From IMG/VR virus record IMGVR_UViG_3300020044_003173, positions 1-61,879 of that record: a DNA stretch of 61,879 nt. One strand, given 5' to 3'. Origin of the DNA: a virus. Lineage: Duplodnaviria; Caudoviricetes. The notes under the pieces were generated by a model. The model saw only the letters and a list, made by a program, of their open reading frames with translations. It made no database searches and had not been told where the DNA came from. Every line of letters starts with the position of its first letter. Position 1 is the first letter of the stretch. This document shows, one piece after another, positions 1-61,879 of the stretch. Made by a program: the position numbers and the translations under genes.

Positions 1-35
1 AAAAACTCCCCCCGAGAGCGAATCATCGGGGGGAG
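1..35 (-). terminator. Intrinsic terminator between the convergent late and early arms
   Basis: Stem CTCCCCCCGA (6-15) / TCGGGGGGAG (26-35), followed by a T-run on the minus strand. Confidence 0.65.
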
Positions 36-121
36 AGGTGGCGGAAGGAGCAACTTCCGAGGCGGACCTTAAGCTATAGCCTCCAGATACGCAACCCACG
101 CACCCCGTCTGCGATTACCAC
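1..121. repeat. Terminal direct repeat (identical to 61759-61879); circular assembly overlap
   Basis: The first 121 nt match the last 121 nt exactly. Confidence 0.95.
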
Positions 122-268
122 CTTGAACAGAACTTTGTATCCCATACGCTTAAACACGGGGCGTAGTTCTGTGCGTACTTTGCGAGGGTTCAGACAAGGG
201 AACATAATCGAGGTACCCCGCCTGAACGCCCTCCAATTTATTTCGTACTCAACCTGCTCCACTAACAC
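74..268 (-). CDS. Small hypothetical protein (possible DNA-binding, GxRxWR C-terminus)
   Basis: 64-aa ORF overlapping the primase end; co-oriented. Confidence 0.65.
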   Translation of the reverse strand: MLVEQVEYEINWRAFRRGTSIMFPCLNPRKVRTELRPVFKRMGYKVLFKVVIADGVRGLRIWRL

Positions 269-3083
269 TGGGAGCCTCGGTAGGGAGTATGGATTCTACG
301 TCCATGAAGTCGTGCGCAGTGCAATCCAAGACCAGACAATTTACACCAGGGGAGGTAATCTTCATCCCCTTGGATAGGCGCTTGAGGTCCCGGCCGATAT
401 AAATCCCCTTATTCTCCAACTCCTTAACGGTCTCTTTGAAGTTGATCTGTCGGATGGAGCAGAAGGTACGGAAGGGTCCTACCGCGAGATACATCTTCTT
501 GGTATCCGGCTCATACCGGATGTTAAGCTCCCCACGAGGCTCAAGTACCGGTAGGGCGAACCTATTACTCCGCGCGTCCACGGCGTCGTTGACCACGACG
601 ATATTTTGCATACTCGCGTTGATGTAGCTTCCAATAATAGTCCCAACGTCGGACAGGGGCGGGGCAATATCCTTGCGCATACCCATCAGCATGTCGGTCG
701 CGAAGTTATAGATCGGCTTGGCGTCCCAGTCGAACAGGTCCAGGCGCATAGCCAGCCTGCCACCGAACATATTGCACGCAACGACCGAAGACCAGAACCT
801 CTCCCGCGAGGTGAGGCGTAGCTCACTGTCGAGTTTGACCTGAAACTCCATCAGCTTCGGGAGGATGGTATCTAGGTTGTTTACCACATGGGTTATGTAC
901 TTCTCCCCCGCGTGCCCGTAATTCTCAAGGAGTTGGTGGTCGAACATCTTCTTGCCCAGAGCCACGTCGATGGCTGAAGAAGGGCTGATGCTGTACTCCA
1001 ACAGACGCATCATTTCCCCATCAGGGTTGTCCTTGATGGAGTTCATTTTCTCCTGAAACGAGGCGTTTGAGGAGCACAGAGATATGGTCTCCCAGGTCGT
1101 GACGTTATTTCTCAGGTCGTTACCCGAGCGGGTCATTCGGTCTTTGCCACGCCCTTGGCTCATATTGTAGATAAGGGGAGAGAAGTCCTTGGCCGGGAGG
1201 TTCGTCATCTCATCCACGCAATAGGGTAGGTTTCTAAGGACACCCAACCGCTGCACTTTGGAATTGAACGTATCTTCCCCGATCCCGCAAAGCCCTGCGG
1301 GGGACCCCCACACACTATTACACATGTGCAGGATCGTCGTCTTGCCCGTGCCCGATGTAGGGTGGATGACGTTAACGATGGCTCCCTTCTGCCCAAGGAA
1401 CCTCAACAGGGGGGCTCCGAACGCAGTCAGCGCGGCGAAGGCGTGGGCTTCCAGGCCAGGGCGACCAAACAGATTGAAGACTTCTCGCCACTTTTCGAAG
1501 GTGCCTTTAGAGTTCAGCATATCCGCAAATTTGGCTGTAGTGTTGGCCGGGGGGCTATAGGACACCCCGTCGCGGCTAATTTCTTTGGTTCCGAGGATGA
1601 ACTTCTTGTCGTTATCAGCCCATCCAAACTGCGTACGCATTACCTGAGCCTTTCTTTTGATCCATAAGTAGTCGGTGCACGTATAGATGTATTTAATTAC
1701 TTGGTTAAACGCTTTCTCCTCAACAAACAACAACCCCCTAGAGGCAAGGATACCACGGAGTTCTATTTTGTTGCTTAGGAGTTTATTCTGTATAGTAAAC
1801 TCACGGACGCCATCGCTGGGAGTAATTAGCTTCAAAACTACCACGTCCCCATGAGTAGGGTCGTCCATACGCTTAACAACGATGAGGGGCACTTTGCATA
1901 CTACGACTGGCCCAACCTTGTCGTCCATGTATACTATTTGGCCGTTAGATAGCTCATAGGGTGGCGCGATATCGTAGGTGGTCGGGTCCCCAACCCCTTC
2001 TTCATCTGAAGTGGGTTCTTCTTTGATAAACTCCCGCCCGAGTTGAATAGGGGTTGTTATCTTATCTAAGTGGGGGCACCCGTCGCATCCGCCAGGGTTA
2101 TTTCTTTCAAATACCTTACAGCTATGGGGGCCTCCAGCATGGGCGGCTTTTGCATCTGCGGCTGCAAACGTATACCCGGGGTATTCTTCGGACACCAAAC
2201 TGATCGCTTCCTCGCGATCCACGCATAAATTGGCAACAGATAGCGCGTCGAACCACCGTGGCTCCGCTAGGGTCGCCCGGTTCTCGTGGCAGTCCAGAAG
2301 TTGCTGGCAACCATTCCCGTTCTCACTGCGCTCAAGAATTGTACTAAAGCGGCAGACGATGTTTTCCCGCAACTTCTGTGCAAGAGGTGATAGTTCACGC
2401 CCCGGAGTGCTAACCAAGGGGGTACTAGGCGGCGTAGGTGTCGCACCTAGGAGAGTGCAAAAAGCCTCAAATGCAATGGGTTTGCCCCAATAGGCGACTT
2501 CGACTTGGCTAGGGGGGTCGTCCTTAAAATTCCATGTCCCCGGCACGCGTAGCACGCGCGCTACGTCCGTCGTCACCGAGGGGTCCACAAGCAGCCCGTG
2601 CGTAACACAGAGCGCACCTAGCGCGTGGGCTACAGGCTCCCATTGGGCACGGGTCACGGCCTCCGCGAGAGGCCAGTAGATGTGGAGCCCCCGCCCCGAG
2701 TTTACGACTATCGGTCTGGGTAGGCCCGCTATCTTGCAAAAAACCTTAAGCGCCAGTAGCCCGGCGGCTTGGTCGGGATAGCCCTTGGCCTTGCCCGTCT
2801 TGGGGTCTTTCTTGGCCTTATCGTCCCCGCAGTCGATATCCAGCCAGAAGGCTTTGAGGGATTTTACGTTGTCCTTAAGCCGGTTCTCGTCGGTTTCGAA
2901 CTTGGCTACGCCGAAGTACACATTCTGCTCAGCCTGCAAGAAGGCTTCTACAGTCTCATCAAACTCTTCTCGTGTGGCTACAAGTTTTTGTCTCGTCCTA
3001 GTAGAGCCTCCAAGCCCCAGAATGGCGAAGTAACCATCTGGAGCTTGGACTGCGGATAGCAGATCATCTTGTGACATAGGCAC
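249..3083 (-). CDS. Primase-helicase (AEP-like primase + Cys-rich domain + DUF927-like/P-loop helicase)
   Basis: WLDIDCG, SGRGLHIYW, RVLRVPGT primase motifs; CDGCPH; Walker A SGTGKTT and Walker B CVDE. Confidence 0.85.
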   Translation of the reverse strand: MPMSQDDLLSAVQAPDGYFAILGLGGSTRTRQKLVATREEFDETVEAFLQAEQNVYFGVAKFETDENRLKDNVKSLKAFWLDIDCGDDKAKKDPKTGKAKGYPDQAAGLLALKVFCKIAGLPRPIVVNSGRGLHIYWPLAEAVTRAQWEPVAHALGALCVTHGLLVDPSVTTDVARVLRVPGTWNFKDDPPSQVEVAYWGKPIAFEAFCTLLGATPTPPSTPLVSTPGRELSPLAQKLRENIVCRFSTILERSENGNGCQQLLDCHENRATLAEPRWFDALSVANLCVDREEAISLVSEEYPGYTFAAADAKAAHAGGPHSCKVFERNNPGGCDGCPHLDKITTPIQLGREFIKEEPTSDEEGVGDPTTYDIAPPYELSNGQIVYMDDKVGPVVVCKVPLIVVKRMDDPTHGDVVVLKLITPSDGVREFTIQNKLLSNKIELRGILASRGLLFVEEKAFNQVIKYIYTCTDYLWIKRKAQVMRTQFGWADNDKKFILGTKEISRDGVSYSPPANTTAKFADMLNSKGTFEKWREVFNLFGRPGLEAHAFAALTAFGAPLLRFLGQKGAIVNVIHPTSGTGKTTILHMCNSVWGSPAGLCGIGEDTFNSKVQRLGVLRNLPYCVDEMTNLPAKDFSPLIYNMSQGRGKDRMTRSGNDLRNNVTTWETISLCSSNASFQEKMNSIKDNPDGEMMRLLEYSISPSSAIDVALGKKMFDHQLLENYGHAGEKYITHVVNNLDTILPKLMEFQVKLDSELRLTSRERFWSSVVACNMFGGRLAMRLDLFDWDAKPIYNFATDMLMGMRKDIAPPLSDVGTIIGSYINASMQNIVVVNDAVDARSNRFALPVLEPRGELNIRYEPDTKKMYLAVGPFRTFCSIRQINFKETVKELENKGIYIGRDLKRLSKGMKITSPGVNCLVLDCTAHDFMDVESILPTEAPSVSGAG

Positions 3084-3137
3084 CAGCCACCGCAGGGTTA
3101 TCCCTGTTATTTTTTCAACAAAAGGGTCCTAACCCCC

Positions 3138-3392
3138 CTAGCGGATAGTGCGCAGGTAGTCCTTTATGGCTGGGGCAAGAAGCCTACTGGGGACGCACAC
3201 CCCGCAAAACCAATTGTAGACGGTCTGCCTGGAGACCTTCATGTGTTTTGCAACTTCCCTGACCGGGACGCCGTGCTGTAGGCACGCGGCCCCCAGTTCT
3301 ATCCCCAACAGTGCTTCTCTAGGCTTCCCGTAGTGCGCTTGGAGCGCACTACGGTTCTTCTCGCTAAGGAGTAGGGTGTAACCTTGGCTCAT
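3138..3392 (-). CDS. Cro/XRE-like HTH protein
   Basis: VREVAKHMKVSRQTVYNWF helix-turn-helix. Confidence 0.8.
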   Translation of the reverse strand: MSQGYTLLLSEKNRSALQAHYGKPREALLGIELGAACLQHGVPVREVAKHMKVSRQTVYNWFCGVCVPSRLLAPAIKDYLRTIR

Positions 3393-3398
3393 AATATC

Positions 3399-4298
3399 CT
3401 ACTCGTCATCCGTCCATGCATCCATAGCTGACGCGAGGGCTGGTTTAATGGGCGCGGCTTCGGCCTTCTTGGTGTACGTGCGCTTGGTGGGCGCGGCAAC
3501 CACCTCTTCTTCCTCTTCCTCAGGCTCCGCCGTACGTGCAACCCGCGCAGCGGGGGCAGCCGCAGGGGGCTTCGGCACCTTATCCGCTTGCGCCACCACC
3601 AGCTTGGTAAGCCGCTCAGTAGCTGGGTCTTCCTGAGCCAGGGTCACAAGTTCAAGCTCTTCGTCGCTGATCTCCCGCACCGGGGAGAACAGAAGCTCCA
3701 TAGAGTCCGCGTTCAGGTCGTACGCAATCGTAGTCACAACCCGGTCGATGGAGAACCCGTTGGCAGGGAGGTAGTTCTTGTAGCTCTCGAACGGATGGAC
3801 GTTAGCGGTGCCCTTGCCAAACAGAGACTTGGCAGGGATGCTGAACTGATAAACGTCTCCGGACGTATCCCCCTCAAGAAGCACCGCGATGCGCCGCTGG
3901 TACCGGCAAGCCCGGCTACCTTGCTTACCCGAGCCCTTCACATTTTGGGGGCAGGTTGCGCAGGTGGCGGACTGGCGGTTAGACGCCGCAGTCTCGGGCT
4001 TATCTCCCAGGTTAGACCAGCAGTCAGGGAGGGTCGCCTTGGCGTTAGGGTCGTACTCAGCCTCGTAGAAAACCCGTGACACCTTATCCAGGGCCGCGAC
4101 GATGATGACGTTGATCTCGCCACGGACGGCGTTGCCGATCTGCTCCCCGTTGATGATACGCTTGAAGGTGCCGTTCGTATTGGTCTGGATGCGCCGCGTG
4201 CTATCCGGAGCCGCCAGGGACTTAGCCAGTGCGCTAAGCTCCCGCTTACCAGCGTAGGTGGGGGCGGTTTGGTTCTTAAAGATGGTGATGTTGCTCAT
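3399..4298 (-). CDS. Putative ssDNA-binding/annealing protein
   Basis: Replication module; CWS...CATCPQN...C motif; acidic tail ending WTDDE. Confidence 0.6.
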   Translation of the reverse strand: MSNITIFKNQTAPTYAGKRELSALAKSLAAPDSTRRIQTNTNGTFKRIINGEQIGNAVRGEINVIIVAALDKVSRVFYEAEYDPNAKATLPDCWSNLGDKPETAASNRQSATCATCPQNVKGSGKQGSRACRYQRRIAVLLEGDTSGDVYQFSIPAKSLFGKGTANVHPFESYKNYLPANGFSIDRVVTTIAYDLNADSMELLFSPVREISDEELELVTLAQEDPATERLTKLVVAQADKVPKPPAAAPAARVARTAEPEEEEEEVVAAPTKRTYTKKAEAAPIKPALASAMDAWTDDE

Positions 4299-4310
4299 CG
4301 GGTGTATTCC

Positions 4311-4715
4311 CTAGCGTGCCGTAGGACGGCGGATTTGGATGGTGAACTTGTTTTCGGCTTGAAGGCCCATAGGGACTTCATCCGGGTTATCCTCAAGAAA
4401 TTGGCGCATCATAGTGTTGCTGATCCGGCGCTCCAGAAGGAACGGAGCCTCGTGCTCACTGATGAACGCATACATAGCCTCCCAGTCGTTAGTCCAATAG
4501 CGGGAGGTAACTCTCCGGGAGACGGTGCCAGCAGCGGTCTTAATGCTGTCGGCGTGCTGCTCGTTACATACATCTAGCAGCGCGGTGCTTATGGCGTCTT
4601 GTTGTTCCTTTAGTTCAGCGATCTCGGCTTTGTGCGCGGCTTCCCGCTCCGAGATGGTATCCCGCAGGACTATGTACTCTGCCACGAGCACGTCAAGGGG
4701 TGTATCGGTAGGCAT
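4311..4715 (-). CDS. Hypothetical coiled-coil protein (Gam/Gp157-like)
   Basis: N-terminal coiled coil; conserved-looking SIKTAAGTV and DWEAMYAFI segments; AGGAG SD. Confidence 0.6.
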   Translation of the reverse strand: MPTDTPLDVLVAEYIVLRDTISEREAAHKAEIAELKEQQDAISTALLDVCNEQHADSIKTAAGTVSRRVTSRYWTNDWEAMYAFISEHEAPFLLERRISNTMMRQFLEDNPDEVPMGLQAENKFTIQIRRPTAR

Positions 4716-4738
4716 CGGTTGCTCCTTTTTATACCCCC

Positions 4739-4766
4739 ATTATGAGGGGTATTTTTACAATGTCAA
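4739..4766 (-). promoter_or_regulatory. Sigma70-type promoter
   Basis: TTGACA-16nt-CATAAT on the minus strand upstream of 4715. Confidence 0.6.
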
Positions 4767-6145
4767 GCAGCTTCTTCGATCTCTTGGCGGTACAGGTCCA
4801 CGATCTTTTCGTGGTTCGTGATGTTATTCCTAAGCATGGTGTAGAGGCGACGCTCGACATCGCTACCTTGGATATGCACCACACACATGGAATTTTTCTG
4901 CCCAGGGCGGTTAATGCGCGCATTAGCCTGGAGATAAGTCTCCACACTTGTAACCGGCGCGTACCAGATCACCGTGTCCGCAGCCGTCAGGGTCAGCCCG
5001 TGGGAAGCCGCTTGAGGCTGGATAATCAGCACACGAGGCTCGACCTTCGTTTGGAAATCCTGAATGATCTCGTTGCGCTTGTTGACCGACACCGGCCCGT
5101 TGATAACCGCACAGCTAATATTGTGCTTCTCCAAATGCTCCCGTAGAAGCGTTATCGTGTGGGTGAAGGGGACGAAGATAAGAACCTTGTGGGAGGCTTC
5201 TTCGATAACCTCACGGACGACATTAAGCCGGTTGCTCACATCGAACTCTAGGGTGCTGCCATCATCGGCGTACACCGCCCCACCGGAAATTTGCAGGAGC
5301 TTGTTCAAGTTGGTCGCCGCATTGATCGCCGTAACTGCGTCGCCCCCGGCTTCGAACGTCATCTGGAGTTTTAGCTTCTTGTAGTAGGAAGCTTGTTGCG
5401 GGGTCAGCGGCGCATCCCGGTCCACGTAGGTCACGTCTGGTAGGTCAAGGCACTGCGACCGCTCAAACCGGATCGCCGGTTGCAACATCTGATGCACGAG
5501 AGCCTCGGCGTGCGGCTTAGGAGCCCACTTAAACTGGGTAATGCGGTACATCACCATATCGCGGAACTGGCCGTAGTACTTGGGAGTGCCCGCCGGGTTG
5601 ATAAGTTTAGCCAACCCATAAGCGTCGAGGGGGGACTGCGCGGCGGGCGTACCCGTGAGCATCCACATACCCTTAGCAGTTGCAGCGACCTTGTTGAGCA
5701 CCTTCCACCGCTGGGTCGCGGGGTTCTTCACGAAATTAGCCTCGTCCACGACGATAAGGTCGAACCCCCCGGCCATGACTTCGTTCATGACGGAAGCGAG
5801 CCCATCGAAGTTAATAATCACAAACTCCGCCTTGGAGTTGACGACCTTCTTCCGGACAGGTGCGCTACCGTACGCAACGGCTACACTACGGTGCATGGCG
5901 AACTTGAACAGGTCTTGTTGCCAAGCGGACTTCATGATGGATAGGGGGCATACAACCAGCACGCGCCGAACCTTACCCAGGTTCATAAGGTAGTCCGCAG
6001 CCCAGATAACGGCGGCTGTCTTGCCGGTGCCCGCCTCGGAGAAACAGAAAGCCTTCTTGCGAGAAGACAGAAACTCAGCCGTCGCCTCTTGGTGGGTGAA
6101 GGGCTTGAGCTTACCCGTCCACCGGTAGTCAGTAAGGATACTCAT
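4763..6145 (-). CDS. SNF2-family (SF2) helicase
   Basis: GTGKT, VVDEA, LTGTP, HGLTLT, QANARINRPGQ motifs. Confidence 0.92.
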   Translation of the reverse strand: MSILTDYRWTGKLKPFTHQEATAEFLSSRKKAFCFSEAGTGKTAAVIWAADYLMNLGKVRRVLVVCPLSIMKSAWQQDLFKFAMHRSVAVAYGSAPVRKKVVNSKAEFVIINFDGLASVMNEVMAGGFDLIVVDEANFVKNPATQRWKVLNKVAATAKGMWMLTGTPAAQSPLDAYGLAKLINPAGTPKYYGQFRDMVMYRITQFKWAPKPHAEALVHQMLQPAIRFERSQCLDLPDVTYVDRDAPLTPQQASYYKKLKLQMTFEAGGDAVTAINAATNLNKLLQISGGAVYADDGSTLEFDVSNRLNVVREVIEEASHKVLIFVPFTHTITLLREHLEKHNISCAVINGPVSVNKRNEIIQDFQTKVEPRVLIIQPQAASHGLTLTAADTVIWYAPVTSVETYLQANARINRPGQKNSMCVVHIQGSDVERRLYTMLRNNITNHEKIVDLYRQEIEEAA

Positions 6146-6164
6146 GGAGGGGGCTCCGGTGTTT

Positions 6165-6338
6165 TCAGGTATTAATTTTTTTACTCAAAAACAGCACATC
6201 AAGCCCAGGGTAAATAAGTCCTGCAACTACCCATCGGGGCAAGGGATCGCCTTCTTTCCGGGTAAAGAGAAATTCTTCGTACAGCTTTGCAAATTTCTCC
6301 TTATCTAATATGTCGTCTACAGTTACTTCTTTATCCAT
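6165..6338 (-). CDS. Hypothetical protein, 57 aa (MDKEVTVDDILDK...)
   Basis: Read manually; fills the gap between the HNH and helicase genes. Confidence 0.5.
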   Translation of the reverse strand: MDKEVTVDDILDKEKFAKLYEEFLFTRKEGDPLPRWVVAGLIYPGLDVLFLSKKINT

Positions 6339-6353
6339 CACCCTACCCCCCGG

Positions 6354-6623
6354 TTATTTTATCGAGTGATCTTTATTCCGCTTGAATGACCGATTAGCGT
6401 GAGCCGTCTTCACGCGCAGGTTGCCCGGTGCGTTGCTGCCCCCCTTGGACAGGGGCTTGGCGTGGTCCACGTCCTTGCCGTCACCCTTGTGCACACGACC
6501 AGCCTTAGCGAGCTTGGCCCGCGCGGCGTTGCGCTCGGCGCGGTTTTTCTTCTGCTCCTCAGTGCCTTGGTACGTATCGTACTCGCGGCGGTAGTTCCGG
6601 TCAGACTTGTCCTTGTAGGGCAT
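6354..6623 (-). CDS. Small HNH endonuclease-like protein
   Basis: DVDHAKPLSKGGSN..NL......NRS; TGATG coupling with the upstream gene. Confidence 0.8.
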   Translation of the reverse strand: MPYKDKSDRNYRREYDTYQGTEEQKKNRAERNAARAKLAKAGRVHKGDGKDVDHAKPLSKGGSNAPGNLRVKTAHANRSFKRNKDHSIK

Positions 6624-7294
6624 CACCACCTCCTAGGCTTATGATGCGGACATTCTGTCACGGGACACCACCCGCATAAAGGGCCACTTATAGGATTGAA
6701 CACACCCGACTGCTCAGCCGCCTCAAGGCGCTCAAGCTCCGCGTCGAACACGCTCAGGTAAGTGTCCCGATCCGTACAGTTATGTTCTTTGGTTATGAGG
6801 TCGCCGCTGACGACGTAGGCCAGGGCGGACTTGACTTCCTCCACCTCAGGGAAATGCACGAAGATAGCACCCGCCAGAAGGTCTAGCTGCTTAGGGTCTG
6901 CATACCGGGCGTTCTTACCCGTCTTGTAGTCCACCAAACGGGCTTTGGGGCCGTTGATCACAACCAGATCAGCGATACCCCGCCACCACACGCCATTATC
7001 AAAGAAGCCGCAAGGCTCGTAGCCACCATCTACCTTGCGCAACGCGAGCTTCAACTCGCAGTGCTTCTCCCCGTCAAGCCGCTTAAGCGAAGCCAGGATA
7101 GGCTCCATGTATCGGTACTTAGCGGGGATAGGCACATCGGACTTTACGTGGTCTTCGGCAGCCTTGTGCACATCCTGCCCATATATAGAAGCTTCGCTAC
7201 CTTGGTCCTTAACGTCGCGAGCGATCTTAAGGTGGTAGTACTTCTTAGGGCACTGATCGAACGTCTTGATGCTGCTGTAGGACCACGTAACCAT
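6623..7294 (-). CDS. PD-(D/E)XK exonuclease (Cas4/RecB-like)
   Basis: WSYSSIKTFDQCP, GIADL, DYKTGK, QL, C-terminal CGWCPVTEC. Confidence 0.88.
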   Translation of the reverse strand: MVTWSYSSIKTFDQCPKKYYHLKIARDVKDQGSEASIYGQDVHKAAEDHVKSDVPIPAKYRYMEPILASLKRLDGEKHCELKLALRKVDGGYEPCGFFDNGVWWRGIADLVVINGPKARLVDYKTGKNARYADPKQLDLLAGAIFVHFPEVEEVKSALAYVVSGDLITKEHNCTDRDTYLSVFDAELERLEAAEQSGVFNPISGPLCGWCPVTECPHHKPRRW

Positions 7295-7296
7295 TG

Positions 7297-7506
7297 TTAC
7301 TCCGGCTTGGGTTTGGCTTTTGGCTTGGCCTTGTGCGCCAGCCGGGCTTCTAGGATACGGACTTCTTCCTTCAAAGTCTCGACCTGGGCTTGGTACTCCC
7401 GGTTCTGCTTGCTCAGGAAAATAACAGACTCCTCAAGCCCGTTCCGATCCTTGGACACAACGGTTAGGGCGTGGTTGAGGTGGTGGATGGTGGACCAGGG
7501 CCACAT
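7297..7506 (-). CDS. Hypothetical coiled-coil protein
   Basis: 69-aa ORF in a tightly packed operon. Confidence 0.6.
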   Translation of the reverse strand: MWPWSTIHHLNHALTVVSKDRNGLEESVIFLSKQNREYQAQVETLKEEVRILEARLAHKAKPKAKPKPE

Positions 7507-8039
7507 TATTTCGCCTCCAAATGATCAACGACCAGTGTAGCATACCCGGCGATATCCCGCCAGCTATCCACAAAGCTCGGGTCTCCGTTAACGATCCGCG
7601 CCAGCTTGGAACTGATCATATGCAAGGCTTCTAGCTGCACAACAGACCCCAAGTCCCCCGTAGTCATCCTCGCGGAAGCGAGCGTGTTCATAATATTATG
7701 GGTGGTGTTAGCCACGTCCTTAAAGTCGCCGTAGGTCTTCTGGCGATCTTGGAGGATAGCCTTGACAGGCTTCGGCTCTGCTTTGGGAGGGAGGTAATTA
7801 TCTTGAAGCGTGGTCCCGCGCCCCTTACCCATCTCGGGCAGAATAGCCTCGAAATCCACCGGCTTCGCCACGAAGGGCTTCGTCTTCTTCTTAGTCGGCT
7901 TATTGAAAAGCTGTCGGCGGTACTCATAGAAGTTACCATTGCCAACGCCGTAAAGTTCGAACGCTTGCTTGTAGGTAAGGTTCGGGTCTGCGCGCAGGTG
8001 GTCTTCGACTAGGGCTCGGATAGTCTTAGTTTCACTCAT
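7506..8039 (-). CDS. DUF6378-like protein
   Basis: ILQDRQKTYGDF...KLARIVNGDP..DSWRDIAGYA; start taken at MSETKT. Confidence 0.7.
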   Translation of the reverse strand: MSETKTIRALVEDHLRADPNLTYKQAFELYGVGNGNFYEYRRQLFNKPTKKKTKPFVAKPVDFEAILPEMGKGRGTTLQDNYLPPKAEPKPVKAILQDRQKTYGDFKDVANTTHNIMNTLASARMTTGDLGSVVQLEALHMISSKLARIVNGDPSFVDSWRDIAGYATLVVDHLEAK

Positions 8040-8050
8040 TTGCTCCATCC

Positions 8051-8833
8051 TCATTTGAGATTGCCACCGGACTTCACGATATCTCCGGTGTAAATATGGG
8101 TACCAACGTGGTCTAACTTTATGAACGGGTTGGCGTAGACCTTGCCACCGTGTTTGCGCCATAACTCGCAGAAGTGATAATCCTCCGAGAGCAGTGCGCC
8201 CGTTTCATCGATACTCGTCGCAAAGAACTCCTGTGTCAAGGGTTGGACAAAGTTTCCTTCGTCGTCGGTGAACGTGGTGGTCCTATATGAGGGCACTTTG
8301 TCAGCCAGCGTCTCAAAAACACTGCGCTTGATTAGCATGAAGCCCGTGCCGCCGTGGCGCACTTCAACCATACCCTCGGGGTCAGTCTCAGCGTGCTCAG
8401 TGCCGATCATATTGAAAACGAACGCTCCGCCGTAGTCCTTGAGCCCTGTCTTACCTTGCCCTGCGGCGGCCTCGACCTTAGCCCAGTCGATTTCCTTCTT
8501 AGGGTAAATCCCACACGCTATATCTCGGTCGGCTGCTAGAAGCTGCGCTACGTCCATCGGACCAAAAGAGATGTCCGCATCGATGAACATAAGGTAGTCT
8601 AGGTTTTTCTCTAAGAAGAGCCTAACGAGTGAGTTACGAGCCCTAGTTATCAGACTTTCGTTCATGATCTGCGCCCAAAACACGGGGACGCCTAGCTCAC
8701 GCATCTTAGCAACAGTGCCCAGCAGTCCTTGGACGTACAGCCCAGTGCACATGCCCCCGTACATAGGCGTAGCAATCATAATAGAAGGGCGTGCTTTAGG
8801 GTCTCTTACAGCTACCTTAACTTCATCGTTCAA
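8051..8833 (-). CDS. GT-A fold glycosyltransferase-like protein (copy 1)
   Basis: IATPMYGG, ESLITRARN, FIDAD (DxD), GTGFMLIKR, SEDYHFC, HVG. Confidence 0.75.
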   Translation of the reverse strand: MNDEVKVAVRDPKARPSIMIATPMYGGMCTGLYVQGLLGTVAKMRELGVPVFWAQIMNESLITRARNSLVRLFLEKNLDYLMFIDADISFGPMDVAQLLAADRDIACGIYPKKEIDWAKVEAAAGQGKTGLKDYGGAFVFNMIGTEHAETDPEGMVEVRHGGTGFMLIKRSVFETLADKVPSYRTTTFTDDEGNFVQPLTQEFFATSIDETGALLSEDYHFCELWRKHGGKVYANPFIKLDHVGTHIYTGDIVKSGGNLK

Positions 8834-9032
8834 GGGTCCAGCCCGCCTTTCGTGCAGCCTTCACCGCCTCGCGGTAGAGCTTCCTTTGAGATGTGAAAAT
8901 CTTGTTCAGCAGGTCCGGGTCCGCCACCGTGCACTTCGCGAGGGCGTCCTCTAGGTTCTTAACCGCCTCAAGGGTCTTACCCCCTATTAGGCGCACGGCT
9001 TTCACTTCGATATAGGTGGGGTGGTAGATCAT
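8823..9032 (-). CDS. Hypothetical protein
   Basis: Overlapping, co-oriented ORF. Confidence 0.55.
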   Translation of the reverse strand: MIYHPTYIEVKAVRLIGGKTLEAVKNLEDALAKCTVADPDLLNKIFTSQRKLYREAVKAARKAGWTLER

Positions 9033-9319
9033 TCGTCCGTCCCCGTCTGCTCGATGTAACCCTCACGCCAAGTCTCAATGACCTGACGTTGCCGCTCGAT
9101 CTCACGCATGGCGCACTCGTAGTGCTGCGGCCCCCAAGAAAAACATGTTTCCCCATGAGTTCCGATACGGTTTAGTCTGTTTTCCTCGTAGTGCAGAGCT
9201 TTAGTGAGGCGTTCGATTTGGGTTACACCCCACTCCCGCGCATTATCCCGCTCCTTAGTCAGTCGTTCGATCTCTTCTTCAGCGCGGTCGTATTCGGTGA
9301 TCTCGGGATGGTTGGTCAT
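9029..9319 (-). CDS. Hypothetical coiled-coil protein
   Basis: ATGA overlaps at both ends. Confidence 0.6.
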   Translation of the reverse strand: MTNHPEITEYDRAEEEIERLTKERDNAREWGVTQIERLTKALHYEENRLNRIGTHGETCFSWGPQHYECAMREIERQRQVIETWREGYIEQTGTDE

Positions 9320-9450
9320 CTCACACCTCTATGGACTGCACCAAACTCACGAACTACCAACGGCGCGGGGCGGCTCAGGTAGAAGCCTAGGGACAACCCC
9401 ACTACGGCAGCCACGAGAAGGAAGAGAAATTGCTTTCTTGGATTGAACAT
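9316..9450 (-). CDS. Small membrane protein, 44 aa (MFNPRKQFLFLLVAAVVGLSLGFYL...)
   Basis: Read manually; AGGAG SD, one TM helix, ATGA overlap. Confidence 0.6.
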   Translation of the reverse strand: MFNPRKQFLFLLVAAVVGLSLGFYLSRPAPLVVREFGAVHRGVR

Positions 9451-9459
9451 TAGTTGCTC

Positions 9460-10059
9460 CTAACTAGTCCGCGTGCATCGTAGCGAACCGTTTATTAGTT
9501 TAACGTAACTCCAGTTGGCCGAGGGAATACCCAGTAGGCGTCTTGCGTGCACCTTAGCTGCATTGGGTATCCTGTGAGGGCACCCGGTAATAACTCTCGA
9601 CTGCCCTACTCGCATCGTACTCAGGTGGTTCGCCACCTCGTTGTTGTGTTCCTTACCAGGGTAGGGCGTTCCGTCTGGTACCCGTGTCACCAGCACGTTG
9701 CCCGTGTCCAGAGTTTGACTGTGCCACGTAGCCTGGGGGGCTTGCAAGTGTTTTTTTGCGGTATTTCGCGCGCTCGTCAGCGCCCCAGATGTGGTCGGCG
9801 GCAAAGTGATAGTATCACCCACCTCAAGAGCAATGAGCGCCTTGGAGACATGCCCCAGCGGGTAGGCACCAGCATTAGGTTTAGCTGGCGGGTTTCTGCG
9901 TCGAATAATCTCCGCAATCAGGGAGTTAAGCTCCGCTACGCTACAGACAACTTTACCTGCGTCTGCGACCTCTATCCACGTCGCTTCTTTGTTGCTCTTG
10001 CCCGCGAACTGAAGCTTCAGGCGGATCGTACCTAGACGGTCATCACTCACGCGTTGCAC
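9460..10059 (-). CDS. Hypothetical protein with an internal two-domain duplication
   Basis: LEVGDTITL...W..TRV repeated as MRVGQSRVI...W..CTRT. Confidence 0.6.
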   Translation of the reverse strand: MQRVSDDRLGTIRLKLQFAGKSNKEATWIEVADAGKVVCSVAELNSLIAEIIRRRNPPAKPNAGAYPLGHVSKALIALEVGDTITLPPTTSGALTSARNTAKKHLQAPQATWHSQTLDTGNVLVTRVPDGTPYPGKEHNNEVANHLSTMRVGQSRVITGCPHRIPNAAKVHARRLLGIPSANWSYVKLINGSLRCTRTS

Positions 10060-10646
10060 TACTTGGCTCCGTTCTTTTGCACGGCTAGTTGGTACCCCGT
10101 ATGCAGGATGCCTAGCTCTTCCGCGAAGATGTTAAGGAAAGCGTCGATAGCCAGTTTAGGGCGATGAAGGATGTCTCTTGGGCCTCCCCACAGGTAATCA
10201 TCGAACACCATAACTCCCCCGGCCTTCAGGCAGGGCCAAGCCATGCACGCATCGGTAAGCACGTCCTTGGCGATATGCGACCCATCCACGTAGATGAAAT
10301 CGAACTGCGGGGTTTCGTACAGAAGGTTAAGCGCAGACACCGAGTTCATCTTCATCTTGGAGATGATACGTTTAGGGTATCTCTCCTTTAGAAGAGCCAT
10401 GTTCGCATCGAACCGGGCTTCCGCTCCTTCTAGCTCCCCGCCCTCATGCTCCTCCCCGCCAGTCCACGTATCGACCGCACTGAGGATGCCTCCGTCCTCA
10501 AGCATGTTCTCAGCGATCCATACGGCGCTGCGCCCTTCGAAGGACCCTATTTCTAGGAACCGCTTACGTGCAGGTAGCCCGGGGAGTAGCTTGGAGAAAA
10601 TATCGGGTGCCCAATGGAACCAATCTTTTGTGTACGTGTATTCCAC
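10059..10646 (-). CDS. Class I SAM-dependent methyltransferase (Methyltransf_24-like)
   Basis: FLEIGSFEGRS, FDFIYVDGSH, LKAGGVMVFDDY. Confidence 0.85.
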   Translation of the reverse strand: MEYTYTKDWFHWAPDIFSKLLPGLPARKRFLEIGSFEGRSAVWIAENMLEDGGILSAVDTWTGGEEHEGGELEGAEARFDANMALLKERYPKRIISKMKMNSVSALNLLYETPQFDFIYVDGSHIAKDVLTDACMAWPCLKAGGVMVFDDYLWGGPRDILHRPKLAIDAFLNIFAEELGILHTGYQLAVQKNGAK

Positions 10647-10662
10647 GTTGTATCCTTTTTGG

Positions 10663-12495
10663 TTATTTACAATCGTAGTAGGTCGGGCCGTAGCCCACCT
10701 CGCAGTTAAGCGGTAACTCCAGCGCCCAGTCCGGACGGATGCGCATAGCCATCTCCATATATTCCTTGGCTAGCTCAGCTTCTCCTTCCGGCACCAGCGC
10801 CACGATGCTATCGTGCACGGTCATAACCACGGGGTACTTGCGGTTCACCCTGAGCATCTGCTCACCGATGATGATGCGAGCTAGGGCCTGACAGACGTTC
10901 TCGATAACTTTACTCGCGTATATCCGCGTCGTGATCGTGCTCCGACCCTTCTTGGTGTCGTAGACGTATTCCATCTTCATTGTGTCAGGGTTTTCTTGCC
11001 ACCGCAGGTTCGGGTACCTCAGGTACATCCCATTAGGGAGCCGGATACCCTCTTGCCCGTCTACCTGTAACAGCCCGTTACGCCCGAAGGAGTAGCTCTG
11101 GTCTCCTATGATCGCAGCGAACACACCCTTGGCGCTCTCCCAAAGCTCAGGGATAGCAGAATAAGAAGTACGGTAAGTGCTAATAGTATCCCGGGCTTCG
11201 TCTTCGGTAAGAGTAACCGAAGGTTTAGAAGTTTTAAGTGTAGCTTGGAGCTTAGCCCAGCCGGTGCCGTAGCCGCATCCTAGAATTACTGTTTTGCCTA
11301 CAAAGCGTTCGATCTTATCTATGTCTTTCTCGTCTTTGTTGTAAATCTTAGACGCCATTTGCTTATAAACATCTTCGCCCCGGTCGAAGGCTTCGACCAG
11401 ATCATCCTGCTCCGCGAGCCAAGCCAGGGTTCTAGCCTCAATTTGTGAGGAGTCGCCGCCCAGTAGGACTTGGCCTTTAGGGGCCTTGATAGCCTTCTTA
11501 ATAGCTCCGTTGCGAGGGAGGTTCTGCATATTCACCGACCCTCCAGCACCAGACCAACGCCCCGTGTGCGCCCCATAATAAGTGAGGGGGATAGGGAGCG
11601 TACCCCTAGCCGCGATATCAATAAGGCGCTTCGTGCGGGTCTCTTCGATAGTCGATTTCGTGCCCAGGCGGGCGGCCATGAGGGTCTGCACTCCTAGATG
11701 CTCGTGTTCTAAGAGAGCCATGAAGGCTTCGTCGGTCTTGGAGAAAGCGTAGGTCTCCTTGCCCGTGGTAGGGCTTACCTTCATAGGGGGCTCGACCCCC
11801 ATGTTCCGCAGTTCCTGAGCAAACCGGGGGTTGCTCATGAGGTCTTCGCGCTCGCACTTCACGGCTGATAGCCACGAGAGTTTTGCGATTTCTATGTCCC
11901 CAAGGTAGTCTTGCAACAGATACGCATCCAACTCCAGCTTAGGCTCGGTGAACATGCGGATCGTAAGGTCGATCAGCTTTAGCTCTTCCAGGGGGAAGCC
12001 AGCTACCAAAACATTGAAGAGCGCGTAAGTTAACTCGGTGTCGTTGCAGCAGTACGCCCCGTAGGCGGCTAGTTCTTCCTCGGTGAAGTCCGCCCGGCGC
12101 TTGCCCAGCGCGGCGACAACCTCGGTACCCTTCTCGCCCAACCCATAGGCTTTGACTAGGTTCGCCAAGCTCACGCTCGGCTGACCCAGCGCCCGCGCCA
12201 TACTCAAGGTATCGACTATCCGCTTAGGCTTGATCCCAAAATGCCACCCCAGGATCGCCACGTCAAACGCAGCGTTGTGCGCAACAACAGCAGAACTTTC
12301 AAAGGGGAACCGATCAAGGAAAGCTTTGGTCTCCTCGTGTGTCCCGCTGAACCACTCGGTCGGCCCGTCATCCACCTTTACGGAGACACCGATAACCTCA
12401 AACTCAGACGAGCGGATATAAGCTTCCTGGGTTATCTTGGAGAGGGAATACTCCTTGGAGTAGAAGGATTCGAAATCGCAAACAATTACCTTCAT
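10663..12495 (-). CDS. DNA polymerase family A with 3'-5' exonuclease
   Basis: DFES and HNAAFD (exonuclease); HTGRWSG, NMQNLP, DSSQIEAR, RFVGKTVILGCGYG, TVHDS. Confidence 0.95.
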   Translation of the reverse strand: MKVIVCDFESFYSKEYSLSKITQEAYIRSSEFEVIGVSVKVDDGPTEWFSGTHEETKAFLDRFPFESSAVVAHNAAFDVAILGWHFGIKPKRIVDTLSMARALGQPSVSLANLVKAYGLGEKGTEVVAALGKRRADFTEEELAAYGAYCCNDTELTYALFNVLVAGFPLEELKLIDLTIRMFTEPKLELDAYLLQDYLGDIEIAKLSWLSAVKCEREDLMSNPRFAQELRNMGVEPPMKVSPTTGKETYAFSKTDEAFMALLEHEHLGVQTLMAARLGTKSTIEETRTKRLIDIAARGTLPIPLTYYGAHTGRWSGAGGSVNMQNLPRNGAIKKAIKAPKGQVLLGGDSSQIEARTLAWLAEQDDLVEAFDRGEDVYKQMASKIYNKDEKDIDKIERFVGKTVILGCGYGTGWAKLQATLKTSKPSVTLTEDEARDTISTYRTSYSAIPELWESAKGVFAAIIGDQSYSFGRNGLLQVDGQEGIRLPNGMYLRYPNLRWQENPDTMKMEYVYDTKKGRSTITTRIYASKVIENVCQALARIIIGEQMLRVNRKYPVVMTVHDSIVALVPEGEAELAKEYMEMAMRIRPDWALELPLNCEVGYGPTYYDCK

Positions 12496-12579
12496 AACCC
12501 AAGCTTCTTTTGGAGGGACTGGAATACTCCTGGGGGAGGAGAGACGGTTTGTTGAGGAGCGGAGGTAAGTTTTTTGTGG

Positions 12580-13065
12580 TTATATAGCTTCTAGGTTAGC
12601 TTGGGTTTGGTTTTGCAAGGCTTGGGCTTGGGCTTGGGCTTGGGCTTGGGCTTGGGCTTGGGCTTGGGCTTGGGCTTGGGCTTGGGCTTGGGCTTGGTTG
12701 TATGGAGTTAAAGTGGTGGGATACCCCTGCACAGCCGTACCAGTAACCAAACTATGACCCGCACACGTGCCATATGGAACCGCGACATTCATAGTGTTAC
12801 TAAACTCCTCCTCTTCCTCCACAGGCATGAGCGTGCTCATGACGCACCGAGTGAAGCTTTCGCCTTGGAGGGAGTAGTACTTTTCTCGGAGGATTTTTAG
12901 TTCTTCGGGAGTGAAACAACAGGCACGGCCATTTTCGTCAGTAATGAGATCATAGTAAAGCCAATCCCACTTCTGCCTCGCTAGGTGGCTCTTACCCCAA
13001 TACCCAGTGAACTCCTCGGGGTGGCTGTCCATGCGAGCCAGGATAATCTCGATACCCTTGTTCAT
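12580..13065 (-). CDS. Hypothetical protein with a (QA)13 tract
   Basis: ATGA overlap with VRR-NUC; [19 protein letters not shown]. Confidence 0.7.
12619..12696. repeat. Perfect hexamer microsatellite (GGCTTG)13
   Basis: Counted directly. Confidence 0.95.
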
Positions 13066-13340
13066 CGTAGCGCCTCTTGCAACTCGTCCATGTTCGTTTC
13101 GTTAATGACCAAGGCTACGCCTCCCGCTTGGTGGATCGCCTCTAGCTCCCGCGCCTGAAGCGCGGTGGGCTTGCCCTTACCAGCCTTGCACTCGATACCG
13201 AAAAACTTACCCTCCAGACAGGCCACAATGTCAGGCACACCGCTACGGCCATAGCCGTGCGTAGCAGGGAAGAAATAGTAGGCTCCAGCGGCCTTGAGGA
13301 TGCTCACGACCTTGGCTTTGACTTTTGCTTCTGGGGTCAT
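13062..13340 (-). CDS. VRR-NUC domain nuclease (possible Holliday junction resolvase)
   Basis: MTPEAKVK, GVPDIV, GIECKAG, PTALQ. Confidence 0.88.
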   Translation of the reverse strand: MTPEAKVKAKVVSILKAAGAYYFFPATHGYGRSGVPDIVACLEGKFFGIECKAGKGKPTALQARELEAIHQAGGVALVINETNMDELQEALR

Positions 13341-13372
13341 GGGCGCATCATACACTGTCCAATGAAGGAAAG

Positions 13373-13406
13373 AAAACCCCCCACGCATTTTTTCTGCGCG
13401 GGGGGT
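13373..13406 (-). terminator. Putative intrinsic terminator
   Basis: ACCCCCCACGCA/TGCGCGGGGGGT hairpin followed by TTTTCT on the minus strand. Confidence 0.5.
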
Positions 13407-13421
13407 AACAGGGGTTACGGA

Positions 13422-13586
13422 TTAGCTAACAAGCACCAACCGGCGCTCCGCGAACGCCACGAGGATATCCCTCTTAAGCAGGTGCGCGTCCGGTCGGGAA
13501 TGATAGTAAGCCTGAGCTTCCTTAGGGAGTCGCGCTGCGCGCTCGGCCCGCTCTATGCGGGTTTTGTAGTATCTAGCTTTCTTCAT
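13422..13586 (-). CDS. Hypothetical protein, 54 aa (MKKARYYKTRIERAER...)
   Basis: Read manually; fills the gap. Confidence 0.5.
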   Translation of the reverse strand: MKKARYYKTRIERAERAARLPKEAQAYYHSRPDAHLLKRDILVAFAERRLVLVS

Positions 13587-14448
13587 TGGAGGATTCCCAT
13601 ATAAGAAACGAAGTCTCGCTAATACGCATACCGTACTCCATCAGAGGTACGCCCACTTCGCTCAGCTTGAGAAAGCCTACGGCCTGTTTGTATGCTTCAG
13701 GCAGGGGTCCTGTAATGTGGTCCTCCAGGCTTTTCATGGGCGCCATGAGGTACTTATCGTGCCCCTTGTTAACCACAAGGACACTTGGTGTTTGTTTACT
13801 TTTCTCACTAAAGGCGATTATAAAATCTAAGTTCTCACGCGCAGAGACAAGGTTACTAAAAGTGTCCGCAGGAAAGCCAAGCCTGTTGAGGTACTCCGGA
13901 AACGAAGTGGTAATACCCTTTACGGCGTAGTCTAGGCACGCACGGTTTACGTCCCGCCCCGATACACTACCATTGAGTATAGAGGCAACTTTTCGCTGCG
14001 CGGTGTAGAAAAGACCACTAACCTGCTCTTGTCCTTTGCCGAAGTGTCCACGTAGTACCGCTTCATTGCTCAGGGGTTTGAAGTTCTCCTCGATAAGTTT
14101 GATAGCTTTCTTGGGGTCCTTGGTGCGGTTACACTGGCCGCGGAACCGCTTGTTCGAAAGCTCCTGACTGTCGATGCTTATCTCTAGGTTGCTCCCGTAC
14201 GCGAGGAACCAACCCAGCCCCTCGCCGTCCGCATAGACCCAGACCTTGCAGGAGTTATGCTGGGAGTGACCTATGAACGTCCAGTCCTTATGGCGGCGAG
14301 ATAGGGTAGAGAGTACGGGGTGAAGAGCCCCAGGAAAGCCCCCAAGGTTAGCTCCCTTAGCTATGCGTATGAGGATATTAGGGTTATCCGAGTACAAAGG
14401 TGTGTAGTCGAACTTATCCCGTTCGAACATCGGCGGTGTGTAGTCCAT
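13573..14448 (-). CDS. Hypothetical protein
   Basis: ~291-aa ORF; GGAG SD before MDYTPP. Confidence 0.7.
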   Translation of the reverse strand: MDYTPPMFERDKFDYTPLYSDNPNILIRIAKGANLGGFPGALHPVLSTLSRRHKDWTFIGHSQHNSCKVWVYADGEGLGWFLAYGSNLEISIDSQELSNKRFRGQCNRTKDPKKAIKLIEENFKPLSNEAVLRGHFGKGQEQVSGLFYTAQRKVASILNGSVSGRDVNRACLDYAVKGITTSFPEYLNRLGFPADTFSNLVSARENLDFIIAFSEKSKQTPSVLVVNKGHDKYLMAPMKSLEDHITGPLPEAYKQAVGFLKLSEVGVPLMEYGMRISETSFLIWESSNEES

Positions 14449-14459
14449 AATGTTTGCTC

Positions 14460-15311
14460 CTACCACTCGTAAGTCTTGAGCATGGTGTCGAGCTTGCCCT
14501 TGACCTCGGCACGCATCGGGGCGCTCTCGCGGATATCATCAATATCCACACCCGCGATAACCTTCTCAAGCTCCTTGCGGGCCTGCTCCAGCGTAGGGTC
14601 GCCCGTCACGTTCAGGTGCGTGAGCATCTGGCACATACCCTGAGCATTAGTGATAAACGTCTCGTGGTACCGCTTCTTCTCGTCGCCCTCCAGATCGACC
14701 AGCTTGTCCGACATACCGGAGATGAGCTTATGCAGGTTCTCCCACGGCGCACGCATGGCGTCGGACAGACGGTTAGCGAACGCACTCTCGTACTGCTCCT
14801 TAAGTTCCTCGATATCGTGCGCGCCCACATCGAGCCGGAAGTCCCCCGCATCGGGGAGCGGAGAGAACACCACTTGGAAGGCGAACTTGCTCCGCACCTC
14901 GTCCACAGAGGGGTAGTCGCTGAGATCGAACAGCGTACCCAGGTCCGCCGCTGCACGCTGCACAAGCACCGGGTATTCCTGAAGGAACTCGGACACCAGT
15001 TGGTTGAAGGCGTTCCTACGGAGATTAACCTCGCTCTTATAGTCCATGAACAGACTCGTTGGCAGGAGACGAGCGCCCTGGTCGGACCACGGGAGGGTCC
15101 GCGAGTAGTGCCACATGCGGTTGGCCGCAGCGTGCCCGTTGATAGCCTTGAGGGTGGGCACCCCCGGCAGGAGGTTCTTGTTGACCCGCGCCGCAGCCCG
15201 CAGGGCGTTAGCGTTGTTGGTGACTTGTGTGGTGGCCTCGCGATCCAGCTTGGCGGCAGTCCACACCGAATGGTTCATCTCAACCAGAACCGACGACGAA
15301 TTGATAGACAT
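14460..15311 (-). CDS. Conserved phage protein (DUF3150-like, tentative)
   Basis: SVWTAAKLD, TLPWSDQGARLLP, DYPSVDEVRSKF; AAGGAG SD before MSINSS. Confidence 0.7.
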   Translation of the reverse strand: MSINSSSVLVEMNHSVWTAAKLDREATTQVTNNANALRAAARVNKNLLPGVPTLKAINGHAAANRMWHYSRTLPWSDQGARLLPTSLFMDYKSEVNLRRNAFNQLVSEFLQEYPVLVQRAAADLGTLFDLSDYPSVDEVRSKFAFQVVFSPLPDAGDFRLDVGAHDIEELKEQYESAFANRLSDAMRAPWENLHKLISGMSDKLVDLEGDEKKRYHETFITNAQGMCQMLTHLNVTGDPTLEQARKELEKVIAGVDIDDIRESAPMRAEVKGKLDTMLKTYEW

Positions 15312-15357
15312 AGCTTGTTGCTCCTTGTTTGTGGGGCTCCGCCCCGTGTAACGTCCG

Positions 15358-15404
15358 TTACTTCTTCGCTTACTTCTTCGCTTACTTCTTCGCTTACTTC
15401 TTCG
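15358..15404. repeat. 12-bp tandem repeat (TTACTTCTTCGC) x~4
   Basis: Seen directly; duplicates the 3' end and stop of the upstream gene. Confidence 0.9.
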
Positions 15405-15648
15405 GCGGCTTGCCCGCCAGCTTAGCCAGACGGTACTGCTCGTCTGAGATGAGCTTAATAGTCTCCACCGGAAGCCCCCAAGTGTGGTTCTCGTCACGCT
15501 CCGCGTAAGGATAAATGTAATGCGCGGTACCTTCGGAAGACCAGTCAGCTTTATACAACTCCGCTTTACCCATGATATCCGCGATACGAAACGCGTCTTC
15601 GACTTCGATTACATAGTCCGTGTAGCCAAGGGTAATAATAGCCTTCAC
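15394..15648 (-). CDS. Hypothetical protein
   Basis: GAGGAG SD + GTG; ends YRLAKLAGKPPKK. Confidence 0.65.
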   Translation of the reverse strand: MKAIITLGYTDYVIEVEDAFRIADIMGKAELYKADWSSEGTAHYIYPYAERDENHTWGLPVETIKLISDEQYRLAKLAGKPPKK

Positions 15649-15649
15649 G

Positions 15650-15886
15650 TTATTCTCCTCTTGCTTTGTCCAAAGCCCGGTCACGTATGCGGATAGCCTT
15701 GTCCATCCAGTCCATAACCTGCTCGCGCAGGATGTTAAGGGAGACGTAAAGCTCCCTTGCGTCGTTGTCTCCAGCATGGTCGCGCAACCTCCGCCGAGCG
15801 TCCGTGATCTCCCGCAAGGCAGCCTCCACCTTGCGCGTAGCGAACCGCACTTCTGTACGGGAGAACTCTTTTCCGTTGGTGTCCAC
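15650..15886 (-). CDS. Hypothetical protein
   Basis: 78-aa helical ORF coupled to the VWA gene. Confidence 0.55.
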   Translation of the reverse strand: MDTNGKEFSRTEVRFATRKVEAALREITDARRRLRDHAGDNDARELYVSLNILREQVMDWMDKAIRIRDRALDKARGE

Positions 15887-17115
15887 TACGACTTCTCCAT
15901 GTGAATGGTCTTACCGACGGGAGCCGTGGTCTTGGGATTATCTACGATAACCCACAGAATAGGCACGCCCCACTCGGAGCCCCAGTTGCCGATGTACCCG
16001 TCAGTGAGCATGATGATGCACTCAGGCTTGATGCGCTTCTCCTTCATGTACGCCATCATGCACGTCGGGTCGGTACCCCCTCCACCGCGAGGCTTGGTGG
16101 AAGAGGCGAGGCTTTCGAGCGTAGCTTCCGTATAGGTTTCATGCCCTGCGACCTGAGTGTCCCAGTAGATCAGGTGCAGAAGCTCCGGCTTCACCAGTCG
16201 GCACACCCCCTGCGCTTCGGACAAGAAGGCGTTAAGGTCCGGACCACCGATAGACCCGGAGGTATCCACACCGATAACCACTTCCCTCACGCGGTTCCCG
16301 ATCAGCGTCGGGAGATACACGTCGTCCCACAGGTGGCGTCGGTTGGGCTTGGCCCAGGTAGCCTCGTCTTGTGCAGTAACAGACGATTGTGCAAATTCCC
16401 TTAGCTGCTCCTTCCAGTCAACCTTGGGCTCCAGAAGCTCACCGAACCCCCGGTCGCTATTGCCCGCACCCTTGCCAGCCATCTTGTTGTGCAGGGCTTG
16501 GCCCTGGCGGATAGCCCGGTCGATATCCTTGGCGAGGGTCTGCTTCTCCTCGGGCGTCAACCCTTGCGCTCCTTCCCAGTCGTGGTGGTCCATACCCCCT
16601 TCCCCGCCGCCGGGTTGTCCTTCGCCGGTGCCTCCGCCACTTTCTCCCTCTTGTTCTTCCTTCAGGATATCGAACACCTGCTTGGCGTGCATCCCACGGA
16701 ACCGCTCGTCCAACAGACCCACAGGCTTGCCGTCAATACGGGGCATGGCGATGAACGTCTCGTTGGGGTCGAGATCGTGTAACTTAAGGTTATCTACATA
16801 GTCGCAAGCCATGTTAGCGAGCTTGGGGTCTTCCTTGTAGAGCTTCTCCCAGATCGTCAGGTCACGGTAAATCTTGTGCGAGTTCTCGTGCAGGATGACG
16901 AACCGAAGCCCCTTGTCATCGAGGAGCTTGATAAACTCACGCCCGTACCACTCGTCACGCCCGTTAGTGGCGGCGGTGGGTATCTCGTCCGTGATGATAG
17001 TCCGACCAAGCATCATGATGCCTGACCACCGACAGAACTGCGGATTACGCATGAGCGCAATCTTGGCGGCCTTAACGCGCCGGTCTTCCTTGTCCTTGGG
17101 TTCCACGATATCCAT
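15886..17115 (-). CDS. DUF2201-type metallopeptidase-like + VWA domain protein
   Basis: PTAATNG, LHENSH (HExxH), NMACD, MIDAS DTSGS, GGGGTD, LTDGY. Confidence 0.88.
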   Translation of the reverse strand: MDIVEPKDKEDRRVKAAKIALMRNPQFCRWSGIMMLGRTIITDEIPTAATNGRDEWYGREFIKLLDDKGLRFVILHENSHKIYRDLTIWEKLYKEDPKLANMACDYVDNLKLHDLDPNETFIAMPRIDGKPVGLLDERFRGMHAKQVFDILKEEQEGESGGGTGEGQPGGGEGGMDHHDWEGAQGLTPEEKQTLAKDIDRAIRQGQALHNKMAGKGAGNSDRGFGELLEPKVDWKEQLREFAQSSVTAQDEATWAKPNRRHLWDDVYLPTLIGNRVREVVIGVDTSGSIGGPDLNAFLSEAQGVCRLVKPELLHLIYWDTQVAGHETYTEATLESLASSTKPRGGGGTDPTCMMAYMKEKRIKPECIIMLTDGYIGNWGSEWGVPILWVIVDNPKTTAPVGKTIHMEKS

Positions 17116-17308
17116 CGTCTGTCTCCTGTTTGAACATCTTAAGGGCTATACGGTAAGCGTCTAGTTCGTCCTTGGCAGTAACGTACCTTGGGTTAGAGCT
17201 TAGTGGGTGGTCGTGGTAGCAAGCGAATACAAAATCCTCGGTACCGTTTGCCTCTCTTCGTGTGCGGTATATTGGTCTAACCCCCAATATCTTTGTTTCG
17301 TGCTCCAT
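17072..17308 (-). CDS. Hypothetical protein (DELDAY paralog 2)
   Basis: Shares the DELDAY motif with its neighbour. Confidence 0.55.
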   Translation of the reverse strand: MEHETKILGVRPIYRTRREANGTEDFVFACYHDHPLSSNPRYVTAKDELDAYRIALKMFKQETDDGYRGTQGQGRPAR

Positions 17309-17483
17309 TTATCACCGCCATTGCTTTCTTGTAGGCGTCTAGCTCGTCTACTACGATGAAACTAAGCCATCTACGCGGCATGTCTGCAGTAGTATGAACT
17401 TTGAATTGGCTAAGACCATCTTCTAACGTCTCCGAAATTCTAGTAACAGAGAGGACTCGACGCTTATCCTTTACTTTCGCCAT
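17277..17483 (-). CDS. Hypothetical protein (DELDAY paralog 1)
   Basis: GGAGG SD; DELDAY motif. Confidence 0.6.
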   Translation of the reverse strand: MAKVKDKRRVLSVTRISETLEDGLSQFKVHTTADMPRRWLSFIVVDELDAYKKAMAVINGARNKDIGG

Positions 17484-17513
17484 CTAGTAACCTCCGTTAC
17501 CTCTTGAGTAACC

Positions 17514-18608
17514 CTACAGAATATCTTCGTTTTTTGAGACCCAGTTTGCGAACGCTTTGCAACCAAAGGCGATAGACTGCTTAACCCGGTCCTTCGCCAT
17601 GCTAATGCAGAACACCGCCTGCCATTGCGGATCGAGACGCTGCACGTACTCCATGAAGGGCGTCATGGTATCCTTAGTCACTTTGAACGGAGCACCGTAG
17701 ACGAGCACCGCGCACGCACCGGGATCGACAGGCACTTGGGTACGCTTGGGGTCGGAGATGATCGCCTCCCAGGAGGGAAGCTGGTCGCTGTACTGAATGA
17801 AAGCCTCGATCCCACGGGCCGCACTCTCGCCCACGGTGCCCGCCAGGGACGCAATGAGCAACTGGCTGTCGTCCGCGAAAATCTGATCTCTACCCCACAG
17901 GACGTGAGACGCACGCTCAAGCGAGCGACCCGTGACGAAAGCCCCGGCCATGACCTTGCGAGGGTTGTTGATATACGGATTGTCCGCCTGTCCCTCGTCC
18001 TTGTACGAAGCCATACACTCAGGGTTTTGATCGACCCAGGCGCACAGAGCCGGGTGAATTTTTCCACGCGCCCAGGCCAGCCACTCCTCGGCGGTGGGCT
18101 TTCTGATTTTGAGCCGCGTCATCCGGTTGAGAGTGTGAGCTTGTAGAGTATCTCCCAACCCCTCGGCGGAGGTGTTGCCCGTGGCGCAGATCATGCTCCC
18201 TTCCGGAAGATATAGGTCGCCCAGGCGTGGGCGGTTCTCAAACAGGGAGTGCAGCGCGTTGCGCACGGGGGCGGACGCCTTGGAAAGCTCGTCAATCATA
18301 AGGAGCACCGGGCGGTTCTCGCGGATGGCCTCTTGGATGCGGAAGCGCGAGTTGGGTGCGTAGCGTGTAACCATCTGTTCCCGGTCAACGACCGGCATGG
18401 CGTCGTCGCCCAGGTTCATGTTAGGCGCATCGATAGGCGGCGGGCAGATCGCATGGGGGACCATCTCGGCAATGGTGTCACGCAGGGCCGTCTTACCAAT
18501 GCCCATCTCGCCCTCAAGCATGACGCGGATATTAGGGCAGGACACAATAAGCTTAGCCGCTTGGGCGAGGGACACTTCCGTACCCAGATCGAGAGTAGCG
18601 TTAGTCAT
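17514..18608 (-). CDS. MoxR-like AAA+ ATPase
   Basis: GEMGIGKT, LLMIDE, ATGN, LNRM; AAGGAG SD. Confidence 0.88.
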   Translation of the reverse strand: MTNATLDLGTEVSLAQAAKLIVSCPNIRVMLEGEMGIGKTALRDTIAEMVPHAICPPPIDAPNMNLGDDAMPVVDREQMVTRYAPNSRFRIQEAIRENRPVLLMIDELSKASAPVRNALHSLFENRPRLGDLYLPEGSMICATGNTSAEGLGDTLQAHTLNRMTRLKIRKPTAEEWLAWARGKIHPALCAWVDQNPECMASYKDEGQADNPYINNPRKVMAGAFVTGRSLERASHVLWGRDQIFADDSQLLIASLAGTVGESAARGIEAFIQYSDQLPSWEAIISDPKRTQVPVDPGACAVLVYGAPFKVTKDTMTPFMEYVQRLDPQWQAVFCISMAKDRVKQSIAFGCKAFANWVSKNEDIL

Positions 18609-18719
18609 AGTCGTTGCTCCTTGGGTGCTCCGCACCCGCTTAGGCCGTAACGGTCGTTACGGGGTTGTTTGCTTTCTTGTTTCTTAGTTCTTGCTAGGTC
18701 GTCTTCTTATTATTCGAGT

Positions 18720-18748
18720 ATTATACCACCTAACCTTTACAGAGTCAA
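18720..18748 (-). promoter_or_regulatory. Strong sigma70-type early promoter
   Basis: TTGACT-17nt-TATAAT. Confidence 0.8.
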
Positions 18749-18754
18749 TAGGGG

Positions 18755-19036
18755 TTACACAGGGGTCTGTGTAAGTGCGTCCGCCAACCGCTCCGCCAGC
18801 ACCAGGGATAGCTCGGTATCCGCCAGAGCTATAAGTTCCTCGTTCTCTAGCATCCTGTAGTAGGAGCGGTCGCGGGTTGGTTTAGCTTCTTGTTTTTCTT
18901 CTCCTATGATCTTCATCCAGGCGTCGAGCGTGGCTTCTTGGGTGGCGGGTGTAGTCAGGTCCCACCATTCCTTCCAGGCTTTGCCCAGACCCTTGCGGGA
19001 TAGGATATCGTCTACGATTCTGGTAGCTGCGCTCAT
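18755..19036 (-). CDS. Hypothetical protein
   Basis: 93-aa ORF, co-oriented. Confidence 0.6.
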   Translation of the reverse strand: MSAATRIVDDILSRKGLGKAWKEWWDLTTPATQEATLDAWMKIIGEEKQEAKPTRDRSYYRMLENEELIALADTELSLVLAERLADALTQTPV

Positions 19037-19038
19037 GG

Positions 19039-19239
19039 TTAGTTCTTTCCGCCGACTAAAAGCCCCAGGCCAATAAGCCCGATGAGGGTGAGACAGACGA
19101 CCGTAACGGGCGTTACCCAGTAATTATGTTTGTTCCCCATCCAGGCCACCTCGCCCTGGAGTATGGGCAGGTGGGTGTTGGCGTTGGTCCCGGCCTTGAG
19201 CCGGGCGTACTCGTTGCGGTAGTTCGGTGCGTCGTTCAT
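19039..19239 (-). CDS. Small membrane protein
   Basis: ATGA overlap; C-terminal TM helix. Confidence 0.55.
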   Translation of the reverse strand: MNDAPNYRNEYARLKAGTNANTHLPILQGEVAWMGNKHNYWVTPVTVVCLTLIGLIGLGLLVGGKN

Positions 19240-19451
19240 TGTTTCCCCGCTAGGCCACAGGTGCCATGTTCGGTTGATAAGGGTCCGTCTGAGAAACTCC
19301 GGTGCCAGCGCCACGCCATGCAGTCGGAGGCGATGCAGAAACAGCCGATATCTACCTTTCCATCTGAGCGCCTATTGGCCGAGTAATCACCTTGATCGGC
19401 TGACGAACGTGCCGCCGGACACCACTTGGTCTTGGCTTCGTCTTCGGTCAT
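19236..19451 (-). CDS. Cys-rich small phage protein
   Basis: [12 protein letters not shown]...[11 protein letters not shown]...GTCGLAG. Confidence 0.7.
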
Positions 19452-19907
19452 TGGATATTTCCTTCTAAGTTAACGCCTATGGCTCCCTCAAGGTTGGCTC
19501 CCTCAAGGTTGGCTTCCCGAAGGTCGGCTCCCCCAAAGGTCGGCTCCCCGAAGGTCGGCTCCCCAAAGGTCGGCTCCCTCAAGGTTGGCTTCCCGAAGGT
19601 CGGCTCCCCCAAGGTCGGCTCCCCGAAGGTCGGCTCCCCAAAGGTCGGCTCCCCAAAGGTTGGCTCCCCGAAGGTCGGCTCCCCGAAGGTAGGCTCCCCG
19701 AAGGTTGGCTCCCCGAAGGTAGGCTCCCCGAAGGTCAGCTTCCCGAAGGTTGGCTCCCCGAAGGTCGGCTCCCCAAAGGTCGGCTTCCTTGAGGAATACC
19801 CCAGCTAGCTGCGCTCCGGGGAGTTGAGTGAAGAGGAGGTCAGCGCACCAAAGGGTGTCGCTTGGGTAGGTTAGGAGGGTTACGCCCTTGGCGTTCTTGA
19901 TATCCAT
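19448..19907 (-). CDS. Pentapeptide repeat protein with a +1 frameshift near its 3' end (stop at 19503 as assembled)
   Basis: A(D/N)L(R/W)G repeats encoded by 15-bp units; the units continue out of frame after a C5 run at 19530-19534. Confidence 0.85.
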
Positions 19908-19908
19908 C

Positions 19909-20094
19909 TTACTCTTCCTCGCAGAAATAGCAGGTGTCGGGGTTGTTGTTATTATTCTGTAGGTATCCACCGCATGATGTGCACGTAGGAGCCCTGTGAG
20001 GGGCAGGGGCGGTGCGGTGAGGCAGGGGCGTGGGGTGCAGGTCGATCTCTTCCAAGGTCCAGCCCAGCTTCGTATCCACAAAGAGCGTACGCAT
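19909..20094 (-). CDS. Small zinc-ribbon protein
   Basis: CTSCGG...CYFC; AGGAG SD. Confidence 0.6.
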   Translation of the reverse strand: MRTLFVDTKLGWTLEEIDLHPTPLPHRTAPAPHRAPTCTSCGGYLQNNNNNPDTCYFCEEE

Positions 20095-20105
20095 TTGGTT
20101 TTCTC

Positions 20106-20276
20106 CTAACGGTGAAAGAAGAGCAGCCACACGGCGGAGGCCGTGAGCACGCCGCAGTCTGTGGCATCGGGGGTTAATGTTATGTCGAGCCACACAGGCC
20201 GCCCTGCGGCGTAGGCGAGGGTAAAGGCTACCGACCCTAGAAACACGGCCGCCATGAAGTTCCAGAACAAGCGCAT
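20106..20276 (-). CDS. Small membrane protein
   Basis: GGAG SD; two hydrophobic segments. Confidence 0.55.
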   Translation of the reverse strand: MRLFWNFMAAVFLGSVAFTLAYAAGRPVWLDITLTPDATDCGVLTASAVWLLFFHR

Positions 20277-20332
20277 TTGGTTTTCTCCGTTTAGTTTTTC
20301 TAACAGGGTGTAACGGGGGTTACACCGTGCAC

Positions 20333-20668
20333 TTAGTCCCAGAGGTTGCCCAGGTGGGCAGCTACCCAATACATCGCGCGTTGGGCTTCGGTGTATAGCT
20401 CGTCTTCTTCGCCGGGGCGGTCTCCGCGCGTTTCAAAGTGGGTTGACCAAGCGAGCAGGGCTTGGCCGTGGGTGCGCAGGGCTTCTTCCCAGGCTTCGTA
20501 GGAGTGGCTGTACGGGTGCCCATGTGCATGGGCGCTAAGGAACACTAGGCGGGCTCCCAGCCACGCGCACAGGGATGTGTGGAGGCTTACACAGTCGCGG
20601 CCCACAGGGGTGCCCCAGGTGCGGCGGTAGCGCAGCTTGCGCTGGAGCTTCTTGAGCAGGGTCTTCAT
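20333..20668 (-). CDS. Hypothetical protein
   Basis: AAGGAG SD; ends HLGNLWD. Confidence 0.65.
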   Translation of the reverse strand: MKTLLKKLQRKLRYRRTWGTPVGRDCVSLHTSLCAWLGARLVFLSAHAHGHPYSHSYEAWEEALRTHGQALLAWSTHFETRGDRPGEEDELYTEAQRAMYWVAAHLGNLWD

Positions 20669-20700
20669 GGGTTTCTCCTTAGGCGCTCCGCGCCTGCTTC

Positions 20701-21033
20701 TTATGCCTTGATCCAGTGGTCGTGGTCTTTGTACTTGATGCTCTCGGAGCCGTCGTACTCATTGATGACGAACTCGGTGCCTTGGGGCACCCAGACGATG
20801 TGCAGGTTGCTCACGCCCCCCGTGTAGGGCGGGTCCTCAGGGGCGAAGATCGACGTAACGAGCGTTACGATCTCCTCATCCGTCTTGTTGGCTTCCACGG
20901 CCTCCACGATGCGCCTGTCGAACATCAGGATATTCGTTACGCCGGGTTCGTAATTCCAAGTGGACCAGCCCGCACCGTAGCCGGGGGAAATGAGCACGGC
21001 CACTTGGCCGTCGCGGATCAGCTTCTCAGTCAT
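20701..21033 (-). CDS. Conserved hypothetical phage protein
   Basis: VAVLISPGYGAGWSTWN...INEYDGSESI; AGGAG SD. Confidence 0.75.
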   Translation of the reverse strand: MTEKLIRDGQVAVLISPGYGAGWSTWNYEPGVTNILMFDRRIVEAVEANKTDEEIVTLVTSIFAPEDPPYTGGVSNLHIVWVPQGTEFVINEYDGSESIKYKDHDHWIKA

Positions 21034-21120
21034 TTTGTTTCTCCTGTAACAGCCGTTACGCCCTGCACGAGCGTGCAGGTCGGGCGCGTCCGCGCCGGGG
21101 TCGTTTTTAATCATTCGAGT

Positions 21121-21149
21121 AGTATAGCACTGATTGTTTACAGTGTCAA
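21121..21149 (-). promoter_or_regulatory. Sigma70-type early promoter
   Basis: TTGACA-17nt-TATACT; shares CTGTAAA and downstream ACTCGAAT with the 18720 promoter. Confidence 0.8.
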
Positions 21150-21493
21150 TAGGACATGCACAGGGGGTTGTGCATGTCGGGGGTGAATTTGGTTGTTGCT
21201 GCGGGTCGGGCTTGAGTACCGACTACCCCGTTAACCGATATTTGATCCGCGCCTGTTTTGGCCAATTGCAGCCATCTCGTGCGTCGGTCTGGCCCGTGTG
21301 CACACGGGGGGCACCACAGTCAGCGCACTTCCTTCAGTGCTGCCGCAGCAGGGGGTGTGTAACATATTTGGACGGGTAGGGAACTATCCAAAGTGCAATT
21401 CATCCGCAGGGTGTAACCGCCGTTACGGCCAAATTCAATTCACGTATGTAAATTGGAGGGCTGAATTTGAAAGTTTTACCCGGGTAGAATGGA

Positions 21494-21813
21494 ATGTAAT
21501 GATTGTAATGCTTTTTGGAGGGGCAAATTACGGTCGATTGGACAGTCAGAATGGGCAGTTCCCCTCGGGGAGAGGATGTTTTGGGGGGGTAATGTTAATT
21601 GTAATAGTCTTTTAGAGATATACTATGGGGATTTGGGATTTCTCTTGACACTCCTGCCACCTGCCGTGCCCCTAAATCCCTTACTAAAATCCGAAAAAAG
21701 CATTACACATAACATTATACAGAGTCAAACACAAAATACCTTTAACATTCCAGTGCTTACGAGCCTCGCCCCTGCAAAACCCGCGTAATGCTCGCCTCCA
21801 AAAAGCATTACAA
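21494..21813. repeat. Inverted-repeat / iteron-like region; candidate replication origin
   Basis: 30-bp imperfect inverted repeat 21503-21532 / 21784-21813 (19 bp identical) plus further TGTAAT..CTTTT copies. Confidence 0.5.
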
Positions 21814-22105
21814 ATGAATTCTGAAAAGATTACAAAGCTTGAAAAAGTGTCGAAATTCTCACATTGTGAGAAAATAGCGTGGTTTTTTGTGTCCCACGAG
21901 TGTACACCGGGGAGCAAGTCGAGGGACACAAATGGGGGGGTCTGTGGGACACCCAATATCCAGCCGAGGAACACAAATAGGGTATCCAGTACACGCAAAA
22001 ACCCCCTGTACACAACTCATTCTTCCTGTAACTTTTTAAGCCGCTTGTGCGGCGCCCGAAACTGGGATACCATGTGGCTACTAGGTGGTTCCTCAGGAGG
22101 TAACA

Positions 22106-22645
22106 GTGGTTACAAAGAATCGGATGCTCGTTTCCCCGCAAGTGGTGGAAGTTCTGAATAGTATCGCTACCGCAAATGAAATTACCGTCCCCGCAGCCCT
22201 GCGGATGCTGACCAAAGCCTATGCCCGGGGAGATTTCAGACTTAGCCTGGACGATCTTCCAATAGCCCCCAAACCCGGCGACCCTAATGCACCAATCCTA
22301 TTCGACGGTAAGCCAGGGCTTACCGTGCGCGACCCGCGCGACGTGGATTTGACCTACCTTTATCTTATGGTGCAGGACAGGATAGCCGCAGGGGCCCGGC
22401 ACGAGTACCACATCCTCCAGTGGCTTATAGAAATTCTAACAGCCAGCAAGGACAGGATACATTACAAGGACGAGCCCCCCCTGCCCGTCCTGACCCTGCC
22501 TGCCAGCGTGGACGAGTTCCGTCCCGCGCCTAAACCAGCCAAGCAGCGCGTGATCTATGAGGGCCTTGTTACCGGGTCCGGCAAACCCGAGCCCGATATG
22601 TACGATCCCGACTGGGTGGCTAGCCTGGGCGTCGTTGACGAGTAA
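22106..22645 (+). CDS. Putative regulator with an N-terminal ribbon-helix-helix-like region
   Basis: AGGAGG SD + GTG; NRMLVS-PQVVEVLNSIATAN-EITVPAALRMLTKAY beta-alpha-alpha pattern; only credible plus-strand gene seen in the early arm. Confidence 0.55.
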   Translation: MVTKNRMLVSPQVVEVLNSIATANEITVPAALRMLTKAYARGDFRLSLDDLPIAPKPGDPNAPILFDGKPGLTVRDPRDVDLTYLYLMVQDRIAAGARHEYHILQWLIEILTASKDRIHYKDEPPLPVLTLPASVDEFRPAPKPAKQRVIYEGLVTGSGKPEPDMYDPDWVASLGVVDE

Positions 22646-22660
22646 CGGCCGTTACGGGGT

Positions 22661-22832
22661 TTAGTGCCTTCATCCCCGCGTTACTGTCATCGGACCCGGT
22701 AACACGTCGTTACAGGGTGGGGATCGGGGGAGGTACTAGGTGGGGTATAAGGTGCATTTCATGCGGTGGGTAGCTGGATGAAAGCGCTTTCATCCTTAGT
22801 GCCTTCATCCCCGCGTTACTGTCATCGGACCC
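22661..22832. repeat. Two 37-bp direct repeats (22661-22697, 22796-22832) with a 20-bp perfect palindrome at 22776-22795
   Basis: TTAGTGCCTTCATCCCCGCGTTACTGTCATCGGACCC twice; GGATGAAAGCGCTTTCATCC. Confidence 0.9.
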
Positions 22833-22879
22833 CTCGCCGTGACGGCGGGGGCACTTGCGTCGCGTTCGCAACCAGGGAC

Positions 22880-22910
22880 AAAAAAAGGGCCCCGACTTTC
22901 GCCGGGGCCC
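22880..22910 (-). terminator. Intrinsic terminator
   Basis: GGGCCCCGGC-GAAA-GTCGGGGCCC-TTTTTTT right after the 22917 stop. Confidence 0.85.
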
Positions 22911-22916
22911 GAGGTG

Positions 22917-23627
22917 TTACTTCACCAGTCTGGGATCGATATTGATCGTGATCATGAACGCTTGAAGGGCGGCGTAGATTTCCTCCTCGCGTTCATCCAG
23001 CGCGTCGTCGCCAGCGGCGACGTGCGCCGTCCGTCCCGCCTTATAGAGTTTGATAATCTCGTCCCTGACACGGACCTTAAAGGACCGGACCGTCTTAGGT
23101 TCCGGTTTGGGCGGCTCGGGAGGCGTCATACCGGCGTCAACTGCCGCTTGCCTAGTAGCGAGGAACGCCGCTTCCGCCGCCGCCTCACGTCCGTCCTGCT
23201 TTACGCGTGAGACGCGCATTTTCGCGCCTTTATAGTCGGGATTGCCAGCGACCTTGAACGCCGCCTCTAAGCCTTCCTTATATTCTTTATCCTCTTGTGC
23301 GACCGCCTTGCACAAGAGGGCCGACAAGGCGCCGGTATCCTTCGAAGTCACATCGTACCATGTGACATTCGTTCCGAACCACGGACGATCAGGGTGCGAG
23401 TAGTATGCCTCACGCGCGGCGGCGTATGCCTTGGAGGACATGACGCCGTCTATCGCACCCTTGATCGCCATGTTACGCGCGTCAACCACGTCCGCCTGCA
23501 TGACAGGCGCACCCGCCGCGATATCCGCTTGGCGCTCGGTGGAAGCGATAGCCGAAACCGCCTTGGCCGCTTCTTCTTGCGCCTTGCCAACCAGAACGAA
23601 GGCGGCGTTATTCGTACGCTTTGTCAT
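22917..23627 (-). CDS. Hypothetical early protein
   Basis: GGAG SD before MTKRTNN; followed by a terminator. Confidence 0.7.
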   Translation of the reverse strand: MTKRTNNAAFVLVGKAQEEAAKAVSAIASTERQADIAAGAPVMQADVVDARNMAIKGAIDGVMSSKAYAAAREAYYSHPDRPWFGTNVTWYDVTSKDTGALSALLCKAVAQEDKEYKEGLEAAFKVAGNPDYKGAKMRVSRVKQDGREAAAEAAFLATRQAAVDAGMTPPEPPKPEPKTVRSFKVRVRDEIIKLYKAGRTAHVAAGDDALDEREEEIYAALQAFMITINIDPRLVK

Positions 23628-24095
23628 AGTCTTAGTCTCCGGTGACGATCCCGTCACGTCCGCCCTACGCACAACGCATAGGACGGGCGACGCGGGACCG
23701 CCCCGGTCCGCTTCGTTAGGTGTTTTTTACAATGTCAAAGACCGTTCAACATTAAGGTCACGATCCATCGCCGTAGTCAATCGCAAGGCGTAACGGACCG
23801 TTACATGGTGGCTAAGGCGTTGTTTTTATTAGGGAATATGGCGACCCCACTAGGGGGGCACCCCCCAAGGCCAGGAAGGGACTCCGCCCCCGCGCTCTCC
23901 TTACTAATACGCTCAAAACCCCACACAATTTTCAGTTTTTACCCCGCGAGGCTCGTTTTTTGCTCTGCGGAGGGTCTTCTGCCGTGCGTAGAGTATTAGT
24001 TGTGTGGGGCTAGGTAGGCTCTATGCACGACAGAAGACCCCCCCACCCCCTATTTTTCCCCAGCTAGCCACCCCACCCCCGCCACTTAGCGAAAC

Positions 24096-24219
24096 CCCCC
24101 ACTAAGGTTCCCCGGGTATATTTATTTGACTTTGTATATTTCCCCCTTGGGGGTCCCCCACTAAGGTTCCCCGGGTATATTTATTTGACTTTGTATATTT
24201 CCCCCTTGGGGGTCCCCCA
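24096..24219. repeat. 59-bp tandem duplication (2.1 copies)
   Basis: CCCCCACTAAGGTTCCCCGGGTATATTTATTTGACTTTGTATATTTCCCCCTTGGGGGT x2. Confidence 0.92.
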
Positions 24220-24285
24220 TTGCCCCTGCAATTTTTTACTTGTATATGCATAAGTAAGGCTCTCTGTTTATGGGTGGATGCACCA

Positions 24286-24957
24286 ATGGCTACCGACAGA
24301 ATCTACGGGGACCTGCAATACGCAGGGGTTAAGGTCACTACGGCGGCTAAGTCGCAGATTAATTCAGACGGTACCGATGGATACGCGGTGCTTGTCGCGC
24401 CGCTTGGTGCTGACGGGGCTACTCCTGCATCTAGTGCTAACCCCGTGCCCGTCGTCGCTGCTCCCCCCACTAGCACAACCACCTCTGGACACACCTCTAC
24501 CGTCACCCAGACCCACGGTAACGATACCACCTCCTACGGTGCGATGGATGTGATCGGGGTTGATACGAACACCAGCGCGGTGGTCGAGTTTACTAACATG
24601 GGGATCGCCGGAACGGACGTGCTGATCTCGGCGCTCAAGTTCGAGATGGACATCAGCGCCGTGCCCTCCGGCATGACCACAATTCAACTGGCCCTCTACT
24701 CCGCCACTCCGCCTTCCGCCTACAAGGATAACGCCGCCTGGGACCTTCCATCCGGCGACCGTTCGGTCTTCCTCGGCCTGTACTCCTTCGGCGCACCCGC
24801 TGACCTAGGCAGCACCCTGTTCGTGCAGACGATGGGGCCGATTGACCAGATAACTTTGACCACCACCTCCTTGTTTGGCTACTTTATTACGACCACGGCC
24901 TACACGCCTGCGGCTTCGACCGTCCGCAAGGGCGCCCTCTGCACCTTGCAACTGTAA
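24286..24957 (+). CDS. Hypothetical, probably virion-associated beta-rich protein
   Basis: Thr/Ser/Ala-rich ORF at the start of the late arm. Confidence 0.65.
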   Translation: MATDRIYGDLQYAGVKVTTAAKSQINSDGTDGYAVLVAPLGADGATPASSANPVPVVAAPPTSTTTSGHTSTVTQTHGNDTTSYGAMDVIGVDTNTSAVVEFTNMGIAGTDVLISALKFEMDISAVPSGMTTIQLALYSATPPSAYKDNAAWDLPSGDRSVFLGLYSFGAPADLGSTLFVQTMGPIDQITLTTTSLFGYFITTTAYTPAASTVRKGALCTLQL

Positions 24958-24969
24958 GGGCCTCAGCGT

Positions 24970-25734
24970 ATGACCCCCGCGCAGCAACTGCTCCTGCTGA
25001 ACCGGCTCTGCCCCGAAGTTAAGGCCCTGCTCGCGGCTTATATCAGTGCGCCGTCGCAGACCTACATCAACGCCCTCAACAGAATGGTCGTGGGGTTGAA
25101 GGCGGCGGGTATCTGGTCCCGGCTGGATGTTTTTGCCGTCCACGCGACTAACACGGCCTATAACGGGTGCGTTAGCGCGTCCAACCCGACCAAAGTGTTC
25201 ACGCAGACCAATGCCCCGACCTTCACGGCGTACAAAGGCTTCACGGGCGACGGGGTTACCGCTCACCTCGATTACCCGAATAACCTCTCAACGCTTGTGA
25301 GCCAGGATGATACGACAATGTTCGTCTACTGCCTCACCAACGTCAGTGGCGGTACAAATGCTGGTGACATTGGCGGGGTGGGCAGCCAGGGCACGAGCCT
25401 GAACAGCCGTATCTCGGGCTCAATGGGTGTGCGCTCTAACGCTACGACGGCCGACCTCGTGGTTCTCCCGTCCGCCACGTCTATCGGCCTGTCCGCATGG
25501 TCGCGGGACAACTCCGCGAATTTCAGCCCCTACAAAGACGGCGTAGCGCTTGGGACTACGACGCAAGCGTCCACGGGCGTCTCATCCGGGAGGCTTGGTG
25601 TACTCCGACAAGCGGGCGGATACAGCTCTCGCCAAATCGCTATCTCCGGTGTGGGGCAGAGCTTGACCGCCTCGCAGCACGCCAGCCTCTACACGTTGAC
25701 CAACGCGTTCCTCACCGCCATCGGAGCCATCTGA
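24970..25734 (+). CDS. Hypothetical virion protein (possible LamG/ConA-like fold)
   Basis: LKAAGIWSRLD, GFTGDGVTAHLD, YKDGV pattern. Confidence 0.6.
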   Translation: MTPAQQLLLLNRLCPEVKALLAAYISAPSQTYINALNRMVVGLKAAGIWSRLDVFAVHATNTAYNGCVSASNPTKVFTQTNAPTFTAYKGFTGDGVTAHLDYPNNLSTLVSQDDTTMFVYCLTNVSGGTNAGDIGGVGSQGTSLNSRISGSMGVRSNATTADLVVLPSATSIGLSAWSRDNSANFSPYKDGVALGTTTQASTGVSSGRLGVLRQAGGYSSRQIAISGVGQSLTASQHASLYTLTNAFLTAIGAI

Positions 25735-25964
25735 TGAAGTTCTTCCTGTTGGACCAGACTCAAGTTGCGGCGGCGATCAATACCCCTCTGCCGAACAGAT
25801 ATTCCGTTGACCCAATTGAACTCCAGCGCGGAACCTATGCAGGCGGGTTCATCCTCCCCCTGCGGCTGCTGGATGATGCCGAATATGCTGGCTTGTGGCC
25901 GCTTCTTGCCACTCTACCGCAGATAGACATCCCTCCGTCCGATACTTGGGTGCCTGAGGAATAG
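25734..25964 (+). CDS. Hypothetical protein
   Basis: TGATG coupling; MKFFLLDQTQ. Confidence 0.6.
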   Translation: MKFFLLDQTQVAAAINTPLPNRYSVDPIELQRGTYAGGFILPLRLLDDAEYAGLWPLLATLPQIDIPPSDTWVPEE

Positions 25965-26116
25965 CGCCATGGTTGAGCCCGCTGAAGGCCCAGCCCTGCG
26001 CCAGAACGCTGAGGGGCCGGGGCGGTTCCCACCGCCTCCCGAAGAGGAATAGTAAGCAAAAATCGTACCTACTCCCCGCTCCGTCACAAACCACGTAGCC
26101 GAGAATTTTACCCCCG

Positions 26117-26737
26117 ATGACTGTTACCCGGATCGAGCCCACTAGAGAATACCCACCTCCCTACGATAACAGCGACGAGCGGTCTTCTACGCTTATTGAG
26201 GAATTAACCGTCGCCGCCAATACCGCAGAACTGCAACACGCCCTCGGGGCCCCCCTGGATACCGAACAGCTAGACCCTGCCCAAACCCAGAAGCTTTTCA
26301 ACGATGCGCTTCAGGGTAAGGAAAAGAGCCGGGAGGTCACTAATCATGCCATGGCTTACGCAGCGGCGGCCTTCTTGCGAACCTATGGGCAGAACGTCGC
26401 CTTCGATGCGATCCAGATACGCAATGCCATCACGACCAAACTCCTAGAACTTGCCAACTGCGGCGATACGAAGCACGAGCTACGGGCCCTGGAGCTTCTA
26501 GGTAAGCACAGCGACGTGGGGCTGTTCACCGAGCGGTCGGAAATCACTATTAACTACAAGACGCCCGAAGCCCTTGAGGAAGCCATCAAGGAGCGGGTCA
26601 AGCGCCTGCTCAACGCGGACGTGATCGATGTTACCCCCATTAGTATGGACTTGGACGAGGAGTTTGGGATCGCCAGACCCTTCGAAGACCGCGAACCCCC
26701 CCAAACTGCTTGGGACCTGTTGGAAGAAGACCTGTGA
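26117..26737 (+). CDS. terS: Putative terminase small subunit
   Basis: Directly upstream of TerL with GTGA overlap; LRALELLGK..DVGLFTER motif. Confidence 0.65.
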   Translation: MTVTRIEPTREYPPPYDNSDERSSTLIEELTVAANTAELQHALGAPLDTEQLDPAQTQKLFNDALQGKEKSREVTNHAMAYAAAAFLRTYGQNVAFDAIQIRNAITTKLLELANCGDTKHELRALELLGKHSDVGLFTERSEITINYKTPEALEEAIKERVKRLLNADVIDVTPISMDLDEEFGIARPFEDREPPQTAWDLLEEDL

Positions 26738-29700
26738 CCTTCAACCCCAATGGCGTCTCCCTGGAAGATATCCCCTCGATCCTTCCGTATTTGTCGGTTA
26801 GTGAGCGCGAGCGGCTGCTTGCGGAACTGGATAAGCTTGGGGAGCTAAAGGCGCAGAAACAGGCGCAGCTTCGGTTCCTACCTTTCGTCAAGGAAGTTTG
26901 GCCTACGTTTATCGGGGGCAAGCACCACAAGATCATGGCGGAAGCCTTTGAGCGTGTTGCTAACGGAACCTGTAAAAGACTCATTATTAATCTCGCGCCT
27001 CGGCACCCGCTAAGCGTGGATGAGAAAATCCTGACGACTTCAGGATGGAAAACTATGGGTTCTGTGCAGCCGGGGGACTACGTTTTTGGCCCTGACGGAT
27101 TGCCTACTTTGGTTGTTGGTAAGTCTGAAACCCATAAAAACCGCGAGCTATACGAAGTAGAAACCGATGACGGGGCGGTCGTAACCTGCGACGGGGACCA
27201 CCGGTGGCTTGTGTGCCTTGAGCGCAAGACCAAAATTTTTAGGGAGTACACGGCGGACCAGTTGTGGCAGCGGGACCAGGGCGCGAGGCTGTACCCATCC
27301 TCTAGAGGGGTGCATATAGCTCCTGGGCGTGCTCTTAATCCTCGCGCCGCCAAGCTACCCCCCACCTGCGCCGTACAACTACCCGAAGTTATCCTACCTA
27401 TAGACCCCTATGTTTTGGGTGTGTGGCTGGGTGACGGCACGAGCGCGCAGGGCGTAATTACTTCGCACGATGCAGATTCTCCGCAGGTTAGAGCCGAGTT
27501 TGCGCGACGGGGGTACGCAACTACCGACCAGACGACGCGCATGACGTTTGGCGTCCTGGGGTTGAAGGTAAAGCTGCGCGACCTTGGAGTGCTTGGGGAC
27601 AAACACATTCCCGAGGCTTATTTTTTGGGTTCCGAGCAGCAGCGGTTAGACCTCGTTCGCGGGCTTATGGACACAGACGGGAATGTGTCTGCGAAGGGCC
27701 AGTGTTTTTTCGCGCAGAAGTCTCTGCGGGTTGTTGATGGGTTTCGGCGGCTTCTTTGGAGTCTGGGGGTTAAGAATAGTCTGCAAACCAATAATGTTAC
27801 CCTGAATGGTAAAGACTACGGGGTTCACTACAAAGTATCCTTCTACATGAAGGGGTGCGCTACGCTCCCTCGGAAGGCAGATCGTACGTTTAACGGGGTT
27901 TCGGGACGGTTCGTTCGCTTCCGCAAGACCGACCGCACGGGCGATACGGTGTGTATTGAGGTTGCTCGGGAGGACCACTTATTCCTTGTTGGGGAAGGTA
28001 TGGTCCCGACACTTAATACCAAGAGCGAATTTGCTTCATATTTACTTCCCGCGTGGTTTCTGGGGAAGTTCCCTAATAAGAAGATCATCCAAATCTCCCA
28101 CACAGCGGAATTGGCTGTTGGTTTTGGTCGTAAGGTCAGAAACCTTGTAGATACAGAGGTTTACCACCGGATTTTCCCAGAATTGGGGCTGCAAGCGGAC
28201 TCCAAGGCTGCTGGTCGCTGGAACACGTCCAAGGGTGGGGACTACTTTGCCATCGGGATCGGGGGCGCGGTTACTGGTAAAGGCGCAGACCTACTCATTA
28301 TTGACGACCCGCACTCCGAGCAAGAGGCCGCTATAGCCGAGACTAACCCAGATATCTACGATAAGACCTATGAGTGGTACACTTCGGGGCCTAGGCAGCG
28401 TCTGCAACCTGGGGCTGCCATTATTATCGTGCAAACTAGATGGTCAAAGCGAGACCTTACCGGACAGGTATTGAAAGCCGCTGCTCAACGTGGGGGTGAG
28501 GATTGGGAAGTAATCGAGCTTCCTGCTATTTTACCCTCTGGAGCGCCCATTTGGCCTGAGTTTTGGTCCCTTGAGGAGCTTACGGCCCTAAAAGAAGAGC
28601 TTCCTAACTCCAAGTGGCAGGCTCAGTACCAGCAATCGCCCACTTCCGAGACGAGCGCCATTATCAAGCGGGAGTGGTGGAAGACTTGGGAGTCAGAAAA
28701 GCCTCCTAAGTGCGAATTTGTCCTCATGTCGTGGGATACGGCGTTCGAGAAGAGCCAGAGGTCCGACTTTTCCGCGCTGACCACCTGGGGGGTGTTCTAC
28801 CAACCGGACGCCACAGGCGAAATGCAGGCCAATATCATCCTTTTGAACGCCTTTAGGGAGCGGATGGAGTTCCCTAGGCTCAAGCAGGTGGCGATTGATC
28901 AATATAAAGAGTGGGAGCCTGACGGGGTTATTATCGAGAAGAAGGCTTCTGGGGCTCCTCTAATCTACGAACTTCGTGCTATGGGTATCCCTGTGCAGGA
29001 ATTTACACCCTCTAAGGGTAACGATAAGATATCCAGGCTTAATGCGGTGTCGGATGTCTTCGCCAGCGGGCGGGTGTGGGCTCCAAATACACACTGGGCC
29101 GATGAGGTTATCAACGAGGTAGCTGAGTTTCCTGCCGGGGAACACGATGACTTCTGTTTTGTAGCAGGGACACTTATTGCTACCCCAAAGGGTCCAGTAC
29201 CAATTGAGGCTATACAGCCTGGGGATAAGGTCATTACCCCCCTAGGCGTCCAGCGAGTTTTGTCCTCAGGCTGCACAGGGGTGCGCCCTGTTGTTACTCG
29301 GTTTGGGTTGACCGGGACAGGGAACCACCCGGTATACACCCTTGACTCCGGGTGGAAGAACCTTGATACAGTATGTATTACAGATACTCTATCGAGGTTC
29401 ACACCATGCGATATGATGAAGCTACGGCACCCGAAACAATTGAGTTTAATGGGGTTATCTACCGACGTATGGGCGGTAAACGCCGGTACTACCTATCCCA
29501 AAGCACCACTAACGGCGGTCGTAAAGGCGCTAAAGGGCTCCATGTGGCTATTTGGGAGCACCATGCTGGGGCTTTGGTTCCGGCAGGGTATGAAGTCAAC
29601 CACATCGACCGCAACCCGTTCAACTTTGAACCTTCGAACCTCGAAAGCCTTCCAAAGGGCGTCCACCGCCGTATGCCAAAAGTATATTCCAATTTTGAGG

Positions 29701-30165
29701 CACAGTTGGAACATTTGGCGGCTATCCGCCCGCTCGCTGCTACATGGCATAAGTCTGAAGCCGGTCGTTTGTGGCATCGGGAGCACGGTATCGCTTCCCT
29801 CGCTGCGGCCCGAGCCGCTAGGGACACAAAACTTCCTGAGCCAGGACCCCCCTGTGCGTGGTGCGGGAGCCCCACAACCAAGAAAAACAGCCGGAAGAAG
29901 TTCTGCTCTACTTACTGCGGAGGTACCTACCACCGGTACGTTACCGGGAAGCGCAAAACCGTGCACCCCTACTTCGCAGCCCGTCTTCAATCTGACGGTT
30001 GAGAATGTACATTGCTACTACGCCAATGGTATTCTTGTACATAACTGCGACAGCACATCAATGGCGGTAATGCGCTTCCGTAAGGGTGGATATCTACGTA
30101 CTGACCTAGACGAACCAGATGTGTTACCTTCCTTTAGGAGCAAACGTGCTCAGGGGTACTACTAA
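26734..30165 (+). CDS. terL: Terminase large subunit precursor with two inteins (mature protein ~509 aa)
   Basis: Spliced Walker A APRH/TKS, LLIIDDP, QTRW..DL, SWDTA, IEKKASG, HDDF/CDS. Confidence 0.93.
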   Translation: MTFNPNGVSLEDIPSILPYLSVSERERLLAELDKLGELKAQKQAQLRFLPFVKEVWPTFIGGKHHKIMAEAFERVANGTCKRLIINLAPRHPLSVDEKILTTSGWKTMGSVQPGDYVFGPDGLPTLVVGKSETHKNRELYEVETDDGAVVTCDGDHRWLVCLERKTKIFREYTADQLWQRDQGARLYPSSRGVHIAPGRALNPRAAKLPPTCAVQLPEVILPIDPYVLGVWLGDGTSAQGVITSHDADSPQVRAEFARRGYATTDQTTRMTFGVLGLKVKLRDLGVLGDKHIPEAYFLGSEQQRLDLVRGLMDTDGNVSAKGQCFFAQKSLRVVDGFRRLLWSLGVKNSLQTNNVTLNGKDYGVHYKVSFYMKGCATLPRKADRTFNGVSGRFVRFRKTDRTGDTVCIEVAREDHLFLVGEGMVPTLNTKSEFASYLLPAWFLGKFPNKKIIQISHTAELAVGFGRKVRNLVDTEVYHRIFPELGLQADSKAAGRWNTSKGGDYFAIGIGGAVTGKGADLLIIDDPHSEQEAAIAETNPDIYDKTYEWYTSGPRQRLQPGAAIIIVQTRWSKRDLTGQVLKAAAQRGGEDWEVIELPAILPSGAPIWPEFWSLEELTALKEELPNSKWQAQYQQSPTSETSAIIKREWWKTWESEKPPKCEFVLMSWDTAFEKSQRSDFSALTTWGVFYQPDATGEMQANIILLNAFRERMEFPRLKQVAIDQYKEWEPDGVIIEKKASGAPLIYELRAMGIPVQEFTPSKGNDKISRLNAVSDVFASGRVWAPNTHWADEVINEVAEFPAGEHDDFCFVAGTLIATPKGPVPIEAIQPGDKVITPLGVQRVLSSGCTGVRPVVTRFGLTGTGNHPVYTLDSGWKNLDTVCITDTLSRFTPCDMMKLRHPKQLSLMGLSTDVWAVNAGTTYPKAPLTAVVKALKGSMWLFGSTMLGLWFRQGMKSTTSTATRSTLNLRTSKAFQRASTAVCQKYIPILRHSWNIWRLSARSLLHGISLKPVVCGIGSTVSLPSLRPEPLGTQNFLSQDPPVRGAGAPQPRKTAGRSSALLTAEVPTTGTLPGSAKPCTPTSQPVFNLTVENVHCYYANGILVHNCDSTSMAVMRFRKGGYLRTDLDEPDVLPSFRSKRAQGYY
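27007..28017 (+). mobile_element. Class 3 intein (337 aa) with LAGLIDADG endonuclease, inserted in TerL Walker A
   Basis: Starts with Pro; DHRW (block B), TVCIEV (block F), PTLN/T (block G); LGVWLGDG and RGLMDTDG motifs. Confidence 0.88.
29155..30045 (+). mobile_element. Class 1 intein (297 aa) in the TerL nuclease domain
   Basis: CFVAGTLIATPKG, TGNHPV, VFNLTVENVHCYYANGILVHN/C. Confidence 0.92.
29406..30002 (+). CDS. HNH homing endonuclease overprinted out of frame inside intein 2
   Basis: GAGGT SD 7 nt before ATG; LHVAIWE...VNHIDRNPFNFEPSNLE; C-terminal CAWCG...FCSTYC. Confidence 0.85.
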   Translation: MRYDEATAPETIEFNGVIYRRMGGKRRYYLSQSTTNGGRKGAKGLHVAIWEHHAGALVPAGYEVNHIDRNPFNFEPSNLESLPKGVHRRMPKVYSNFEAQLEHLAAIRPLAATWHKSEAGRLWHREHGIASLAAARAARDTKLPEPGPPCAWCGSPTTKKNSRKKFCSTYCGGTYHRYVTGKRKTVHPYFAARLQSDG

Positions 30166-32696
30166 TGTCCATCGATAAAGCCCTCAACCGTGCCCCCCTT
30201 GGTCTACAGGACCCTGAGGACGACTTCGATCCCCTGGTTGAGATCGAGATCACGCCCGATGAGCGGGATGAAGCCGATGAGATGGACGAAGCCTTCGATG
30301 AGGAGGCTCAGGAGGAGTTTAACCTCAATCTAGCCGAAGAAATGGACAAAAAGGACCTGACGGAGCTTGTTGGGGACCTTCTGGCCGACTTCGAAGACGA
30401 TATTTCGTCCCGTAAGGACTGGATACAGACCTACGTGGATGGTCTTGAGCTTCTGGGGATGAAGATTGAGGACCGTTCGGAGCCTTGGCCTGGGGCTTGC
30501 GGCGTCTACCACCCCCTGCTCAGCGAGGCCCTGGTCAAGTTCCAGGCCGAGACCATGATGGAGACTTTCCCCTCCGCTGGTCCTGTGAAGACCCAAATCC
30601 TCGGTAAGGAGACCCCCGAGAAGAAGGATGCGGCTGCCCGCGTCCAAGAAGACATGAACTACCAACTTACTGAGCGGATGGTGGAGTACCGTCCCGAGCA
30701 GGAGCGGATGCTTTGGGGCCTTGGGTTGGCCGGTAACGCCTTTAAGAAGGTATATTATGATCCTTCTATGGGTAGGCAGGTCTCGCTGTTTGTCCCGGCT
30801 GAAGACGTGGTTGTGCCCTACGGGGCTTCCAACTTGCAAACCTGCGAGCGCGTCACCCATGTGATGCGCAAGACCCCCAACGAGCTAAAGAAGCTCCAGG
30901 CGGCTGGGTTCTACCGGGATATCGACCTTGGAGACCCTTCGGATAGCTTCGATGAAGTAGAGAAGAAGATCGCGGAGCGCATGGGGTTCCGCGCTACGAC
31001 CGACGACCGCTACAAGATTCTGGAGATGCACGTCGATGTGGACCTCCCCGGCTATGAAGACTTGGACGATAAAAAGAAGCCGACCGGCATCGCCCTGCCC
31101 TACGTTGTTACAATTGAGAAAAGCACACAAGAAGTACTTGCGATCCGTCGCAATTGGCACCCGGACGACGAAAATAAACAGAAGCGCAATCACTTTGTAC
31201 ACTACTCGTATATTCCGGGGTTTGGCTTCTACGCTTTTGGACTCATTCACCTTATCGGTGCTTTTGCTAAGTCTGGCACTTCTATTATTCGTCAGTTGGT
31301 CGATGCTGGCACTCTATCTAACCTGCCGGGCGGCTTTAAGACCAAGGGGCTTCGCGTCAAGGGTGATGACACGCCTATCGCCCCTGCGGAATGGCGGGAC
31401 GTTGATGTCGCCAGCGGCACCATGCGCGACAATATTATGCCGCTCCCCTACAAGGAGCCCAGCCAAGTCCTCTACACCCTCCTGAACACCATCGTGGAAG
31501 AGGGGCGCAGGTTCGCCAGTGCGGCTGACCTTAACCTGTCCGACATGAGTGCTCAGGCCCCGGTGGGCACCACTCTGGCTATCCTTGAGCGCACTCTTAA
31601 GGTCATGTCCGCCGTCCAGGCGCGCATCCACTACGCTATGCGTCAGGAGTTCAGGCTCCTGAAGGACATTATTCGGGACTACACGCCCGATGAGTACAAC
31701 TACGAGCCCACCGAGGGGGGCTCGCGGGCTAAGAAGTCCGACTATGACTCCGTGGAAGTCATCCCGGTAAGCGACCCTAACGCCGCCACTATGGCGCAGA
31801 AGGTTGTGCAGTATCAGGCTGTTATGCAACTGGCGCAGGGAGCGCCGCAGCTTTACGACCTTCCGTACCTGCACCGGCAGATGCTTGAGGTTCTGGGACT
31901 TAAGAACGCTTCTAAGCTTGTGCCTATGGATGATGACCAGAAGCCGCGTGATCCAGTGTCGGAGAACATGGCCGTCATCAACGGTAAGCCGGTCAAGGCG
32001 TTCCTGTACCAAGACCACGAGTCGCACATTACCGTGCACATGTCCGCGATGCAGGACCCGCAGATCGCTAAGCTTATGGGGCAGAACCCCAATGCTCAGG
32101 CCATGATGGCGGCTATGCAGTCTCACATCGCGGAACACCTGTCGTTTGAGTACCGTAAGAAGATCGAAGAAGCCGCAGGGGTGCCGTACCCGGCTCCTGA
32201 CGCCCCGATGGACGAGGACACTGAGCTTGAGGTGTCCAGGCTCGCCGCTGCCGCAGCCAAGAAAGTTCTCCAACAGAGCCAGTCCAAGATGGCTCAGGAA
32301 CAAGCCCGACAGACCGCTCAGGACCCCATCGTCCAGATGCAACAGCAAGAGTTGCAGATCAAGGCGCAGGAAGTGAAGATCAAGGAGCAGAAGCTTGCTC
32401 TCGACTCCGCCGCCAAGGCTGACCAGCTTGAGATCGAGAAGGAACGCCTCGCCGTGCAGGAGCGCGTTGCTGGGATGCAGGTGGGAGCCAAGATCGCCAC
32501 CGATAAGGCCAACCTGTCCGCCAAACAGCAGGCGGAGGGGCTTCGTATGGGGATCGAAGTCGCCCGAGAGGCGGCTCAACAGGACCACCAGAAGAGTATG
32601 GCGGTGGTTAACCATCTATCGCAACAAGAGCTACAGGCGCAAAACGCCCAGGCCCAGCAAGAAGTTCCCCAAGAAGAACCCGGAGAAGGTGAATGA
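30165..32696 (+). CDS. Portal protein
   Basis: 843 aa directly after TerL; AFKKVYYD, GFYAFGLIH, Q-rich C-terminal coiled coil. Confidence 0.88.
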   Translation: MSIDKALNRAPLGLQDPEDDFDPLVEIEITPDERDEADEMDEAFDEEAQEEFNLNLAEEMDKKDLTELVGDLLADFEDDISSRKDWIQTYVDGLELLGMKIEDRSEPWPGACGVYHPLLSEALVKFQAETMMETFPSAGPVKTQILGKETPEKKDAAARVQEDMNYQLTERMVEYRPEQERMLWGLGLAGNAFKKVYYDPSMGRQVSLFVPAEDVVVPYGASNLQTCERVTHVMRKTPNELKKLQAAGFYRDIDLGDPSDSFDEVEKKIAERMGFRATTDDRYKILEMHVDVDLPGYEDLDDKKKPTGIALPYVVTIEKSTQEVLAIRRNWHPDDENKQKRNHFVHYSYIPGFGFYAFGLIHLIGAFAKSGTSIIRQLVDAGTLSNLPGGFKTKGLRVKGDDTPIAPAEWRDVDVASGTMRDNIMPLPYKEPSQVLYTLLNTIVEEGRRFASAADLNLSDMSAQAPVGTTLAILERTLKVMSAVQARIHYAMRQEFRLLKDIIRDYTPDEYNYEPTEGGSRAKKSDYDSVEVIPVSDPNAATMAQKVVQYQAVMQLAQGAPQLYDLPYLHRQMLEVLGLKNASKLVPMDDDQKPRDPVSENMAVINGKPVKAFLYQDHESHITVHMSAMQDPQIAKLMGQNPNAQAMMAAMQSHIAEHLSFEYRKKIEEAAGVPYPAPDAPMDEDTELEVSRLAAAAAKKVLQQSQSKMAQEQARQTAQDPIVQMQQQELQIKAQEVKIKEQKLALDSAAKADQLEIEKERLAVQERVAGMQVGAKIATDKANLSAKQQAEGLRMGIEVAREAAQQDHQKSMAVVNHLSQQELQAQNAQAQQEVPQEEPGEGE

Positions 32697-32887
32697 GTAA
32701 CGACCTGCTAAAGTATCTTTCAGACAAGATACAGGAGGAGAGGGGCATTATTGCCGAAGATACTGCCCTTGGTAAGGCTAAGGACTTCGGAGACTACAAG
32801 TATGCTTGCGGTATCGTCCGTGGGCTCTTGATCGCTAATAATCTAATCATCGAAACTGCGCAGAGGATGGAAACGGACAATGATTGA
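32693..32887 (+). CDS. Hypothetical protein
   Basis: ATGA overlap; GKAKDFGDYKYACG. Confidence 0.7.
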   Translation: MSNDLLKYLSDKIQEERGIIAEDTALGKAKDFGDYKYACGIVRGLLIANNLIIETAQRMETDND

Positions 32888-33290
32888 ACTGGCTGTCGGC
32901 TCAAACCCCGATGATCTAGGCAACATCACTATTCTACCGACGACCCCGGAACAAAAAGCCAAGCAACTCCCGGACCCCTCAGGGTACCGTATCCTGTGCG
33001 CCCTCCCCGAAGTGGAGAACGCGACCACCGGGGGTATTCTCAAGTCTGACGTGACGATCTCCAACGAGGAACTGCTCACTACGGTTCTGTTCGTGCTGAA
33101 GCTTGGTCCCGACTGCTACAAGGACGAGAAACGGTTCCCGAGTGGACCCTGGTGCAAGGAAGGCGACTTCATCCTTGTGCGCCCCCATACCGGCACCCGA
33201 GTAAAAATCCACGGACGAGAGTTCAGGATCATCAACGACGACTGCGTTGAGGGTCTTGTTCAGGACCCGCGCGGAATTTCCAGAGCCTAG
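32880..33290 (+). CDS. groES: GroES-like co-chaperonin
   Basis: PSGYRIL, TTGGIL, LGPDCY, KEGDFIL, RIINDD. Confidence 0.82.
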   Translation: MIELAVGSNPDDLGNITILPTTPEQKAKQLPDPSGYRILCALPEVENATTGGILKSDVTISNEELLTTVLFVLKLGPDCYKDEKRFPSGPWCKEGDFILVRPHTGTRVKIHGREFRIINDDCVEGLVQDPRGISRA

Positions 33291-33300
33291 GAGGCACAAA

Positions 33301-34230
33301 ATGGCTACGGCCAACGAAGATATTGACGTTGAGTTGGACGACACTAATCCTCTTGCTGTCGAAGTAGAAGACGATACTCCGGAAGAGGATCGTGGCCGGG
33401 CACCTATGCCCAAGGAGATTGTCGAGGAACTTGAAGCCGACGAGCTTGAGGAGTATTCCGACAAGGTTAAGACCCGCCTCAAGCAGATGAAGAAGGTGTG
33501 GCACGACGAGCGCCGCGAGAAGGAACGTATTTCTCGTGAGCAGCAGGAGTCTGTCTCCTTCACCCAGCGGCTTCTTGAGGAGAATAAGCGTCTTAAGAGC
33601 ACCCTGTCCCACGGGGAGCAGTCGCTCGTTTCCAGCTATAAGTCCACGGCGGAGCTTGAGGCTAACGCCGCACGGAAGGCTTATAAGGAAGCATACGAGG
33701 CCGGGGACTCGGATAAGATCATCGAGGCCCAGGAAAGCCTTGCTGCGGCTACTTACCGACTACAGCAGTTGCAGGGGTACCGCCCCACTTTACAAGGAGA
33801 ATCTACAGGCGTAGAACATACGCAAGAGCAGCCTAGTGCTCCTCAACTCGACGCTAAAACCCGTGCGTGGCAAGAGCGCAATACGTGGTGGGGCGTGGAC
33901 GAGGAGATGACGGCCAGTGCTCTTGGGCTTCACCAGAAGCTCACGAAGCAGAACGGTGCGAACTATGTTGGCACCGACGAATATTGGAAGGCCATCGACA
34001 CAACGATGCGCCGTCGCTTCCCCGAATACTATGGGGATGGCGAAGAAGTGCCTACCGAGCCGACCAAATCGACTCGTGCGAGTACTAGGGCTTCCACAGT
34101 TGTCGCTCCTGCGACGAGAAGTACATCCGCCAAAACGGTAAAACTTCGCCAGTCTCAAATCGACCTAGCGAAGCGTATGGGTGTTACTCCTGAGCAGTAT
34201 GCTCGTGAAGTTATGAAGCTGGAGCGTTGA
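33301..34230 (+). CDS. Putative scaffolding protein
   Basis: Acidic coiled coil between portal and capsid; ends AKRMGVTPEQYA; GGAGG SD. Confidence 0.7.
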   Translation: MATANEDIDVELDDTNPLAVEVEDDTPEEDRGRAPMPKEIVEELEADELEEYSDKVKTRLKQMKKVWHDERREKERISREQQESVSFTQRLLEENKRLKSTLSHGEQSLVSSYKSTAELEANAARKAYKEAYEAGDSDKIIEAQESLAAATYRLQQLQGYRPTLQGESTGVEHTQEQPSAPQLDAKTRAWQERNTWWGVDEEMTASALGLHQKLTKQNGANYVGTDEYWKAIDTTMRRRFPEYYGDGEEVPTEPTKSTRASTRASTVVAPATRSTSAKTVKLRQSQIDLAKRMGVTPEQYAREVMKLER

Positions 34231-34232
34231 TA

Positions 34233-34682
34233 ATGGCTGAATCTAGACTTGCCCGAGAACTTGAGACCCGCACGACTAGCGAGCGCCCGAAGCAATGGCA
34301 ACCTGCCGCTACGCTTCCTGAGCCCGATAAGCAGCCGGGTTACTCGTACCGTTGGGTGCGGGTTACTACTCTTAATCAGGCGGACCCCCGCAATATCTCG
34401 TCCAAGCTGCGAGAAGGTTGGGAACCGGTTCGGATTGAAGAGCAGCCTCAGTTCAGGATGATGGTGGACCCGAGTAGCCGCTTTAAGGACAATATCGAAG
34501 TCGCTGGTCTTTTGCTCTGCAAGATTCCGGATGCGTTCATGGACCAACGCCGTGAGTATTACGAACGTCTTACTCGCGACCAAATTGAGTCTGTGGATAA
34601 TAACTTTATGAAAGAGAACGACCCGCGTATGCCGCTTTTCCGAGAGCGGAAATCCACGTCGTCGTTTGGCAAAGGCAAATAA
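34233..34682 (+). CDS. Hypothetical head-module protein
   Basis: YRWVR, LREGWEPV, GLLLCKIP. Confidence 0.7.
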   Translation: MAESRLARELETRTTSERPKQWQPAATLPEPDKQPGYSYRWVRVTTLNQADPRNISSKLREGWEPVRIEEQPQFRMMVDPSSRFKDNIEVAGLLLCKIPDAFMDQRREYYERLTRDQIESVDNNFMKENDPRMPLFRERKSTSSFGKGK

Positions 34683-34693
34683 GCTAGGAGCTT

Positions 34694-35290
34694 ATGATGG
34701 CATACCCCTCCGTTTCAGGCCCTTATGGACTGATTCCGATCAAGCTGATCGGCGGGCAGGTTTTTGCCGGTTCCACGCGTCTGATCCCGATTGCTACCAA
34801 CTCCTCGACTGCCATCTACTTTGGTGACGTTGTGAAGCTGGCGAACACCGGGACCCTCGCTAAGGATGTCGGTACTGACTCTGCTACGCCGGTCGGTGTT
34901 TTCCTCGGGTGCAGCTACACCGACCCGACGTTCGGCAAGACGTTCCGTCAATACTACCCGGGCACTACCAGCATCACCGACGTTATGGCTTACGTCTGCG
35001 ATGATCCGGACACCACCTTCAAGGTGGCTGTGGTTTCGGCCACGACCACGATCAGCTACGTCAACCGTACTGCGGTGGGCGAGAACATGGTTCTTGTGCA
35101 AAACGCTGGTAATACCATTACTGGTGACTCCAAGGTTGCGGTCAGTTCGACCACGGCCACCACTTCGACTTGGCCGGTTCGCGTCATTGACGTGATCCCG
35201 GAGACCCAAACCGGCGTCGGTTCTTACACCGAAGTCGTCGTCAAGTGGAATGCGGGTATGCACCAGTACTACAACCCCGCTGGCGTCTAA
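34694..35290 (+). CDS. Putative capsid decoration/cement protein
   Basis: Immediately upstream of MCP; AIYFGDVV, GVFLGCSY. Confidence 0.6.
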   Translation: MMAYPSVSGPYGLIPIKLIGGQVFAGSTRLIPIATNSSTAIYFGDVVKLANTGTLAKDVGTDSATPVGVFLGCSYTDPTFGKTFRQYYPGTTSITDVMAYVCDDPDTTFKVAVVSATTTISYVNRTAVGENMVLVQNAGNTITGDSKVAVSSTTATTSTWPVRVIDVIPETQTGVGSYTEVVVKWNAGMHQYYNPAGV

Positions 35291-35305
35291 GAAGGACTTG
35301 GATAG

Positions 35306-36217
35306 ATGGCTATTTCACGCGCACAACTCCTCAAGGAGCTTCTGCCCGGCCTGAACGCCTTGTTCGGTCTGGAGTACGCTCGCTACGGAGAAGAACACAA
35401 GGAAATCTTCGAAACGGAGACTTCTGAGCGTTCGTTCGAAGAAGAGACCAAGCTGTCGGGCTTCTCGGCTGCTCCGGTCAAGAACGAAGGTAGTGCTATT
35501 GCCTACGATAATGGGCAAGAAGTCTTTACCGCTCGTTACAACCACGAGACCATTGCTCTGGGTTTCGCCCTGACTGAAGAGGCCATCGAGGACAACCTCT
35601 ATGACTCCCTGTCTACGCGCTACACCAAGGCCCTGGCTCGTGCCATGTCCTACACCAAGCAGACCAAGGCTTCTGCGGTTCTGAACAACGGCTTTAGCTC
35701 CAGCTTCCCTGGTGGCGATGGTCAACCTCTGTTCAGCGCCTCGCATCCCCTGGTTACGGGCGGCACTAACTCGAATACGCCCTCTACCGCTGCCGATCTT
35801 AACGAGACTTCGCTTGAAGCCGCCGTTATCCAGATCGCTGCTTGGACGGATGAACGCGGCCTGCTGATCGCGGCGAAGCCGCGTAAGCTGGTTATTCCGC
35901 CCTCGCTGATGTTCGTTGCTACCCGCCTGCTCGAAACTGAGCTTCGTGTTGGTACGGCTGATAACGACATCAACGCGATCAAGAGCAACGGGTCGATCCC
36001 CGGTGGCTACACGGTCAACCATTTCTTGACCGACGTGGACGCCTGGTTCTTGTGCACCGATGTGCCTAATGGTCTTAAGCACTTCGTCCGCACTCCGCTT
36101 GCTAACTCGATGGACGGCGACTTCGATACTGGCAACGTCAGGTATAAGAGCCGTGAGCGTTACTCGTTCGGCTTCTCTGATCCTCTGGGTATGTGGGGCT
36201 CTCCTGGCACCACCTAA
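35306..36217 (+). CDS. Major capsid protein
   Basis: MAISRAQLLKELLPGLNALFGLEY...RERYSFGFSDP; followed by a terminator. Confidence 0.88.
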   Translation: MAISRAQLLKELLPGLNALFGLEYARYGEEHKEIFETETSERSFEEETKLSGFSAAPVKNEGSAIAYDNGQEVFTARYNHETIALGFALTEEAIEDNLYDSLSTRYTKALARAMSYTKQTKASAVLNNGFSSSFPGGDGQPLFSASHPLVTGGTNSNTPSTAADLNETSLEAAVIQIAAWTDERGLLIAAKPRKLVIPPSLMFVATRLLETELRVGTADNDINAIKSNGSIPGGYTVNHFLTDVDAWFLCTDVPNGLKHFVRTPLANSMDGDFDTGNVRYKSRERYSFGFSDPLGMWGSPGTT

Positions 36218-36257
36218 GAATGGGGTTTTGATTACTTCGGTAATCTTCCTAATTCGG

Positions 36258-36284
36258 GAAAGGGGGCTTCGGCCCCCTTTCTTC
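36258..36284 (+). terminator. Intrinsic terminator after MCP
   Basis: GAAAGGGGGC-TTCG-GCCCCCTTTC followed by TT. Confidence 0.8.
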
Positions 36285-36301
36285 TACTTAATATTCCATA
36301 C

Positions 36302-36330
36302 TTGACAGACACAGCGGACCCACGTAGCCT
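36302..36330 (+). promoter_or_regulatory. Sigma70-like promoter for the free-standing endonuclease
   Basis: TTGACA-17nt-TAGCCT. Confidence 0.55.
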
Positions 36331-36361
36331 CCCGCTTCATAACTAGTGGTTAGGGGTTTTC

Positions 36362-37777
36362 ATGGGTCGTCCGGCGCTTACGACAGAGGAATGGGTCGCT
36401 CAGGCGACTAAAACGCACAAAGGGCACTACGGGTACGCCCCTTCTGTGTACACAGGGTATGCACAACCGATAGAAATAGACTGCCCCCTGCACGGGGTTT
36501 TTACCCAGGGGGAGCATAACCATCGGAACGGAGCAGGCTGCCCTAAGTGCGGGGCCGCGTCTCGGCAAGCGAAGAGGTCCCACTCCTTCGCGTCGTTCCT
36601 AGCGGCGGTGGAGCCGGTACACGGCGGGGCATACACGTACCCGAAGCAGGAAGTGCACAACAGCCGCACGAAGCTTCGTATATTGTGCCCGGAGCACGGA
36701 GAGTTTTCTCAGACAGTTTATTCACACCTTCAGGGTGCGCGGTGCCCCAAATGTGCGTACGCTGCTAACGGGATGAAGTCTCAGTTGGGCATCTCGGAGT
36801 TTATGGATCGTGCTAAAGCCGTTCACGGGGGGCTGTACACCTACGTGTCAGGACTGCGCGGGATGCATAAAAATGTCTCCATCTCGTGCGCGCAACACGG
36901 GGTTTTCCAGCAAACCCCCACCAACCACCTAAAAGGCGCAGGCTGCCCCCGGTGCGCTAACCATATCTCCAAAGGCGAGGCGGAGGTTAAGCAGTTTATA
37001 GAATCTCTAGGGGTCCCGCTTCTCTCGTCGTCTCGTGGGCTTATCCCCCCGTACGAGCTTGATATGTACGACCCCGTTTCCAAGACGGCGGTGGAGTATA
37101 ATGGGCTATGGTTTCACCGGGAGGCGCTCGTAGGGGATAAGCACCGGAAGAAGTACGAAGCCTGTGCAGCGGTTGGGATCACTCTCGTGCAGATTTTCGA
37201 GGATGAGTGGGCTTCTATGCGCCCTCAGGTGGAGCACCGCCTTCGTGCGCTCTTTGGGAAGTGCCCTATAGTGGGGGCTAGGAAGTGTACCTTAGCTAAG
37301 GTCTCCCAGGCGGGGGCTTCTGCGTTCCTTAAGGCGCATCATACCCAGGGGTGCGGTACTGCAACGAAGCGGGCTTATGGGTTGTACCTTGGAGACCAGC
37401 TTGTAGCCCTTGCTACCTTTGGTACCGCCCGATTTGGGGAGGGGTGGGAGCTTCTGAGGTACTGCTCAATTGGTCGGGTTGTCGGGGGTATTTCCCGGCT
37501 GGTTAAGGCGTTTCGTAAGGACTACCCTTCAGGGGTTCTTGTTTCTTACGCAGACTTACGTTGGGGTAGCGGGGACGCCTACGGGCGCGCGGGGTTCACC
37601 CTTAGTTATATTACCCCACCGGACTATTGGTGGGCGGACTGCACGAAGGTTCAGCGGGTTTCACGGTACAAGCTTCAACCCCACAAGACGGGGGAGCCTG
37701 AGAAAGTCTACGCGGAAAAGCATGGGTTCCATAAAATACTCGGGGTCGGCCACAAGCGGTGGGTATCGGAGCCTTAG
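36362..37777 (+). CDS. Free-standing Hef-like homing endonuclease (3 zinc-ribbon repeats + Vsr/DUF559-like nuclease + GNAT/Mom-like C-terminus)
   Basis: Three CxxHGxF...H..G.xCPxC repeats; SKGEAE, ELDMY, AVEYNGLWFH, IFEDEW; WELLRY, SYAD. Confidence 0.75.
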   Translation: MGRPALTTEEWVAQATKTHKGHYGYAPSVYTGYAQPIEIDCPLHGVFTQGEHNHRNGAGCPKCGAASRQAKRSHSFASFLAAVEPVHGGAYTYPKQEVHNSRTKLRILCPEHGEFSQTVYSHLQGARCPKCAYAANGMKSQLGISEFMDRAKAVHGGLYTYVSGLRGMHKNVSISCAQHGVFQQTPTNHLKGAGCPRCANHISKGEAEVKQFIESLGVPLLSSSRGLIPPYELDMYDPVSKTAVEYNGLWFHREALVGDKHRKKYEACAAVGITLVQIFEDEWASMRPQVEHRLRALFGKCPIVGARKCTLAKVSQAGASAFLKAHHTQGCGTATKRAYGLYLGDQLVALATFGTARFGEGWELLRYCSIGRVVGGISRLVKAFRKDYPSGVLVSYADLRWGSGDAYGRAGFTLSYITPPDYWWADCTKVQRVSRYKLQPHKTGEPEKVYAEKHGFHKILGVGHKRWVSEP

Positions 37778-37818
37778 ACCCCTTTCTTTTTGCCTAGAGC
37801 TAGGATATCCTACGCGAA

Positions 37819-37884
37819 CTAGGCTTTTGCTCGTACCCACTGCCCTAGCAGACGTAGTAGAGATGGTACGGGCGGTGCTACTAC
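37819..37884 (+). ncRNA. Candidate structured RNA (double pseudoknot) in the leader of 37898
   Basis: Four interleaved complementary pairs within 66 nt (see findings). Confidence 0.45.
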
Positions 37885-37897
37885 ACGGGGACTTCTA

Positions 37898-38422
37898 ATG
37901 GCTCAAGTTACTTTCACGGGTCCGATCCGGTCGCTTAACGGCCTTTACACTCGCGGCCCTGGTTCGATCATCACCAACACGGCGTCTACCCTGACCATCA
38001 CGCCTCAGGCGCATGGCGGGCGGATCATCTACAACAACGTCGCCACGACCACGATTACCCTTCCGGCGGTTGACGTTACGGCGGGTGCGACTGGCGATAA
38101 TCCCAATAACCTTGGTGTCGTCTACACCTTCTATATCGCGGCTACGGCCACTGCGGTGAAGATTCGTACTACTAGCTCCGCTCCGGGCGACCTGTTTGTA
38201 GGGTCTCTTGTCGTCGGCAAGGATGGGGTTCTTACTGCTGGCGGTACGGCTACCTTCATCCCCAACGGCTCGTCCAATGACGTGATCAGCATGGCGGGTA
38301 CGACCACGGGCGGTATTGCTGGTTCGTATCTTTCTGTTGTCGCCGTGGCGGCCAACACGTACCTTGTCCAAGGGGTGCTTATTGGGTCGGGCACTCTGGC
38401 TACTCCCTTCGCCGACTCCTAA
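37898..38422 (+). CDS. Putative virion structural protein
   Basis: MAQVTFTGPIRS, TITLPA, ATPFADS; Thr/Gly-rich. Confidence 0.65.
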   Translation: MAQVTFTGPIRSLNGLYTRGPGSIITNTASTLTITPQAHGGRIIYNNVATTTITLPAVDVTAGATGDNPNNLGVVYTFYIAATATAVKIRTTSSAPGDLFVGSLVVGKDGVLTAGGTATFIPNGSSNDVISMAGTTTGGIAGSYLSVVAVAANTYLVQGVLIGSGTLATPFADS

Positions 38423-38433
38423 AGCGGGGCGTT

Positions 38434-39162
38434 ATGGAACGCGGGTATGAACTGGCAGGGCGGTCTCTTTTCGTCGCCCTGCCAGCGTATGACTTCAAGG
38501 TTTCTCTGAAACTGGCTATCTCCCTGGCTCGTGTGGCGCAGCTTGCTCCGCAGCATGGGATTAGCATCCAAATTGGCAGCGTCTGTGGGTGCTCGGTTGT
38601 GTCCCGTGCCCGCAACCTGCTGGTTAAGGATTTTCTAGAATCCTCCTGTACGGACCTACTGTTCGTGGACTCGGATATTAATTTCGAGCCTGAGGATGTT
38701 TTCCGCCTTATGGCGTGGGCGACTGACCCTCGTAAGGGGGTTGTGGCCGGGGTTCCCCGCACTCGTAGCGAGAACACGGTCTATATTACGGACCTAGACT
38801 ACGACGAAGACAACCAACTGACGATGAACGGTATGGGCCTCGTGCGTGCAAGGCGCGTGGCGACTGCCTTCATGTTGGTCCGCAGAGAGGTCTTTGGCAC
38901 CCTGACGAACGCACACCCTGAGTGGACTTATCAGGACAAGCGGTCTGAGCGGGCTATCTCCGCCGTGTTCGACTTCAAGCTCACCGAAGAAGGGTACATG
39001 GGCGAGGACTTCCTCTTCTGTGACCGTGCCCGTGAGCATGGGTTCGAAGTCTGGATCGATCCTACGATTAAACTCGGGCACATGGGCATCACCGAGTTTG
39101 CCGGTAACTTCGGGGAAGATATTCTCTACCCGATGCTCGCTCCAGCACAAAGGGTAGCTTGA
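38434..39162 (+). CDS. GT-A fold glycosyltransferase-like protein (copy 2)
   Basis: VALPAYD, VSRARN, FVDSD, ATAFMLVRR, GEDFLFC, LGHMG. Confidence 0.75.
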   Translation: MERGYELAGRSLFVALPAYDFKVSLKLAISLARVAQLAPQHGISIQIGSVCGCSVVSRARNLLVKDFLESSCTDLLFVDSDINFEPEDVFRLMAWATDPRKGVVAGVPRTRSENTVYITDLDYDEDNQLTMNGMGLVRARRVATAFMLVRREVFGTLTNAHPEWTYQDKRSERAISAVFDFKLTEEGYMGEDFLFCDRAREHGFEVWIDPTIKLGHMGITEFAGNFGEDILYPMLAPAQRVA

Positions 39163-39470
39163 TGGCAAGTAAACTTTTAGCCGCGCTTTCCCCCCTGTAC
39201 AGTGCATCGACGGGAGAGGGTATGTTTGGTGATGTTATGGGGGTAAAATCCCGTAATGCTGCTGTCGAGGCTGCTAACGTGGCAGCCGAAGAAGACAAGC
39301 AGAAACGGGAAGCTTACGCCGCCGCTGTGCGTAGCCGATCTGCTCAGGGTATGAAGCGCGGTGGTAGTGTTAAGGCCCCCGCTGGGGTGAAGAAAACTTC
39401 TAAGGTGAGTACCGGGAAGCGCGGTGATGGTATTGCTCGCAAAGGTAAGACCCGTGGAACACAACGCTGA
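39159..39470 (+). CDS. Small basic protein
   Basis: MKRGG, RGDGIARKGKTRG. Confidence 0.6.
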   Translation: MMASKLLAALSPLYSASTGEGMFGDVMGVKSRNAAVEAANVAAEEDKQKREAYAAAVRSRSAQGMKRGGSVKAPAGVKKTSKVSTGKRGDGIARKGKTRGTQR

Positions 39471-39724
39471 TGCCTAGCACCCCGGCTTGGACCCGCAAGG
39501 AAGGTAAGAACCCCAAAGGCGGGCTAAATGCCAAGGGCCGGGCTTCTTACAACAAGGCTAATCCGGGTAAGCCGGGGCTTAAGGCTCCGCAGCCTGAGGG
39601 TGGGTCTCGTAAGAAGAGCTTCTGTGCCAGAATGTCCGGTATGAAGGCGAAGCTTACGAGTGCGAAGACCGCTAATGATCCCAACAGCCGGATCAACAAA
39701 AGCTTGCGAGCATGGCGATGCTAA
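39470..39724 (+). CDS. Basic conserved phage protein (DUF6321-like)
   Basis: AWTRKEGKNPKGGLNAKGR...SFCARM...SLRAWRC. Confidence 0.7.
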   Translation: MPSTPAWTRKEGKNPKGGLNAKGRASYNKANPGKPGLKAPQPEGGSRKKSFCARMSGMKAKLTSAKTANDPNSRINKSLRAWRC

Positions 39725-39860
39725 AGCGTGACTGGGGCCGCGTTGCCAAAAAACCTGATGAGCAGGGGCGTTATCGGTGTAGCAAATGCCGAGAATGGAA
39801 AACGCCTGACCAGTACAACTAGAGTTCGCCATACAGTATCTACATAGAACTGCTAATTAG
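39712..39860 (+). pseudogene. Probable internally deleted endonuclease VII-type gene remnant
   Basis: YRCSKCREWKTPDQYN* followed in another frame by LEFAIQYLHRTAN*. Confidence 0.45.
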
Positions 39861-39865
39861 GAGTT

Positions 39866-40300
39866 ATGGCTATGCGTGCATGTCGTGGGATGGGAGCGGT
39901 TAGCTCGTCTAAGTACGCCGCTGGCGGCAGCAACTCTACCCCTAAGAAGGTCGAGCCCGCGAAGAAGCCCGCGCCTAAGAAGCCTCCTCCCGCCGATGAC
40001 GAAGGCCGGTCTTTCGGTGTGCCTGCCGAACAACTTAAGCCCAAGAGCCCCCCGCGTGTCCCGGATCGTATGTTCCGTGGAGAAAGCGAGGAGGGCGATG
40101 AACCCCTTATCAAACGCGCCAAAGGCGGCGCTAACTGGATTAAGGGCGCGATCAAGAAGCCTGGAGCTTTGCGGGCGTCTCTTGGGGTTGGGGCTGGGAA
40201 GACTATTTCCGCTTCGAAGCTTAATGCTGCGTCTAAGGCTCCCGGTAAGCTGGGCCAGCGGGCGCGGTTCGCTAAAGTCCTGCGGAGCTTTAGGAAATAA
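39866..40300 (+). CDS. Basic Lys-rich protein
   Basis: AGGAG SD; NWIKGAIKKPGALRASLG...GQRARFA. Confidence 0.7.
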   Translation: MAMRACRGMGAVSSSKYAAGGSNSTPKKVEPAKKPAPKKPPPADDEGRSFGVPAEQLKPKSPPRVPDRMFRGESEEGDEPLIKRAKGGANWIKGAIKKPGALRASLGVGAGKTISASKLNAASKAPGKLGQRARFAKVLRSFRK

Positions 40301-41007
40301 TGGCTACTTCCGACACCACCACGTTCAACCTCGACCTGAATAATCTCGTGGAAGAGGCGTACGAGAGGTGCGGAACTGAGCTTCGTACGGGGTATGACCT
40401 ACGTACGGCCCGCAGGAGCCTGAACCTTCTTACGATTGAGTGGGCGAACCGAGGGATTAACCTTTGGACCGTTGAGCAAGGGTCCATCCCCCTTATTCAG
40501 GGGCAGATAACCTATGACCTACCCGTAGATACCATTGACCTGTTGGATAGCGTCGTGCGTACGCAGACAGGGATTAACCAGACTGACATCAATATCACGC
40601 GCATTAGCGTCGATACCTACTCCACGATCCCCAACAAAAACGCGCAGGGGCGGCCTATCCAGGTGTGGATTAACCGCAAGACCGGAGCGACTAACTCTAC
40701 TGCGGTTGTGCAATATCCTGAGATCAACGTGTGGCCTTCTCCGGACCAGACTGGCTTTTACACCTACGTGTATTGGCGGCTTCGTCGTATGCAGGATGCT
40801 GGGAACGGTACTACGACCCAGGATATTCCCTTCCGGCTTCTCCCCGCGCTTGTTGCGGGCCTCGCCTACCACCTCGCCCTGAAAATCCCCGATGCCATGC
40901 CCCGCATCCCCATGCTCAAGATGATGTACGATGAGCAGTTCATGATGGCGGCGGATGAGGATCGAGAGAAGGCGTCCCTGCGCATCGCGCCGCGTGTATC
41001 TTACTAG
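40300..41007 (+). CDS. Putative tail tubular / adaptor protein
   Basis: EEAYERCG, ARRSLNLL..EWANRG, LVAGLAYHLA. Confidence 0.65.
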   Translation: MATSDTTTFNLDLNNLVEEAYERCGTELRTGYDLRTARRSLNLLTIEWANRGINLWTVEQGSIPLIQGQITYDLPVDTIDLLDSVVRTQTGINQTDINITRISVDTYSTIPNKNAQGRPIQVWINRKTGATNSTAVVQYPEINVWPSPDQTGFYTYVYWRLRRMQDAGNGTTTQDIPFRLLPALVAGLAYHLALKIPDAMPRIPMLKMMYDEQFMMAADEDREKASLRIAPRVSY

Positions 41008-41016
41008 GGGGCTATA

Positions 41017-41412
41017 ATGTCTAGCCCCTTTGCTTCAGGTAAGTGGGCCATAGCGGAATGTGACCGTTGTGGGTTCCGATACAAACTCAAAGAGCTTCGG
41101 TCTTTGGTCATTAAGACCAAGAACGTGAACTTGCTTGTTTGCCCGTCGTGCTGGGAAGCCGACCAACCTCAGTTGCAGCTTGGGATGTACCCGGTCAACG
41201 ACCCCCAAGCCCTACGTAACCCGCGCCCCGATAACAGCTATTTCCAGTCAGGGCTTAATGCGCTTGGCGACCCTTCCGAGGGTAGTCGTCAAATCCAGTG
41301 GGGCTGGGCTCCAGTCGGGCTCAACAACCCCTTGGGTTTATCTGGGCTAGTAAGTACGCTATTGATGCAGGGTGCTATTGGTACGGTGACTGTCGTGACT
41401 GAGGAGAACTGA
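41017..41412 (+). CDS. Zinc-finger hypothetical protein
   Basis: CDRCGF...CPSCWE, DPQALRNPRPD. Confidence 0.7.
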   Translation: MSSPFASGKWAIAECDRCGFRYKLKELRSLVIKTKNVNLLVCPSCWEADQPQLQLGMYPVNDPQALRNPRPDNSYFQSGLNALGDPSEGSRQIQWGWAPVGLNNPLGLSGLVSTLLMQGAIGTVTVVTEEN

Positions 41413-41414
41413 CT

Positions 41415-41540
41415 ATGGCTAAGGGTGGTAAGACTAATTCCCAAATGAAGTCGCTCGGTCGCAACCTTGCTAAAATTGCGAACCAGAAGAGTGGCTCTTC
41501 CCCTAAGAAAGATTTCGGTAAGGTGGTCAAGAATGGCTGA
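41415..41540 (+). CDS. Small basic protein, 41 aa (MAKGGKTNSQMKSLGRNLAK...)
   Basis: Read manually; GAGGAG SD. Confidence 0.55.
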   Translation: MAKGGKTNSQMKSLGRNLAKIANQKSGSSPKKDFGKVVKNG

Positions 41541-41700
41541 GCACGACGACACCAACGAGTACAACAAGCCGATGCCCGTCAAGAAGCCTGTCCCGGCGAT
41601 CTCGGGGTATCCTAATAAGGTCGCTAATACCCAGACCACGAAAATCCGTGGTACTGGCGCGGCTACTAAGGGTACTGGCTACAATTCGAAGATGAGCTAA
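41533..41700 (+). CDS. Small protein (MAEHDD...RGTGAATKG)
   Basis: ATG overlapping the previous stop. Confidence 0.55.
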   Translation: MAEHDDTNEYNKPMPVKKPVPAISGYPNKVANTQTTKIRGTGAATKGTGYNSKMS

Positions 41701-41702
41701 CC

Positions 41703-42365
41703 GTGAACTACGCTACGCTGGTTTCCACAATCAAGGCATACGTGGAGAACGACTTCCCTACTACCGGGGGGTCTGGCGGTCTTACGTCTACTGAACAGAT
41801 TGATACGTTCATTGAGCAGGCTGAAGAGCGCATCTTTAACACGGTGCAGCTTCTGGAGCTTCGTAAGTCGGTAACGGGCACCACCACTGCGCACAACAAG
41901 TACCTGACAGTGCCCTCGGATTGGCTGGCTAACTTCTCTATTGCGGTGGTTGATCCGGACACGGGGGGCTATGAGTACCTCCTGAACAAGGACGTGAACT
42001 ACATCCGCGAGGCGTTCCCCTACCCGGCTACCTACGGTATCCCGACGCATTATGCGATGTTCGACCAAGATTCGTACATCCTAGGCCCCACCCCCGATGA
42101 TGACTACGAGGTGGAGCTTCACTACTTCTACTACCCGGAGTCCATCGTAACTGCGAGCACCTCCTGGCTGGGGGACAACTTCGACTCCGTGCTCCTCTAC
42201 GGGGCTCTCTTGGAGGCTTACACCTTCATGAAGGGTGAAGCCGATATTCTTGTGCAGTACCAAAAGCGGTACGACGAGGCTATGGCGCTCCTGAAGGAAC
42301 TCGCCGAAGGCAAAAATCGCCAAGACACCTACCGTACACCACAAGCGCGGTACCCAGTCCGATGA
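41703..42365 (+). CDS. Putative head-to-tail adaptor protein
   Basis: FIEQAEERI, LGPTPD, LLYGALLEAYTFMKG. Confidence 0.65.
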   Translation: MNYATLVSTIKAYVENDFPTTGGSGGLTSTEQIDTFIEQAEERIFNTVQLLELRKSVTGTTTAHNKYLTVPSDWLANFSIAVVDPDTGGYEYLLNKDVNYIREAFPYPATYGIPTHYAMFDQDSYILGPTPDDDYEVELHYFYYPESIVTASTSWLGDNFDSVLLYGALLEAYTFMKGEADILVQYQKRYDEAMALLKELAEGKNRQDTYRTPQARYPVR

Positions 42366-42643
42366 TGTCTTCACTCGTTTCCGTAGGGGATGTGAGCGTT
42401 ACGACGACTTCAGGTCGCGGGGCTACGCCTGAAGAAATAACCGAGCGGGCTTTAGGTAGGATTATCGCGGTTAGTGGTACGGCCCCCCCTGTTATTCGGG
42501 AGCAAGCCGAGGCGTTCAAGGATAGCATCCGTGCGGTTCTTGTGTATTATATGCATGAGGCTATACGTGCTCATAACGTGACCCTGGTTCATAGGTTTCA
42601 CGACGCCGGGTATTCCGAGTTGGTTAGTATTCTTGATCCCTAG
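42362..42643 (+). CDS. Hypothetical protein
   Basis: ATGA overlap. Confidence 0.65.
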   Translation: MMSSLVSVGDVSVTTTSGRGATPEEITERALGRIIAVSGTAPPVIREQAEAFKDSIRAVLVYYMHEAIRAHNVTLVHRFHDAGYSELVSILDP

Positions 42644-42652
42644 GAGATACCG

Positions 42653-43126
42653 ATGGCGCTAACTCAAAGCATGTGCACATCTTTCAAGGCTGAGCTTCTG
42701 CTCGCGGTGCACGACTTCCGTGCGACGGGCGGTGATACCTTTAAGTTGGCGCTCTATTCCTCGTCTGCTTCGCTCGACGCCAACACCACGGCGTACACGG
42801 CTACTAACGAGACCACAGGCACCAACTATACCGCTGGTGGTGGAACCCTTACGAACCTGGGGGTTGTCACCTCGAATAGTACCTCGTCTTCGGGTACAGG
42901 TTATGTGGACTTCTCTGACCTGACATTCTCCAACGCCACGATCACGGCGCGCGGTGCGCTCATCTATAACACCACGCCCTCGGCGAACAGCAATGCCAAC
43001 ACTACCCTAACGAACGCCGCTGTGTGCGTGCTTGACTTCGGTGCCGACAAGGCGTCCACCGCCGGGGACTTTACGATTAGCTTCCCTACCGCCACCAACA
43101 CGACTGCTATTATTAGGATTGCCTAA
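42653..43126 (+). CDS. Putative tail-associated structural protein
   Basis: MCTSFKAELL, FKLALY, TARGALIYN, VLDFG. Confidence 0.65.
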   Translation: MALTQSMCTSFKAELLLAVHDFRATGGDTFKLALYSSSASLDANTTAYTATNETTGTNYTAGGGTLTNLGVVTSNSTSSSGTGYVDFSDLTFSNATITARGALIYNTTPSANSNANTTLTNAAVCVLDFGADKASTAGDFTISFPTATNTTAIIRIA

Positions 43127-44181
43127 TGGCCTTCGTTCTGGCGAACCGGGTACTGGATACGACCACCACCACGGGTACGGGGACGCTGACGCTTGACGGG
43201 TCTCCTCCTAGTGGGTATCAGGCGTTTTCTGCTATTGGCGACGGCAACTCCACCTACTACACGGTTGTTGGTGGGAGCCAGTGGGAAGTTGGTATTGGCA
43301 CCTACACGGCGGCTGGTACGATCTTCTCTCGGGATACCGTGCTCTCGTCCAGCGCGGGGGGTACAACCAAGGTTTCGTTTTCCGCAGGCACTAAGAGTGT
43401 CTTCGTGGATTACCCCTCGGAGCGTGCCGTAGGGACCGATCTTACCCAGACGCTTACGAACAAGACCATCGCCGGGGCGAGCAACACCCTTACGGTTCGT
43501 CTAGGAAGTGACGTTTCCGGCACCCTCCCCGTTGCCAACGGGGGTACTGGGATCACGAGTTTTGGTACTGGGGTAGCTACTTTCCTTGGCACGCCCTCAA
43601 GTGCAAACCTAGCGGCGGCCCTGACGGACGAGACGGGTTCCGGCCTTGCCGTCTTCAATAACTCCCCATCGTTCATTACCCCCACCTTGGGGGTGGCTAC
43701 CGCTACTTCGGTTAACAAGGTCGCGCTGACTGCCCCTGCTTCGGGCTCTACTCTTACCATCGCGGATGGCAAAACCCTCACGGCGTCTAATTCCCTAACT
43801 CTGGTGGGCACCGACAGCACCACCATGACGTTTCCGCCCGCGTCTGTGAGCGTGGGCTACCTTAATATCCCCCAAGTTAGCAAGTCTATAAACTACACTA
43901 CAGTCCTGGCGGATAGCGGTAAGCATATTTTCCACCCCGCGTCGGATGATAACCCCCGCACCTACACCATCAACTCTAATGCTAACGTCGCCTACGAGGT
44001 TGGTACGGCTATTACGTTCGTTAACCTGATAAACACCATTACCATAGCCATCACTTCGGACACGATGTACCTCGCGGGGGTGGGTTCGACCGGCTCCCGG
44101 ACCCTGGCTGCCTATGGCTCCGCCACTGCGCTTAAGGTCAATACGACCGCTTGGGTTATTTCGGGTGTGGGTCTTACGTAA
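43126..44181 (+). CDS. Tail fiber-like protein
   Basis: WEVGIGTY, GTLPVANGGTG, Thr/Gly-rich. Confidence 0.65.
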   Translation: MAFVLANRVLDTTTTTGTGTLTLDGSPPSGYQAFSAIGDGNSTYYTVVGGSQWEVGIGTYTAAGTIFSRDTVLSSSAGGTTKVSFSAGTKSVFVDYPSERAVGTDLTQTLTNKTIAGASNTLTVRLGSDVSGTLPVANGGTGITSFGTGVATFLGTPSSANLAAALTDETGSGLAVFNNSPSFITPTLGVATATSVNKVALTAPASGSTLTIADGKTLTASNSLTLVGTDSTTMTFPPASVSVGYLNIPQVSKSINYTTVLADSGKHIFHPASDDNPRTYTINSNANVAYEVGTAITFVNLINTITIAITSDTMYLAGVGSTGSRTLAAYGSATALKVNTTAWVISGVGLT

Positions 44182-44966
44182 TGTCTGGAATTTTGCAGGC
44201 TCTATTTACGACGCGCGGCACTGCAAAGTTTGACTACCTTATCGTCGGTGGCGGCGGGGGTGGCGGGCGTAATGGTGGCGGTGGTGGCGGTGGAGGGGTT
44301 CTGCATGGCGAGGATATTAGCCTAGCGTCTGCAACTTACCCTGTTACACGCGGCGCTGGTGGGGTTGGTGGTACGGGTTCTGGGCCGACCGCTGGAGGTA
44401 ATTCTACTTTTAATGGGCTTACCGCTATTGGGGGTGGTCTAGCTGGTGACGTTAATAACAGCGGCGCGGGGGGCTCTGGCGGTTCCGGCGGCGGGGCATA
44501 TTATAGCAGCAGCTCCGGCGGCGCAGGCACTGGTGGACAAGGTTATGCAGGAGCGCCTGGTTTTGCACTTGGAGTAAGCGGCGGCGGGGGCGGCGCTTCT
44601 GCGGCTGCTACCAACCAGAACGGCAAGGACGGCTACACCTCCAGCATCTCGGGCGCGTCTGTCATCTACGGTTCGGGTGGCGGGGGTGCGGCGCAAGACA
44701 CCTTTGGCACACCCGGCACGGCTGGAAGCGGGGCGGGCGCTGGAACCACAGGCGCTATCGGAGGCGCAGGTACGGCGAACCGTGGTGGTGGCGGCGGTGG
44801 TGGTGGTTATTCTGGAGGATATTTTAATGGTGGGGATGGCGGCACGGGTGTCGTCATTATTCGCTACCTGACTGGCACAGCTACCTGCACAGGCGGCGCT
44901 ATTACCACTTCTGGTGCATATACGATCCATACGTTTACAACTAACGGTAACTTCGTCATTTCCTAA
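44181..44966 (+). CDS. Glycine-rich virion/adhesin protein
   Basis: YLIVGGGGGGG...GGTGVVIIRY...IHTFT. Confidence 0.7.
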   Translation: MSGILQALFTTRGTAKFDYLIVGGGGGGGRNGGGGGGGGVLHGEDISLASATYPVTRGAGGVGGTGSGPTAGGNSTFNGLTAIGGGLAGDVNNSGAGGSGGSGGGAYYSSSSGGAGTGGQGYAGAPGFALGVSGGGGGASAAATNQNGKDGYTSSISGASVIYGSGGGGAAQDTFGTPGTAGSGAGAGTTGAIGGAGTANRGGGGGGGGYSGGYFNGGDGGTGVVIIRYLTGTATCTGGAITTSGAYTIHTFTTNGNFVIS

Positions 44967-44987
44967 GAGCCCATACAGGGGTTAGTC

Positions 44988-45359
44988 GTGCGGGAGACAA
45001 TAAGAATGATACCTCTCGACGATATGGGCGTGTCGGTGCGCTTTATCCTTTCCTCGCTCGCCGGGGGCGCGTTCTACGGCCTGTACCACCTTGCAGCGGT
45101 ACTTCTTGCGGGGCAACCTCCGACGCATAGGGATGTTGTGCGGGCTGTAGGCAACGTGATCTGCGCTATTATTGCGGGTGCCTTGTTCGCTACCTACGCG
45201 GGGGCCGCAGTCCTTGAATGGGCGAATGTCGAGTTTCTGGATCACAACCCCAGCGCGCTCGGGTTTGGTATCGGGGCGCTCACTTGGGAACTAATCCCCA
45301 TTGCGTATCTCGCGGCGAAGAAGGTCTTCAGCCGGGTTGCTATACGAGCAGTTAAATGA
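44988..45359 (+). CDS. Membrane protein, possible holin
   Basis: ~3 TM segments upstream of the endolysin. Confidence 0.55.
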   Translation: MRETIRMIPLDDMGVSVRFILSSLAGGAFYGLYHLAAVLLAGQPPTHRDVVRAVGNVICAIIAGALFATYAGAAVLEWANVEFLDHNPSALGFGIGALTWELIPIAYLAAKKVFSRVAIRAVK

Positions 45360-45679
45360 TTAACCCTATTGACCTATGGGCTAGTTCTGCGGCGTGCATA
45401 GCAGGCTCCGCTACGGCCATACGCTCCAACTTGCTAAGCCGCCGCTTAAGTCTAGCTAGTGTTGGTGTCCCCCTTACTCGTGTGCGCCTTACGTTTGTAA
45501 GCATCGTACTAGGGATGGCTACAGTATCTATTATTCTAGACGACGGGGCCTCTACTCGCGAGGCGGCGGTGTACTCGGTCTTCGCACTACAAGCCTGCGT
45601 TATGCTCTACAACACCCTACGAGACCACGGAACTAAGCGGCAGGTCGAGGATCGTTCAGGTCTAGTACTAGGGGGATAA
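45356..45679 (+). CDS. Membrane protein (lysis cassette)
   Basis: Hydrophobic segments; ATGA overlap. Confidence 0.5.
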   Translation: MINPIDLWASSAACIAGSATAIRSNLLSRRLSLASVGVPLTRVRLTFVSIVLGMATVSIILDDGASTREAAVYSVFALQACVMLYNTLRDHGTKRQVEDRSGLVLGG

Positions 45680-45682
45680 CCC

Positions 45683-46108
45683 ATGATATCCAGTCGAAGC
45701 CTAGATGACCTCCACCCCACGGTAAAGCTGAAGGCCCTAGGGCACATAGCAGCCTGCAACAATGCGGGGATCAGCCTGCTAATTACTTGCACATACCGGG
45801 ATGCTGCGGAGCAGGCTAGGCTCTATGCCCAAGGGCGCACGACTCCCGGCGCTAAAGTGACCAACGCCAAACCCGGACAATCGTTCCATAATTACCGTCT
45901 CGCCTATGATGTAGTCCTCATGCAGTTCGGTAAGCCTGTGTGGAAGACCTCGGGTGAGGCTGCGAAACTCTGGGAAAAGGTGGGTGTGCTAGGTGAGGCC
46001 CAAGGGCTTGAGTGGGCTGGCCGGTGGAAGACGTTCAAGGAGTTCCCCCACTTTCAGTGGTCCGGGGGTAAGACCCTGGCTGAGTTGCAGGCAGGTGTGC
46101 TAGTCTAG
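45683..46108 (+). CDS. Endolysin, M15 family L-Ala-D-Glu peptidase
   Basis: TYRD..EQARLYAQGR, SFHNYRLAYD, EFPHFQ. Confidence 0.9.
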   Translation: MISSRSLDDLHPTVKLKALGHIAACNNAGISLLITCTYRDAAEQARLYAQGRTTPGAKVTNAKPGQSFHNYRLAYDVVLMQFGKPVWKTSGEAAKLWEKVGVLGEAQGLEWAGRWKTFKEFPHFQWSGGKTLAELQAGVLV

Positions 46109-46132
46109 GCTTCTAACCTAAGGAACAACACT

Positions 46133-46324
46133 ATGGTTGACGTTAAGAGCATCTTGGCTTCCAAGGCTATCTGGGGCTCGGTTATCGCCCTTGCTTCGGC
46201 TATCGCCCCTACGGTTCTTCCGCTTGTGGGGATTCAGCCGGGCGAGCTTGCTTCCATTACCGGCGCGCTCGGGGCTATCCTGGCTATTTATGGCCGCCTC
46301 ACGGCGACTAAGCGCCTCGTATGA
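46133..46324 (+). CDS. Small 2-TM holin-like protein
   Basis: SKAIWG...LAIYGR. Confidence 0.65.
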   Translation: MVDVKSILASKAIWGSVIALASAIAPTVLPLVGIQPGELASITGALGAILAIYGRLTATKRLV

Positions 46325-46539
46325 TTGCGATCCTTATCAAGGTAGCGATGTGGTTGCTGGGTAGGTTTATTACGCCTCCGGCTTCCACATCGCCGCTTGC
46401 TCAGGATATTCAGGAGAAGGTGGATGAGGTTCAAATCCAAGCCGCCGCTGCGGGTGATGCTATTGCTAGGGCTGTCGATACTGACGACAAGCTGCGCACT
46501 TACACCGCCACAGACCCGAATAACCGAGACAATAACTAA
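46321..46539 (+). CDS. Putative i-spanin (Rz-like)
   Basis: N-terminal TM + helical periplasmic part. Confidence 0.55.
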   Translation: MIAILIKVAMWLLGRFITPPASTSPLAQDIQEKVDEVQIQAAAAGDAIARAVDTDDKLRTYTATDPNNRDNN

Positions 46540-46654
46540 GTCCGACTGTGTAAACTGGAAAACTCTCAGTTATTCTGCTAAGTCAGATAGCGTAGAGACG
46601 GTGCGGCAAATTGTCGAGCAGAACGCCCGGCGGGCATCGGTGTGCGGGGGGTAA
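46457..46654 (+). CDS. Putative o-spanin lipoprotein (Rz1-like)
   Basis: MLLLGLSILTTSC lipobox; overlaps the i-spanin in another frame. Confidence 0.65.
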   Translation: MLLLGLSILTTSCALTPPQTRITETITKSDCVNWKTLSYSAKSDSVETVRQIVEQNARRASVCGG

Positions 46655-46657
46655 CAT

Positions 46658-46951
46658 ATGTTTGGTTTTACCCCGCTTGCTTCACGCCCCTTCGGGTACT
46701 TCCCCGCAGTTGTGTACGTGTCAAGCGTCAGCGCCGCATCCGATGTTGGTACGGTAACGGTATCTGCGAACGCCTCTAATATTACCCCCACAGGGGTCTC
46801 CGCCGCCACCTCCCTCGGTACCGTGGTTGTGCGCCTCCCTGCTGTTTTCTCCGTTACTGGTGTACAAGGGGTGGGGTCCGTGGGCACATCGCTTGTCTGG
46901 GGTACCATTGATAAGAACCAAACACCCGGTTGGGTGGTAGTCCCGACGTAG
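46658..46951 (+). CDS. Hypothetical virion protein
   Basis: MFGFTPLASRPF; VTGV repeats. Confidence 0.6.
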   Translation: MFGFTPLASRPFGYFPAVVYVSSVSAASDVGTVTVSANASNITPTGVSAATSLGTVVVRLPAVFSVTGVQGVGSVGTSLVWGTIDKNQTPGWVVVPT

Positions 46952-46960
46952 GAAGAGAAG

Positions 46961-48091
46961 ATGGCAAGCACCTACAGCACCCTCAAGATTCAGCTTATGG
47001 CGACAGGTGAGAACCTGTCCACTTGGGGCACCGTCACCAATACGAACCTCGGTACGGCGATTGAGGAGGCTATCGTCGGCTCTGCTGACGTGACGTTCTC
47101 CAGCGGGACCGTCACCCTGTCTCTGTCGAACACCAACGCTACCCAGTCTGCGCGCAACCTGCGCCTTAATCTGACGGGTACAAGCGGCGGGGCACAGAAC
47201 CTTATCGTCCCTGCCATCGAAAAGGTCTACATCGTCAACAACGGCTGCGCCGACCCCATCACGGTCAAGAACGCCACGGGTACCGGGATTGCGGTCCCCG
47301 CCGGTAAGACGACCTACCTCTACAACAACGGCACTAATGTCGTTGACGCCATCACGCACCTTACGTCCCTGACTCTTGCATCTCCGCTTGGCGCGGCTTC
47401 GGGGGGCATGGGGCTCACGTCATATAACTCCGGTGGTGCGGTCTACGCCACGTCCACGTCGGCCCTTACGACTGGTACTCTCCCCGTGGCTTCCGGCGGC
47501 ACCGGAGCCGTTTCGCTTACGGCTAACAACGTCATCTTGGGTAACGGCACGAGCGCCGTGCAGGTGGTGGCTCCAGGCACCAGCGGTAATGTTCTCGCGA
47601 GTAATGGCACCACTTGGGCTTCTAGGGCTCCCTTCTCAGTGGCTCCGGATGTGATTATAAACGCTAGTACCATGACTGCGCTTGGGTTTCGCGAGACTAT
47701 CTATACCTGCCTACTCGATACCATTGTGCGGAACGTAAATAGTCTCGCGAGCCTCTCTTCGTATGTAGTTACCCTCCCCGCAGGTACTTACATGATGTGG
47801 GGTAGTTCAGGCTTTGCGTTTAGGGCTAATAATTTTACTTGCGATGGATACGTAAGGATTCGGAACACTACTGACTCCAGTAACGTAACTACTGGTATAA
47901 CTGTGAGCGGGGCTAGCGATGGTGGTAACTCCGGTATCGCAGCAGTCGTCGCTTTCGGGGGTCCTGGGGTTGTGACTATTGATGGGAGTAAGAATTTTGA
48001 ACTCCAATTAGTCTTGAGTGGTGACTGGGAAATCCCCCGGAGCCAAGGACAAGGTATCTACGCCCAACTATTCATTAGCCGTTTGGCCTAA
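46961..48091 (+). CDS. Tail fiber protein
   Basis: MASTYS..LMATGEN..WG..TNTN; GTLPVASGGTG; variable C-terminus. Confidence 0.7.
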   Translation: MASTYSTLKIQLMATGENLSTWGTVTNTNLGTAIEEAIVGSADVTFSSGTVTLSLSNTNATQSARNLRLNLTGTSGGAQNLIVPAIEKVYIVNNGCADPITVKNATGTGIAVPAGKTTYLYNNGTNVVDAITHLTSLTLASPLGAASGGMGLTSYNSGGAVYATSTSALTTGTLPVASGGTGAVSLTANNVILGNGTSAVQVVAPGTSGNVLASNGTTWASRAPFSVAPDVIINASTMTALGFRETIYTCLLDTIVRNVNSLASLSSYVVTLPAGTYMMWGSSGFAFRANNFTCDGYVRIRNTTDSSNVTTGITVSGASDGGNSGIAAVVAFGGPGVVTIDGSKNFELQLVLSGDWEIPRSQGQGIYAQLFISRLA

Positions 48092-48103
48092 CAGGGCTCT
48101 GAA

Positions 48104-50014
48104 ATGGCCTTCATCAAGCTCCAGTTCAAACCCGGTGTGAACCGAGACCAGACTAACTATTCTGGTGAGGGTGGCTGGTGGGCCTGTGACAAAATCCGTT
48201 TCCGCTCTGGTTTCCCTGAGAAGCTCGGCGGCTGGGTTAAATCTACCCCGGATGCTTTCCGGGGGGTCTGCCGCCAGATGTGGAATTGGATAACGACTTT
48301 TTCTGATAACTTCCTGGCTATGGGGACCAACAGTAAGCTATATATCGAGGTGGGTGGCGCGTTCTACGACATTACCCCCCTACGGACAGACGACCCCGTT
48401 CTAACATCCACCGATACAGACAATTGTATTTTCACAACTCTTAGCTCAACCACCGTTACCGCTACGCTCGGTGTAGCTCACGCGGCTGCTACAGGGGACT
48501 TCGTTACTTTTGAGGGGGCGTCTTCCGTGGGGGGTATCCCCGCCGCTGAAATTAACGCCAATCACGAGATCACAGTTACCGGGGTCTACTCCTTCACCTT
48601 CACCGTCACTACGGCTGCTACCTCTACGGTAGCTGGAGGTGGGGGGACTAATATCGACATCTCGTTCGAAATCCCTATCGGGTACCCAATCGGCACCTAC
48701 GGCTATGGGTGGGGGACTGGCACCTGGGGGCGTGAGACCTGGGGTCTTGGTTCGGTGCAACCCGTGCTGTTCGAGCAGCGCGACTGGTGGGCGGATAACT
48801 TCGACAATGATCTCGTGGCTAATATTCGCAACGGTCCGGTCTACTGGTGGGCACGAGGGACCACGACGGACCCGAGTACGGCGCTTGCCGCGCGGGCGAT
48901 AACCCTACAGGACTATGCCACGGCTCAGGGCGACGACCCCGACGCGGTCCCCGCGCAGGTCATGCAGATTCTAGTTTCCCAACAGGATAAACACCTGCTT
49001 GCCTTTGGCGCGGTGCCTTTCGGGAGCACTGACGTAGCCGACTTCGACCCCATGCTTGTCCGCTGGGCGGACCAAGACACGCCTACACAATGGGTGCCTG
49101 AGGTTACGAACTCAGCTGGGTTTATCCGGTTGTCTCGTGGGTCTAGGATCGTGCGGGCTATATCTACCCGGCAGGAAATTCTCGTCTGGACTGATACGAC
49201 CCTCTACACCCTCCAGTTCCTAGGCACTACCGATGTGTTTGGCGTGCAGGAATACGCGGATAATATCTCGGTTATGTCGCCCCGGTCTGCGACTACGGCG
49301 GCGGGTGTTACGTACTGGATGGGGCAGGATAAGTTCTATGCCTACACAGGGCGAGTAGAGACGCTACCCTGTACCCTACGAAACCACGTCTTTAACAACA
49401 TTAACCTGAGCCAAGCCCCGCAGATTGTTTGTGGGACTAATGAGCAATGGAATGAGATTTGGTGGTTCTACCCAACTGAGGACTCCGAGTACAACAATGC
49501 CTATGTGATCTACAATCACCTAGAGAACATCTGGTATTATGGGAGCATCGAGCGCACGGCTTGGTTGGATACTCCGCTTAGGCACTACCCTCAGGCGGCC
49601 AATGGCGACGACGCTGGAGTTGCCGGATATCTCTATAATCACGAGGCGGCCATTAACGACGATGGCTCCGCTATGGCGGCTTACATCCAGTCCAATGACT
49701 TCGACCTAGGCGACGGTGAGCAGTTCATGCTCTCTCGGCGGGTTATTCCTGACGTGGGCTTTAGCGGTTCGACGGCTACGGACCCTGAGATCACACTTGA
49801 GCTTAGGCATAGGGACTTCCCTGGTAACGCGTTGGATACCGAGGATGATGATAGTAGGCTCATTATTCAGACGGCGGTGGACCAGTACACTGATCAAGTC
49901 TTCATCCGCGCCCGTGCGCGTCAGATGGCGTTAAAGCTCAGTTCCGTAGACCTCGATGTACAGTGGCAGGTGGGTTCTCCGAGACTCGATGTCAGGGTAG
50001 ATGGCAAGAGGTAG
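48104..50014 (+). CDS. Tail tubular B / nozzle (P22 gp10-like) protein
   Basis: 636-aa beta-rich protein; KIRFRSGFPEKLGGW, EIWWFYP, DGKR end; precedes the ejection genes. Confidence 0.7.
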   Translation: MAFIKLQFKPGVNRDQTNYSGEGGWWACDKIRFRSGFPEKLGGWVKSTPDAFRGVCRQMWNWITTFSDNFLAMGTNSKLYIEVGGAFYDITPLRTDDPVLTSTDTDNCIFTTLSSTTVTATLGVAHAAATGDFVTFEGASSVGGIPAAEINANHEITVTGVYSFTFTVTTAATSTVAGGGGTNIDISFEIPIGYPIGTYGYGWGTGTWGRETWGLGSVQPVLFEQRDWWADNFDNDLVANIRNGPVYWWARGTTTDPSTALAARAITLQDYATAQGDDPDAVPAQVMQILVSQQDKHLLAFGAVPFGSTDVADFDPMLVRWADQDTPTQWVPEVTNSAGFIRLSRGSRIVRAISTRQEILVWTDTTLYTLQFLGTTDVFGVQEYADNISVMSPRSATTAAGVTYWMGQDKFYAYTGRVETLPCTLRNHVFNNINLSQAPQIVCGTNEQWNEIWWFYPTEDSEYNNAYVIYNHLENIWYYGSIERTAWLDTPLRHYPQAANGDDAGVAGYLYNHEAAINDDGSAMAAYIQSNDFDLGDGEQFMLSRRVIPDVGFSGSTATDPEITLELRHRDFPGNALDTEDDDSRLIIQTAVDQYTDQVFIRARARQMALKLSSVDLDVQWQVGSPRLDVRVDGKR

Positions 50015-50017
50015 GTT

Positions 50018-50485
50018 ATGGCGCTAGAAAAGTTCCGTCTCTCCCCACTCCCTAGTCCGCCCGTCCAGTACGACACGCGGTATTTCCGGCAGTTTATCCG
50101 TATCTTAGAGTTATATTTCTCCCAGCTTGACTCCAATACCCCGAACTACGCGCAGACCTACCGTGCGGATAAGTTCTACGGAGGGGTTGTCCTTAGTGCT
50201 CCTCGTACGGTGACTGCCGCGTATTCTGTAGCCGCCGGGGACACAGAAATCTTCGTAGACGCCTCCGTCGCCCCGGTTACAGTCACGCTACCTGCCGCCG
50301 CTGATAATGCTGGGCGTACCCTCACGGTGAAGAAGATCGACGCTTCGGCTAACGCCGTGACCTTGGATGGGACCGGCGCTGAGACTATAGACGGGGCCGC
50401 TACTAAATCCTTGGCTACGCAGTACTATGCGCTTACGGTTACATGTAACGGTACAACGTGGTGGATCACGGGTAAAGTGACGTAG
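50018..50485 (+). CDS. Hypothetical virion protein
   Basis: LPSPP..YD; TVTLPAA, ETIDG. Confidence 0.65.
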   Translation: MALEKFRLSPLPSPPVQYDTRYFRQFIRILELYFSQLDSNTPNYAQTYRADKFYGGVVLSAPRTVTAAYSVAAGDTEIFVDASVAPVTVTLPAAADNAGRTLTVKKIDASANAVTLDGTGAETIDGAATKSLATQYYALTVTCNGTTWWITGKVT

Positions 50486-50517
50486 TAGAGTTGTTGGTTT
50501 TCTGATAGGGTCCTACC

Positions 50518-51891
50518 ATGCAACAAGCCCTCGCACCTACGGCACAACATCTCCAGTCCTACGGGCGTGGCGAGGACTCGGTTCTCGTCCACATGACCCC
50601 CCACGAGGTCAGTGGGTTGCAGCAGCTTGCTATGGCGCATGGCGGGTCCCTCACTATTAACCCGCACACGGGCCTGCCGGAAGCTGGGTTCCTGAGCAAA
50701 ATTCTACCTATGGTCCTTGGTGTGGGCCTTAACTTCTTGGTCCCTGGCCTTGGGGTTGCGATTGGTAGCGCGCTTGGGGGTATTGGTGGCGCGGCGGGTA
50801 CGGCGCTCGCTGTAGGTGCAGGTTACACGGCGGCTACTGGTAGCCTTAAAGAAGGGCTCATGGCCGGGCTCGGTGCCTACGGCGGGGCTTCGCTTGGTGG
50901 GGCTCTTGGGTTGGGCGGAGCGAGTACTGCCGCCGCTGCGCCTACGGCGCTTGCGTCTCAAGCTGCTGGTGTGGGGGCTGCTCCGGGTATCGCTGCGGCT
51001 ACGCAGGCTCCTGTAACTCTAAATGCGGTAAACGCACTTTCTACAGCAGGTAAGATTATCCCGAACGCCGTTGGTGGGGGCGGCATGGGGCTCGCTCCGG
51101 GGCTTAGTTCGGTTATCCCAGCGGCCACACTTCCTACTAGCCTCGGTGCTGCGCCTTCGCTCGCTGGCCCCCTCGCTACCGCTCCCGCTCGGGCGGGACT
51201 AGCTGGCGCGTTCGATAAGTTCGGAGCCGCCGCCGCTATTAAGGGCGTGCCCCAGAGGCTCACCACGGGACTTGCAGGTTACGGACTTATGAGTGCTCTT
51301 ACCCCTCAACCGGCTAAGGCTGCTACTCCCACTACCGACGAGTACAAGTTCAACTACCAAGGGCCTTATCTCCCTACGCCTCGCACTGTGCGTACCCCCC
51401 CTGCGGATCGCTCGCCTACTGACTCCTCGGAGTTCCAGTGGTTCGACAACGTAAACCCGTACCCTGCGGTCTATTCATCTAGGGGGATGGACACCAGTAC
51501 GGGAGTTAACCTCCCGCACCTAGCGGCTGGCGGGGACGTGAACCTTAAGAATGGGTCTTTCGTCGTTGATGCTCGCACCGTCTCCGAGATCGGGAACGGA
51601 AGCAGCCGGGCTGGGCAGGAAGCCCTCGCTCGGCATGGGGGGCAACCCATTATGGGCCCCGGCGACGGGACCAGCGACTCGATCTCGGCGTCAATCGGTG
51701 GGCGACAGGCCGCGCGCGTAGCGCGGGACGAAGTAAAGTTCAACCCCGAAGCGGTCCGGCGCATCGGTAAAGGTAGCGCGCAACGCGGGGCTAAGAAGCT
51801 CTATGCCCTGATGGACCGCGCGGCTCAAGCTCGTAAGCAAGCTGACCGTGGTGAAGACACTAAGCTGCGGGGGCTGGCTGCTATTCGATGA
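50518..51891 (+). CDS. Putative internal virion / ejection protein
   Basis: GRGEDSVLVHM, TINPHTGLPEA, Gly/Ala hydrophobic stretch, GPGDGTSDSI. Confidence 0.65.
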   Translation: MQQALAPTAQHLQSYGRGEDSVLVHMTPHEVSGLQQLAMAHGGSLTINPHTGLPEAGFLSKILPMVLGVGLNFLVPGLGVAIGSALGGIGGAAGTALAVGAGYTAATGSLKEGLMAGLGAYGGASLGGALGLGGASTAAAAPTALASQAAGVGAAPGIAAATQAPVTLNAVNALSTAGKIIPNAVGGGGMGLAPGLSSVIPAATLPTSLGAAPSLAGPLATAPARAGLAGAFDKFGAAAAIKGVPQRLTTGLAGYGLMSALTPQPAKAATPTTDEYKFNYQGPYLPTPRTVRTPPADRSPTDSSEFQWFDNVNPYPAVYSSRGMDTSTGVNLPHLAAGGDVNLKNGSFVVDARTVSEIGNGSSRAGQEALARHGGQPIMGPGDGTSDSISASIGGRQAARVARDEVKFNPEAVRRIGKGSAQRGAKKLYALMDRAAQARKQADRGEDTKLRGLAAIR

Positions 51892-52313
51892 GGGTTACGC
51901 TTGTCCCTGCGGAGTATGTTCTAACGGAGTGGCCCCGGATTCAGGGGTTTATGACTGAAGTTACCAAATATACTCACGGGCAGTACGAGCCTGGGGATAT
52001 ACTGGACTTAGTTTTAGATTATGGTTGTTCTCTCTGGATTGCGTACGAAGGCGATACGGTCAAGGGGGCCGTAGTAACCCAGATAAACGACTACCCACGT
52101 AAGCGGGTGCTCTGCGTTATATTTCTTGGGGGTGTTGATTTCCCCACTTGGAAGGACCCCATGCTAGCAACTTTGCGTGCATGGGCTATAGATAATAAGT
52201 GCGATGCTCTACAGGCTGATGGAAGGTCCGGGTGGGAGCGAGTATTTAGTGCTGATGGTGTGAAGACGGTCTGGCGCACGTTCGAAGTGCCTATCTTGGA
52301 ACTAGGAGCTTAA
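51888..52313 (+). CDS. GNAT-like protein in the ejection module
   Basis: LWIAY, GAVVT..YP.K..L, GRSGWER. Confidence 0.55.
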   Translation: MRVTLVPAEYVLTEWPRIQGFMTEVTKYTHGQYEPGDILDLVLDYGCSLWIAYEGDTVKGAVVTQINDYPRKRVLCVIFLGGVDFPTWKDPMLATLRAWAIDNKCDALQADGRSGWERVFSADGVKTVWRTFEVPILELGA

Positions 52314-52314
52314 G

Positions 52315-53592
52315 ATGGGTGGTAGCAGCAGTCCGACTCCCCAGGTCCAGACGGTAAACACCACGACCAATAACATCCCTTCGTACGTCGCTCCGTACTA
52401 CGAAGATATTATGCAGCGCGCCCAGGGGGCGGCGAACCAAAAGTACACCCCCTACGACGAGCAACGCATCGCTGATCCCACGGCTGCGCAAACCAAAGCG
52501 CAACAAGGGATTCTGGGTCTGGCTCCCTCCGCTCAGTGGGGTAACGCCAACCAGTATATGAACCAAGCGGGGATGGGTGCGCTCGCCGCTGCTACCGGCA
52601 ATCAAGTAAGTGGTCCGGATGGGTTTGAGCGGGTCACTGCTGAACGCCAAGAAGCACCCGTTATGTCTGCGGCGCAGACGGGTTATAATCCCCAGCTTGA
52701 CTCGTTTCAGCAGCAAGCCCCCGATATCTTTGGTACTGCTCAAGCCCAACAGTACATGTCCCCCTATGCGCAGAACGTCATGGACGTTCAAAAGCAGCAG
52801 GCTATTCGGGATGCTCAGAAATCCCAGCTTGTTGGGGACCTAGGCGCGGCTCGACAGGGGACTTACGGTGGCGCTCGCCAGCTTCTTGCGGGTACTGAGC
52901 GCGAGCGTGCTCTACAACTAAACTTAGGGAATATCCAGGCTACCGGCCAACAGGCGTCCTACGAGAGTGCACAAGCTCAGTTTGAGCGTGACCGGGCGGC
53001 TGGCCTTGGTGTGGGGTCTCAGAACCAGCAGGCTTCGCTGGCTACTCAACAACTTGGTACTCAGACTGGGCTCCAGACGGCCCTTGCTAATCTGTCTTCC
53101 GACCAGCAGTCGCGGGTGCAGAACCAAGCCTCGATCCTGCAAACCCAAGGGCTCAACGCGACCCTCGCTCTCCAAGCTGCGCTAGCTAATCAACAAGCTG
53201 GTATGGAAGTGAGCAAAATGAAGATGACGGCTCAGCAAGCTAACCAGCAAAATTCTATGCAAGGCTACCAGCTTGCGGGTCAAATCGGCCAAGGGCTCGG
53301 CGGTCTCGCGGCTCAGCAGCAGACTTCTAACCTTGGTCTGCTCAATGCCCAATACGGGGTGGGTTCGCAACAGCAACAGCAGACCCAAGCGCAGCTTGAC
53401 CAGCAGTACGCCGACTTCCTGCGCCAACAGAACTACCCGCAAGAGCAGCTTAGCTATTATAATAGTATCGTGCATGGGCTTCCGTACACGCCGAACTCGA
53501 CTGTAACGAGCTACGCTCCTGCTCCGTCCTTCGCCTCGCAGATCGGTGGTGCTGGACTTACCGCGCTTAGCGCGGCTAAACTTCTAGCGTAA
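52315..53592 (+). CDS. Putative DNA ejection (pilot) protein
   Basis: MGGSSS, YMSPY, YGGARQ, Gln/Ala-rich. Confidence 0.65.
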   Translation: MGGSSSPTPQVQTVNTTTNNIPSYVAPYYEDIMQRAQGAANQKYTPYDEQRIADPTAAQTKAQQGILGLAPSAQWGNANQYMNQAGMGALAAATGNQVSGPDGFERVTAERQEAPVMSAAQTGYNPQLDSFQQQAPDIFGTAQAQQYMSPYAQNVMDVQKQQAIRDAQKSQLVGDLGAARQGTYGGARQLLAGTERERALQLNLGNIQATGQQASYESAQAQFERDRAAGLGVGSQNQQASLATQQLGTQTGLQTALANLSSDQQSRVQNQASILQTQGLNATLALQAALANQQAGMEVSKMKMTAQQANQQNSMQGYQLAGQIGQGLGGLAAQQQTSNLGLLNAQYGVGSQQQQQTQAQLDQQYADFLRQQNYPQEQLSYYNSIVHGLPYTPNSTVTSYAPAPSFASQIGGAGLTALSAAKLLA

Positions 53593-53601
53593 GAGGGGAT
53601 C

Positions 53602-55560
53602 ATGGAAGCTAAACCATTCCACTTGCAGTCCCCTGAGGGTATCGCCAAGGAGTACGCTGGTAACAAGCAGCGCATTGCCCAAGCGATGCAGTCTGGGCTC
53701 CTTGACCCGACCTCGGCTCTCATGGCGGGGATGTTCATCGACCGGATGCGCTCGGCTCAGTTTCAGGAGCAAGGAGCCCCCCCAACGGTCGCTCAACAGG
53801 TCTTCTCTCCTGCACAGAGCGCGCCTCAACCGGGGCTAGGTATGCCCGGTGCGCCACAGGCGACCCCCCAAATGGCCCCTCAACAGGCTCCGCCCCCTCA
53901 AATGGGTATGGCCGAAGGGGGTTTGGCTGGCCTTCCCGTCCCGGATAACATGTACGATGCGCCCTCTACCGATGCTCAACAGTTCGGCGGTGGTGGGGTT
54001 GTGGCTTTTGCCGATGGTGGAGGCACTTCCACCCGAGAGATGCTAGCGGATATCCGTGCACGTAAGCGCGTGGCGCGTACGACTAAGGAATATAACGAGC
54101 TAGCTGCGGACGAACATAACCTCCTTCTTCAGATGGGGCGGATTAAACCTCGTGATGTCGAAGCGGAAGCTAGGCTCGCGCAGCTTCGTGAGCTAGGGGC
54201 TGAACAAGAGCAAGCTCGTAATGAGGGGTTTGCTAATCTTGAGCGAGACGCTAGGACGCGCGCCTCGACCCGCATGGGGGAGATACGAGATGCGTTAACT
54301 CCCGATGCTAAACCTAGGTCTGAAGGTATCATCCCCGATACTGTGCGAGGTATAGGGTCTGTTGTCGGTGGTATTGCCAAAAACTGGGGTGAGATGTTTG
54401 ATGCGGGCGGCCTGGGACAAGCGCAGTCGGTGACTGCTGCCGGGCCTGCATTGTACCGTAATCCAGGGGATAAACCTATTGACCCCCGTTTCTATGCTTC
54501 TCCAGAAGCTTGGAAGACGCAACCCACCGCTCCCGCCGCTCCCACCGCTCCGGCCGTCCCTGGTACTCCTCCCGCAGGTGCTCCTGCACCTGCGCACTCC
54601 GCCGCGTATCTAGCGGCTAAAGGTGTTACTCCCAGTACGGCTCCTCGTGGTCCCGGTGGCGGCGGTCGCGCCCCCGCCGTTTCTGCTGCGCCTGCTGCTC
54701 CGGCTCTTCCTACCGTGCAAGACCTTGTTGGCACTTCTCCCGGTGGAAGCGCTCCCGGTGCCGTCGATACGTCTGGGTTCCTTGACGCCTATAAGAACTC
54801 GGTCGGCACGCCGCCTACGGCTAAGACTTCTCGTCAAGACGCTCTCGATGCGTACTACGAGAAGCAAATGTCCCCGGAGGCTATGGCGAAGCAGAAGAAA
54901 GAGGATATGTGGACTGCCCTGGCTCAGATGGGTCTGGGTATGATGAGTACAAAATCCCCTAACTTCCTGCAATCGGTTGGTGAGGCTGGGGCTGCGGCTC
55001 TTCCCGGGCTACGCGAGGCGGTCAAGGATCGTAAGGCGCGCGAGGCTGCTGGCCTCCAAGCTCTTGCTCAGAGCGAGACTTCCCGCTCGGCTGCTGAACT
55101 CCAGCGGTGGGGCCTCACGGCTGACCGCGCCGATAAGCTCGCGACCTTCATGCAGACTGAGCGTGGGCAGCAGATGGATGCGGACCTTAGGAGGCAGGGA
55201 TTCAGTGTCCAGGCTCGCATCGCGAAAATGAGCGCCGAGGCGGATAAGTACAGGGCTGACTTGAGTTACAGGGCGGCTCAAGAACAAAACGCTACTTCTA
55301 TTAGGGCTGCGCAGATCAGTGCTAGCGCCCGGGGTGAAAGTGATAACAGTACCGCAAAGATGAAGGAATATAATTTCTACAGTCAGCTAACCCCGGATCA
55401 GCGGAAAACATATAGGGAAGTGGCACAAGCTGGTGCCCCGGCACCATTTGACCCCAGGGACCCTGACGACCCTAGATATAAAAGCAACCCAGGAACTCCA
55501 GCAGAACAGCTTGCAAAAGCCAGACGACTAACAACCGTACTAACGCCACCGGGTAGATAA
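53602..55560 (+). CDS. Putative ejection protein
   Basis: 652 aa, Pro/Ala-rich; position in the module. Confidence 0.6.
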   Translation: MEAKPFHLQSPEGIAKEYAGNKQRIAQAMQSGLLDPTSALMAGMFIDRMRSAQFQEQGAPPTVAQQVFSPAQSAPQPGLGMPGAPQATPQMAPQQAPPPQMGMAEGGLAGLPVPDNMYDAPSTDAQQFGGGGVVAFADGGGTSTREMLADIRARKRVARTTKEYNELAADEHNLLLQMGRIKPRDVEAEARLAQLRELGAEQEQARNEGFANLERDARTRASTRMGEIRDALTPDAKPRSEGIIPDTVRGIGSVVGGIAKNWGEMFDAGGLGQAQSVTAAGPALYRNPGDKPIDPRFYASPEAWKTQPTAPAAPTAPAVPGTPPAGAPAPAHSAAYLAAKGVTPSTAPRGPGGGGRAPAVSAAPAAPALPTVQDLVGTSPGGSAPGAVDTSGFLDAYKNSVGTPPTAKTSRQDALDAYYEKQMSPEAMAKQKKEDMWTALAQMGLGMMSTKSPNFLQSVGEAGAAALPGLREAVKDRKAREAAGLQALAQSETSRSAAELQRWGLTADRADKLATFMQTERGQQMDADLRRQGFSVQARIAKMSAEADKYRADLSYRAAQEQNATSIRAAQISASARGESDNSTAKMKEYNFYSQLTPDQRKTYREVAQAGAPAPFDPRDPDDPRYKSNPGTPAEQLAKARRLTTVLTPPGR

Positions 55561-55561
55561 T

Positions 55562-58500
55562 ATGACTCCTGAGGTCAAAAAAGCCCTCCATGAGGGGTTT
55601 ACCTACGAAGAGATTGCTTCAGAACTTGCGAGGCAACGGGGTGTTGACCTAACTAAAGCCTACAACGAAGGTTTTTCGGCGCAGGAAATCGTTGACCACT
55701 TTGCGCCTACCCGCAAACCACTCAAGGCGGGGCTTGAAGCTGCTGCATCTGCGCTAGGTACCGCACTCCCTTATGCTCTGGAGAAGCAGTTCGGTACGGT
55801 TACGCCTGAGGAAGACGCCTCCTACGGCCAGCGGCTCCGTGACTCTGCGGCTAAACAGGAGCAACTACTTCCTGGGGGGCCTATTGATCTAGGCCCGGCT
55901 CTCAAGCGCGGGCTCCCTGGCGCGGGGCAGTTTATTTGGGAACAGCTTGGCGTGTCCGCTCCCCAGATGGGTGCTACGGTTCTGGGTGGTATGGTCGGTG
56001 CGGGCCTTGGGTCTCTTGCGGGTCCGGGGGGTACGCTTGCTGGAGGTATCGCAGGGGGTACGGCTGCTGGTACGCCTTGGTTTGTCGGCACTAATGCTCA
56101 ACGAGCGACTAACGAAGGTCAAGAGTCCCTAACTAAGGAAGAGGCTGGGCGCTCGCTCGCAACTGCCCCACTTCAAGCCGCCGCTGATGCAGCCGGACAA
56201 GTGTTCCTTCCCGGTATTGGGCGTTTGGTGGGTCGCCCTGCGGCTAAGCTTGCTGCTGGGGAAGTGGAAAAGCTCGTCCCCAAGGTCATCAAGGGGGCGT
56301 TCAAAGGCGCTTTGGAAGAGGCTATTACTGAGCCCCTGCAACAGGTTGGTGAGCGTTACGCCGCTGGGCTTCCGGTCGATAACGCGGAAGCGGGTAAAGA
56401 GTATGCAAAAGCTGCTGGCTACGCGGCTATCCTAGGCGCTACCATCGGCGGTGCCGCCGCTCCGTTTGAGAGCAAGCAACAGACTCCTGAGCAAAAGAAA
56501 ATCCAGAAGGAACTTGATACCGCCGCCGCTAAGCTCGTGGCTAACCCCACCACCGCAAACGAAGACGCGCTGCGCGAGAAGGCTGTTAAGCACGGTATGC
56601 CTGCCGCCATGGCCGACACTATCGTTAACCACCAGATCGCTAAAGGGACGGTGCCCAATGTTGGTACACCTGCTGAGCCTGGAAGAGTTGAGCCAAGCGT
56701 TCCTGCTGATGGAGGGGTACCCGCAGGGGGAGATATCCCTGCAAGTCCAAGCGCTACAACCTCAGGACTGGCAGTTTCTGTCGGACCTGCTGGAGTCGAT
56801 AATGGAGGAACGGGATCGGTACCCGGTCCACTAGCGGCGGAGGCTCCTGTTGTTCCTCCTGTTGTTGCCCCTGCTGGTCCCGGCGCGGCGCGTGCGGCGG
56901 CACGTCAAGCTCAGCCTATTATAACGCCTACTCCTGAGCCCGTGGCGGAGGCTCCTGTTGTTTCTGCTCCTCCTATTACTCCTGAGTCCGTGCCCGAAGT
57001 GGTTGCGCCCGAAGCGCCGCTGGAGCTTAGAGATGGGCTTCTGGAGCGGCTGCAAGATACTAAGGGTCGCGGAATCCTTAATTTTGGTAAGGTCTACGAG
57101 GCTACCCTCGCTGGTGCACGTCATGTAGAGGAGCCCGTTGCTCCTGTAGCAACTACACCTGAAACACCGGCTCCTACGCAGGAAGAAGCACAAACCCTAC
57201 TTGAGGAAGCAAAGAAGGGAGGGCTGGACGAAGTACGGGGTACTAAGTACGTATTAGCTAACGAGGCTATTCAAGCAGGGGGCCACGTTGCTATTGCTCG
57301 ACAACTTAATACTCTTCTAGGGAACCCTATGAGGTGGGACACCCCCGCTTCGCGAAGAGTTTACGTACCTACACCTGTGCCCGTTGAGGCTGCGCCTGCA
57401 CCCGAACCAGTTGCACAAGAAGCGCCTGCACCCGAACCAGTTGCACAAGAAGCGCCTGCACCCGAACCAGTTGCACAAGAAGCGCCTGCACCCGAACCAG
57501 TTGCACAAGAAGTGCCCGAACCAGTTGCACAGGAAGCCTCTACGCCCGTTGAGGCTGCGCCTGTGCCCGAACCAGTTGCACAAGAAGTCCCTGCGCCAGA
57601 AGTGCAAGAAACCGCTTCGCCGGTAAGGACCCCCACACCTGAGGAGCAAGCTGTAGCGCAGAACCATGCCAAAGACCTTGGTGGCAGGGTTGTCTACCAA
57701 AACGGAGATATGGGACTAGTCCAGGGATACAGCACCCTTAATGGGCGACCTGTTTACGGGCCCTTCAAGGGGGACCTCAGGGGTAAGGTAGATATAGAAA
57801 GTTTCACGGGGGAGCTGCTCAACCCCACCGAACGTGCAGAGCTTATACAAGCGAAACAAGACCTTGAGGCTGCCGACACCGCTAAGCACGCGGAAGCGCC
57901 GTTTGTTCAGTACGACGCCAGCGGATTGGCCGTTTCAGAAAGTATCCCAGAAAACCTCAAAGGGGTTATTGCGGGTTGGAAATCCCTGCTCCTCCCTAAT
58001 ACGAAACTATATGTAACTACACTAAACGACGCCCGCACAAACGCTGGAAACTTCACGGGTAATACACGCGCGGTGGGTTCCGCTGGCCTCGATGCAAACG
58101 AGAAGGGCTCTACCCGGAAGATCGGAGAAAATGAGCACTACATATCTCTCCAAGATGGGTTGGAACCCAAGGAGCTTCTTGAGGTTCTTGCCCATGAGAT
58201 AGGGCACATCCACCAAAAAGAGGCGTACCAAAACGCCTCCCCACGGCTAAAGGACGCGCTTAGAGCCGAACATGCGCACTGGGTTGAGTCCCTTAAGGGG
58301 AAGACCGCTCGTGAGCATGTGAACGCGCTCCGTGCGCCTAATACAGCAGAGGCTACCGCTGTCCCTGAAGGGTTGGCTAGTGAAGGTATGTCCAACAGGG
58401 GTTACTGGACTAGCTTCTCTGAATGGTACGCCGACCAAATGTCGCGTTGGGCTACCGCTGAGAAGGTGCCGACCAACATCGTTGAGAAGTTCTTCAAGAA

Positions 58501-61500
58501 AGTCGGTAAGGAACTCTTCAAGTTCTACACAACTCTGCGCGGGAAGTCGTACCTCCCCACGGAGACCTTCAGGAAGTACATGCAGGAGGTTTCTAAGAAC
58601 CTCGATCTGGCTCCAGAAACTCAAGACACGCAGGGTACCCAAGAGGCCAATTACGCCCAAGCCGCTGTAGAAGCTGCGAACGAAAAGCTTGTTAACCTTG
58701 AAGAGCAAATCCAAGAATCCATAGACGCGACTAACTCGCAGAACTTCTTTAAGTGGCTGGGCAACGCCGTCAAAACCCGTAGCCCCAAGCTTCTGGGGCA
58801 GCTTCTTAGCTCGTCCAGCCGGGGTGCCCTATTCCGTCTCAAGGCCGCTGCGCCTACTTCGGCGCTGATCGATTTTGTTAACAAGCTCCTGTCGGCGGAC
58901 AAAGTGCGGGCCGTTGAGGGTGAGACCCCTGTGCAGGCGGAGGGCTATATAGGGCCCGTTAAGTCCTTCGAAGTGCTCTTGAACGCCGTTCACGGCACCA
59001 CGGCTCAAATGCGGGAAGCTGCGGCTGGACTTGGCCGGAAGCTGACGGAGTTTCAGCATAAGTACGGGCAGAAGACTTTCACTCTCGTAGCAAACATGGC
59101 TCGCCTGGGGCGTATTAACATCGCCGCCTGGGCTCCCGGTACCACCTTGGCTGACGCCCTTGCCGCTGACGTGCCGACACAAACCTACCAGAACTGGATT
59201 GCTAACGCAGGCCCTAATACCAAGCCAAGCCAGCTTGAAAAGTGGAAGACGGGCCTTGCTCAACGCACGCAGGACATAACTCAGTCCCTTAACGCCTGGA
59301 ACGCCCTTGGTGAGCAAGAAGGTGGGCAGGAGCTTTATAGGGAACTGCGCCAGTACTACAAGGATATGTATGATGTTATCATGGCGCTCCGTAAGGACCG
59401 TCTGTCGAAACTTGGCCTGTCGGACGCGCAGACGCAGGAAATTCTGGACGCCGCTGAGAAGGACCAACAGAAGGTTGATCCCGCCGACGTGCACTCCGAA
59501 CTACCCCACGACATATTCCCTAAGGAGTACTCTCCGTTCATGCGTAGCGGCGAGTTCTGGGTGACGGTTAAGAACGCGATCAACGGCAAGGATATGTTCA
59601 TCCCGTTTGAGAGCATTGCTCTGCGGGACCAGTATATTGAAGGCTACGCCAAGAAGTACGGACTGAACCCTAAGGACCCTAAGAAGTTCATCGTGGGATC
59701 GGGGATGGCTGCGCTTCAGAAGCACTTCAACAACGAGTACGAAGTCTTCCGCGCCATTGCCAAGGCTATCGACACCGCCAAGAAGTCTGACGACGTTAAC
59801 CTCGATGCTCTGTCGGACACCCTGTACCAGATGGCCCTCACGCTCCTGCCCGAGCAGAGCGTGCGCAAGCAGGAAATCCACTCCAGAGACGTTCCGGGTT
59901 TCTCGGCTAACGTGATCCAAGCCTACGAGCGCATGTCCTCGCGATATATAAACCAGATCACCAAGCTGTACTACGAGCCGAGGGTGGAACGCGCCGTCAA
60001 GGCGATGAAGGACATTATCCCTGAGGATATGGCGAGTACGGAGAAGGAAAAGGCCACTACGGTTATCAACGAGCTTGCTGAGCGTGGCCGCGCCATGTTC
60101 AACGCGCCAGACCAAAGTGCAATCGTAAGCGCCCTGAACCGTGCGTCCTTCGTGATGTTCCTTACCTCTGCGGCGACTGCTGCTGCGCAGTTTGCCGGGC
60201 TTCCGATCCTTGTCGCTCCGAGGCTTTGGTCTCGTTACGGCATGGGGGCGACCACCAAGGCCATGACCAAATATAGCCAGCTTTGGAAGTCGGATGGTCT
60301 GTGGCGTACCGGGGTGGATGGCACCAAGCGGTTCATCGGACCTTCGCTCGAAAACAGCCCCATGGTTAAGAACGTCCCCGTGAACAAGAAGGCTTTTGCG
60401 TGGGGTATTGAGCACGGTCTGTACGGTACTATAACCGGGGCTATCTTCGACCACCGGGCTACAGGTATGGACCCTCACACAGGTCTGTCGAACCCGTTGA
60501 GCAAATTCGCGGACTTGGTTGGGCAGCCGTTCAATGCCGCCGAACGCATGTCCCGTGAGATCGCCTTCATGTCAGCGTTTGATTTGCACTACGCCAAGAC
60601 CAAGGACTTCGACGCGTCTACCGCCGAGGCCATGAAGGTTGTACGCGATACGCTGTTCAACCCCGCAGATTTTGAACGTCCCCCTGTGCTCAAGGGGGAG
60701 CTTGGCCGTGCGGTCGGCCTCTTTAAGATGTACCCGATCCACGTTACGCGGTTCTTCGTGCAAACAGGATATAATGCACTCAAGGGGGAGACGAAGGAAG
60801 TTCGGGTCCAGGCGGTCAATAACCTTGTCGGCACCCTGCTCATGGGCGGCCTCTTCCACGGCCTCGCCGGTATGCCTCTGTACAACCTGATTACGGCTAT
60901 TATCGATCAGGTGCTCGACAAGACTATGAGCGACGAAGATAAGGAGGAGCGCCGTCGTAAGTCCCCGATTGGGGCTATGAGTTCTGACTTCTTCTTCCGC
61001 TACGAGTGGCTTCCGCAAAACTTCGGGGCTATCTCGCTTCCTGGGTTGGACGGCAACCAGCACACCCTCAAGGACATGCTCGTCAACGGGCCGGTCTCGG
61101 AGTTCCTAGCCAATATCGGACCTCGTACGTCCTTCAATGGAATGTGGTGGCGCGATGGCCGTCCGTCTGACAGCACGTCAGGGCAGATCATTAACAATAT
61201 CGTCGCCAACATCGCCGGGGTCTCGCTCCTGAGCAACATCGGTAACGCCGTAGATGACTTCAAAAGCGGGAATATCGACCGTGGCCTGGAGAAGATGCTC
61301 CCTGCCGCCTTCAAGGGTCTGGCTACTGCCTACCGGCTTGGCACTGAGGGCGCGGAGACGTACCGAGGCGACGAGCTTGTCAACAAGGATAATATCAATT
61401 TCATCTCCCTTGTGCAGCAGACGATTGGATTCTCCCCTCCCGAGGTGGCTTCGATCCAGAAGCGCAACGCCATGTGGAAAGGGCTCGTGCAGAAGGTGAA

Positions 61501-61759
61501 GACCGAGCGCAACGGGCTCCTGCAAGCCTATAAGGACGAGTTCTTCGACACAAGGGACCCGGAGAAGCTGAGTAAGATCGTGGATAAGATCGTGGAGTTC
61601 GACCAGCGGTACCCCTCGCGCGAGTTTATGATTACGCCTGAAACGATTTGGGACTCCCTCAAGGCGTCCGATAGGTCCAGACGTAACACCGTCCAGGGTA
61701 TCGAGATCACTAAGAATAACGCCCCTGAAGCGATGCGACTGACAGGTCTAACCCAATAA
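55562..61759 (+). CDS. Giant internal virion / polyvalent-like protein with a zincin HExxH domain
   Basis: 2065 aa; LAHEIGH...FSEWYAD; Pro/Glu-rich linker. Confidence 0.75.
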   Translation: MTPEVKKALHEGFTYEEIASELARQRGVDLTKAYNEGFSAQEIVDHFAPTRKPLKAGLEAAASALGTALPYALEKQFGTVTPEEDASYGQRLRDSAAKQEQLLPGGPIDLGPALKRGLPGAGQFIWEQLGVSAPQMGATVLGGMVGAGLGSLAGPGGTLAGGIAGGTAAGTPWFVGTNAQRATNEGQESLTKEEAGRSLATAPLQAAADAAGQVFLPGIGRLVGRPAAKLAAGEVEKLVPKVIKGAFKGALEEAITEPLQQVGERYAAGLPVDNAEAGKEYAKAAGYAAILGATIGGAAAPFESKQQTPEQKKIQKELDTAAAKLVANPTTANEDALREKAVKHGMPAAMADTIVNHQIAKGTVPNVGTPAEPGRVEPSVPADGGVPAGGDIPASPSATTSGLAVSVGPAGVDNGGTGSVPGPLAAEAPVVPPVVAPAGPGAARAAARQAQPIITPTPEPVAEAPVVSAPPITPESVPEVVAPEAPLELRDGLLERLQDTKGRGILNFGKVYEATLAGARHVEEPVAPVATTPETPAPTQEEAQTLLEEAKKGGLDEVRGTKYVLANEAIQAGGHVAIARQLNTLLGNPMRWDTPASRRVYVPTPVPVEAAPAPEPVAQEAPAPEPVAQEAPAPEPVAQEAPAPEPVAQEVPEPVAQEASTPVEAAPVPEPVAQEVPAPEVQETASPVRTPTPEEQAVAQNHAKDLGGRVVYQNGDMGLVQGYSTLNGRPVYGPFKGDLRGKVDIESFTGELLNPTERAELIQAKQDLEAADTAKHAEAPFVQYDASGLAVSESIPENLKGVIAGWKSLLLPNTKLYVTTLNDARTNAGNFTGNTRAVGSAGLDANEKGSTRKIGENEHYISLQDGLEPKELLEVLAHEIGHIHQKEAYQNASPRLKDALRAEHAHWVESLKGKTAREHVNALRAPNTAEATAVPEGLASEGMSNRGYWTSFSEWYADQMSRWATAEKVPTNIVEKFFKKVGKELFKFYTTLRGKSYLPTETFRKYMQEVSKNLDLAPETQDTQGTQEANYAQAAVEAANEKLVNLEEQIQESIDATNSQNFFKWLGNAVKTRSPKLLGQLLSSSSRGALFRLKAAAPTSALIDFVNKLLSADKVRAVEGETPVQAEGYIGPVKSFEVLLNAVHGTTAQMREAAAGLGRKLTEFQHKYGQKTFTLVANMARLGRINIAAWAPGTTLADALAADVPTQTYQNWIANAGPNTKPSQLEKWKTGLAQRTQDITQSLNAWNALGEQEGGQELYRELRQYYKDMYDVIMALRKDRLSKLGLSDAQTQEILDAAEKDQQKVDPADVHSELPHDIFPKEYSPFMRSGEFWVTVKNAINGKDMFIPFESIALRDQYIEGYAKKYGLNPKDPKKFIVGSGMAALQKHFNNEYEVFRAIAKAIDTAKKSDDVNLDALSDTLYQMALTLLPEQSVRKQEIHSRDVPGFSANVIQAYERMSSRYINQITKLYYEPRVERAVKAMKDIIPEDMASTEKEKATTVINELAERGRAMFNAPDQSAIVSALNRASFVMFLTSAATAAAQFAGLPILVAPRLWSRYGMGATTKAMTKYSQLWKSDGLWRTGVDGTKRFIGPSLENSPMVKNVPVNKKAFAWGIEHGLYGTITGAIFDHRATGMDPHTGLSNPLSKFADLVGQPFNAAERMSREIAFMSAFDLHYAKTKDFDASTAEAMKVVRDTLFNPADFERPPVLKGELGRAVGLFKMYPIHVTRFFVQTGYNALKGETKEVRVQAVNNLVGTLLMGGLFHGLAGMPLYNLITAIIDQVLDKTMSDEDKEERRRKSPIGAMSSDFFFRYEWLPQNFGAISLPGLDGNQHTLKDMLVNGPVSEFLANIGPRTSFNGMWWRDGRPSDSTSGQIINNIVANIAGVSLLSNIGNAVDDFKSGNIDRGLEKMLPAAFKGLATAYRLGTEGAETYRGDELVNKDNINFISLVQQTIGFSPPEVASIQKRNAMWKGLVQKVKTERNGLLQAYKDEFFDTRDPEKLSKIVDKIVEFDQRYPSREFMITPETIWDSLKASDRSRRNTVQGIEITKNNAPEAMRLTGLTQ
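56658..56834 (+). CDS. Candidate overprinted 58-aa protein (+1 frame)
   Basis: AAAGGGA SD; acidic amphipathic sequence MLVHLLSLEELSQAFLLME...DWQFLSDLLESIMEER. Confidence 0.4.
   Translation: MLVHLLSLEELSQAFLLMEGYPQGEISLQVQALQPQDWQFLSDLLESIMEERDRYPVH
57392..57511. repeat. 30-bp in-frame tandem repeat x4 (APAPEPVAQE), with partial copies to ~57590
   Basis: GCGCCTGCACCCGAACCAGTTGCACAAGAA. Confidence 0.92.
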
Positions 61760-61879
61760 AAAACTCCCCCCGAGAGCGAATCATCGGGGGGAGAGGTGGC
61801 GGAAGGAGCAACTTCCGAGGCGGACCTTAAGCTATAGCCTCCAGATACGCAACCCACGCACCCCGTCTGCGATTACCAC
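61759..61879. repeat. Terminal direct repeat (copy of 1-121)
   Basis: Exact match. Confidence 0.95.

Follow-up and report, generated by a model that had tools for sequence, protein, structure and literature searches.

An early-arm palindrome in a complete phage genome

The window analysed here, 61,879 bp in length, is the entire virus record; it carries direct terminal repeats and represents the complete genome of an uncultured phage. Its early arm holds, among others, genes for a PD-(D/E)XK nuclease, a DNA polymerase A and a MoxR-like AAA ATPase, and is interspersed with a short palindrome, GTAAC-N4-GTTAC (GTAACNNNNGTTAC). Because the window equals the whole record, the motif scan was exhaustive. 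We obtained 12 exact matches, starting at 7287, 13405, 15348, 17487, 18647, 19103, 20310, 20855, 21046, 21413, 22100 and 22642, as compared to a mean of 0.06 in shuffled sequences (0 of 100 shuffles reached 12). An N5 form matched three times, at 11067, 22699 and 23790, with 0.06 matches expected. The exact rescan thus returned every copy position listed in the initial annotation, and the shuffles reproduced its chance estimate of about 0.06 copies. Within the window, the same half-sites gave no match at spacings N0-N3 and N6-N11, nor did the reversed, backwards-read control pattern, and tolerating one mismatch added no GTAAC-N4-GTTAC copy, where 1.49 would be expected by chance. All 15 copies fall within 7287-23804, that is 26.7% of the genome, an arrangement with a chance of 0.267^15 or about 2.5e-9 by simple arithmetic. 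Exact copies were absent from 1-7286 and 23805-61879 in the whole-genome scan, so that the lack of copies in the late arm, originally noticed by eye, holds under exhaustive search. According to these data, the palindrome is a real, non-random cis-element that is restricted to the early arm and often sits on translation starts.

The individual copies occupy a variety of positions. At the gene junction 7287-7300 (GTAACCATTGTTAC), the spacer holds the ATG of the PD-(D/E)XK nuclease gene (6623-7294) and one arm the TAA stop of gene 7297-7506. The N5 copy at 11067-11081 lies within the DNA polymerase A gene (10663-12495, minus strand), and the copy at 13405-13418 is placed between the stop of a small ribbon-helix-helix (RHH)-like gene (13422-13586) and a terminator-like hairpin that directly follows it (13376-13406, minus strand; 12 pairs, then a T-rich tail). 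Three tandem units of 12 nt (GAAGAAGTAAGC) lie ahead of the copy at 15348-15361, which has the ATG of a conserved ~290-aa gene 36 nt downstream. The copy at 17487-17500 contains GGAG in its spacer, with the ATG of ORF 17277-17483 3 nt further on. Two copies lie in 5'UTRs behind sigma-70-like promoters on the minus strand, each matching at 11/12 positions and carrying a TG. The copy at 18647-18660 precedes the ATG of the MoxR-like AAA ATPase gene by 38 nt and is at about +53 to +66 relative to the promoter 18748-18720 (TTGACT-17-TATAAT). The copy at 21046-21059, located in the 5'UTR of the first early gene that runs leftward, is at about +55 to +68 relative to the promoter 21149-21121 (TTGACA-17-TATACT). 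The latter copy is abutted by AGGAG-N7-ATG (minus strand), the ATG being 12 nt past the copy. For the copy at 19103-19116, an ATG (19036) follows after 66 nt, and for that at 20310-20323 an ATG at 20276 (minus strand) after 33 nt. The copy at 20855-20868 is read as V-T-L-V-T within gene 20701-21033, whereas 21413-21426 falls in the largely non-coding divergent region 21150-22085. Directly after an AGGAG, the copy at 22100-22113 covers the GTG start of the near-orphan gene 22106-22645, the TAA stop of which is in the left arm of the copy at 22642-22655. An exact 37-nt direct repeat is present twice (22661-22697 and 22796-22832), its first unit being followed directly by the N5 copy at 22699-22713. 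The last copy, 23790-23804 (N5), lies in a divergent intergenic region and abuts the ATG of the doubtful ORF 23805-23999. Local sequence upheld the proposed association of 7287, 17487, 21046 and 22100 with start codons or Shine-Dalgarno (SD) sequences, and by our own gene reading 3 of the 15 copies are in gene bodies (11067, 20855 and 19103, the last in the uncertain ORF 19039-19314).

The palindrome recurs throughout related podophages

Conservation of the motif was assessed in 80 loci (1,050,388 bp) from related podophages sharing an AAA-ATPase/VWA gene pair, and the motif proved to be family-wide. The core TAAC-N3-5-GTTA occurs 936 times in these loci (N3 733, N4 168, N5 35), as compared to 6-29 matches for other spacings and 13-58 for the reversed control. 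Its commonest form is CTAACA-W-TGTTAG, i.e. ACCTAACA-W-TGTTAGGT, and one locus (L084) harbors 8 copies of the identical GTAAC-N4-GTTAC form. The 15 copies of the window (G-TAAC-N4/5-GTTA-C) are a local version of an element common to a large family of ~60-kb aquatic podophages. Genomes carrying the same core span 41-56% GC. In six complete relatives, ~90% of the mapped copies are found in one ~10-kb early stretch, including 19/19 copies inside 9.9 kb of the 63.3-kb genome G001, and 18/19, 16/18, 13/14 and 15/17 in G008, G006, G007 and G009, respectively. Moreover, different palindromes occupy the same places. The ATPase 5'UTR bears its own palindrome in the window, in G001 (12922) and in G002 (10931); a G001 palindrome (15912) corresponds to the window copy upstream of the ~290-aa gene; and the palindrome-then-terminator arrangement upstream of the resolvase gene, represented by copy 13405, is also seen in G001 (18030) and G002 (15918).

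Intergenic copies are about four-fold enriched, and family-wide ~64% of copies lie inside crudely called ORFs. In 41 of 76 ATPase genes, the codons for the peptide SNIVR are TCT AAC ATT GTT AGG, as opposed to AGC AAC ATC GTC AAG or similar where the genome has another palindrome or none, and a second site, ATA ACA ATG TTA, is present in 26 of the 76. Intragenic copies are thus built by codon choice and selected at the nucleotide level. Some relatives (L010, L011, L033, L049 and L066) lack the palindrome entirely and evidently do without the element, an observation that runs against reading it as a DNA operator.

Recognition looks base-specific and spacing changes in concert

Among family copies, 521 are perfect and 160 carry one mismatch, the TAAC/GTTA core being almost invariant. 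The mismatched copies show no wobble bias (7 vs 14). Flanks are symmetric (ac...gt), and the centre base is A or T (303 vs 213). The N1, N2 and N3 types all retain the inner A/T of CTAACA/TGTTAG. Recognition therefore looks base-specific rather than structural. The RNA hairpins of the window are weak, with folding energies of -2.9 to -4.1 kcal/mol for 7 of 15; z falls below -3 in only 4 of 15, and one copy forms no hairpin.

A further comparison involved three collinear phages that are 84-93% identical and differ in spacing. L085 has 15 N1 copies and 1 N2 copy, whereas L095 and L091 have no N1 copies and 13 and 22 N2 copies, respectively. In all three site alignments made, the centre had moved by one base. 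Each genome thus keeps to a strict spacing, which shifts in concert from one genome to another. Such a concerted shift at the same sites speaks for a phage-encoded, co-evolving factor of strict spacing rather than for a host factor like NtcA. Mixed spacings were also seen in single genomes (L031 3/3, L064 5/6, L065 4/4; window, 12 N4 and 3 N5), which is awkward for a rigid dimer.

Regarding translation, 168 of 780 copies family-wide have a central ATG or GTG that opens at least 40 codons, 91 of these 168 having an SD-like word upstream, and SD-like words peak 12-14 nt downstream of copies. This link to translation starts fits an RNA-level role as well as a DNA operator. On the sense strand the centre is A-rich (AAAT 60 vs ATTT 29), a further feature that sits uneasily with a DNA operator.

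A putative regulator of the early arm

The palindrome most likely serves a putative phage regulator as its landing site. We tentatively regard the copies as operators through which a symmetric DNA-binding protein would regulate the early arm, resembling cluster O palindromes or stoperators, and rate this reading at slightly less than an even chance. A phage-encoded protein with two-fold symmetry would read both half-sites on duplex DNA, at sites spaced at roughly one per gene along an early arm that host RNA polymerase should transcribe. Located ~50 nt past strong sigma-70-type promoters in 5'UTRs, at gene junctions, on start codons and inside genes, the bound protein would serve as global regulator of the early arm. 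Its most likely action would be to silence or roadblock early transcription as infection proceeds, leaving the site-free late arm open. We infer that the reader is a protein, acts on DNA and has a repressive effect. The phage-encoded regulon put forward in the initial annotation remains the best reading, given the family-wide conservation, shared positions and concerted spacing changes; action on DNA, as operator or roadblock, is rated more probable than action on RNA.

An RNA-level explanation has an appreciable, though clearly smaller, likelihood. Here, early mRNAs would fold into a short hairpin, either on the ribosome-binding site or just ahead of it, to be read by a phage RNA-binding protein or endoribonuclease, the palindrome acting as translational operator or intercistronic processing site in the shut-off, timing or processing of early cistrons. 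Copies that cover an SD sequence or a start codon, or precede one by 12-40 nt, would fit, as would the central start codons, the downstream SD peak, the A-rich sense-strand centre and the copies in 5'UTRs past promoters and just ahead of terminators; in Pag-Yong1, many intergenic copies follow right after a stop, ~22-23 nt before the next ATG (counted by eye), and a hairpin loop should easily tolerate N4 and N5 in one genome. However, short phage intergenic regions may by themselves impose a fixed ATG distance, and about two thirds of copies lie in called ORFs. The hairpins are weak with AT-rich stems, and the stem sequence is kept across the whole GC range, with no drift by compensating changes and no preference for wobble pairs. 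Since a loop of 1 nt is impossible, pairing of the inner A and T is precluded in the N1 form, but all three spacing types keep these bases. The central base would be the loop position most exposed, and is free to be A or T. Sites for a non-regulatory DNA transaction, such as the loading or nucleation of a phage protein for ParB/KorB-like coating, protection, condensation or segregation of the early arm, or hotspots of recombination and cassette exchange, we consider improbable. Dense copies in one ~10-kb stretch irrespective of coding status, the selected intragenic copies and the hypervariable small early genes each flanked by copies, clearest in Pag-Yong1, are all compatible with such a role, and the genome encodes a PD-(D/E)XK nuclease and an Hjc-like resolvase for recombination or repair; in cluster O phages, indels are bounded by palindromes (PMC4351075, accessible portion). 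Nevertheless, a Pfam scan of 64 window proteins returned no ParB-like or partition protein, 13-14 bp of identity should be very short for homologous exchange, and the copy-free replication and late arms would go unexplained.

The NtcA core is GTA-N8-TAC, which is contained in the window motif. Moreover, GTAACnnnnGTTAC is the exact predicted consensus of the HcpR2 branch of the FNR family (PMC1274295, as far as accessible), and both boxes are identical to the window motif in consensus and half-site geometry. A pentapeptide-repeat gene and cyanophage-labelled relatives hint at a cyanobacterial host. Even so, it is highly improbable that the window's GTAAC-N4-GTTAC is read by a CRP/FNR-family dimer of the host, be it of NtcA or HcpR2 type. 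HcpR2 and NtcA govern host regulons through degenerate sites at promoter-proximal activator or repressor positions, whereas the window has 12 perfect N4 copies, three N5 copies and no degenerate ones, situated past promoters, on starts and in genes, and none at about -41.5 upstream of a -10 box. In relatives, sites at the same places have other half-sites and spacings, e.g. CTAACA-N1-3-TGTTAG; spacing flips between phages of 84-93% identity, and the core stays constant while host-like GC runs from 41% to 56%. Scanning cellular genomes for the family's common form yielded, among the 80 listed of at least 120 matches, scattered singles and no regulons. The NtcA/CRP-family box suggested at the outset is hence not supported as a general explanation.

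Turning to candidate binders of the putative operators, we found no protein family that tracks motif presence within 10 kb of the VWA gene. The 54-aa RHH-like protein (13422-13586, minus strand), a divergent member of a small family kept here in relatives, is a candidate that later tests weakened: the conserved protein is also present in palindrome-free G004 and G010, and is 99% identical between N1 phage L085 and N2 phage L095. A weak candidate is the 218-aa protein at 7506-8162 (minus strand), with an HTH-like N-terminus and a DUF6378 C-terminus; this layout matches the HTH+DUF3310 (SaV-like) family of relatives, which is absent from Pag-Yong1 with its 22 palindromes. Of the two binders originally suggested, the 84-aa HTH_23/HTH_28 protein adjoining the primase-helicase gene (3138-3392, minus strand) is likewise a weak candidate, its ortholog occurring in palindrome-free G004. 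The other, encoded at 22106, was ruled out as family-wide reader, since a near-orphan cannot explain a family-wide element.

Comparison with known repeat systems

Several known systems resemble the element in part. In plasmid RK2, one global regulator uses the KorB operators OB, a 13-bp palindrome scattered over about a dozen sites, and among Type I restriction S subunits there are near-identical systems whose two-part sites differ by a single base in the non-specific spacer. Both would be alike to the window element in design only, and a Pfam scan of 64 window proteins found no homolog of KorB/ParB or HsdS. Stoperators are present in many copies along transcription units, where a phage-encoded repressor binds and halts elongation, the mechanism that would also be most likely here. 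They are asymmetric, bound by a monomeric two-domain repressor, oriented with transcription and found in temperate phages, whereas the site studied here is palindromic and its binding putative; neither an integrase nor an immunity repressor was seen in Pfam scans of the 64 window proteins. Stoperators of cluster A mycobacteriophages provide a precedent in the accessible portions of PMC9283540 and PMC6550527. As described in the accessible part of PMC3203893, the start-associated sequences (SAS/ESAS) of cluster K mycobacteriophages, a repeated 13-bp element, are similarly confined to the non-structural genome half and tightly linked to translation starts, sometimes include the upstream stop codon, and are kept across subclusters before unrelated genes. 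SAS are, however, asymmetric, in a single orientation, include the SD and lie 3-7 bp from the start, whereas the present element is symmetric, with variable start distance and many intragenic copies.

A close parallel is the 17-bp repeat TGTTCGG-NNN-CCGAACA of cluster O mycobacteriophages, for which dimeric regulators were proposed by its authors (PMC4351075, accessible portion). It, too, is a short perfect palindrome in tens of copies per phage genome, with essentially invariant arms, a variable spacer and a mixture of intergenic, start-proximal and intragenic positions; its intergenic copies are concentrated in the non-structural operon, and the motif is absent from the host. The same authors considered a transcriptional role unlikely for their repeats, a view at variance with a DNA-operator function. 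Sequence and phage lineage are unrelated, and the cluster O repeat combines 7-bp arms with an AT-rich N3 spacer, as compared to 5-bp arms and a GC-rich N4/N5 spacer in the window. Cluster O copies are distributed genome-wide, in contrast to the ~90% found here in one ~10-kb arm, and whereas the accessible portion of PMC4351075 reports no spacing variants between relatives, such variants exist in the podophages studied here.

The palindrome is confined to the early arm

We scanned the complete 61,879-bp virus record, which carries direct terminal repeats, for all forms of the palindrome. The motif GTAACNNNNGTTAC was found in 12 exact copies, as compared to a mean of 0.06 in dinucleotide-preserving shuffles, none of 100 of which reached 12, and every one of the twelve N4 copies picked out in the initial annotation was recovered at exactly the same coordinate. 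The N5 form matched three times, at 11067, 22699 and 23790 (0.06 expected), and all 12 N4 and 3 N5 copies share the G...C outer pair. Neither spacings of 0–3 and 6–11 nor the backwards-read pattern gave a match in the whole 61,879-bp window. A one-mismatch search of the window likewise returned zero extra copies, against 1.49 expected by chance, and the set is therefore all-or-nothing. The restriction to one genome arm, at first noted by eye, was borne out by the exhaustive scan: all 15 copies lie within 7287–23804 (26.7% of the genome), 12 of them within 13405–23804, and none elsewhere.

This region belongs largely to the leftward genes (249 to about 21,100, minus strand), which encode a DUF927 primase-helicase, the 84-aa HTH protein, an SNF2 helicase, a PD-(D/E)XK nuclease, DNA polymerase A, an Hjc-like resolvase, a VWA/DUF2201 protein, a MoxR-like AAA ATPase, a pentapeptide-repeat protein and numerous small ORFs. 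A divergent, largely non-coding region (21,150–24,300) separates them from the packaging and structural operon to its right, which lies on the plus strand and encodes an intein-bearing large terminase, the portal, a Mu-gpT-like capsid protein, SU10-type adaptors and a 2065-aa PLxRFG/DarB-like protein. Two near-consensus sigma-70-type promoters (11/12 with TG) face leftward at 21149–21121 and 18748–18720.

Locally, the distance of copies to the translation start ranges from overlap up to 38 nt. Copies 21046 and 18647 are located in 5'UTRs, ahead of the SD sequence and ATG, at about +55 to +68 and at +53 to +66, respectively, from a strong promoter. Copy 7287 spans the junction of two genes, with a TAA stop in its arm and an ATG in its spacer, and copy 17487 has GGAG within its spacer and an ATG 3 nt further on. 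Gene 22106–22645 has palindromes on both sides, copy 22100 containing its GTG start and copy 22642 its TAA stop, while copy 13405 is flanked by a stop codon on one side and a terminator-like hairpin on the other. Gene bodies contain three of the 15 copies (11067, 20855 and, less surely, 19103).

Two repeats adjoin palindromes in the window. The first is an exact 37-nt direct repeat (22661–22697 and 22796–22832), with the N5 palindrome 22699 abutting the end of its first unit. The second comprises three 12-nt tandem units, GAAGAAGTAAGC, at 15362–15400 on the minus strand, which are continuous with palindrome 15348; their GTAAGC is similar to the half-site GTAACG, and the first unit contains the stop codon of gene 15394–15777.

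The window motif is one allele of a family-wide element

We then compared the window with related phages. Nine loci were found first, via the ATPase, seven full-length at 45–51% identity and two end fragments at 59–60%. GTAAC-N4-GTTAC was present in none of the nine; five carried CTAACA-N-TGTTAG (19, 11, 10, 2 and 6 copies) and one carried 10 copies of GTAGCGT-N-ACGCTAC. A wider search with a VWA alignment against IMG/VR provided 80 loci (1,050,388 bases), taken from at least 528 relatives. In these, TAAC-Nn-GTTA occurred 733 times with N3, 168 times with N4 and 35 times with N5, as compared to 6–29 times for the remaining spacings and 13–58 times for the reversed control CAAT-Nn-ATTG. The commonest form is (ac)CTAACA-W-TGTTAG(gt), and variants include ATAACA-N-TGTTAT, CTAACA with 2 or 3 centre bases, CTGACA-NN-TGTCAG and CTAAC-WWW-GTTAG. 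GTAAC-N4-GTTAC was the main form in L084 alone, with 8 exact copies. The first 50 kb of the cultured Planktothrix phage Pag-Yong1 (L023, OL906435.1) contain GTTCA-N3-TGAAC 22 times, chiefly as CGGTTCAG-S-CTGAACCG. Palindrome-free relatives include L010, L011/G004, L033, L049 and L066/G003, and Pelagibacter phage HTVC027P has no palindromes either. In L100, a further palindrome-free relative, about nine tandem 8-nt units (AACTAAAC, similar to the CTAACA half-site) precede a gene at 1920–2000.

Confinement to one arm recurs in the relatives. G001, a 63,264-bp genome that is syntenic with the window, has its 19 copies exclusively in 8905–18758, from the small terminase to the DNA polymerase gene, and the window copies occupy the same arm between packaging genes and DNA polymerase gene. 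Elsewhere, 18 of 19 copies fall in 10 kb (G008), 16 of 18 in 10.9 kb (G006), 13 of 14 in 9.4 kb (G007) and 15 of 17 in a single stretch spanning the record ends (G009); for G005, 7 of the 17 copies were among the matches listed, all inside 4.6 kb. Individual places are shared as well: a palindrome is found in the ATPase 5'UTR in the window (18647), G001 (12922) and G002 (10931), 5' of a conserved ~290-aa gene (15348 in the window, 15912 in G001), and directly before the terminator that lies 5' of the resolvase gene (13405 in the window, 18030 in G001, 15918 in G002). Two of the three G001 promoters that match at 11/12 have a copy 21–56 nt past the likely start site. The places are thus the same and the palindrome sequences different between the window and its relatives.

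Conservation in related phages, raised as a check at the outset, accordingly holds for TAAC-N3-5-GTTA palindromes across the family rather than for a single sequence. With its TAAC/GTTA core, a centre of 3–5 nt and many near-perfect copies, the window set fits the family pattern. We conclude that its motif represents one allele of a palindrome that is both family-wide and restricted to one arm, under selection at the nucleotide level and rapidly co-evolving in its spacing.

Copies within genes are maintained by codon choice

In total, 935 family copies were collected, 780 of them unique with their flanks. Of 772 copies with full flanks, 496 (64%) were inside crudely called ORFs, which make up 89% of the DNA; copies are thus roughly four-fold enriched between genes, and the majority are still intragenic. 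The ATPase gene provides an example of the latter. Its peptide SNIVR is encoded by TCT AAC ATT GTT AGG, that is, by the palindrome, in 41 of 76 genes, and by AGC AAC ATC GTC AAG, AGC AAT ATC GTG CGG and similar codons in genomes that have another spacing type or are palindrome-free. At a second site in the gene, ATA ACA ATG TTA appears in 26 of 76 genes, even with a V/I to T replacement. Intragenic copies are demonstrably selected via codon choice.

Start codons are also accommodated. In 168 of the 780 unique copies the centre supplies an ATG or GTG opening at least 40 codons, 91 of these with an SD-like word upstream, and the VWA gene starts inside a palindrome in many relatives. A function of the arm TAA as a stop-start junction cassette was rejected, the TAA frame being open upstream in 121 of 728 cases and the other frames in 219 and 174.

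DNA operator, RNA hairpin or host-factor box

We tentatively read the palindrome as a DNA operator for a symmetric protein, which we rate slightly below an even chance. The pattern of conservation speaks in favour of duplex-DNA recognition, in that the half-sites are kept by sequence, not by pairing. Among 521 perfect and 160 one-mismatch family copies, the TAAC/GTTA core was almost never changed; substitutions compatible with G-U pairing in the sense strand numbered 7, versus 14 mirror-image changes. The flanks are likewise symmetric, the centre base is A or T in 303 versus 213 cases, and the inner A and T are retained at a centre length of 1, 2 or 3, although at length 1 they are unpairable in a hairpin. 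A role at the RNA level is, in our estimate, the less likely rival. The ties of copies to SD sequences and start codons would suit it, as would the mixed spacings of some genomes and a sense-strand centre rich in A (AAAT 60 vs ATTT 29), a bias that ATG starts in the centre explain in part. The stems are, however, invariant rather than covarying, and the hairpins are weak: in the window, 7 of 15 give folds of -2.9 to -4.1 kcal/mol, z is below -3 in 4 of 15, and the best RNA fold at 19103 is not the palindrome hairpin. With weak folds and an invariant stem, the palindrome does not resemble a structural RNA hairpin or intrinsic terminator, which would have a stable stem maintained through compensating changes and, in a terminator, a U-tract. 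Neither Rfam families nor tRNAs were found in the window. GGA-triloop hairpins beside two copies showed no enrichment (2 of 28 six-pair triloop hairpins). Promoters for a virion or phage RNA polymerase, comparable to N4-like hairpins, were also rejected: neither Pfam scans covering 64 window proteins nor a PDB search using the sequence of the 2065-aa protein revealed an RNA polymerase, the C-terminus of the latter protein resembles PLxRFG/DarB-like giant virion proteins by tblastn, and the strong promoters are sigma-70-like.

The initial annotation had further considered a host factor of the CRP family. The core box of NtcA is GTA-N8-TAC, and the window motif fits it. Moreover, GTAACnnnnGTTAC, which has 12 exact matches in the window, is identical to the consensus predicted, in the available part of PMC1274295, for FNR-like regulators of the HcpR2 branch. 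Placement and variation point the other way. No window copy has the position of an NtcA or CRP-FNR site, which would overlap a promoter or lie at about -41.5, some 22 nt ahead of a -10 box; instead, copies lie downstream of promoters, on starts and in genes. The degeneracy of a regulon is missing, with 0 one-mismatch copies and with N5 copies present, and relatives use other half-sites and spacings, the window's box being absent from the first nine loci and the main form in only one of the 80 further loci. In cellular genomes, CCTAACAWTGTTAGG gave scattered, chance-like single matches among the 80 listed of at least 120. The proposal of a host NtcA/CRP-family box is therefore not sustained. 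One exception among the cellular matches was a Dinoroseobacter MAG with CCTAACAWTGTTAGG on three contigs (L131, L161 and L168), two of the copies being separated by 111 nt; the MAG may contain a prophage or a binned phage of the family, or be a clue to the host.

Spacing changes between close relatives

On a quick tree built from 80 VWA rows, motif types are clustered (24 changes as compared to 35.3 in shuffles), and the spacing nevertheless flips between close relatives. We examined three collinear phages with DNA identities of mostly 84–93%, represented by contigs that are 17–31% complete; centre lengths are counted inside the inner A and T. L085 has 15 N1 sites and one N2 site, L095 has no N1 and 13 N2 sites, and L091 no N1 and 22 N2 sites. 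About nine L085 sites map to L095 sites by coordinates from BLAST blocks, and in all three sites that were aligned the spacing had changed. One reads AACTAAC-AATGTTAGG versus AACTAACAAATGTTAGG with otherwise identical flanks, and the two others differ by one base in the centre. Such a concerted, genome-wide change between phages this close argues for a phage-encoded reader that measures spacing, not a conserved host factor.

Extending this idea, palindrome and binder together might form a fast-evolving specificity system, an immunity type of a lytic phage family, which we regard as quite improbable and put forward as a speculation. The binder would silence the early arm of a co-infecting relative having the same half-site and spacing, and selection for escape would drive concerted changes of whole genomes, even between ~90% identical phages. 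Such changes could affect the spacing (N1, N2, N3, N4) and the half-site (CTAACA, ATAACA, CTGACA, GTAAC) or amount to outright replacement, as by GTAGCGT-N-ACGCTAC and GGTTCAG-N-CTGAACC. The logic of stoperator heteroimmunity would thereby extend to abundant uncultured aquatic podophages.

Candidate binders

None of the protein families encoded within 10 kb of the VWA gene follows the presence of the motif, and the early proteins of the window, including the product of 22106–22645, had no homologs in the related loci searched. The 22106 protein matched itself alone in a word-indexed search; a full HMMER search added three matches, one of them a full-length homolog at 39% identity, and the Atlas offered weak leads only (0.88). 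As a near-orphan without homolog in the related loci searched, it was dismissed as the family's binder.

The product of gene 13422–13586 belongs to a small, ribbon-helix-helix-like family at a fixed position, with weak BrnA matches and a strand-helix-helix layout. Its monomer model has a pLDDT of 66. The homodimer model scored 0.47 (best control 0.00), a value reached by 20 of 30 proteins solved as one-chain pairs and by 1 of the 23 that were solved as single chains; across runs, contacts agreed by at least 92%, partner pLDDT was at least 63, and the N-terminal strands were predicted to pair antiparallel, resembling known ribbon-helix-helix dimers. Ribbon-helix-helix dimers are well known, and the score may reflect likeness to solved structures or model memory. 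Homologs are also present in the palindrome-free G004 and G010, and L085 (N1) and L095 (N2) encode versions with 99% identity; the protein therefore does not account for the spacing.

The HTH+DUF3310 family (window analogue 7506–8162) was rejected, as it does not track spacing and is absent from Pag-Yong1. The 84-aa HTH protein (3138–3392) is a weak candidate, with an ortholog in the palindrome-free G004. Also rejected was a 344-aa gene located 5' of the ATPase gene in relatives; the window lacks it, and it is simply fast-evolving, its product showing 67% identity between two N2 phages and 72–73% between N1 and N2 phages.

Relation to known systems

The nearest analogue of the window palindrome is the repeat of cluster O mycobacteriophages, TGTTCGG-NNN-CCGAACA, with 34 copies in Corndog, 14 intergenic, 10 near 5' ends and 10 in genes; it has invariant arms and an AAA/TTT centre, and its authors, in the sections of the article available, suggested dimeric regulators and thought a transcriptional role unlikely (PMC4351075). 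The start-associated sequences of cluster K resemble the palindrome in lying in the non-structural half and being linked to starts, according to the accessible portion of PMC3203893. They are, however, asymmetric, contain the SD sequence and lie 3–7 bp upstream of the start in one orientation, whereas the window site is palindromic, overlaps starts or lies up to 38 nt away from them, and falls within gene bodies in 3 of 15 cases. Stoperators of cluster A are asymmetric 13-bp sites oriented with transcription, in contrast to the perfect window palindrome, and belong to temperate phages in the available text of two reports (PMC9283540, PMC6550527); Pfam scans of 64 window proteins revealed no integrase or immunity repressor. 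By analogy, the regulatory mechanism that we infer and favour would still be that of stoperators, at which the bound phage immunity repressor halts elongation.

Our literature search found no description of the window element, its motif strings matching the unrelated HcpR2 consensus only. The published accounts of HTVC023P-type and CRP-901-type phages that were searched mention no palindromes, inverted repeats or promoters, and no paper on 'Pag-Yong1' was found. The only transcriptome from a related cultured group, that of HTVC027P (PMC12753301), is uninformative here because this phage lacks palindromes. What is new is the occurrence of iterated operator-like palindromes within a very large uncultured family of aquatic podophages (at least 528 relatives in IMG/VR); such designs are known from few mycobacteriophage clusters, where their function is mostly obscure. 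In the present family the problem is tractable, given a core conserved over wide GC and sequence divergence, selection acting on codon choice and one-base spacing differences, and pairs of close relatives that differ in spacing provide, in effect, a natural genetic screen for the protein that reads the site. Were this protein a global early-arm silencer, it would explain how early genes are switched off in phages without their own RNA polymerase and would be a source of compact, orthogonal operator/repressor pairs.

Nearest named phages and further features of the genome

The early arm had no match to GenBank phages by megablast. By portal similarity (about 39–44%), the nearest named phages are Pag-Yong1 and the Pelagibacter phages HTVC023P and HTVC027P, followed at greater distance by Roseobacter CRP-901/902 and some Caulobacter phages. 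The records of Synechococcus phage MinM2 and of Pra-JY27 gave the same length and match statistics as Pag-Yong1; all three are 65,014 bp and were deposited under three different cyanobacteria. The GC content of Pag-Yong1 is 68% over the first 50 kb, which we take to be far from that of Planktothrix, and the true host may therefore be an accompanying bacterium. In the window, a pentapeptide-repeat protein is encoded among the early genes (19503–20081; Pfam E-value 1.6e-38). The family is common in cyanobacteria, and the gene is a weak hint at a cyanobacterial host.

The large terminase gene (26710–30165) encodes 1151 aa, as compared to about 455–510 aa in relatives, and its Hint/intein-splicing and LAGLIDADG matches suggest one or two inteins. 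The capsid gene is followed by a gene for a 471-aa HNH/homing-endonuclease-like protein (36362–37777) that G001 lacks; a loose palindrome, ATAACTAGTGGTTAG, is located just 5' of this gene at 36339. Within gene 12580–13065, a hexamer tandem array of GCTTGG/CCAAGC (about 8–12 units, 12645–12693) registered as a false terminator in the terminator scan. Just 5' of the rightward operon, an exact 59-nt tandem duplication (24096–24213) carries TTGACT and a CCCCC/GGGGG hairpin in each unit. Finally, an AT-rich, apparently non-coding stretch at 21480–21860 contains repeated ATTACA(A)/TGTAAT words and may represent an origin or a cluster of promoters; the equivalent place in G003 (10795–12173) harbors 11 clustered copies of TCTTACAA(AG).

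Follow-up and report, generated by a model that had tools for sequence, protein, structure and literature searches.

The DNA analysed here, called the window throughout, comprises positions 1-61,879 of the IMG/VR record IMGVR_UViG_3300020044_003173 (Caudoviricetes). Its large terminase gene, terL, carries two inteins, the second of which shares its DNA with a separate gene in another reading frame. The features of the locus are the following:

26710..30165, plus strand: terL (large terminase) ORF of 1151 aa with two inteins; Pfam Terminase_6C, Hint_2, LAGLIDADG_3 and Intein_splicing
27007..28017, plus strand: intein 1, TerL residues 100-436, between PRH and TKSEF of the P-loop; in-frame LAGLIDADG_3; outside the overprint
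29155..30045, plus strand: intein 2, 297 codons, class-1 type (Cys1, TxxH, HN then Cys)
29155..29430, plus strand: N-terminal splicing (Hint) part of intein 2, residues 1-92; predicted with pLDDT 86-98 (residues 1-90); Foldseek matches to mini-inteins and a BIL domain
29358..29400, plus strand: predicted RNA hairpin whose 3′ arm pairs with GAGGT
29364..29366, plus strand: TGA closing the HNH frame on its 5′ side, from sequence reading
29394..29398, plus strand: Shine-Dalgarno-like GAGGT, 7 nt before the ATG at 29406
29406..30002, plus strand: nested HNH_3 endonuclease gene, 198 aa, offset +2 from the terL frame; protein with an HNH core and a single zinc ribbon at its C-terminal end
29431..29964, plus strand: TerL-frame linker, intein residues 93-270; predicted without secondary structure (pLDDT 40-55); no Pfam match
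29965..30045, plus strand: C-terminal splicing part of intein 2 (blocks F and G), residues 271-297; predicted with pLDDT 92-97; matches the family's C-splice HMM
30046..30048, plus strand: Cys codon at extein position +1, the splicing nucleophile; Val here in intein-less alleles

An ORF scan finds the TerL frame unbroken over 26644-30165, and intein 2 is therefore contiguous in the window; a split intein or fractured gene was ruled out for this locus on the same ground. Intein 2 lies directly after HDDF in the TerL nuclease domain, where intein-less relatives read HDDL-VDS and HDDF-VDT, and alignment with the intein-less TerL of HTVC027P and Pag-Yong1 predicts a mature protein of about 517 aa once both inteins are lost. 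Its N-end (CFVAGTLI), block B (TGTGNHP) and C-end (ILVHN, followed by Cys) give it the marks of a class 1 intein, namely Cys1, TGNH with His58, and VHN then Cys. Across the aligned inteins of the family, C1, H58 and Asn297 are each invariant (54/54) and T55 is conserved in at least 90%. Considering that terL is essential and that the catalytic residues are conserved, intein 2 is in all likelihood a cis-splicing class-1 mini-intein, a confidence that applies jointly to the whole of the explanation developed below.

The original prediction had placed a complete HNH gene behind GAGGT in the alternate frame, with its stop inside intein block F, and had described the TerL-frame middle as lacking nuclease motifs; every one of these elements is present as claimed. 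Hint_2 (E 6e-9) and Intein_splicing are matched in the TerL frame only, HNH_3 (PF13392; E 2.8e-11, at 43.3 bits where the curated cut-off is 24.8) only in that of 29406-30002, and the TerL-frame middle (29371-29997) has no Pfam match at E<=1. The HNH frame is open over 29367-30002, so that both frames are open for 636 nt, and it ends with the TGA at 30000-30002 within block F (NLTVEN). Structure predictions draw the same division. The AlphaFold model of the HNH protein has a mean pLDDT of 91.1, and its top match in both searches is I-HmuI (Foldseek E 0.35; VIA Z 6.4, rmsd 3.6, 78 residues aligned), a likeness that is middling, as Foldseek returns nothing from the PDB at E<=0.001. The TerL-frame intein is modelled as a mini-intein, its ends at pLDDT ~97, around an unstructured linker of ~175-180 residues at pLDDT 40-55, with Foldseek matches to the BIL domain 2lwy (E 4.4e-5) and the Ssp DnaB mini-intein (E 5e-4). 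The linker is thus predicted to be unstructured filler whose sequence is dictated by the HNH frame.

This layout is not peculiar to the window. Among 88 loci compared (the window, 4 GenBank phages and 83 IMG/VR contigs), 80 have the HNH gene entirely within a long ORF and always in the one relative frame; the gene is in frame with the host ORF, or nested in the other frame, in none of the 88. The nested layout occurs in 57 of 65 clusters formed at 95% HNH identity and in 46 of 54 formed at 60%, and a separate metagenome scan recovered it in eight of nine loci, two of the eight being L009 and L011 again. All seven host ORFs tested carry TerL, Hint and Intein_splicing domains by Pfam, and all ten alternate-frame ORFs tested are HNH_3. 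Splice-region HMMs match the N side in 75/75 nested IMG/VR loci and the C side in 74/75, the sole miss being cut by the contig end, and 53 representatives all start with Cys, have Cys (49) or Ser (4) at +1 and end in HN (40) or SN (13). The hosts of the family include phages of Clostridium, Acinetobacter, Tetrasphaera and Rhodobacteraceae besides many uncultured viruses. The same HNH family also occurs free-standing, adjoining terS or terL in PAE1, BP10, CL2 and L014, and in a split layout with an interrupted host frame in two relatives (L067 and L056). In the HNH tree, free-standing and nested forms are intermixed and the layout changes at least three times; the free-standing L014 groups with the window HNH (SH-aLRT 98%).

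Could the second open frame have arisen by chance? Taken by itself, the window gives a result that varies with the null: with synonymous codons of the HNH gene shuffled, the most conservative null, the probability of a stop-free TerL frame is a borderline 0.058, and with whole HNH codons permuted it is 0.016, while in 44 other ORFs of at least 200 codons from the same genome only 24 of 7909 segments of 198 codons are stop-free in that frame, with ~6.3 stops expected. The recurrence of the same two open frames in 80 of the 88 loci decides the matter in favour of more than chance. TerL-frame stops are absent from all 8 seed loci, whereas the +1 frame of three free-standing homologues (L003, L004 and L008) holds 4, 14 and 8 stops, and the split L067 holds 10.

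As the closest relative of the window HNH has only about 56% HNH identity, selection was measured in other family members, outside the window's own lineage. For 15 related pairs, not all of them independent, dN/dS over the overlap runs from 0.05 to 0.32 in the HNH frame, one pair being uncomputable, and from 0.75 to 1.51 in the TerL frame, and the differences fall by HNH codon position as 633, 448 and 1218 at positions 1, 2 and 3. Just 5′ of the overlap, in the splicing domain, the TerL frame is itself constrained (0.05-0.20 in the 9 computable pairs). In these relatives, therefore, the sharing of DNA by two frames comes with purifying selection on the HNH protein across the overlap, and not on the host frame, which is held only against stops and frameshifts. 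The layout is kept by selection in many phages. The checks on homologues that the original prediction had called for, of stop avoidance and frame-specific dN/dS, thus bear out its idea of a dual-coding element with a passive, stop-free TerL linker, to which the recurrence and the two structure predictions lend further support.

The explanation that we consider highly probable is that a mini-intein in terL carries a homing gene of the free-standing HNH_3 type between its splicing blocks, in frame +2. Ribosomes in the TerL frame would read straight through ~92 residues of Hint N part, ~178 of filler and ~27 of Hint C part, after which intein 2 would excise itself and restore the TerL nuclease-domain motif. 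Judging from the ribosome-binding motif and the closed upstream frame, the HNH protein would be translated separately, from its own start at 29406 behind GAGGT, and homing might accordingly be timed apart from splicing. During co-infection the HNH would cut or nick an intein-less terL near the HDDF/VD site, with repair copying in the whole element; we infer this cleavage and homing from the family to which the HNH belongs and from the fact that a terL allele without the intein exists.

How active is this particular copy? Of the residues invariant in the family, the window HNH keeps H46, H66, N78, H87, C150, C153 and C171. At position 65, however, it has Asn, whereas 53 of the 54 sequences in the alignment carry His, the first of an HH pair. 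The window is the sole exception, and the activity of this copy is therefore uncertain and may be weakened. An unlikely alternative goes further and takes the HNH, within the layout as described, to be inactive already, at a decaying stage of the homing cycle, and to persist only since the intein must splice and terL would be destroyed by any stop or frameshift arising in the linker. Besides Asn65, it can point to the single zinc ribbon, where most members have two; but L009 and L007 also have one, the other invariant residues are retained, and the ORF is intact with a model at pLDDT 91. Asn is, moreover, able to bind metal in His-Me nucleases.

The start of the HNH gene bears on a further, rather doubtful proposal, that the overprint is a regulatory device. 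The hairpin at 29358-29400 is predicted within a segment (29350-29450) whose MFE is -29.3 kcal/mol (z -3.3), with 1 of 200 shuffles as stable. By pairing with the ribosome-binding motif it could limit HNH translation, an observation that counts against the favoured explanation given above. In the regulatory proposal the hairpin would be melted by ribosomes translating terL, and the single frame would be a selected expression strategy. If so, the HNH would be made only with, and in proportion to, late terL translation, homing would be timed to the replication or packaging stage, and nuclease dosage would stay far below that of TerL; such regulation would be beyond the reach of an in-frame endonuclease domain and would help to explain the single frame of the 80 nested loci. 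A hairpin over the ribosome-binding site is not general among the relatives.

Alternatively, the HNH might be a packaging helper that works with the terminase, placed inside terL for co-expression rather than for homing. The position of free-standing homologues directly beside terS or terL in PAE1, BP10, CL2 and L014 would suit such a role, and Xu and Gupta (2012; PMC3592412) speculate that terminase-adjacent HNH nickases act in packaging. We regard this as improbable. In HTVC027P and Pag-Yong1, the nearest cultured relatives, both the intein and the HNH are missing and the next gene comes immediately after terL, and no Pelagibacter, Planktothrix or Synechococcus phage is among the organism names listed for 67 HNH-matching records (tblastn). 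One 300-nt estuary metagenome contig carries a near-identical terL without the whole insert, joining 29153 to 30058 with 13 other letters between; the joined stretch is exactly 891 nt shorter than its counterpart in the window, its flanks differ at 6 of 254 nt (95-99% likeness band), and by our own reading of the sequences 7 of 15 nt at the junction differ from the window. Near-identical terL thus occurs with and without the element, as looked for in a homing endonuclease gene, the allele without it being a single contig at a low depth of 2.3. Also against a packaging role are the assignment to HNH_3, the best structural match being a homing enzyme (I-HmuI), and the repeated changes of layout on the tree, as expected of a mobile gene.

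It is more improbable still that the HNH is made by programmed -1 frameshifting, as a fusion of TerL-N, intein N part and HNH, rather than from its own start. Although every member has its HNH in the -1 frame of terL, the TGA at 29364-29366 prevents the HNH from being read on from an ORF further 5′ and confines any shift to 29367-29405, a stretch in which no X XXY YYZ slippery heptamer was seen by eye; the gene here has a start codon preceded by an RBS-like motif, and in many relatives an AGGAG-like motif stands 4-10 nt ahead of a start codon immediately past the N-splice domain. Least credible of all is an assembly or sequencing artefact in which two compensating indels put an in-frame HNH out of frame, given that, while the DNA of the locus was found in only two small-share samples, 80 of 88 independent loci, among them 4 GenBank phage genomes, show this frame relation, the HNH frame stops at both ends within conserved intein sequence, and a search of proteins of 348-2000 aa found no long homologue with the HNH in frame (weak evidence).

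Inteins are usually taught as a single polypeptide with its own homing endonuclease domain; here a mini-intein and a nuclease gene of the free-standing type occupy the same DNA in two frames. The layout is a stable alternative to an in-frame endonuclease, kept over at least 46 lineages sharing <60% HNH identity. The “splicing first, endonuclease later” origin of inteins can be tested on the extensive natural series that the family provides, in which genes standing free beside terL are followed by out-of-frame nested genes and then by antisense and split forms. In practical terms, gene callers annotate such a terL as one long protein and overlook the nuclease, and the ~180-residue filler indicates the size of unstructured insert that a Hint domain presumably tolerates, which is of use to intein engineering.

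Several published systems resemble this element. First, inteins with an out-of-frame endonuclease (“non-canonical inteins”) have been a kind in print since 2025, to which the window's intein belongs, and the original prediction's remark that no such case had been described is outdated, out-of-frame or antisense intein endonucleases now being in print. Gosselin (2025) describes contiguous actinophage inteins whose endonuclease is a separate same-strand ORF in frame 3, counts the terminase large subunit among four host protein types, and proposes an origin by invasion of a free-standing HEN. The in-frame middle of that actinophage type likewise lacks recognisable structure. Its nuclease, however, is endonuclease VII-like (IPR004211), whereas the family described here has HNH_3 with zinc ribbons: at E<=1 Pfam gives only HNH_3 and a weak zinc ribbon for the window HNH and no Endonuclease_7, and the outcome is the same for 10 relatives at E<=0.01. 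No Gordonia phage is among the names listed for the 67 HNH tblastn records or in 11 records matching the TJE1 intein.

Second, Phillips, DeSimone and Gogarten (bioRxiv 10.64898/2026.09.14.751524), who credit Gorbalenya (1998), describe a dnaX intein of cyanobacteria whose LAGLIDADG endonuclease is encoded by an overlapping ORF in frame +2. It shares with the terL intein two open frames and an overlap across which omega is low for the endonuclease but elevated for the host frame, and its authors propose secondary invasion of a mini-intein; it differs in having a cellular host, the dnaX gene and a LAGLIDADG nuclease in place of a phage terL with HNH.

Third, the ShiLan domain (Arsenault et al., 2025; PMC11855218) is a hidden out-of-frame HNH within a phage DNA methylase gene, and thus likewise an HNH overprinted on a stop-free in-frame insertion of a phage gene. 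ShiLan has neither a detectable splicing domain nor an RBS, whereas the HNH in terL lies between clear Hint blocks and behind an RBS-like motif. The fractured genes of Dassa et al. (2009; PMC2677866), a terminase among them, are split inteins whose two halves are separated by a free-standing endonuclease gene. They too place a free-standing-type endonuclease between N and C splicing parts, and L067 and L056 share their split layout, but their nucleases are GIY-YIG or Vsr-like rather than HNH, and the window intein is contiguous.

Finally, the free-standing HNH_3 genes (PAE1 Orf3, CL2_3, the HNH of vB_AbaM_BP10 and L014) are of the same family and domain order at 27-46% identity, yet occur as genes in their own right, either ahead of terS or in the interval separating terL from the portal gene. 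The original suggestion that free HNH genes enter mini-inteins fits these relatives beside terL, as it fits the mixed tree and the split forms.

First, intein 2 of the window terL carries two superposed open reading frames, one belonging to TerL and the other to an HNH endonuclease. The IMG/VR virus record that forms the window is complete (61,879 bp, direct terminal repeats), and its portal and TerL proteins are nearest (41–55% amino-acid identity) to those of Planktothrix phage Pag-Yong1, Synechococcus phage MinM2, and the pelagiphages HTVC023P and HTVC027P. When the window TerL is aligned with its intein-less counterparts from HTVC027P and Pag-Yong1, two inserts stand out:

26710–30165, plus strand: terL ORF, 1151 aa
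27007–28017, plus strand: intein 1, TerL residues 100–436, flanked in the P-loop by PRH and TKSEF; carries LAGLIDADG_3 in frame
29155–30045, plus strand: intein 2, TerL residues 816–1112, after HDDF in the C-terminal nuclease domain of TerL
29406–30002, plus strand: 198-codon HNH ORF within intein 2, offset +2 from terL

As originally predicted, intein 2 has its splicing blocks in place, from Cys1 at 29155 through a TGNH motif to a C-terminal ILVHN that runs up to 30045 and is followed by Cys (the VHN/C junction), and the 198-codon ORF is preceded by GAGGT 7 nt 5′ of its ATG and ends in a TGA situated within intein block F. The TerL frame is open all through, and the HNH frame, following a stop at 29364–29366, is open from 29367 to 30002. 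Pfam searches, proposed as a check on the two-frame reading, assign Hint_2 (E 6e-9) and Intein_splicing to the TerL frame only and HNH_3 (E 2.8e-11) to the alternate frame only; the in-frame middle of intein 2 has no Pfam match, bearing out the predicted absence of a nuclease motif there. Structure predictions built with 54-row alignments agree with this. The TerL-frame model of intein 2 is confident (pLDDT ~97) for residues 1–90 and 271–297 and matches a bacterial intein-like domain (2lwy, E 4.4e-5) and the Ssp DnaB mini-intein (5e-4), and residues ~96–270 are modeled at pLDDT 40–55 with no secondary structure. The HNH model has a mean pLDDT of 91.1; it has no Foldseek match in the PDB at E≤0.001, and its best match is a middling one to the homing endonuclease I-HmuI (Foldseek E 0.35; by VIA, Z 6.4 and rmsd 3.6 over 78 residues). 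Two neighboring features deserve mention in their own right. Intein 1, the second and canonical intein of this terL, begins with Pro rather than Cys or Ser and carries Trp (DHRW), Cys (TVCIEV), and Thr (PTLN), in the pattern of class 3 inteins, and is a candidate for that class. Antisense inside the portal gene, a 433-aa ORF rich in Leu, Arg, and Gly (31314–32615, minus strand) appears to be a shadow of the portal reading frame.

Second, how improbable the double open frame is in the window alone depends on the null model, and it is the relatives that decide the matter. The probability of a stop-free TerL frame is 0.058 when the window HNH is shuffled among synonymous codons and 0.016 under whole-codon permutation; in 44 other long ORFs of the same genome, 24 of the 7909 windows of 198 codons are stop-free in that frame, against an expectation of ~6.3 stops. 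A blastn search of 28400–30400 at a distant setting against phage records returned no match, so nucleotide-level relatives are absent from those records. At the protein level, tblastn with the window HNH matched 67 GenBank phage records, eight of which were opened. The match lies within the annotated terL CDS, at the +2 offset, in four of the eight (Clostridium phage phiCDHM19, Acinetobacter phage Highwayman, Tetrasphaera phage TJE1, and Rhodobacteraceae phage LS06-2018-MD07), and PAE1, BP10, and CL2 carry a free-standing gene that adjoins the terminase genes. In Clostridium phage phi CD119 (778–2595), the terL annotation is fragmentary (ter2, ORF3), and neither the TerL nor the HNH frame is uninterrupted, unlike in its nested relative phiCDHM19; the interruptions could reflect decay or old sequencing errors.

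An IMG/VR scan with the single HNH protein yielded 4 loci, and one with an alignment of 11 HNH proteins confirmed 393 relatives, of which the best 80 were kept. The resulting 88 loci comprise 83 IMG/VR contigs from the two scans, the window, and 4 GenBank phages; phi CD119 was left out for its broken frames and L010 for having spans identical to those of L009, and the free-standing GenBank genes (L003, L004, and L008) served only as controls and tree rows. With the IMG/VR part drawn from the 4 loci of the first scan and the best 80 of 393 of the second, a long ORF in frame +1 relative to the HNH encloses it completely at 80 of the 88 loci, and the other frame is open at none. Nor is the HNH in frame with its host at any of the 88, the reverse of the family-wide in-frame arrangement that the original prediction had named as its counter-case. 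When the 88 loci are clustered by HNH identity, 57 of 65 clusters are nested at a 95% cut-off and 46 of 54 at 60%. A metagenome scan added nine further loci, eight of them nested (two of these already among the 88). All seven host ORFs tested with Pfam are TerL, of Terminase_6 or Terminase_3 types, with Hint_2 and Intein_splicing, and all ten alternate-frame ORFs tested are HNH_3. Splice-region HMMs, built from eight seeds of which three are also among the scored loci, match the N side in 75 of 75 nested IMG/VR loci and the C side in 74, the single miss falling at a contig end. Among 53 representatives, intein residue 1 is invariably Cys and residue +1 is Cys in 49 and Ser in 4, and the HNH frame opens at a median intein codon of 77. 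The HNH stop lies 1–88 nt 5′ of the intein end (55 nt in 21 of the 53; 43 nt in the window), a spread that rules out the idea that it always derives from the Val-Glu/Asp codons of block F. As weak evidence in the same direction as the frame counts, no longer protein with an in-frame HNH fusion was matched at E≤1e-5 among proteins of 348–2000 aa. In one metagenome contig (L102, 1923–4166), the intein occupies residues 68–344 of a 748-aa ORF; with ~400 residues still to follow, it may sit in another host gene, or at a site other than the usual one near the terL C-terminus.

Third, the overprinted HNH layout is real and is maintained by selection, as frame-specific dN/dS and stop avoidance among homologues, the comparisons originally called for, both indicate. 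The nested homologues have no stops in the +1 frame, versus 4, 14, and 8 in the free-standing ones. Selection was assessed in 15 pairs of nested relatives (63–94% HNH identity) from about six groups, not all of them independent and none including the window. Over the overlap, the HNH frame has a dN/dS of 0.05–0.32 (14 of the 15 pairs computable) versus 0.75–1.51 in the TerL frame, and differences at HNH codon positions 1, 2, and 3 number 633, 448, and 1218. In the control stretch from the intein start to the opening of the HNH frame, TerL-frame dN/dS is 0.05–0.20 in the nine computable pairs, and pN is well under pS in the others. The contrast between overlap and upstream stretch therefore indicates that the constrained frame changes over at the boundary. 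Because the closest relative of the window found in the IMG/VR single-protein and metagenome scans shares only ~56% HNH identity, these figures describe other family members rather than the window's own lineage.

Traces of mobility come from an intein-less allele and from the distribution of layouts in the family. A 300-nt contig from an estuary metagenome run (X1) matches window positions 29010–29153 and 30058–30167, joined by 13 other letters, and is exactly 891 nt (297 codons) shorter than the window across the junction; its translation reads HDDF-VDSC-SMAV, as against HDDF, the intein, and then CDST-SMAV in the window. By eye, 7 of 15 nt differ at the junction versus 6 in 254 nt of flanks. 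Such crowding of differences at the insertion site, seen in one contig of depth 2.3, would fit co-conversion or target-site immunity, and intein-less relatives also carry Val at +1. Of the sequencing runs listed as containing this DNA, none is RNA, and the two DNA runs found, each with a small share, gave no cover of 29182–30027. In a 68-protein HNH tree, four changes are required to account for nesting, at least three of them forced by well-supported branches. Three loci illustrate the other layouts:

L014, 1–4735: intein-less terL (Terminase_6C ends at 642), then free-standing HNH at 668–1300, then the portal gene
L067, 2059–4260: split terL; ORF with the intein N part ends at 3450, HNH at 3441–4109, ORF with the intein C part at 3907–4260
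L056, 3172–5265: split; intein N part at 4120–5265, minus strand, and C part at 3172–3462, minus strand, with the HNH between them on the opposite strand

Of the non-nested loci retrieved, L014 has the free-standing HNH nearest to that of the window (46% identity), and the tree places this HNH in one group with the window, L009, and L013 with 98% support. L067 has three separate ORFs: one for terL-N and the intein N part, one for the HNH, and one for the intein C part and terL-C. Its TerL frame has 10 stops between the intein halves, and its HNH overlaps the C-part ORF; this is a "fractured gene" with an HNH-type nuclease. The TerL frame of L056 is also interrupted.

With regard to expression, internal initiation of the window HNH is probable, given the stop upstream in its frame, the GAGGT, and the presence of AGGAG-like motifs 5′ of start codons in many relatives; no slippery heptamer was seen by eye in 29367–29405, and a promoter and terminator scan of 28800–30300 stayed at chance level (1 promoter-like site versus 1.2 expected). 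The GAGGT is paired in a predicted RNA hairpin at 29358–29400 (z −3.3 for 29350–29450, with 1 of 200 shuffles folding as well). Folds at the HNH start of 17 relatives have z-scores from +0.83 to −2.06, only one of them ≤−2; the predicted sequestration of the ribosome-binding site is thus not shared by the family, which leaves the window hairpin as a single observation. A point of caution for the window HNH is codon 65 (29598–29600), an Asn where each of the other 53 proteins in the 54-member alignment carries the first His of an HH pair; every other invariant HNH residue is retained.

Finally, the original prediction knew of no described case, and this does not stand, as several out-of-frame intein endonucleases are in print. 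A 2025 preprint on non-canonical inteins (Gosselin, 2025) lists the terminase large subunit among four host protein types. The published Gordonia type (Angelicase, Keitabear, Affeca) has an endonuclease VII-like nuclease, whereas the present family has HNH_3; none of the 11 records matched by tblastn with the TJE1 intein is a Gordonia phage. Phillips et al. (bioRxiv 10.64898/2026.09.14.751524) describe a dnaX intein with a +2-frame LAGLIDADG under the same frame-specific selection as the window HNH family, and credit Gorbalenya 1998. An out-of-frame HNH in a methylase insertion (Arsenault et al., 2025; PMC11855218) and the split form (Dassa et al., 2009; PMC2677866) are also on record. The mycobacteriophage TerL inteins all lie in the ATPase domain (Kelley et al., 2016), whereas intein 2 lies in the nuclease domain, and its site therefore differs from theirs. 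No publication on the HNH_3 terL family was found, and the supplements of the 2025 preprint, which fell outside the search, might list members. The window feature represents a widespread HNH_3 form of an intein kind that first appeared in print in 2025–26, with a forerunner in 1998; within the HNH_3 family the window element is ordinary except for Asn65, the hairpin at its ribosome-binding site, and the presence of a further, canonical intein in its terL.

Follow-up and report, generated by a model that had tools for sequence, protein, structure and literature searches.

The DNA analysed here, referred to as the window, is a complete virus record of 61,879 bp with terminal repeats. A Mu gpT-like major capsid protein gene is located on the + strand at positions 35306–36217 (phrog_371 major head protein, E 7.4e-23; PF10124 Mu-like_gpT, E 5.3e-10) and is followed by a terminator-like hairpin with the sequence GGGGGC-TTCG-GCCCCC and a T-rich tail (36262–36285, + strand), similar to a hairpin present at this place in relatives. 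A free-standing HNH/homing endonuclease gene (36362–37777, + strand; phrog_559, E 5.1e-86; phrog_3339, E 8.9e-70) sits between this terminator and the RNA element described below; in Phage DSL-LC04 the gene is absent from that position. The element is a structured RNA of approximately 70 nt, encoded on the + strand at 37819–37886 within a 120-nt spacer, and is followed by the gene for a 174-residue putative capsid-surface protein of cement or spike-like type (37898–38422, + strand). In Phage DSL-LC04 a homologous element of 85 nt lies between the capsid-gene terminator and the positional counterpart of this last gene, which is annotated as "cement protein".

The 174-residue protein gave no match when searched against Pfam and PHROG, and searches with it did not detect the "cement protein" of DSL-LC04. 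An AF2 model obtained from an alignment of 32 sequences had a mean pLDDT of 80.3 and consisted of a disordered yet conserved N-terminal arm and a β domain. The top match of a Foldseek search of the PDB with the downstream protein was weak (E 1.3e-3). Superposition of the β domain with the capsid spike of Pseudomonas phage Pa223 using VIA-align gave a Z score of 10.1 and an rmsd of 2.5 Å over 98 residues, and other phage surface domains gave Z scores of 10.4 and 9.2. The structural matches of this predicted fold agree with a role in capsid decoration, short of proof.

The initial annotation had proposed four interlocking helices at this site, and direct reading of the sequence located all four complementarities exactly where it had placed them, in the order A-B-C-A'-C'-D-B'-D', which is also kept among relatives. 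Helix A is formed by the 5' strand CUAGG (37819–37823, + strand) and the loop of hairpin C (CCTAG, 37844–37848), giving the first pseudoknot. Helix B pairs GCTCGTACC at 37829–37837 (5' arm GCUCGUACC, + strand) with GGTACGGGC at 37865–37873 (3' arm GGUACGGGC, + strand) and contains one G-U pair. Between the two arms, positions 37839–37853 (+ strand) comprise a junction A, hairpin C (CUG 37840–37842 with CAG 37849–37851, enclosing the loop C-CCUAG, in which A' occupies 37844–37848) and a junction AC. These are followed at 37854–37863 (+ strand) by a variable nucleotide (G37854), the 5' strand of helix D (UAGUAG, 37855–37860) and an invariant junction AGA (37861–37863). Helix D in the window pairs GTAGTAG (37854–37860) with CTACTAC (37878–37884). 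It had been described as seven base pairs, of which six stand, all six showing covariation; the seventh, G37854-C37884, is unpaired in 33 of the 101 rows of the covariance-model alignment. C37884 alternatively closes hairpin E (37875–37886, + strand), a small covarying hairpin with GUG (37875–37877) paired to CAC (37884–37886), whose 6-nt loop CUACUA (37878–37883) is the 3' strand of helix D and so provides the second pseudoknot. The Shine-Dalgarno (SD)-like sequence GGGGA, reported to begin 2 nt beyond the D' strand, is present at 37887–37891 (+ strand), directly 3' of hairpin E and with the spacing seen in other class-1 elements. The end of the D' strand is 13 nt from the ATG at 37898.

From the pairing of the aligned sequences, helix B, hairpin C and helix D meet in a three-way junction that is locked by two pseudoknots, A being a tail-to-loop contact and D likewise a loop-to-junction contact. 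Across 146 sequences the six unpaired nucleotides of the junction (A, AC and AGA) and the C-G pair closing hairpin C are invariant or nearly so. The nucleotides before ACUG and after AGA usually lengthen helix B, forming a G-C pair in 127 of the 146; in the window they are a C.U mismatch.

On the window sequence alone, the case for the helices being better than chance is modest. The z-scores of the minimum free energy were unremarkable (-1.29 over 133 nt, +0.53 over 86 nt). When both strands of the 61.9-kb window were searched by script for the interlocked architecture, a single site was returned; the same architecture arose in 15 of 40 dinucleotide shuffles of the window when helix lengths were relaxed, and in 3 of 89 shuffles with the observed helix lengths. 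Three sub-motifs of the element each occur once in the window, and the element is present as a single copy in the genome, so that a repeated promoter was rejected as an explanation.

For comparison, a collection of 279 sequences was used, comprising 278 loci and the window. A 19-nt word from the core of the element was found exact in at least 120 IMG/VR viral contigs, and a blastn search of GenBank phages with the 86-nt element gave Phage DSL-LC04 as the sole match. Loci that were gathered through the HTVC023P and HTVC027P versions of the downstream protein (both from pelagiphages), with the RNA not consulted, displayed the same architecture built from other helix sequences. A regular expression consisting of the junction and helix B identified the element in 232 of the 279 sequences, in 172 unique forms. 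The decoration proteins of the relatives are 16–78% identical to that of the window, and the junction is invariant throughout.

All four helices showed compensatory changes among these loci, which upholds the structure that had been proposed from the single sequence. In a MAFFT alignment that was not fitted to the structure (146 sequences), double changes were observed at 10 of 10 pairs in helix B, with 91% of cells paired, and at two of three pairs in helix C. The covariation score of this alignment was 0.632 compared with a shuffled mean of 0.205, and was reached in none of 500 shuffles. The middle pair of hairpin E also covaries, being U-A in 87 rows, C-G in 8, U-G in 2 and A-U in 1. MAFFT alone misplaced the A and D' strands because the linker lengths vary, and a complement test and a covariance model were used for those two helices. 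In the alignment-free complement test, which covered 172 unique elements with nine A' and nine D variants, the exact 5-mer complement of the element's own variant was present for helix A in 172/172 and for helix D in 171/172. The complement of another variant occurred in the expected flank in 7 of 1376 comparisons for D and in 70 of 1376 for A, the latter mostly through the trivial overlap of ACTAG with CTAGG.

Two successive covariance models, R1 and R2, were built on helices A and D only, with helices B and C outside the model. R2 recovered the element in all 100 chosen sources, together with one weak extra match. The R2 alignment (101 rows) contained double changes at 5/5 pairs of A, 9/9 of B, 2/3 of C and 6/6 of D, the counts for A and D leaning on the model to which this alignment was fitted. 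Helix A was paired in 99.0% of its cells. Overall 95.3% of cells were paired, compared with 21–43% when the partners were slid by one to three columns, and the score was reached by none of 500 shuffles. The regular expression had missed 47 of the 279 sequences, of which R2 regained 27, in addition to locus L264, which was already positive by the expression. R2 detected nothing in the Mu-gpT-DE loci discussed below, in Pag-Yong1, in a Rhizobium phage, in an Alcaligenes phage or in one off-context pattern match.

Two prospective scans were made with junction-only patterns from which the common A' or D letters were left out. Among the matches listed, 203 were unique, and these contained both exact complements in 95 cases, the A complement only in 25, the D complement only in 22 and neither in 61, the last group being likely chance matches. 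The scans gave at least 39 new combinations of A' and D, with at least 16 A' loops and at least 25 D strands, duplicates not yet removed. Spacing was narrow: the 3' end of helix A lies 15–23 nt (mostly 15–17) from the core, and the end of the core 13–17 nt (mostly 15) from D'. As many of the sequences are related, cell counts give too high a figure for independent changes, and the distinct variants (nine plus 16 A' loops and nine plus 25 D strands, in partly overlapping sets) are the fairer measure. On this comparison among relatives a chance origin of the helices is excluded. What had been a guess from one sequence becomes a defined family of RNAs of approximately 70 nt, with two pseudoknots, covariation in four helices and six junction nucleotides that are invariant. 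Phage contigs of freshwater and marine origin contain hundreds of its members.

The strand was assigned from the wobble pairs. Helices B and C contain 87 G.U or U.G cells compared with 5 A.C or C.A cells, an excess that indicates RNA of the + strand, not the opposite strand or a DNA cruciform. No G.U pairs are present in helices A and D, and these two therefore carry no strand information of their own. It could be argued from this last observation, from long invariant stretches such as the 19-nt word and from the homing endonuclease genes that adjoin the element that there is no RNA structure, and that the site is a DNA-level signal (a promoter, a protein-binding site or a homing-endonuclease target) or a set of chance helices. 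Such a reading is barely credible, as the compensatory changes in all helices keep the pairing and not the sequence, the wobble bias of helices B and C fits only + strand RNA, and the element is single-copy.

The position of the element relative to the neighboring genes was measured across the family. D' was located in 171 unique elements, and in every one of them its 5-mer, which is the full strand minus one nucleotide, ends 5–19 nt before the ATG. An ORF is present downstream in 231 of 232 sequences; nearly all of these ORFs start with a MAxTTFSGP-like sequence, and their lengths range from 62 to 246 residues. A capsid homolog is present upstream in 165 of the 172 loci with room for one, at distances of 44–1073 nt, and at approximately 1.6 kb in the window. 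Since the distance to the ATG is fixed while that to the capsid gene varies, with genes intervening, the element travels with the downstream gene, and by these distances it is the 5' leader of that gene and not a 3' element of the capsid gene. The fixed distance supports the earlier suggestion that a virion-protein gene has a cis element in its leader. The accompanying description of the region as one that follows the capsid gene proved too strict, as an endonuclease gene intervenes in the window and the element follows the downstream gene. Covarying structure, sense-strand RNA and a fixed place before a start codon are the properties of a structured cis-regulatory leader, and the element has all three. 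Eleven ORFs from the long gaps between capsid gene and element were scanned against Pfam; three contained GIY-YIG with NUMOD3, one NUMOD3 alone and one endonuclease VII, three were 2OG-Fe(II) oxygenases and three had no Pfam match. Homing endonuclease genes repeatedly adjoin the element.

A search of the whole window with Rfam 15 (4227 models, including riboswitches, ribozymes, xrRNAs and leaders) gave no matches at the gathering score, and within 37600–38100 at E values up to 10 only two chance-level matches were obtained (E 0.37 and 6.4), both outside the element. The element had initially been assigned to no known family, which holds in that no Rfam model detects it and needs qualification in that its junction core and genomic position are common to Mu-gpT-DE (RF03012). 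The RF03012 model, with a gathering threshold of 49 bits, gave no match in 37600–38100 at E up to 10 and none in 12 other loci of the window's family at E up to 1. True members score 49–72 bits and more distant protein-based loci 49–70 bits; Roseobacter phage CRP-901 carries Mu-gpT-DE at 72.3 bits. Mu-gpT-DE was reportedly described by Weinberg et al. in 2017. The main text of that paper (PMC5737381) mentions neither the motif nor gpT or capsid.

Mu-gpT-DE and the element occupy the same slot between a Mu-gpT-like capsid gene and a MAxTTFSGP-type gene, and the window retains the defining location downstream of a Mu-like gpT major head gene (PF10124), with the endonuclease gene in between. Both consist of an outer stem, an A, a hairpin closed by an invariant C-G pair, AC-N, a 6-nt strand and A(N)GA. 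The junction letters A / AC-N / A-G-A are therefore common to the two RNAs, while the stems differ. In the consensus fold of RF03012 the 4-bp outer stem has its 3' arm in CAGGAG and the hairpin is 5 bp long, with one bulged A and, on the 3' side, an internal loop of 13 nt (ACAcUAGCCAcGA); the two stems are nested without a pseudoknot, the hairpin loop is free and the outer stem includes part of the SD. In the window's form, by contrast, the outer stem is 9 bp and the hairpin 3 bp, the loop is engaged in pseudoknot A, and D pairs upstream of the SD rather than with the AUG. Given the different stems and the two extra pseudoknots, the element was treated as a relative of RF03012 and not as a member. 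Four loci (L265, L266, L269 and L271) are intermediates that combine the A pseudoknot of the window's family with the ..GCCAAGA.. strand of Mu-gpT-DE.

A scan for Mu-gpT-DE in which the loop strand was left free gave 109 unique sequences. In these U-G-G-C-U of the start region is the partner of the strand ..AGCCA, and three of the pairs are constant. A further pair is compensatory, with G-C in 100 and C-G in 8 of the 109, and in those 8 the second codon changes from GCN to GGN; pairing past the four core pairs is partly kept (82/109 and 90/109). Mu-gpT-DE thus appears to carry an equivalent of helix D that is aimed at the start codon, a pairing previously unannotated. The shared junction suggests that the window's element is a larger, doubly pseudoknotted relative of this orphan motif. 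Mu-gpT-DE is catalogued as an sRNA that follows the capsid gene, but it appears to be a reduced form within a family of leaders belonging to the next gene.

The contact between the element and the translation initiation region differs between classes. In the window's class D' ends 3–8 nt upstream of the SD and hairpin E ends 0–4 nt before it; across 79 unique 3' regions the SD is not base-paired, with none of its nucleotides in D' and 0–2 in E. In the HTVC023P class D' abuts the SD with a gap of 0–1 nt, in the HTVC027P class it overlaps the SD by 3 nt, and other classes use the SD itself as the 3' arm of hairpin E. In most further classes an anti-SD (CCUU, CUU or CUC) pairs with the SD to form a hairpin that has D' as its loop; of the 95 further elements with both complements, among the matches listed, 76 had a hairpin E of at least 3 bp with at least two SD nucleotides paired. 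In Mu-gpT-DE and the intermediate forms the partner of D falls on the AUG. Throughout the aligned family, the 3' partner of D is always placed inside the translation initiation region.

This arrangement bears on the proposal that the element is a separate RNA with a role in trans or a structural one, for example in assembly or packaging, for which one might cite the typing of RF03012 in Rfam as "Gene; sRNA", the terminator that often precedes the element and the promoter-like site that often abuts it. Such an RNA seems highly improbable here, as no terminator is present 3' of the element, which runs into the SD and ATG within 5–19 nt, and in several classes the SD or AUG of the downstream gene is part of the helices.

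With D' located at, on or against the SD, or on the AUG in Mu-gpT-DE, the best reading of the family is a translational operator, and we consider it somewhat probable that the element acts in cis to control translation. Docking of the D'/E segment onto the junction would bring the ribosome-binding region up against a compact tertiary fold, or bury it there, and may thereby set or switch initiation on the decoration gene. As the SD is unpaired in the window's class, occlusion there would be steric, or the element could even favor initiation. A junction so elaborate and invariant is more suggestive of an effector that recognizes it than of simple tuning, and it would most likely be the site at which such an effector stabilizes or releases the docked state. 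The effector might be a small molecule or a protein, for instance the decoration or capsid protein in its unassembled form; the constancy of the junction while the decoration proteins diverge argues against the body of the decoration protein.

Similar arrangements are known from small riboswitches. In the preQ1-II, SAM-II/SAM-V and NAD+-II riboswitches, small aptamers place a pseudoknot strand at or in the SD sequence, and like the element these RNAs have invariant junction nucleotides and covarying helices. They differ from the element in that no Rfam riboswitch model matches it, the controlled gene encodes a virion protein instead of a metabolic or transport function, and the context suggests no ligand. 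The leader of phage T4 gene 32 has a pseudoknot near the 5' end of the mRNA, upstream of the ribosome-binding site, which serves as an autogenous translational operator. As in the element, a pseudoknot in a phage 5' leader precedes the ribosome-binding site for an abundant protein, and in T4 it is used for control by protein. The T4 structure is a single H-type pseudoknot from which cooperative protein binding spreads to the ribosome-binding site, whereas the element has two pseudoknots on a three-way junction and touches the ribosome-binding site directly. PMC10690425 states that the T4 gene 32 pseudoknot is without an Rfam model. It also counts against an operator that a strongly repressive fold would be odd for a protein that is needed in hundreds of copies per capsid, and that the folding energy of the single sequence is not exceptional.

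The demand for large amounts of the product and the unpaired SD of the window's class would also suit a constitutive, effector-free stabilizer or insulator at the 5' end of the message. In such a cap-like structure transcription would start at or 1 nt before helix A, and the 5' terminus would be tucked into a coaxial A/C stack, shielding the decoration-gene mRNA from 5'-end-dependent decay and its ribosome-binding site from upstream context. In the window a -10-like hexamer, TATCCT (37806–37811, + strand), ends 7 nt before helix A; it has a weak -35 match, and this best site of the window scores 6/12. Among 158 unique upstream regions, 66 have a TANNNT hexamer that ends 6–8 nt before helix A, and the distance peaks at 7 nt, with 51 regions. 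The combined -10/-35 score is at least 8/12 in 69 regions, and 41 of these have the site precisely 7 nt away. With the anchor moved 300 nt upstream as a control, 13 of 129 regions scored as high, spread out and without a peak. With a hexamer 7 nt before helix A, the first nucleotides of the transcript would fall inside pseudoknot A. The topology invites a loose comparison with exoribonuclease-resistant RNAs. Flavivirus xrRNAs have a three-way junction with two pseudoknots, as does the element; in the xrRNA the extreme 5' strand takes part in one pseudoknot and sequence 3' of the closing helix in the other. In the element the partners are swapped, the 5' strand pairing with the hairpin loop and the junction strand with the 3' tail, and no Rfam xrRNA model matches it. 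We regard a stabilizer as unlikely, as 92 of the 158 upstream regions have no hexamer at that spacing (window's class 56/92), many having a terminator only. It would moreover need neither the invariant junction nor the second pseudoknot, and it offers no reason for the fold to incorporate the SD or AUG, as it does in most other classes.

The many copies that follow a terminator without an obvious promoter could also obtain a defined 5' end by cleavage, and the element might then be a self-cleaving ribozyme or a processing signal that frees the decoration-gene message from read-through capsid transcripts. Compact doubly pseudoknotted folds with invariant junction nucleotides are typical of small ribozymes, and this one lies between two late genes. 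On the sequence comparisons made here a ribozyme is very unlikely. No Rfam ribozyme family matched even at E up to 10, the order A-B-C-A'-C'-D-B'-D' is presumably unlike the described layouts of HDV-like, twister, pistol, hatchet and hammerhead ribozymes, and cleavage would leave the link between D'/E and the SD or AUG unaccounted for.

RNAs as small and intricate as this one, with invariant junctions, have often proved to be riboswitches or ribozymes, which makes the element a concrete candidate for bench work. A more speculative extension of the operator reading, which we would doubt sooner than assert, is that the element and Mu-gpT-DE form an unrecognised effector-sensing class of RNA, either a new riboswitch or a protein-responsive aptamer, gating the ribosome-binding site of decoration genes in a very large group of aquatic phages; alternatively, the pseudoknot of the 5' tail might be a counterpart in bacterial viruses of exonuclease-resistant RNA knots. 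As a probable operator the element suggests that capsid decoration is under post-transcriptional control; no regulation of this assembly step is known to have been described.

A published survey of viruses reported 10,006 candidate structured RNAs, with six clusters under RF03012 (PMC10690425). The core word of the element was not found in those passages and supplements of the survey that were searched, and the element may be among the survey's 8,495 unnamed IMG/VR candidates. The passages retrieved by literature searches on Mu-gpT-DE, on structured RNAs or pseudoknots of phage capsid genes and on HTVC023P contained no description of the fold. Four cultured phages carry one form of the RNA or another, namely the Pelagibacter phages HTVC023P and HTVC027P, Roseobacter phage CRP-901 and Phage DSL-LC04, the host of which is recorded merely as "Gammaproteobacteria".

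Pairing within the pseudoknot helices was examined in alignment A6, which covers helix A, formed between the 5' tail and the loop of hairpin C, and helix D, formed between the junction strand and the loop of hairpin E. The 1111 cells of these two helices contained no G.U pairs, compared with 61 in the outer helix B, and tertiary constraints may be the reason that A and D pair strictly by Watson-Crick rules. The 5' strand of helix A is contained in CTAGGC (37819-37824), which can also pair with an upstream GCCTAG (37792-37797), and this pairing is present in the nested minimum-free-energy fold. The competitor of pseudoknot A was seen in the window only, where GCCTAG lies within the 3' flank of an endonuclease gene.

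This HNH homing endonuclease gene (36362-37777) separates the capsid-gene terminator from the leader RNA and has a copy of the 10-nt direct repeat CCCCTTTCTT on either side (36274-36283 and 37779-37788); the downstream copy, past the gene, repeats the terminator's 3' half together with its tail. Relatives show the junction between capsid gene and leader to be a hot spot for insertions. A Pfam scan of 11 ORFs from this position (L020, L061, L070, L005, L032, L152, L135, L130, L045, L060 and L027) identified GIY-YIG with NUMOD3 in three, NUMOD3 alone in one, endonuclease VII in one and 2OG-Fe(II) oxygenases in three, while the remaining three, each of approximately 200 aa, gave no Pfam match. 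It may be speculated that the invariant DNA encoding the RNA core would suit well as a homing target.

Full copies of the element were also found on genome contigs (L279-L285), scoring 68.6-80.6 bits with R2, the covariance model built on helices A and D only. Binning had placed these contigs in MAGs from six lineages unrelated to one another: Chitinophagales, Ignavibacteria, Microbacteriaceae, Chloroflexota, Dehalococcoidia and Alphaproteobacteria. Most likely they come from phages and were swept in during binning, so that no host can be reliably assigned from them. In Alloiococcus otitis, an exact match of 19 nt proved not to be an element.

The Rfam orphan motif Mu-gpT-DE is carried by a cultured phage, Roseobacter phage CRP-901 (L528, 2999-3051, 72.3 bits). 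In this phage and in loci L530-L609, the internal loop of Mu-gpT-DE appears to base-pair around the start codon of the gene that follows, a pseudoknot that is absent from the Rfam consensus. A compensatory change from G-C to C-G in this pairing was present in 8 of 109 sequences.

The decoration protein encoded downstream of the leader (37898-38422) belongs to a family ranging from 62 to 246 aa, with identities to the window protein as low as 16%. The best-conserved part of the family is the first ~10 residues (MAxTTFSGP), and the N-terminal arm, modelled with low confidence, is probably the capsid anchor. The following gene (38434-39162) matched phrog_1574 (E 4.3e-33), and its product gave weak, sub-threshold matches to glycosyltransferase families 2/21. 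With a putative transferase encoded beside a capsid-surface protein, there may be a hint that the capsid is glycosylated.
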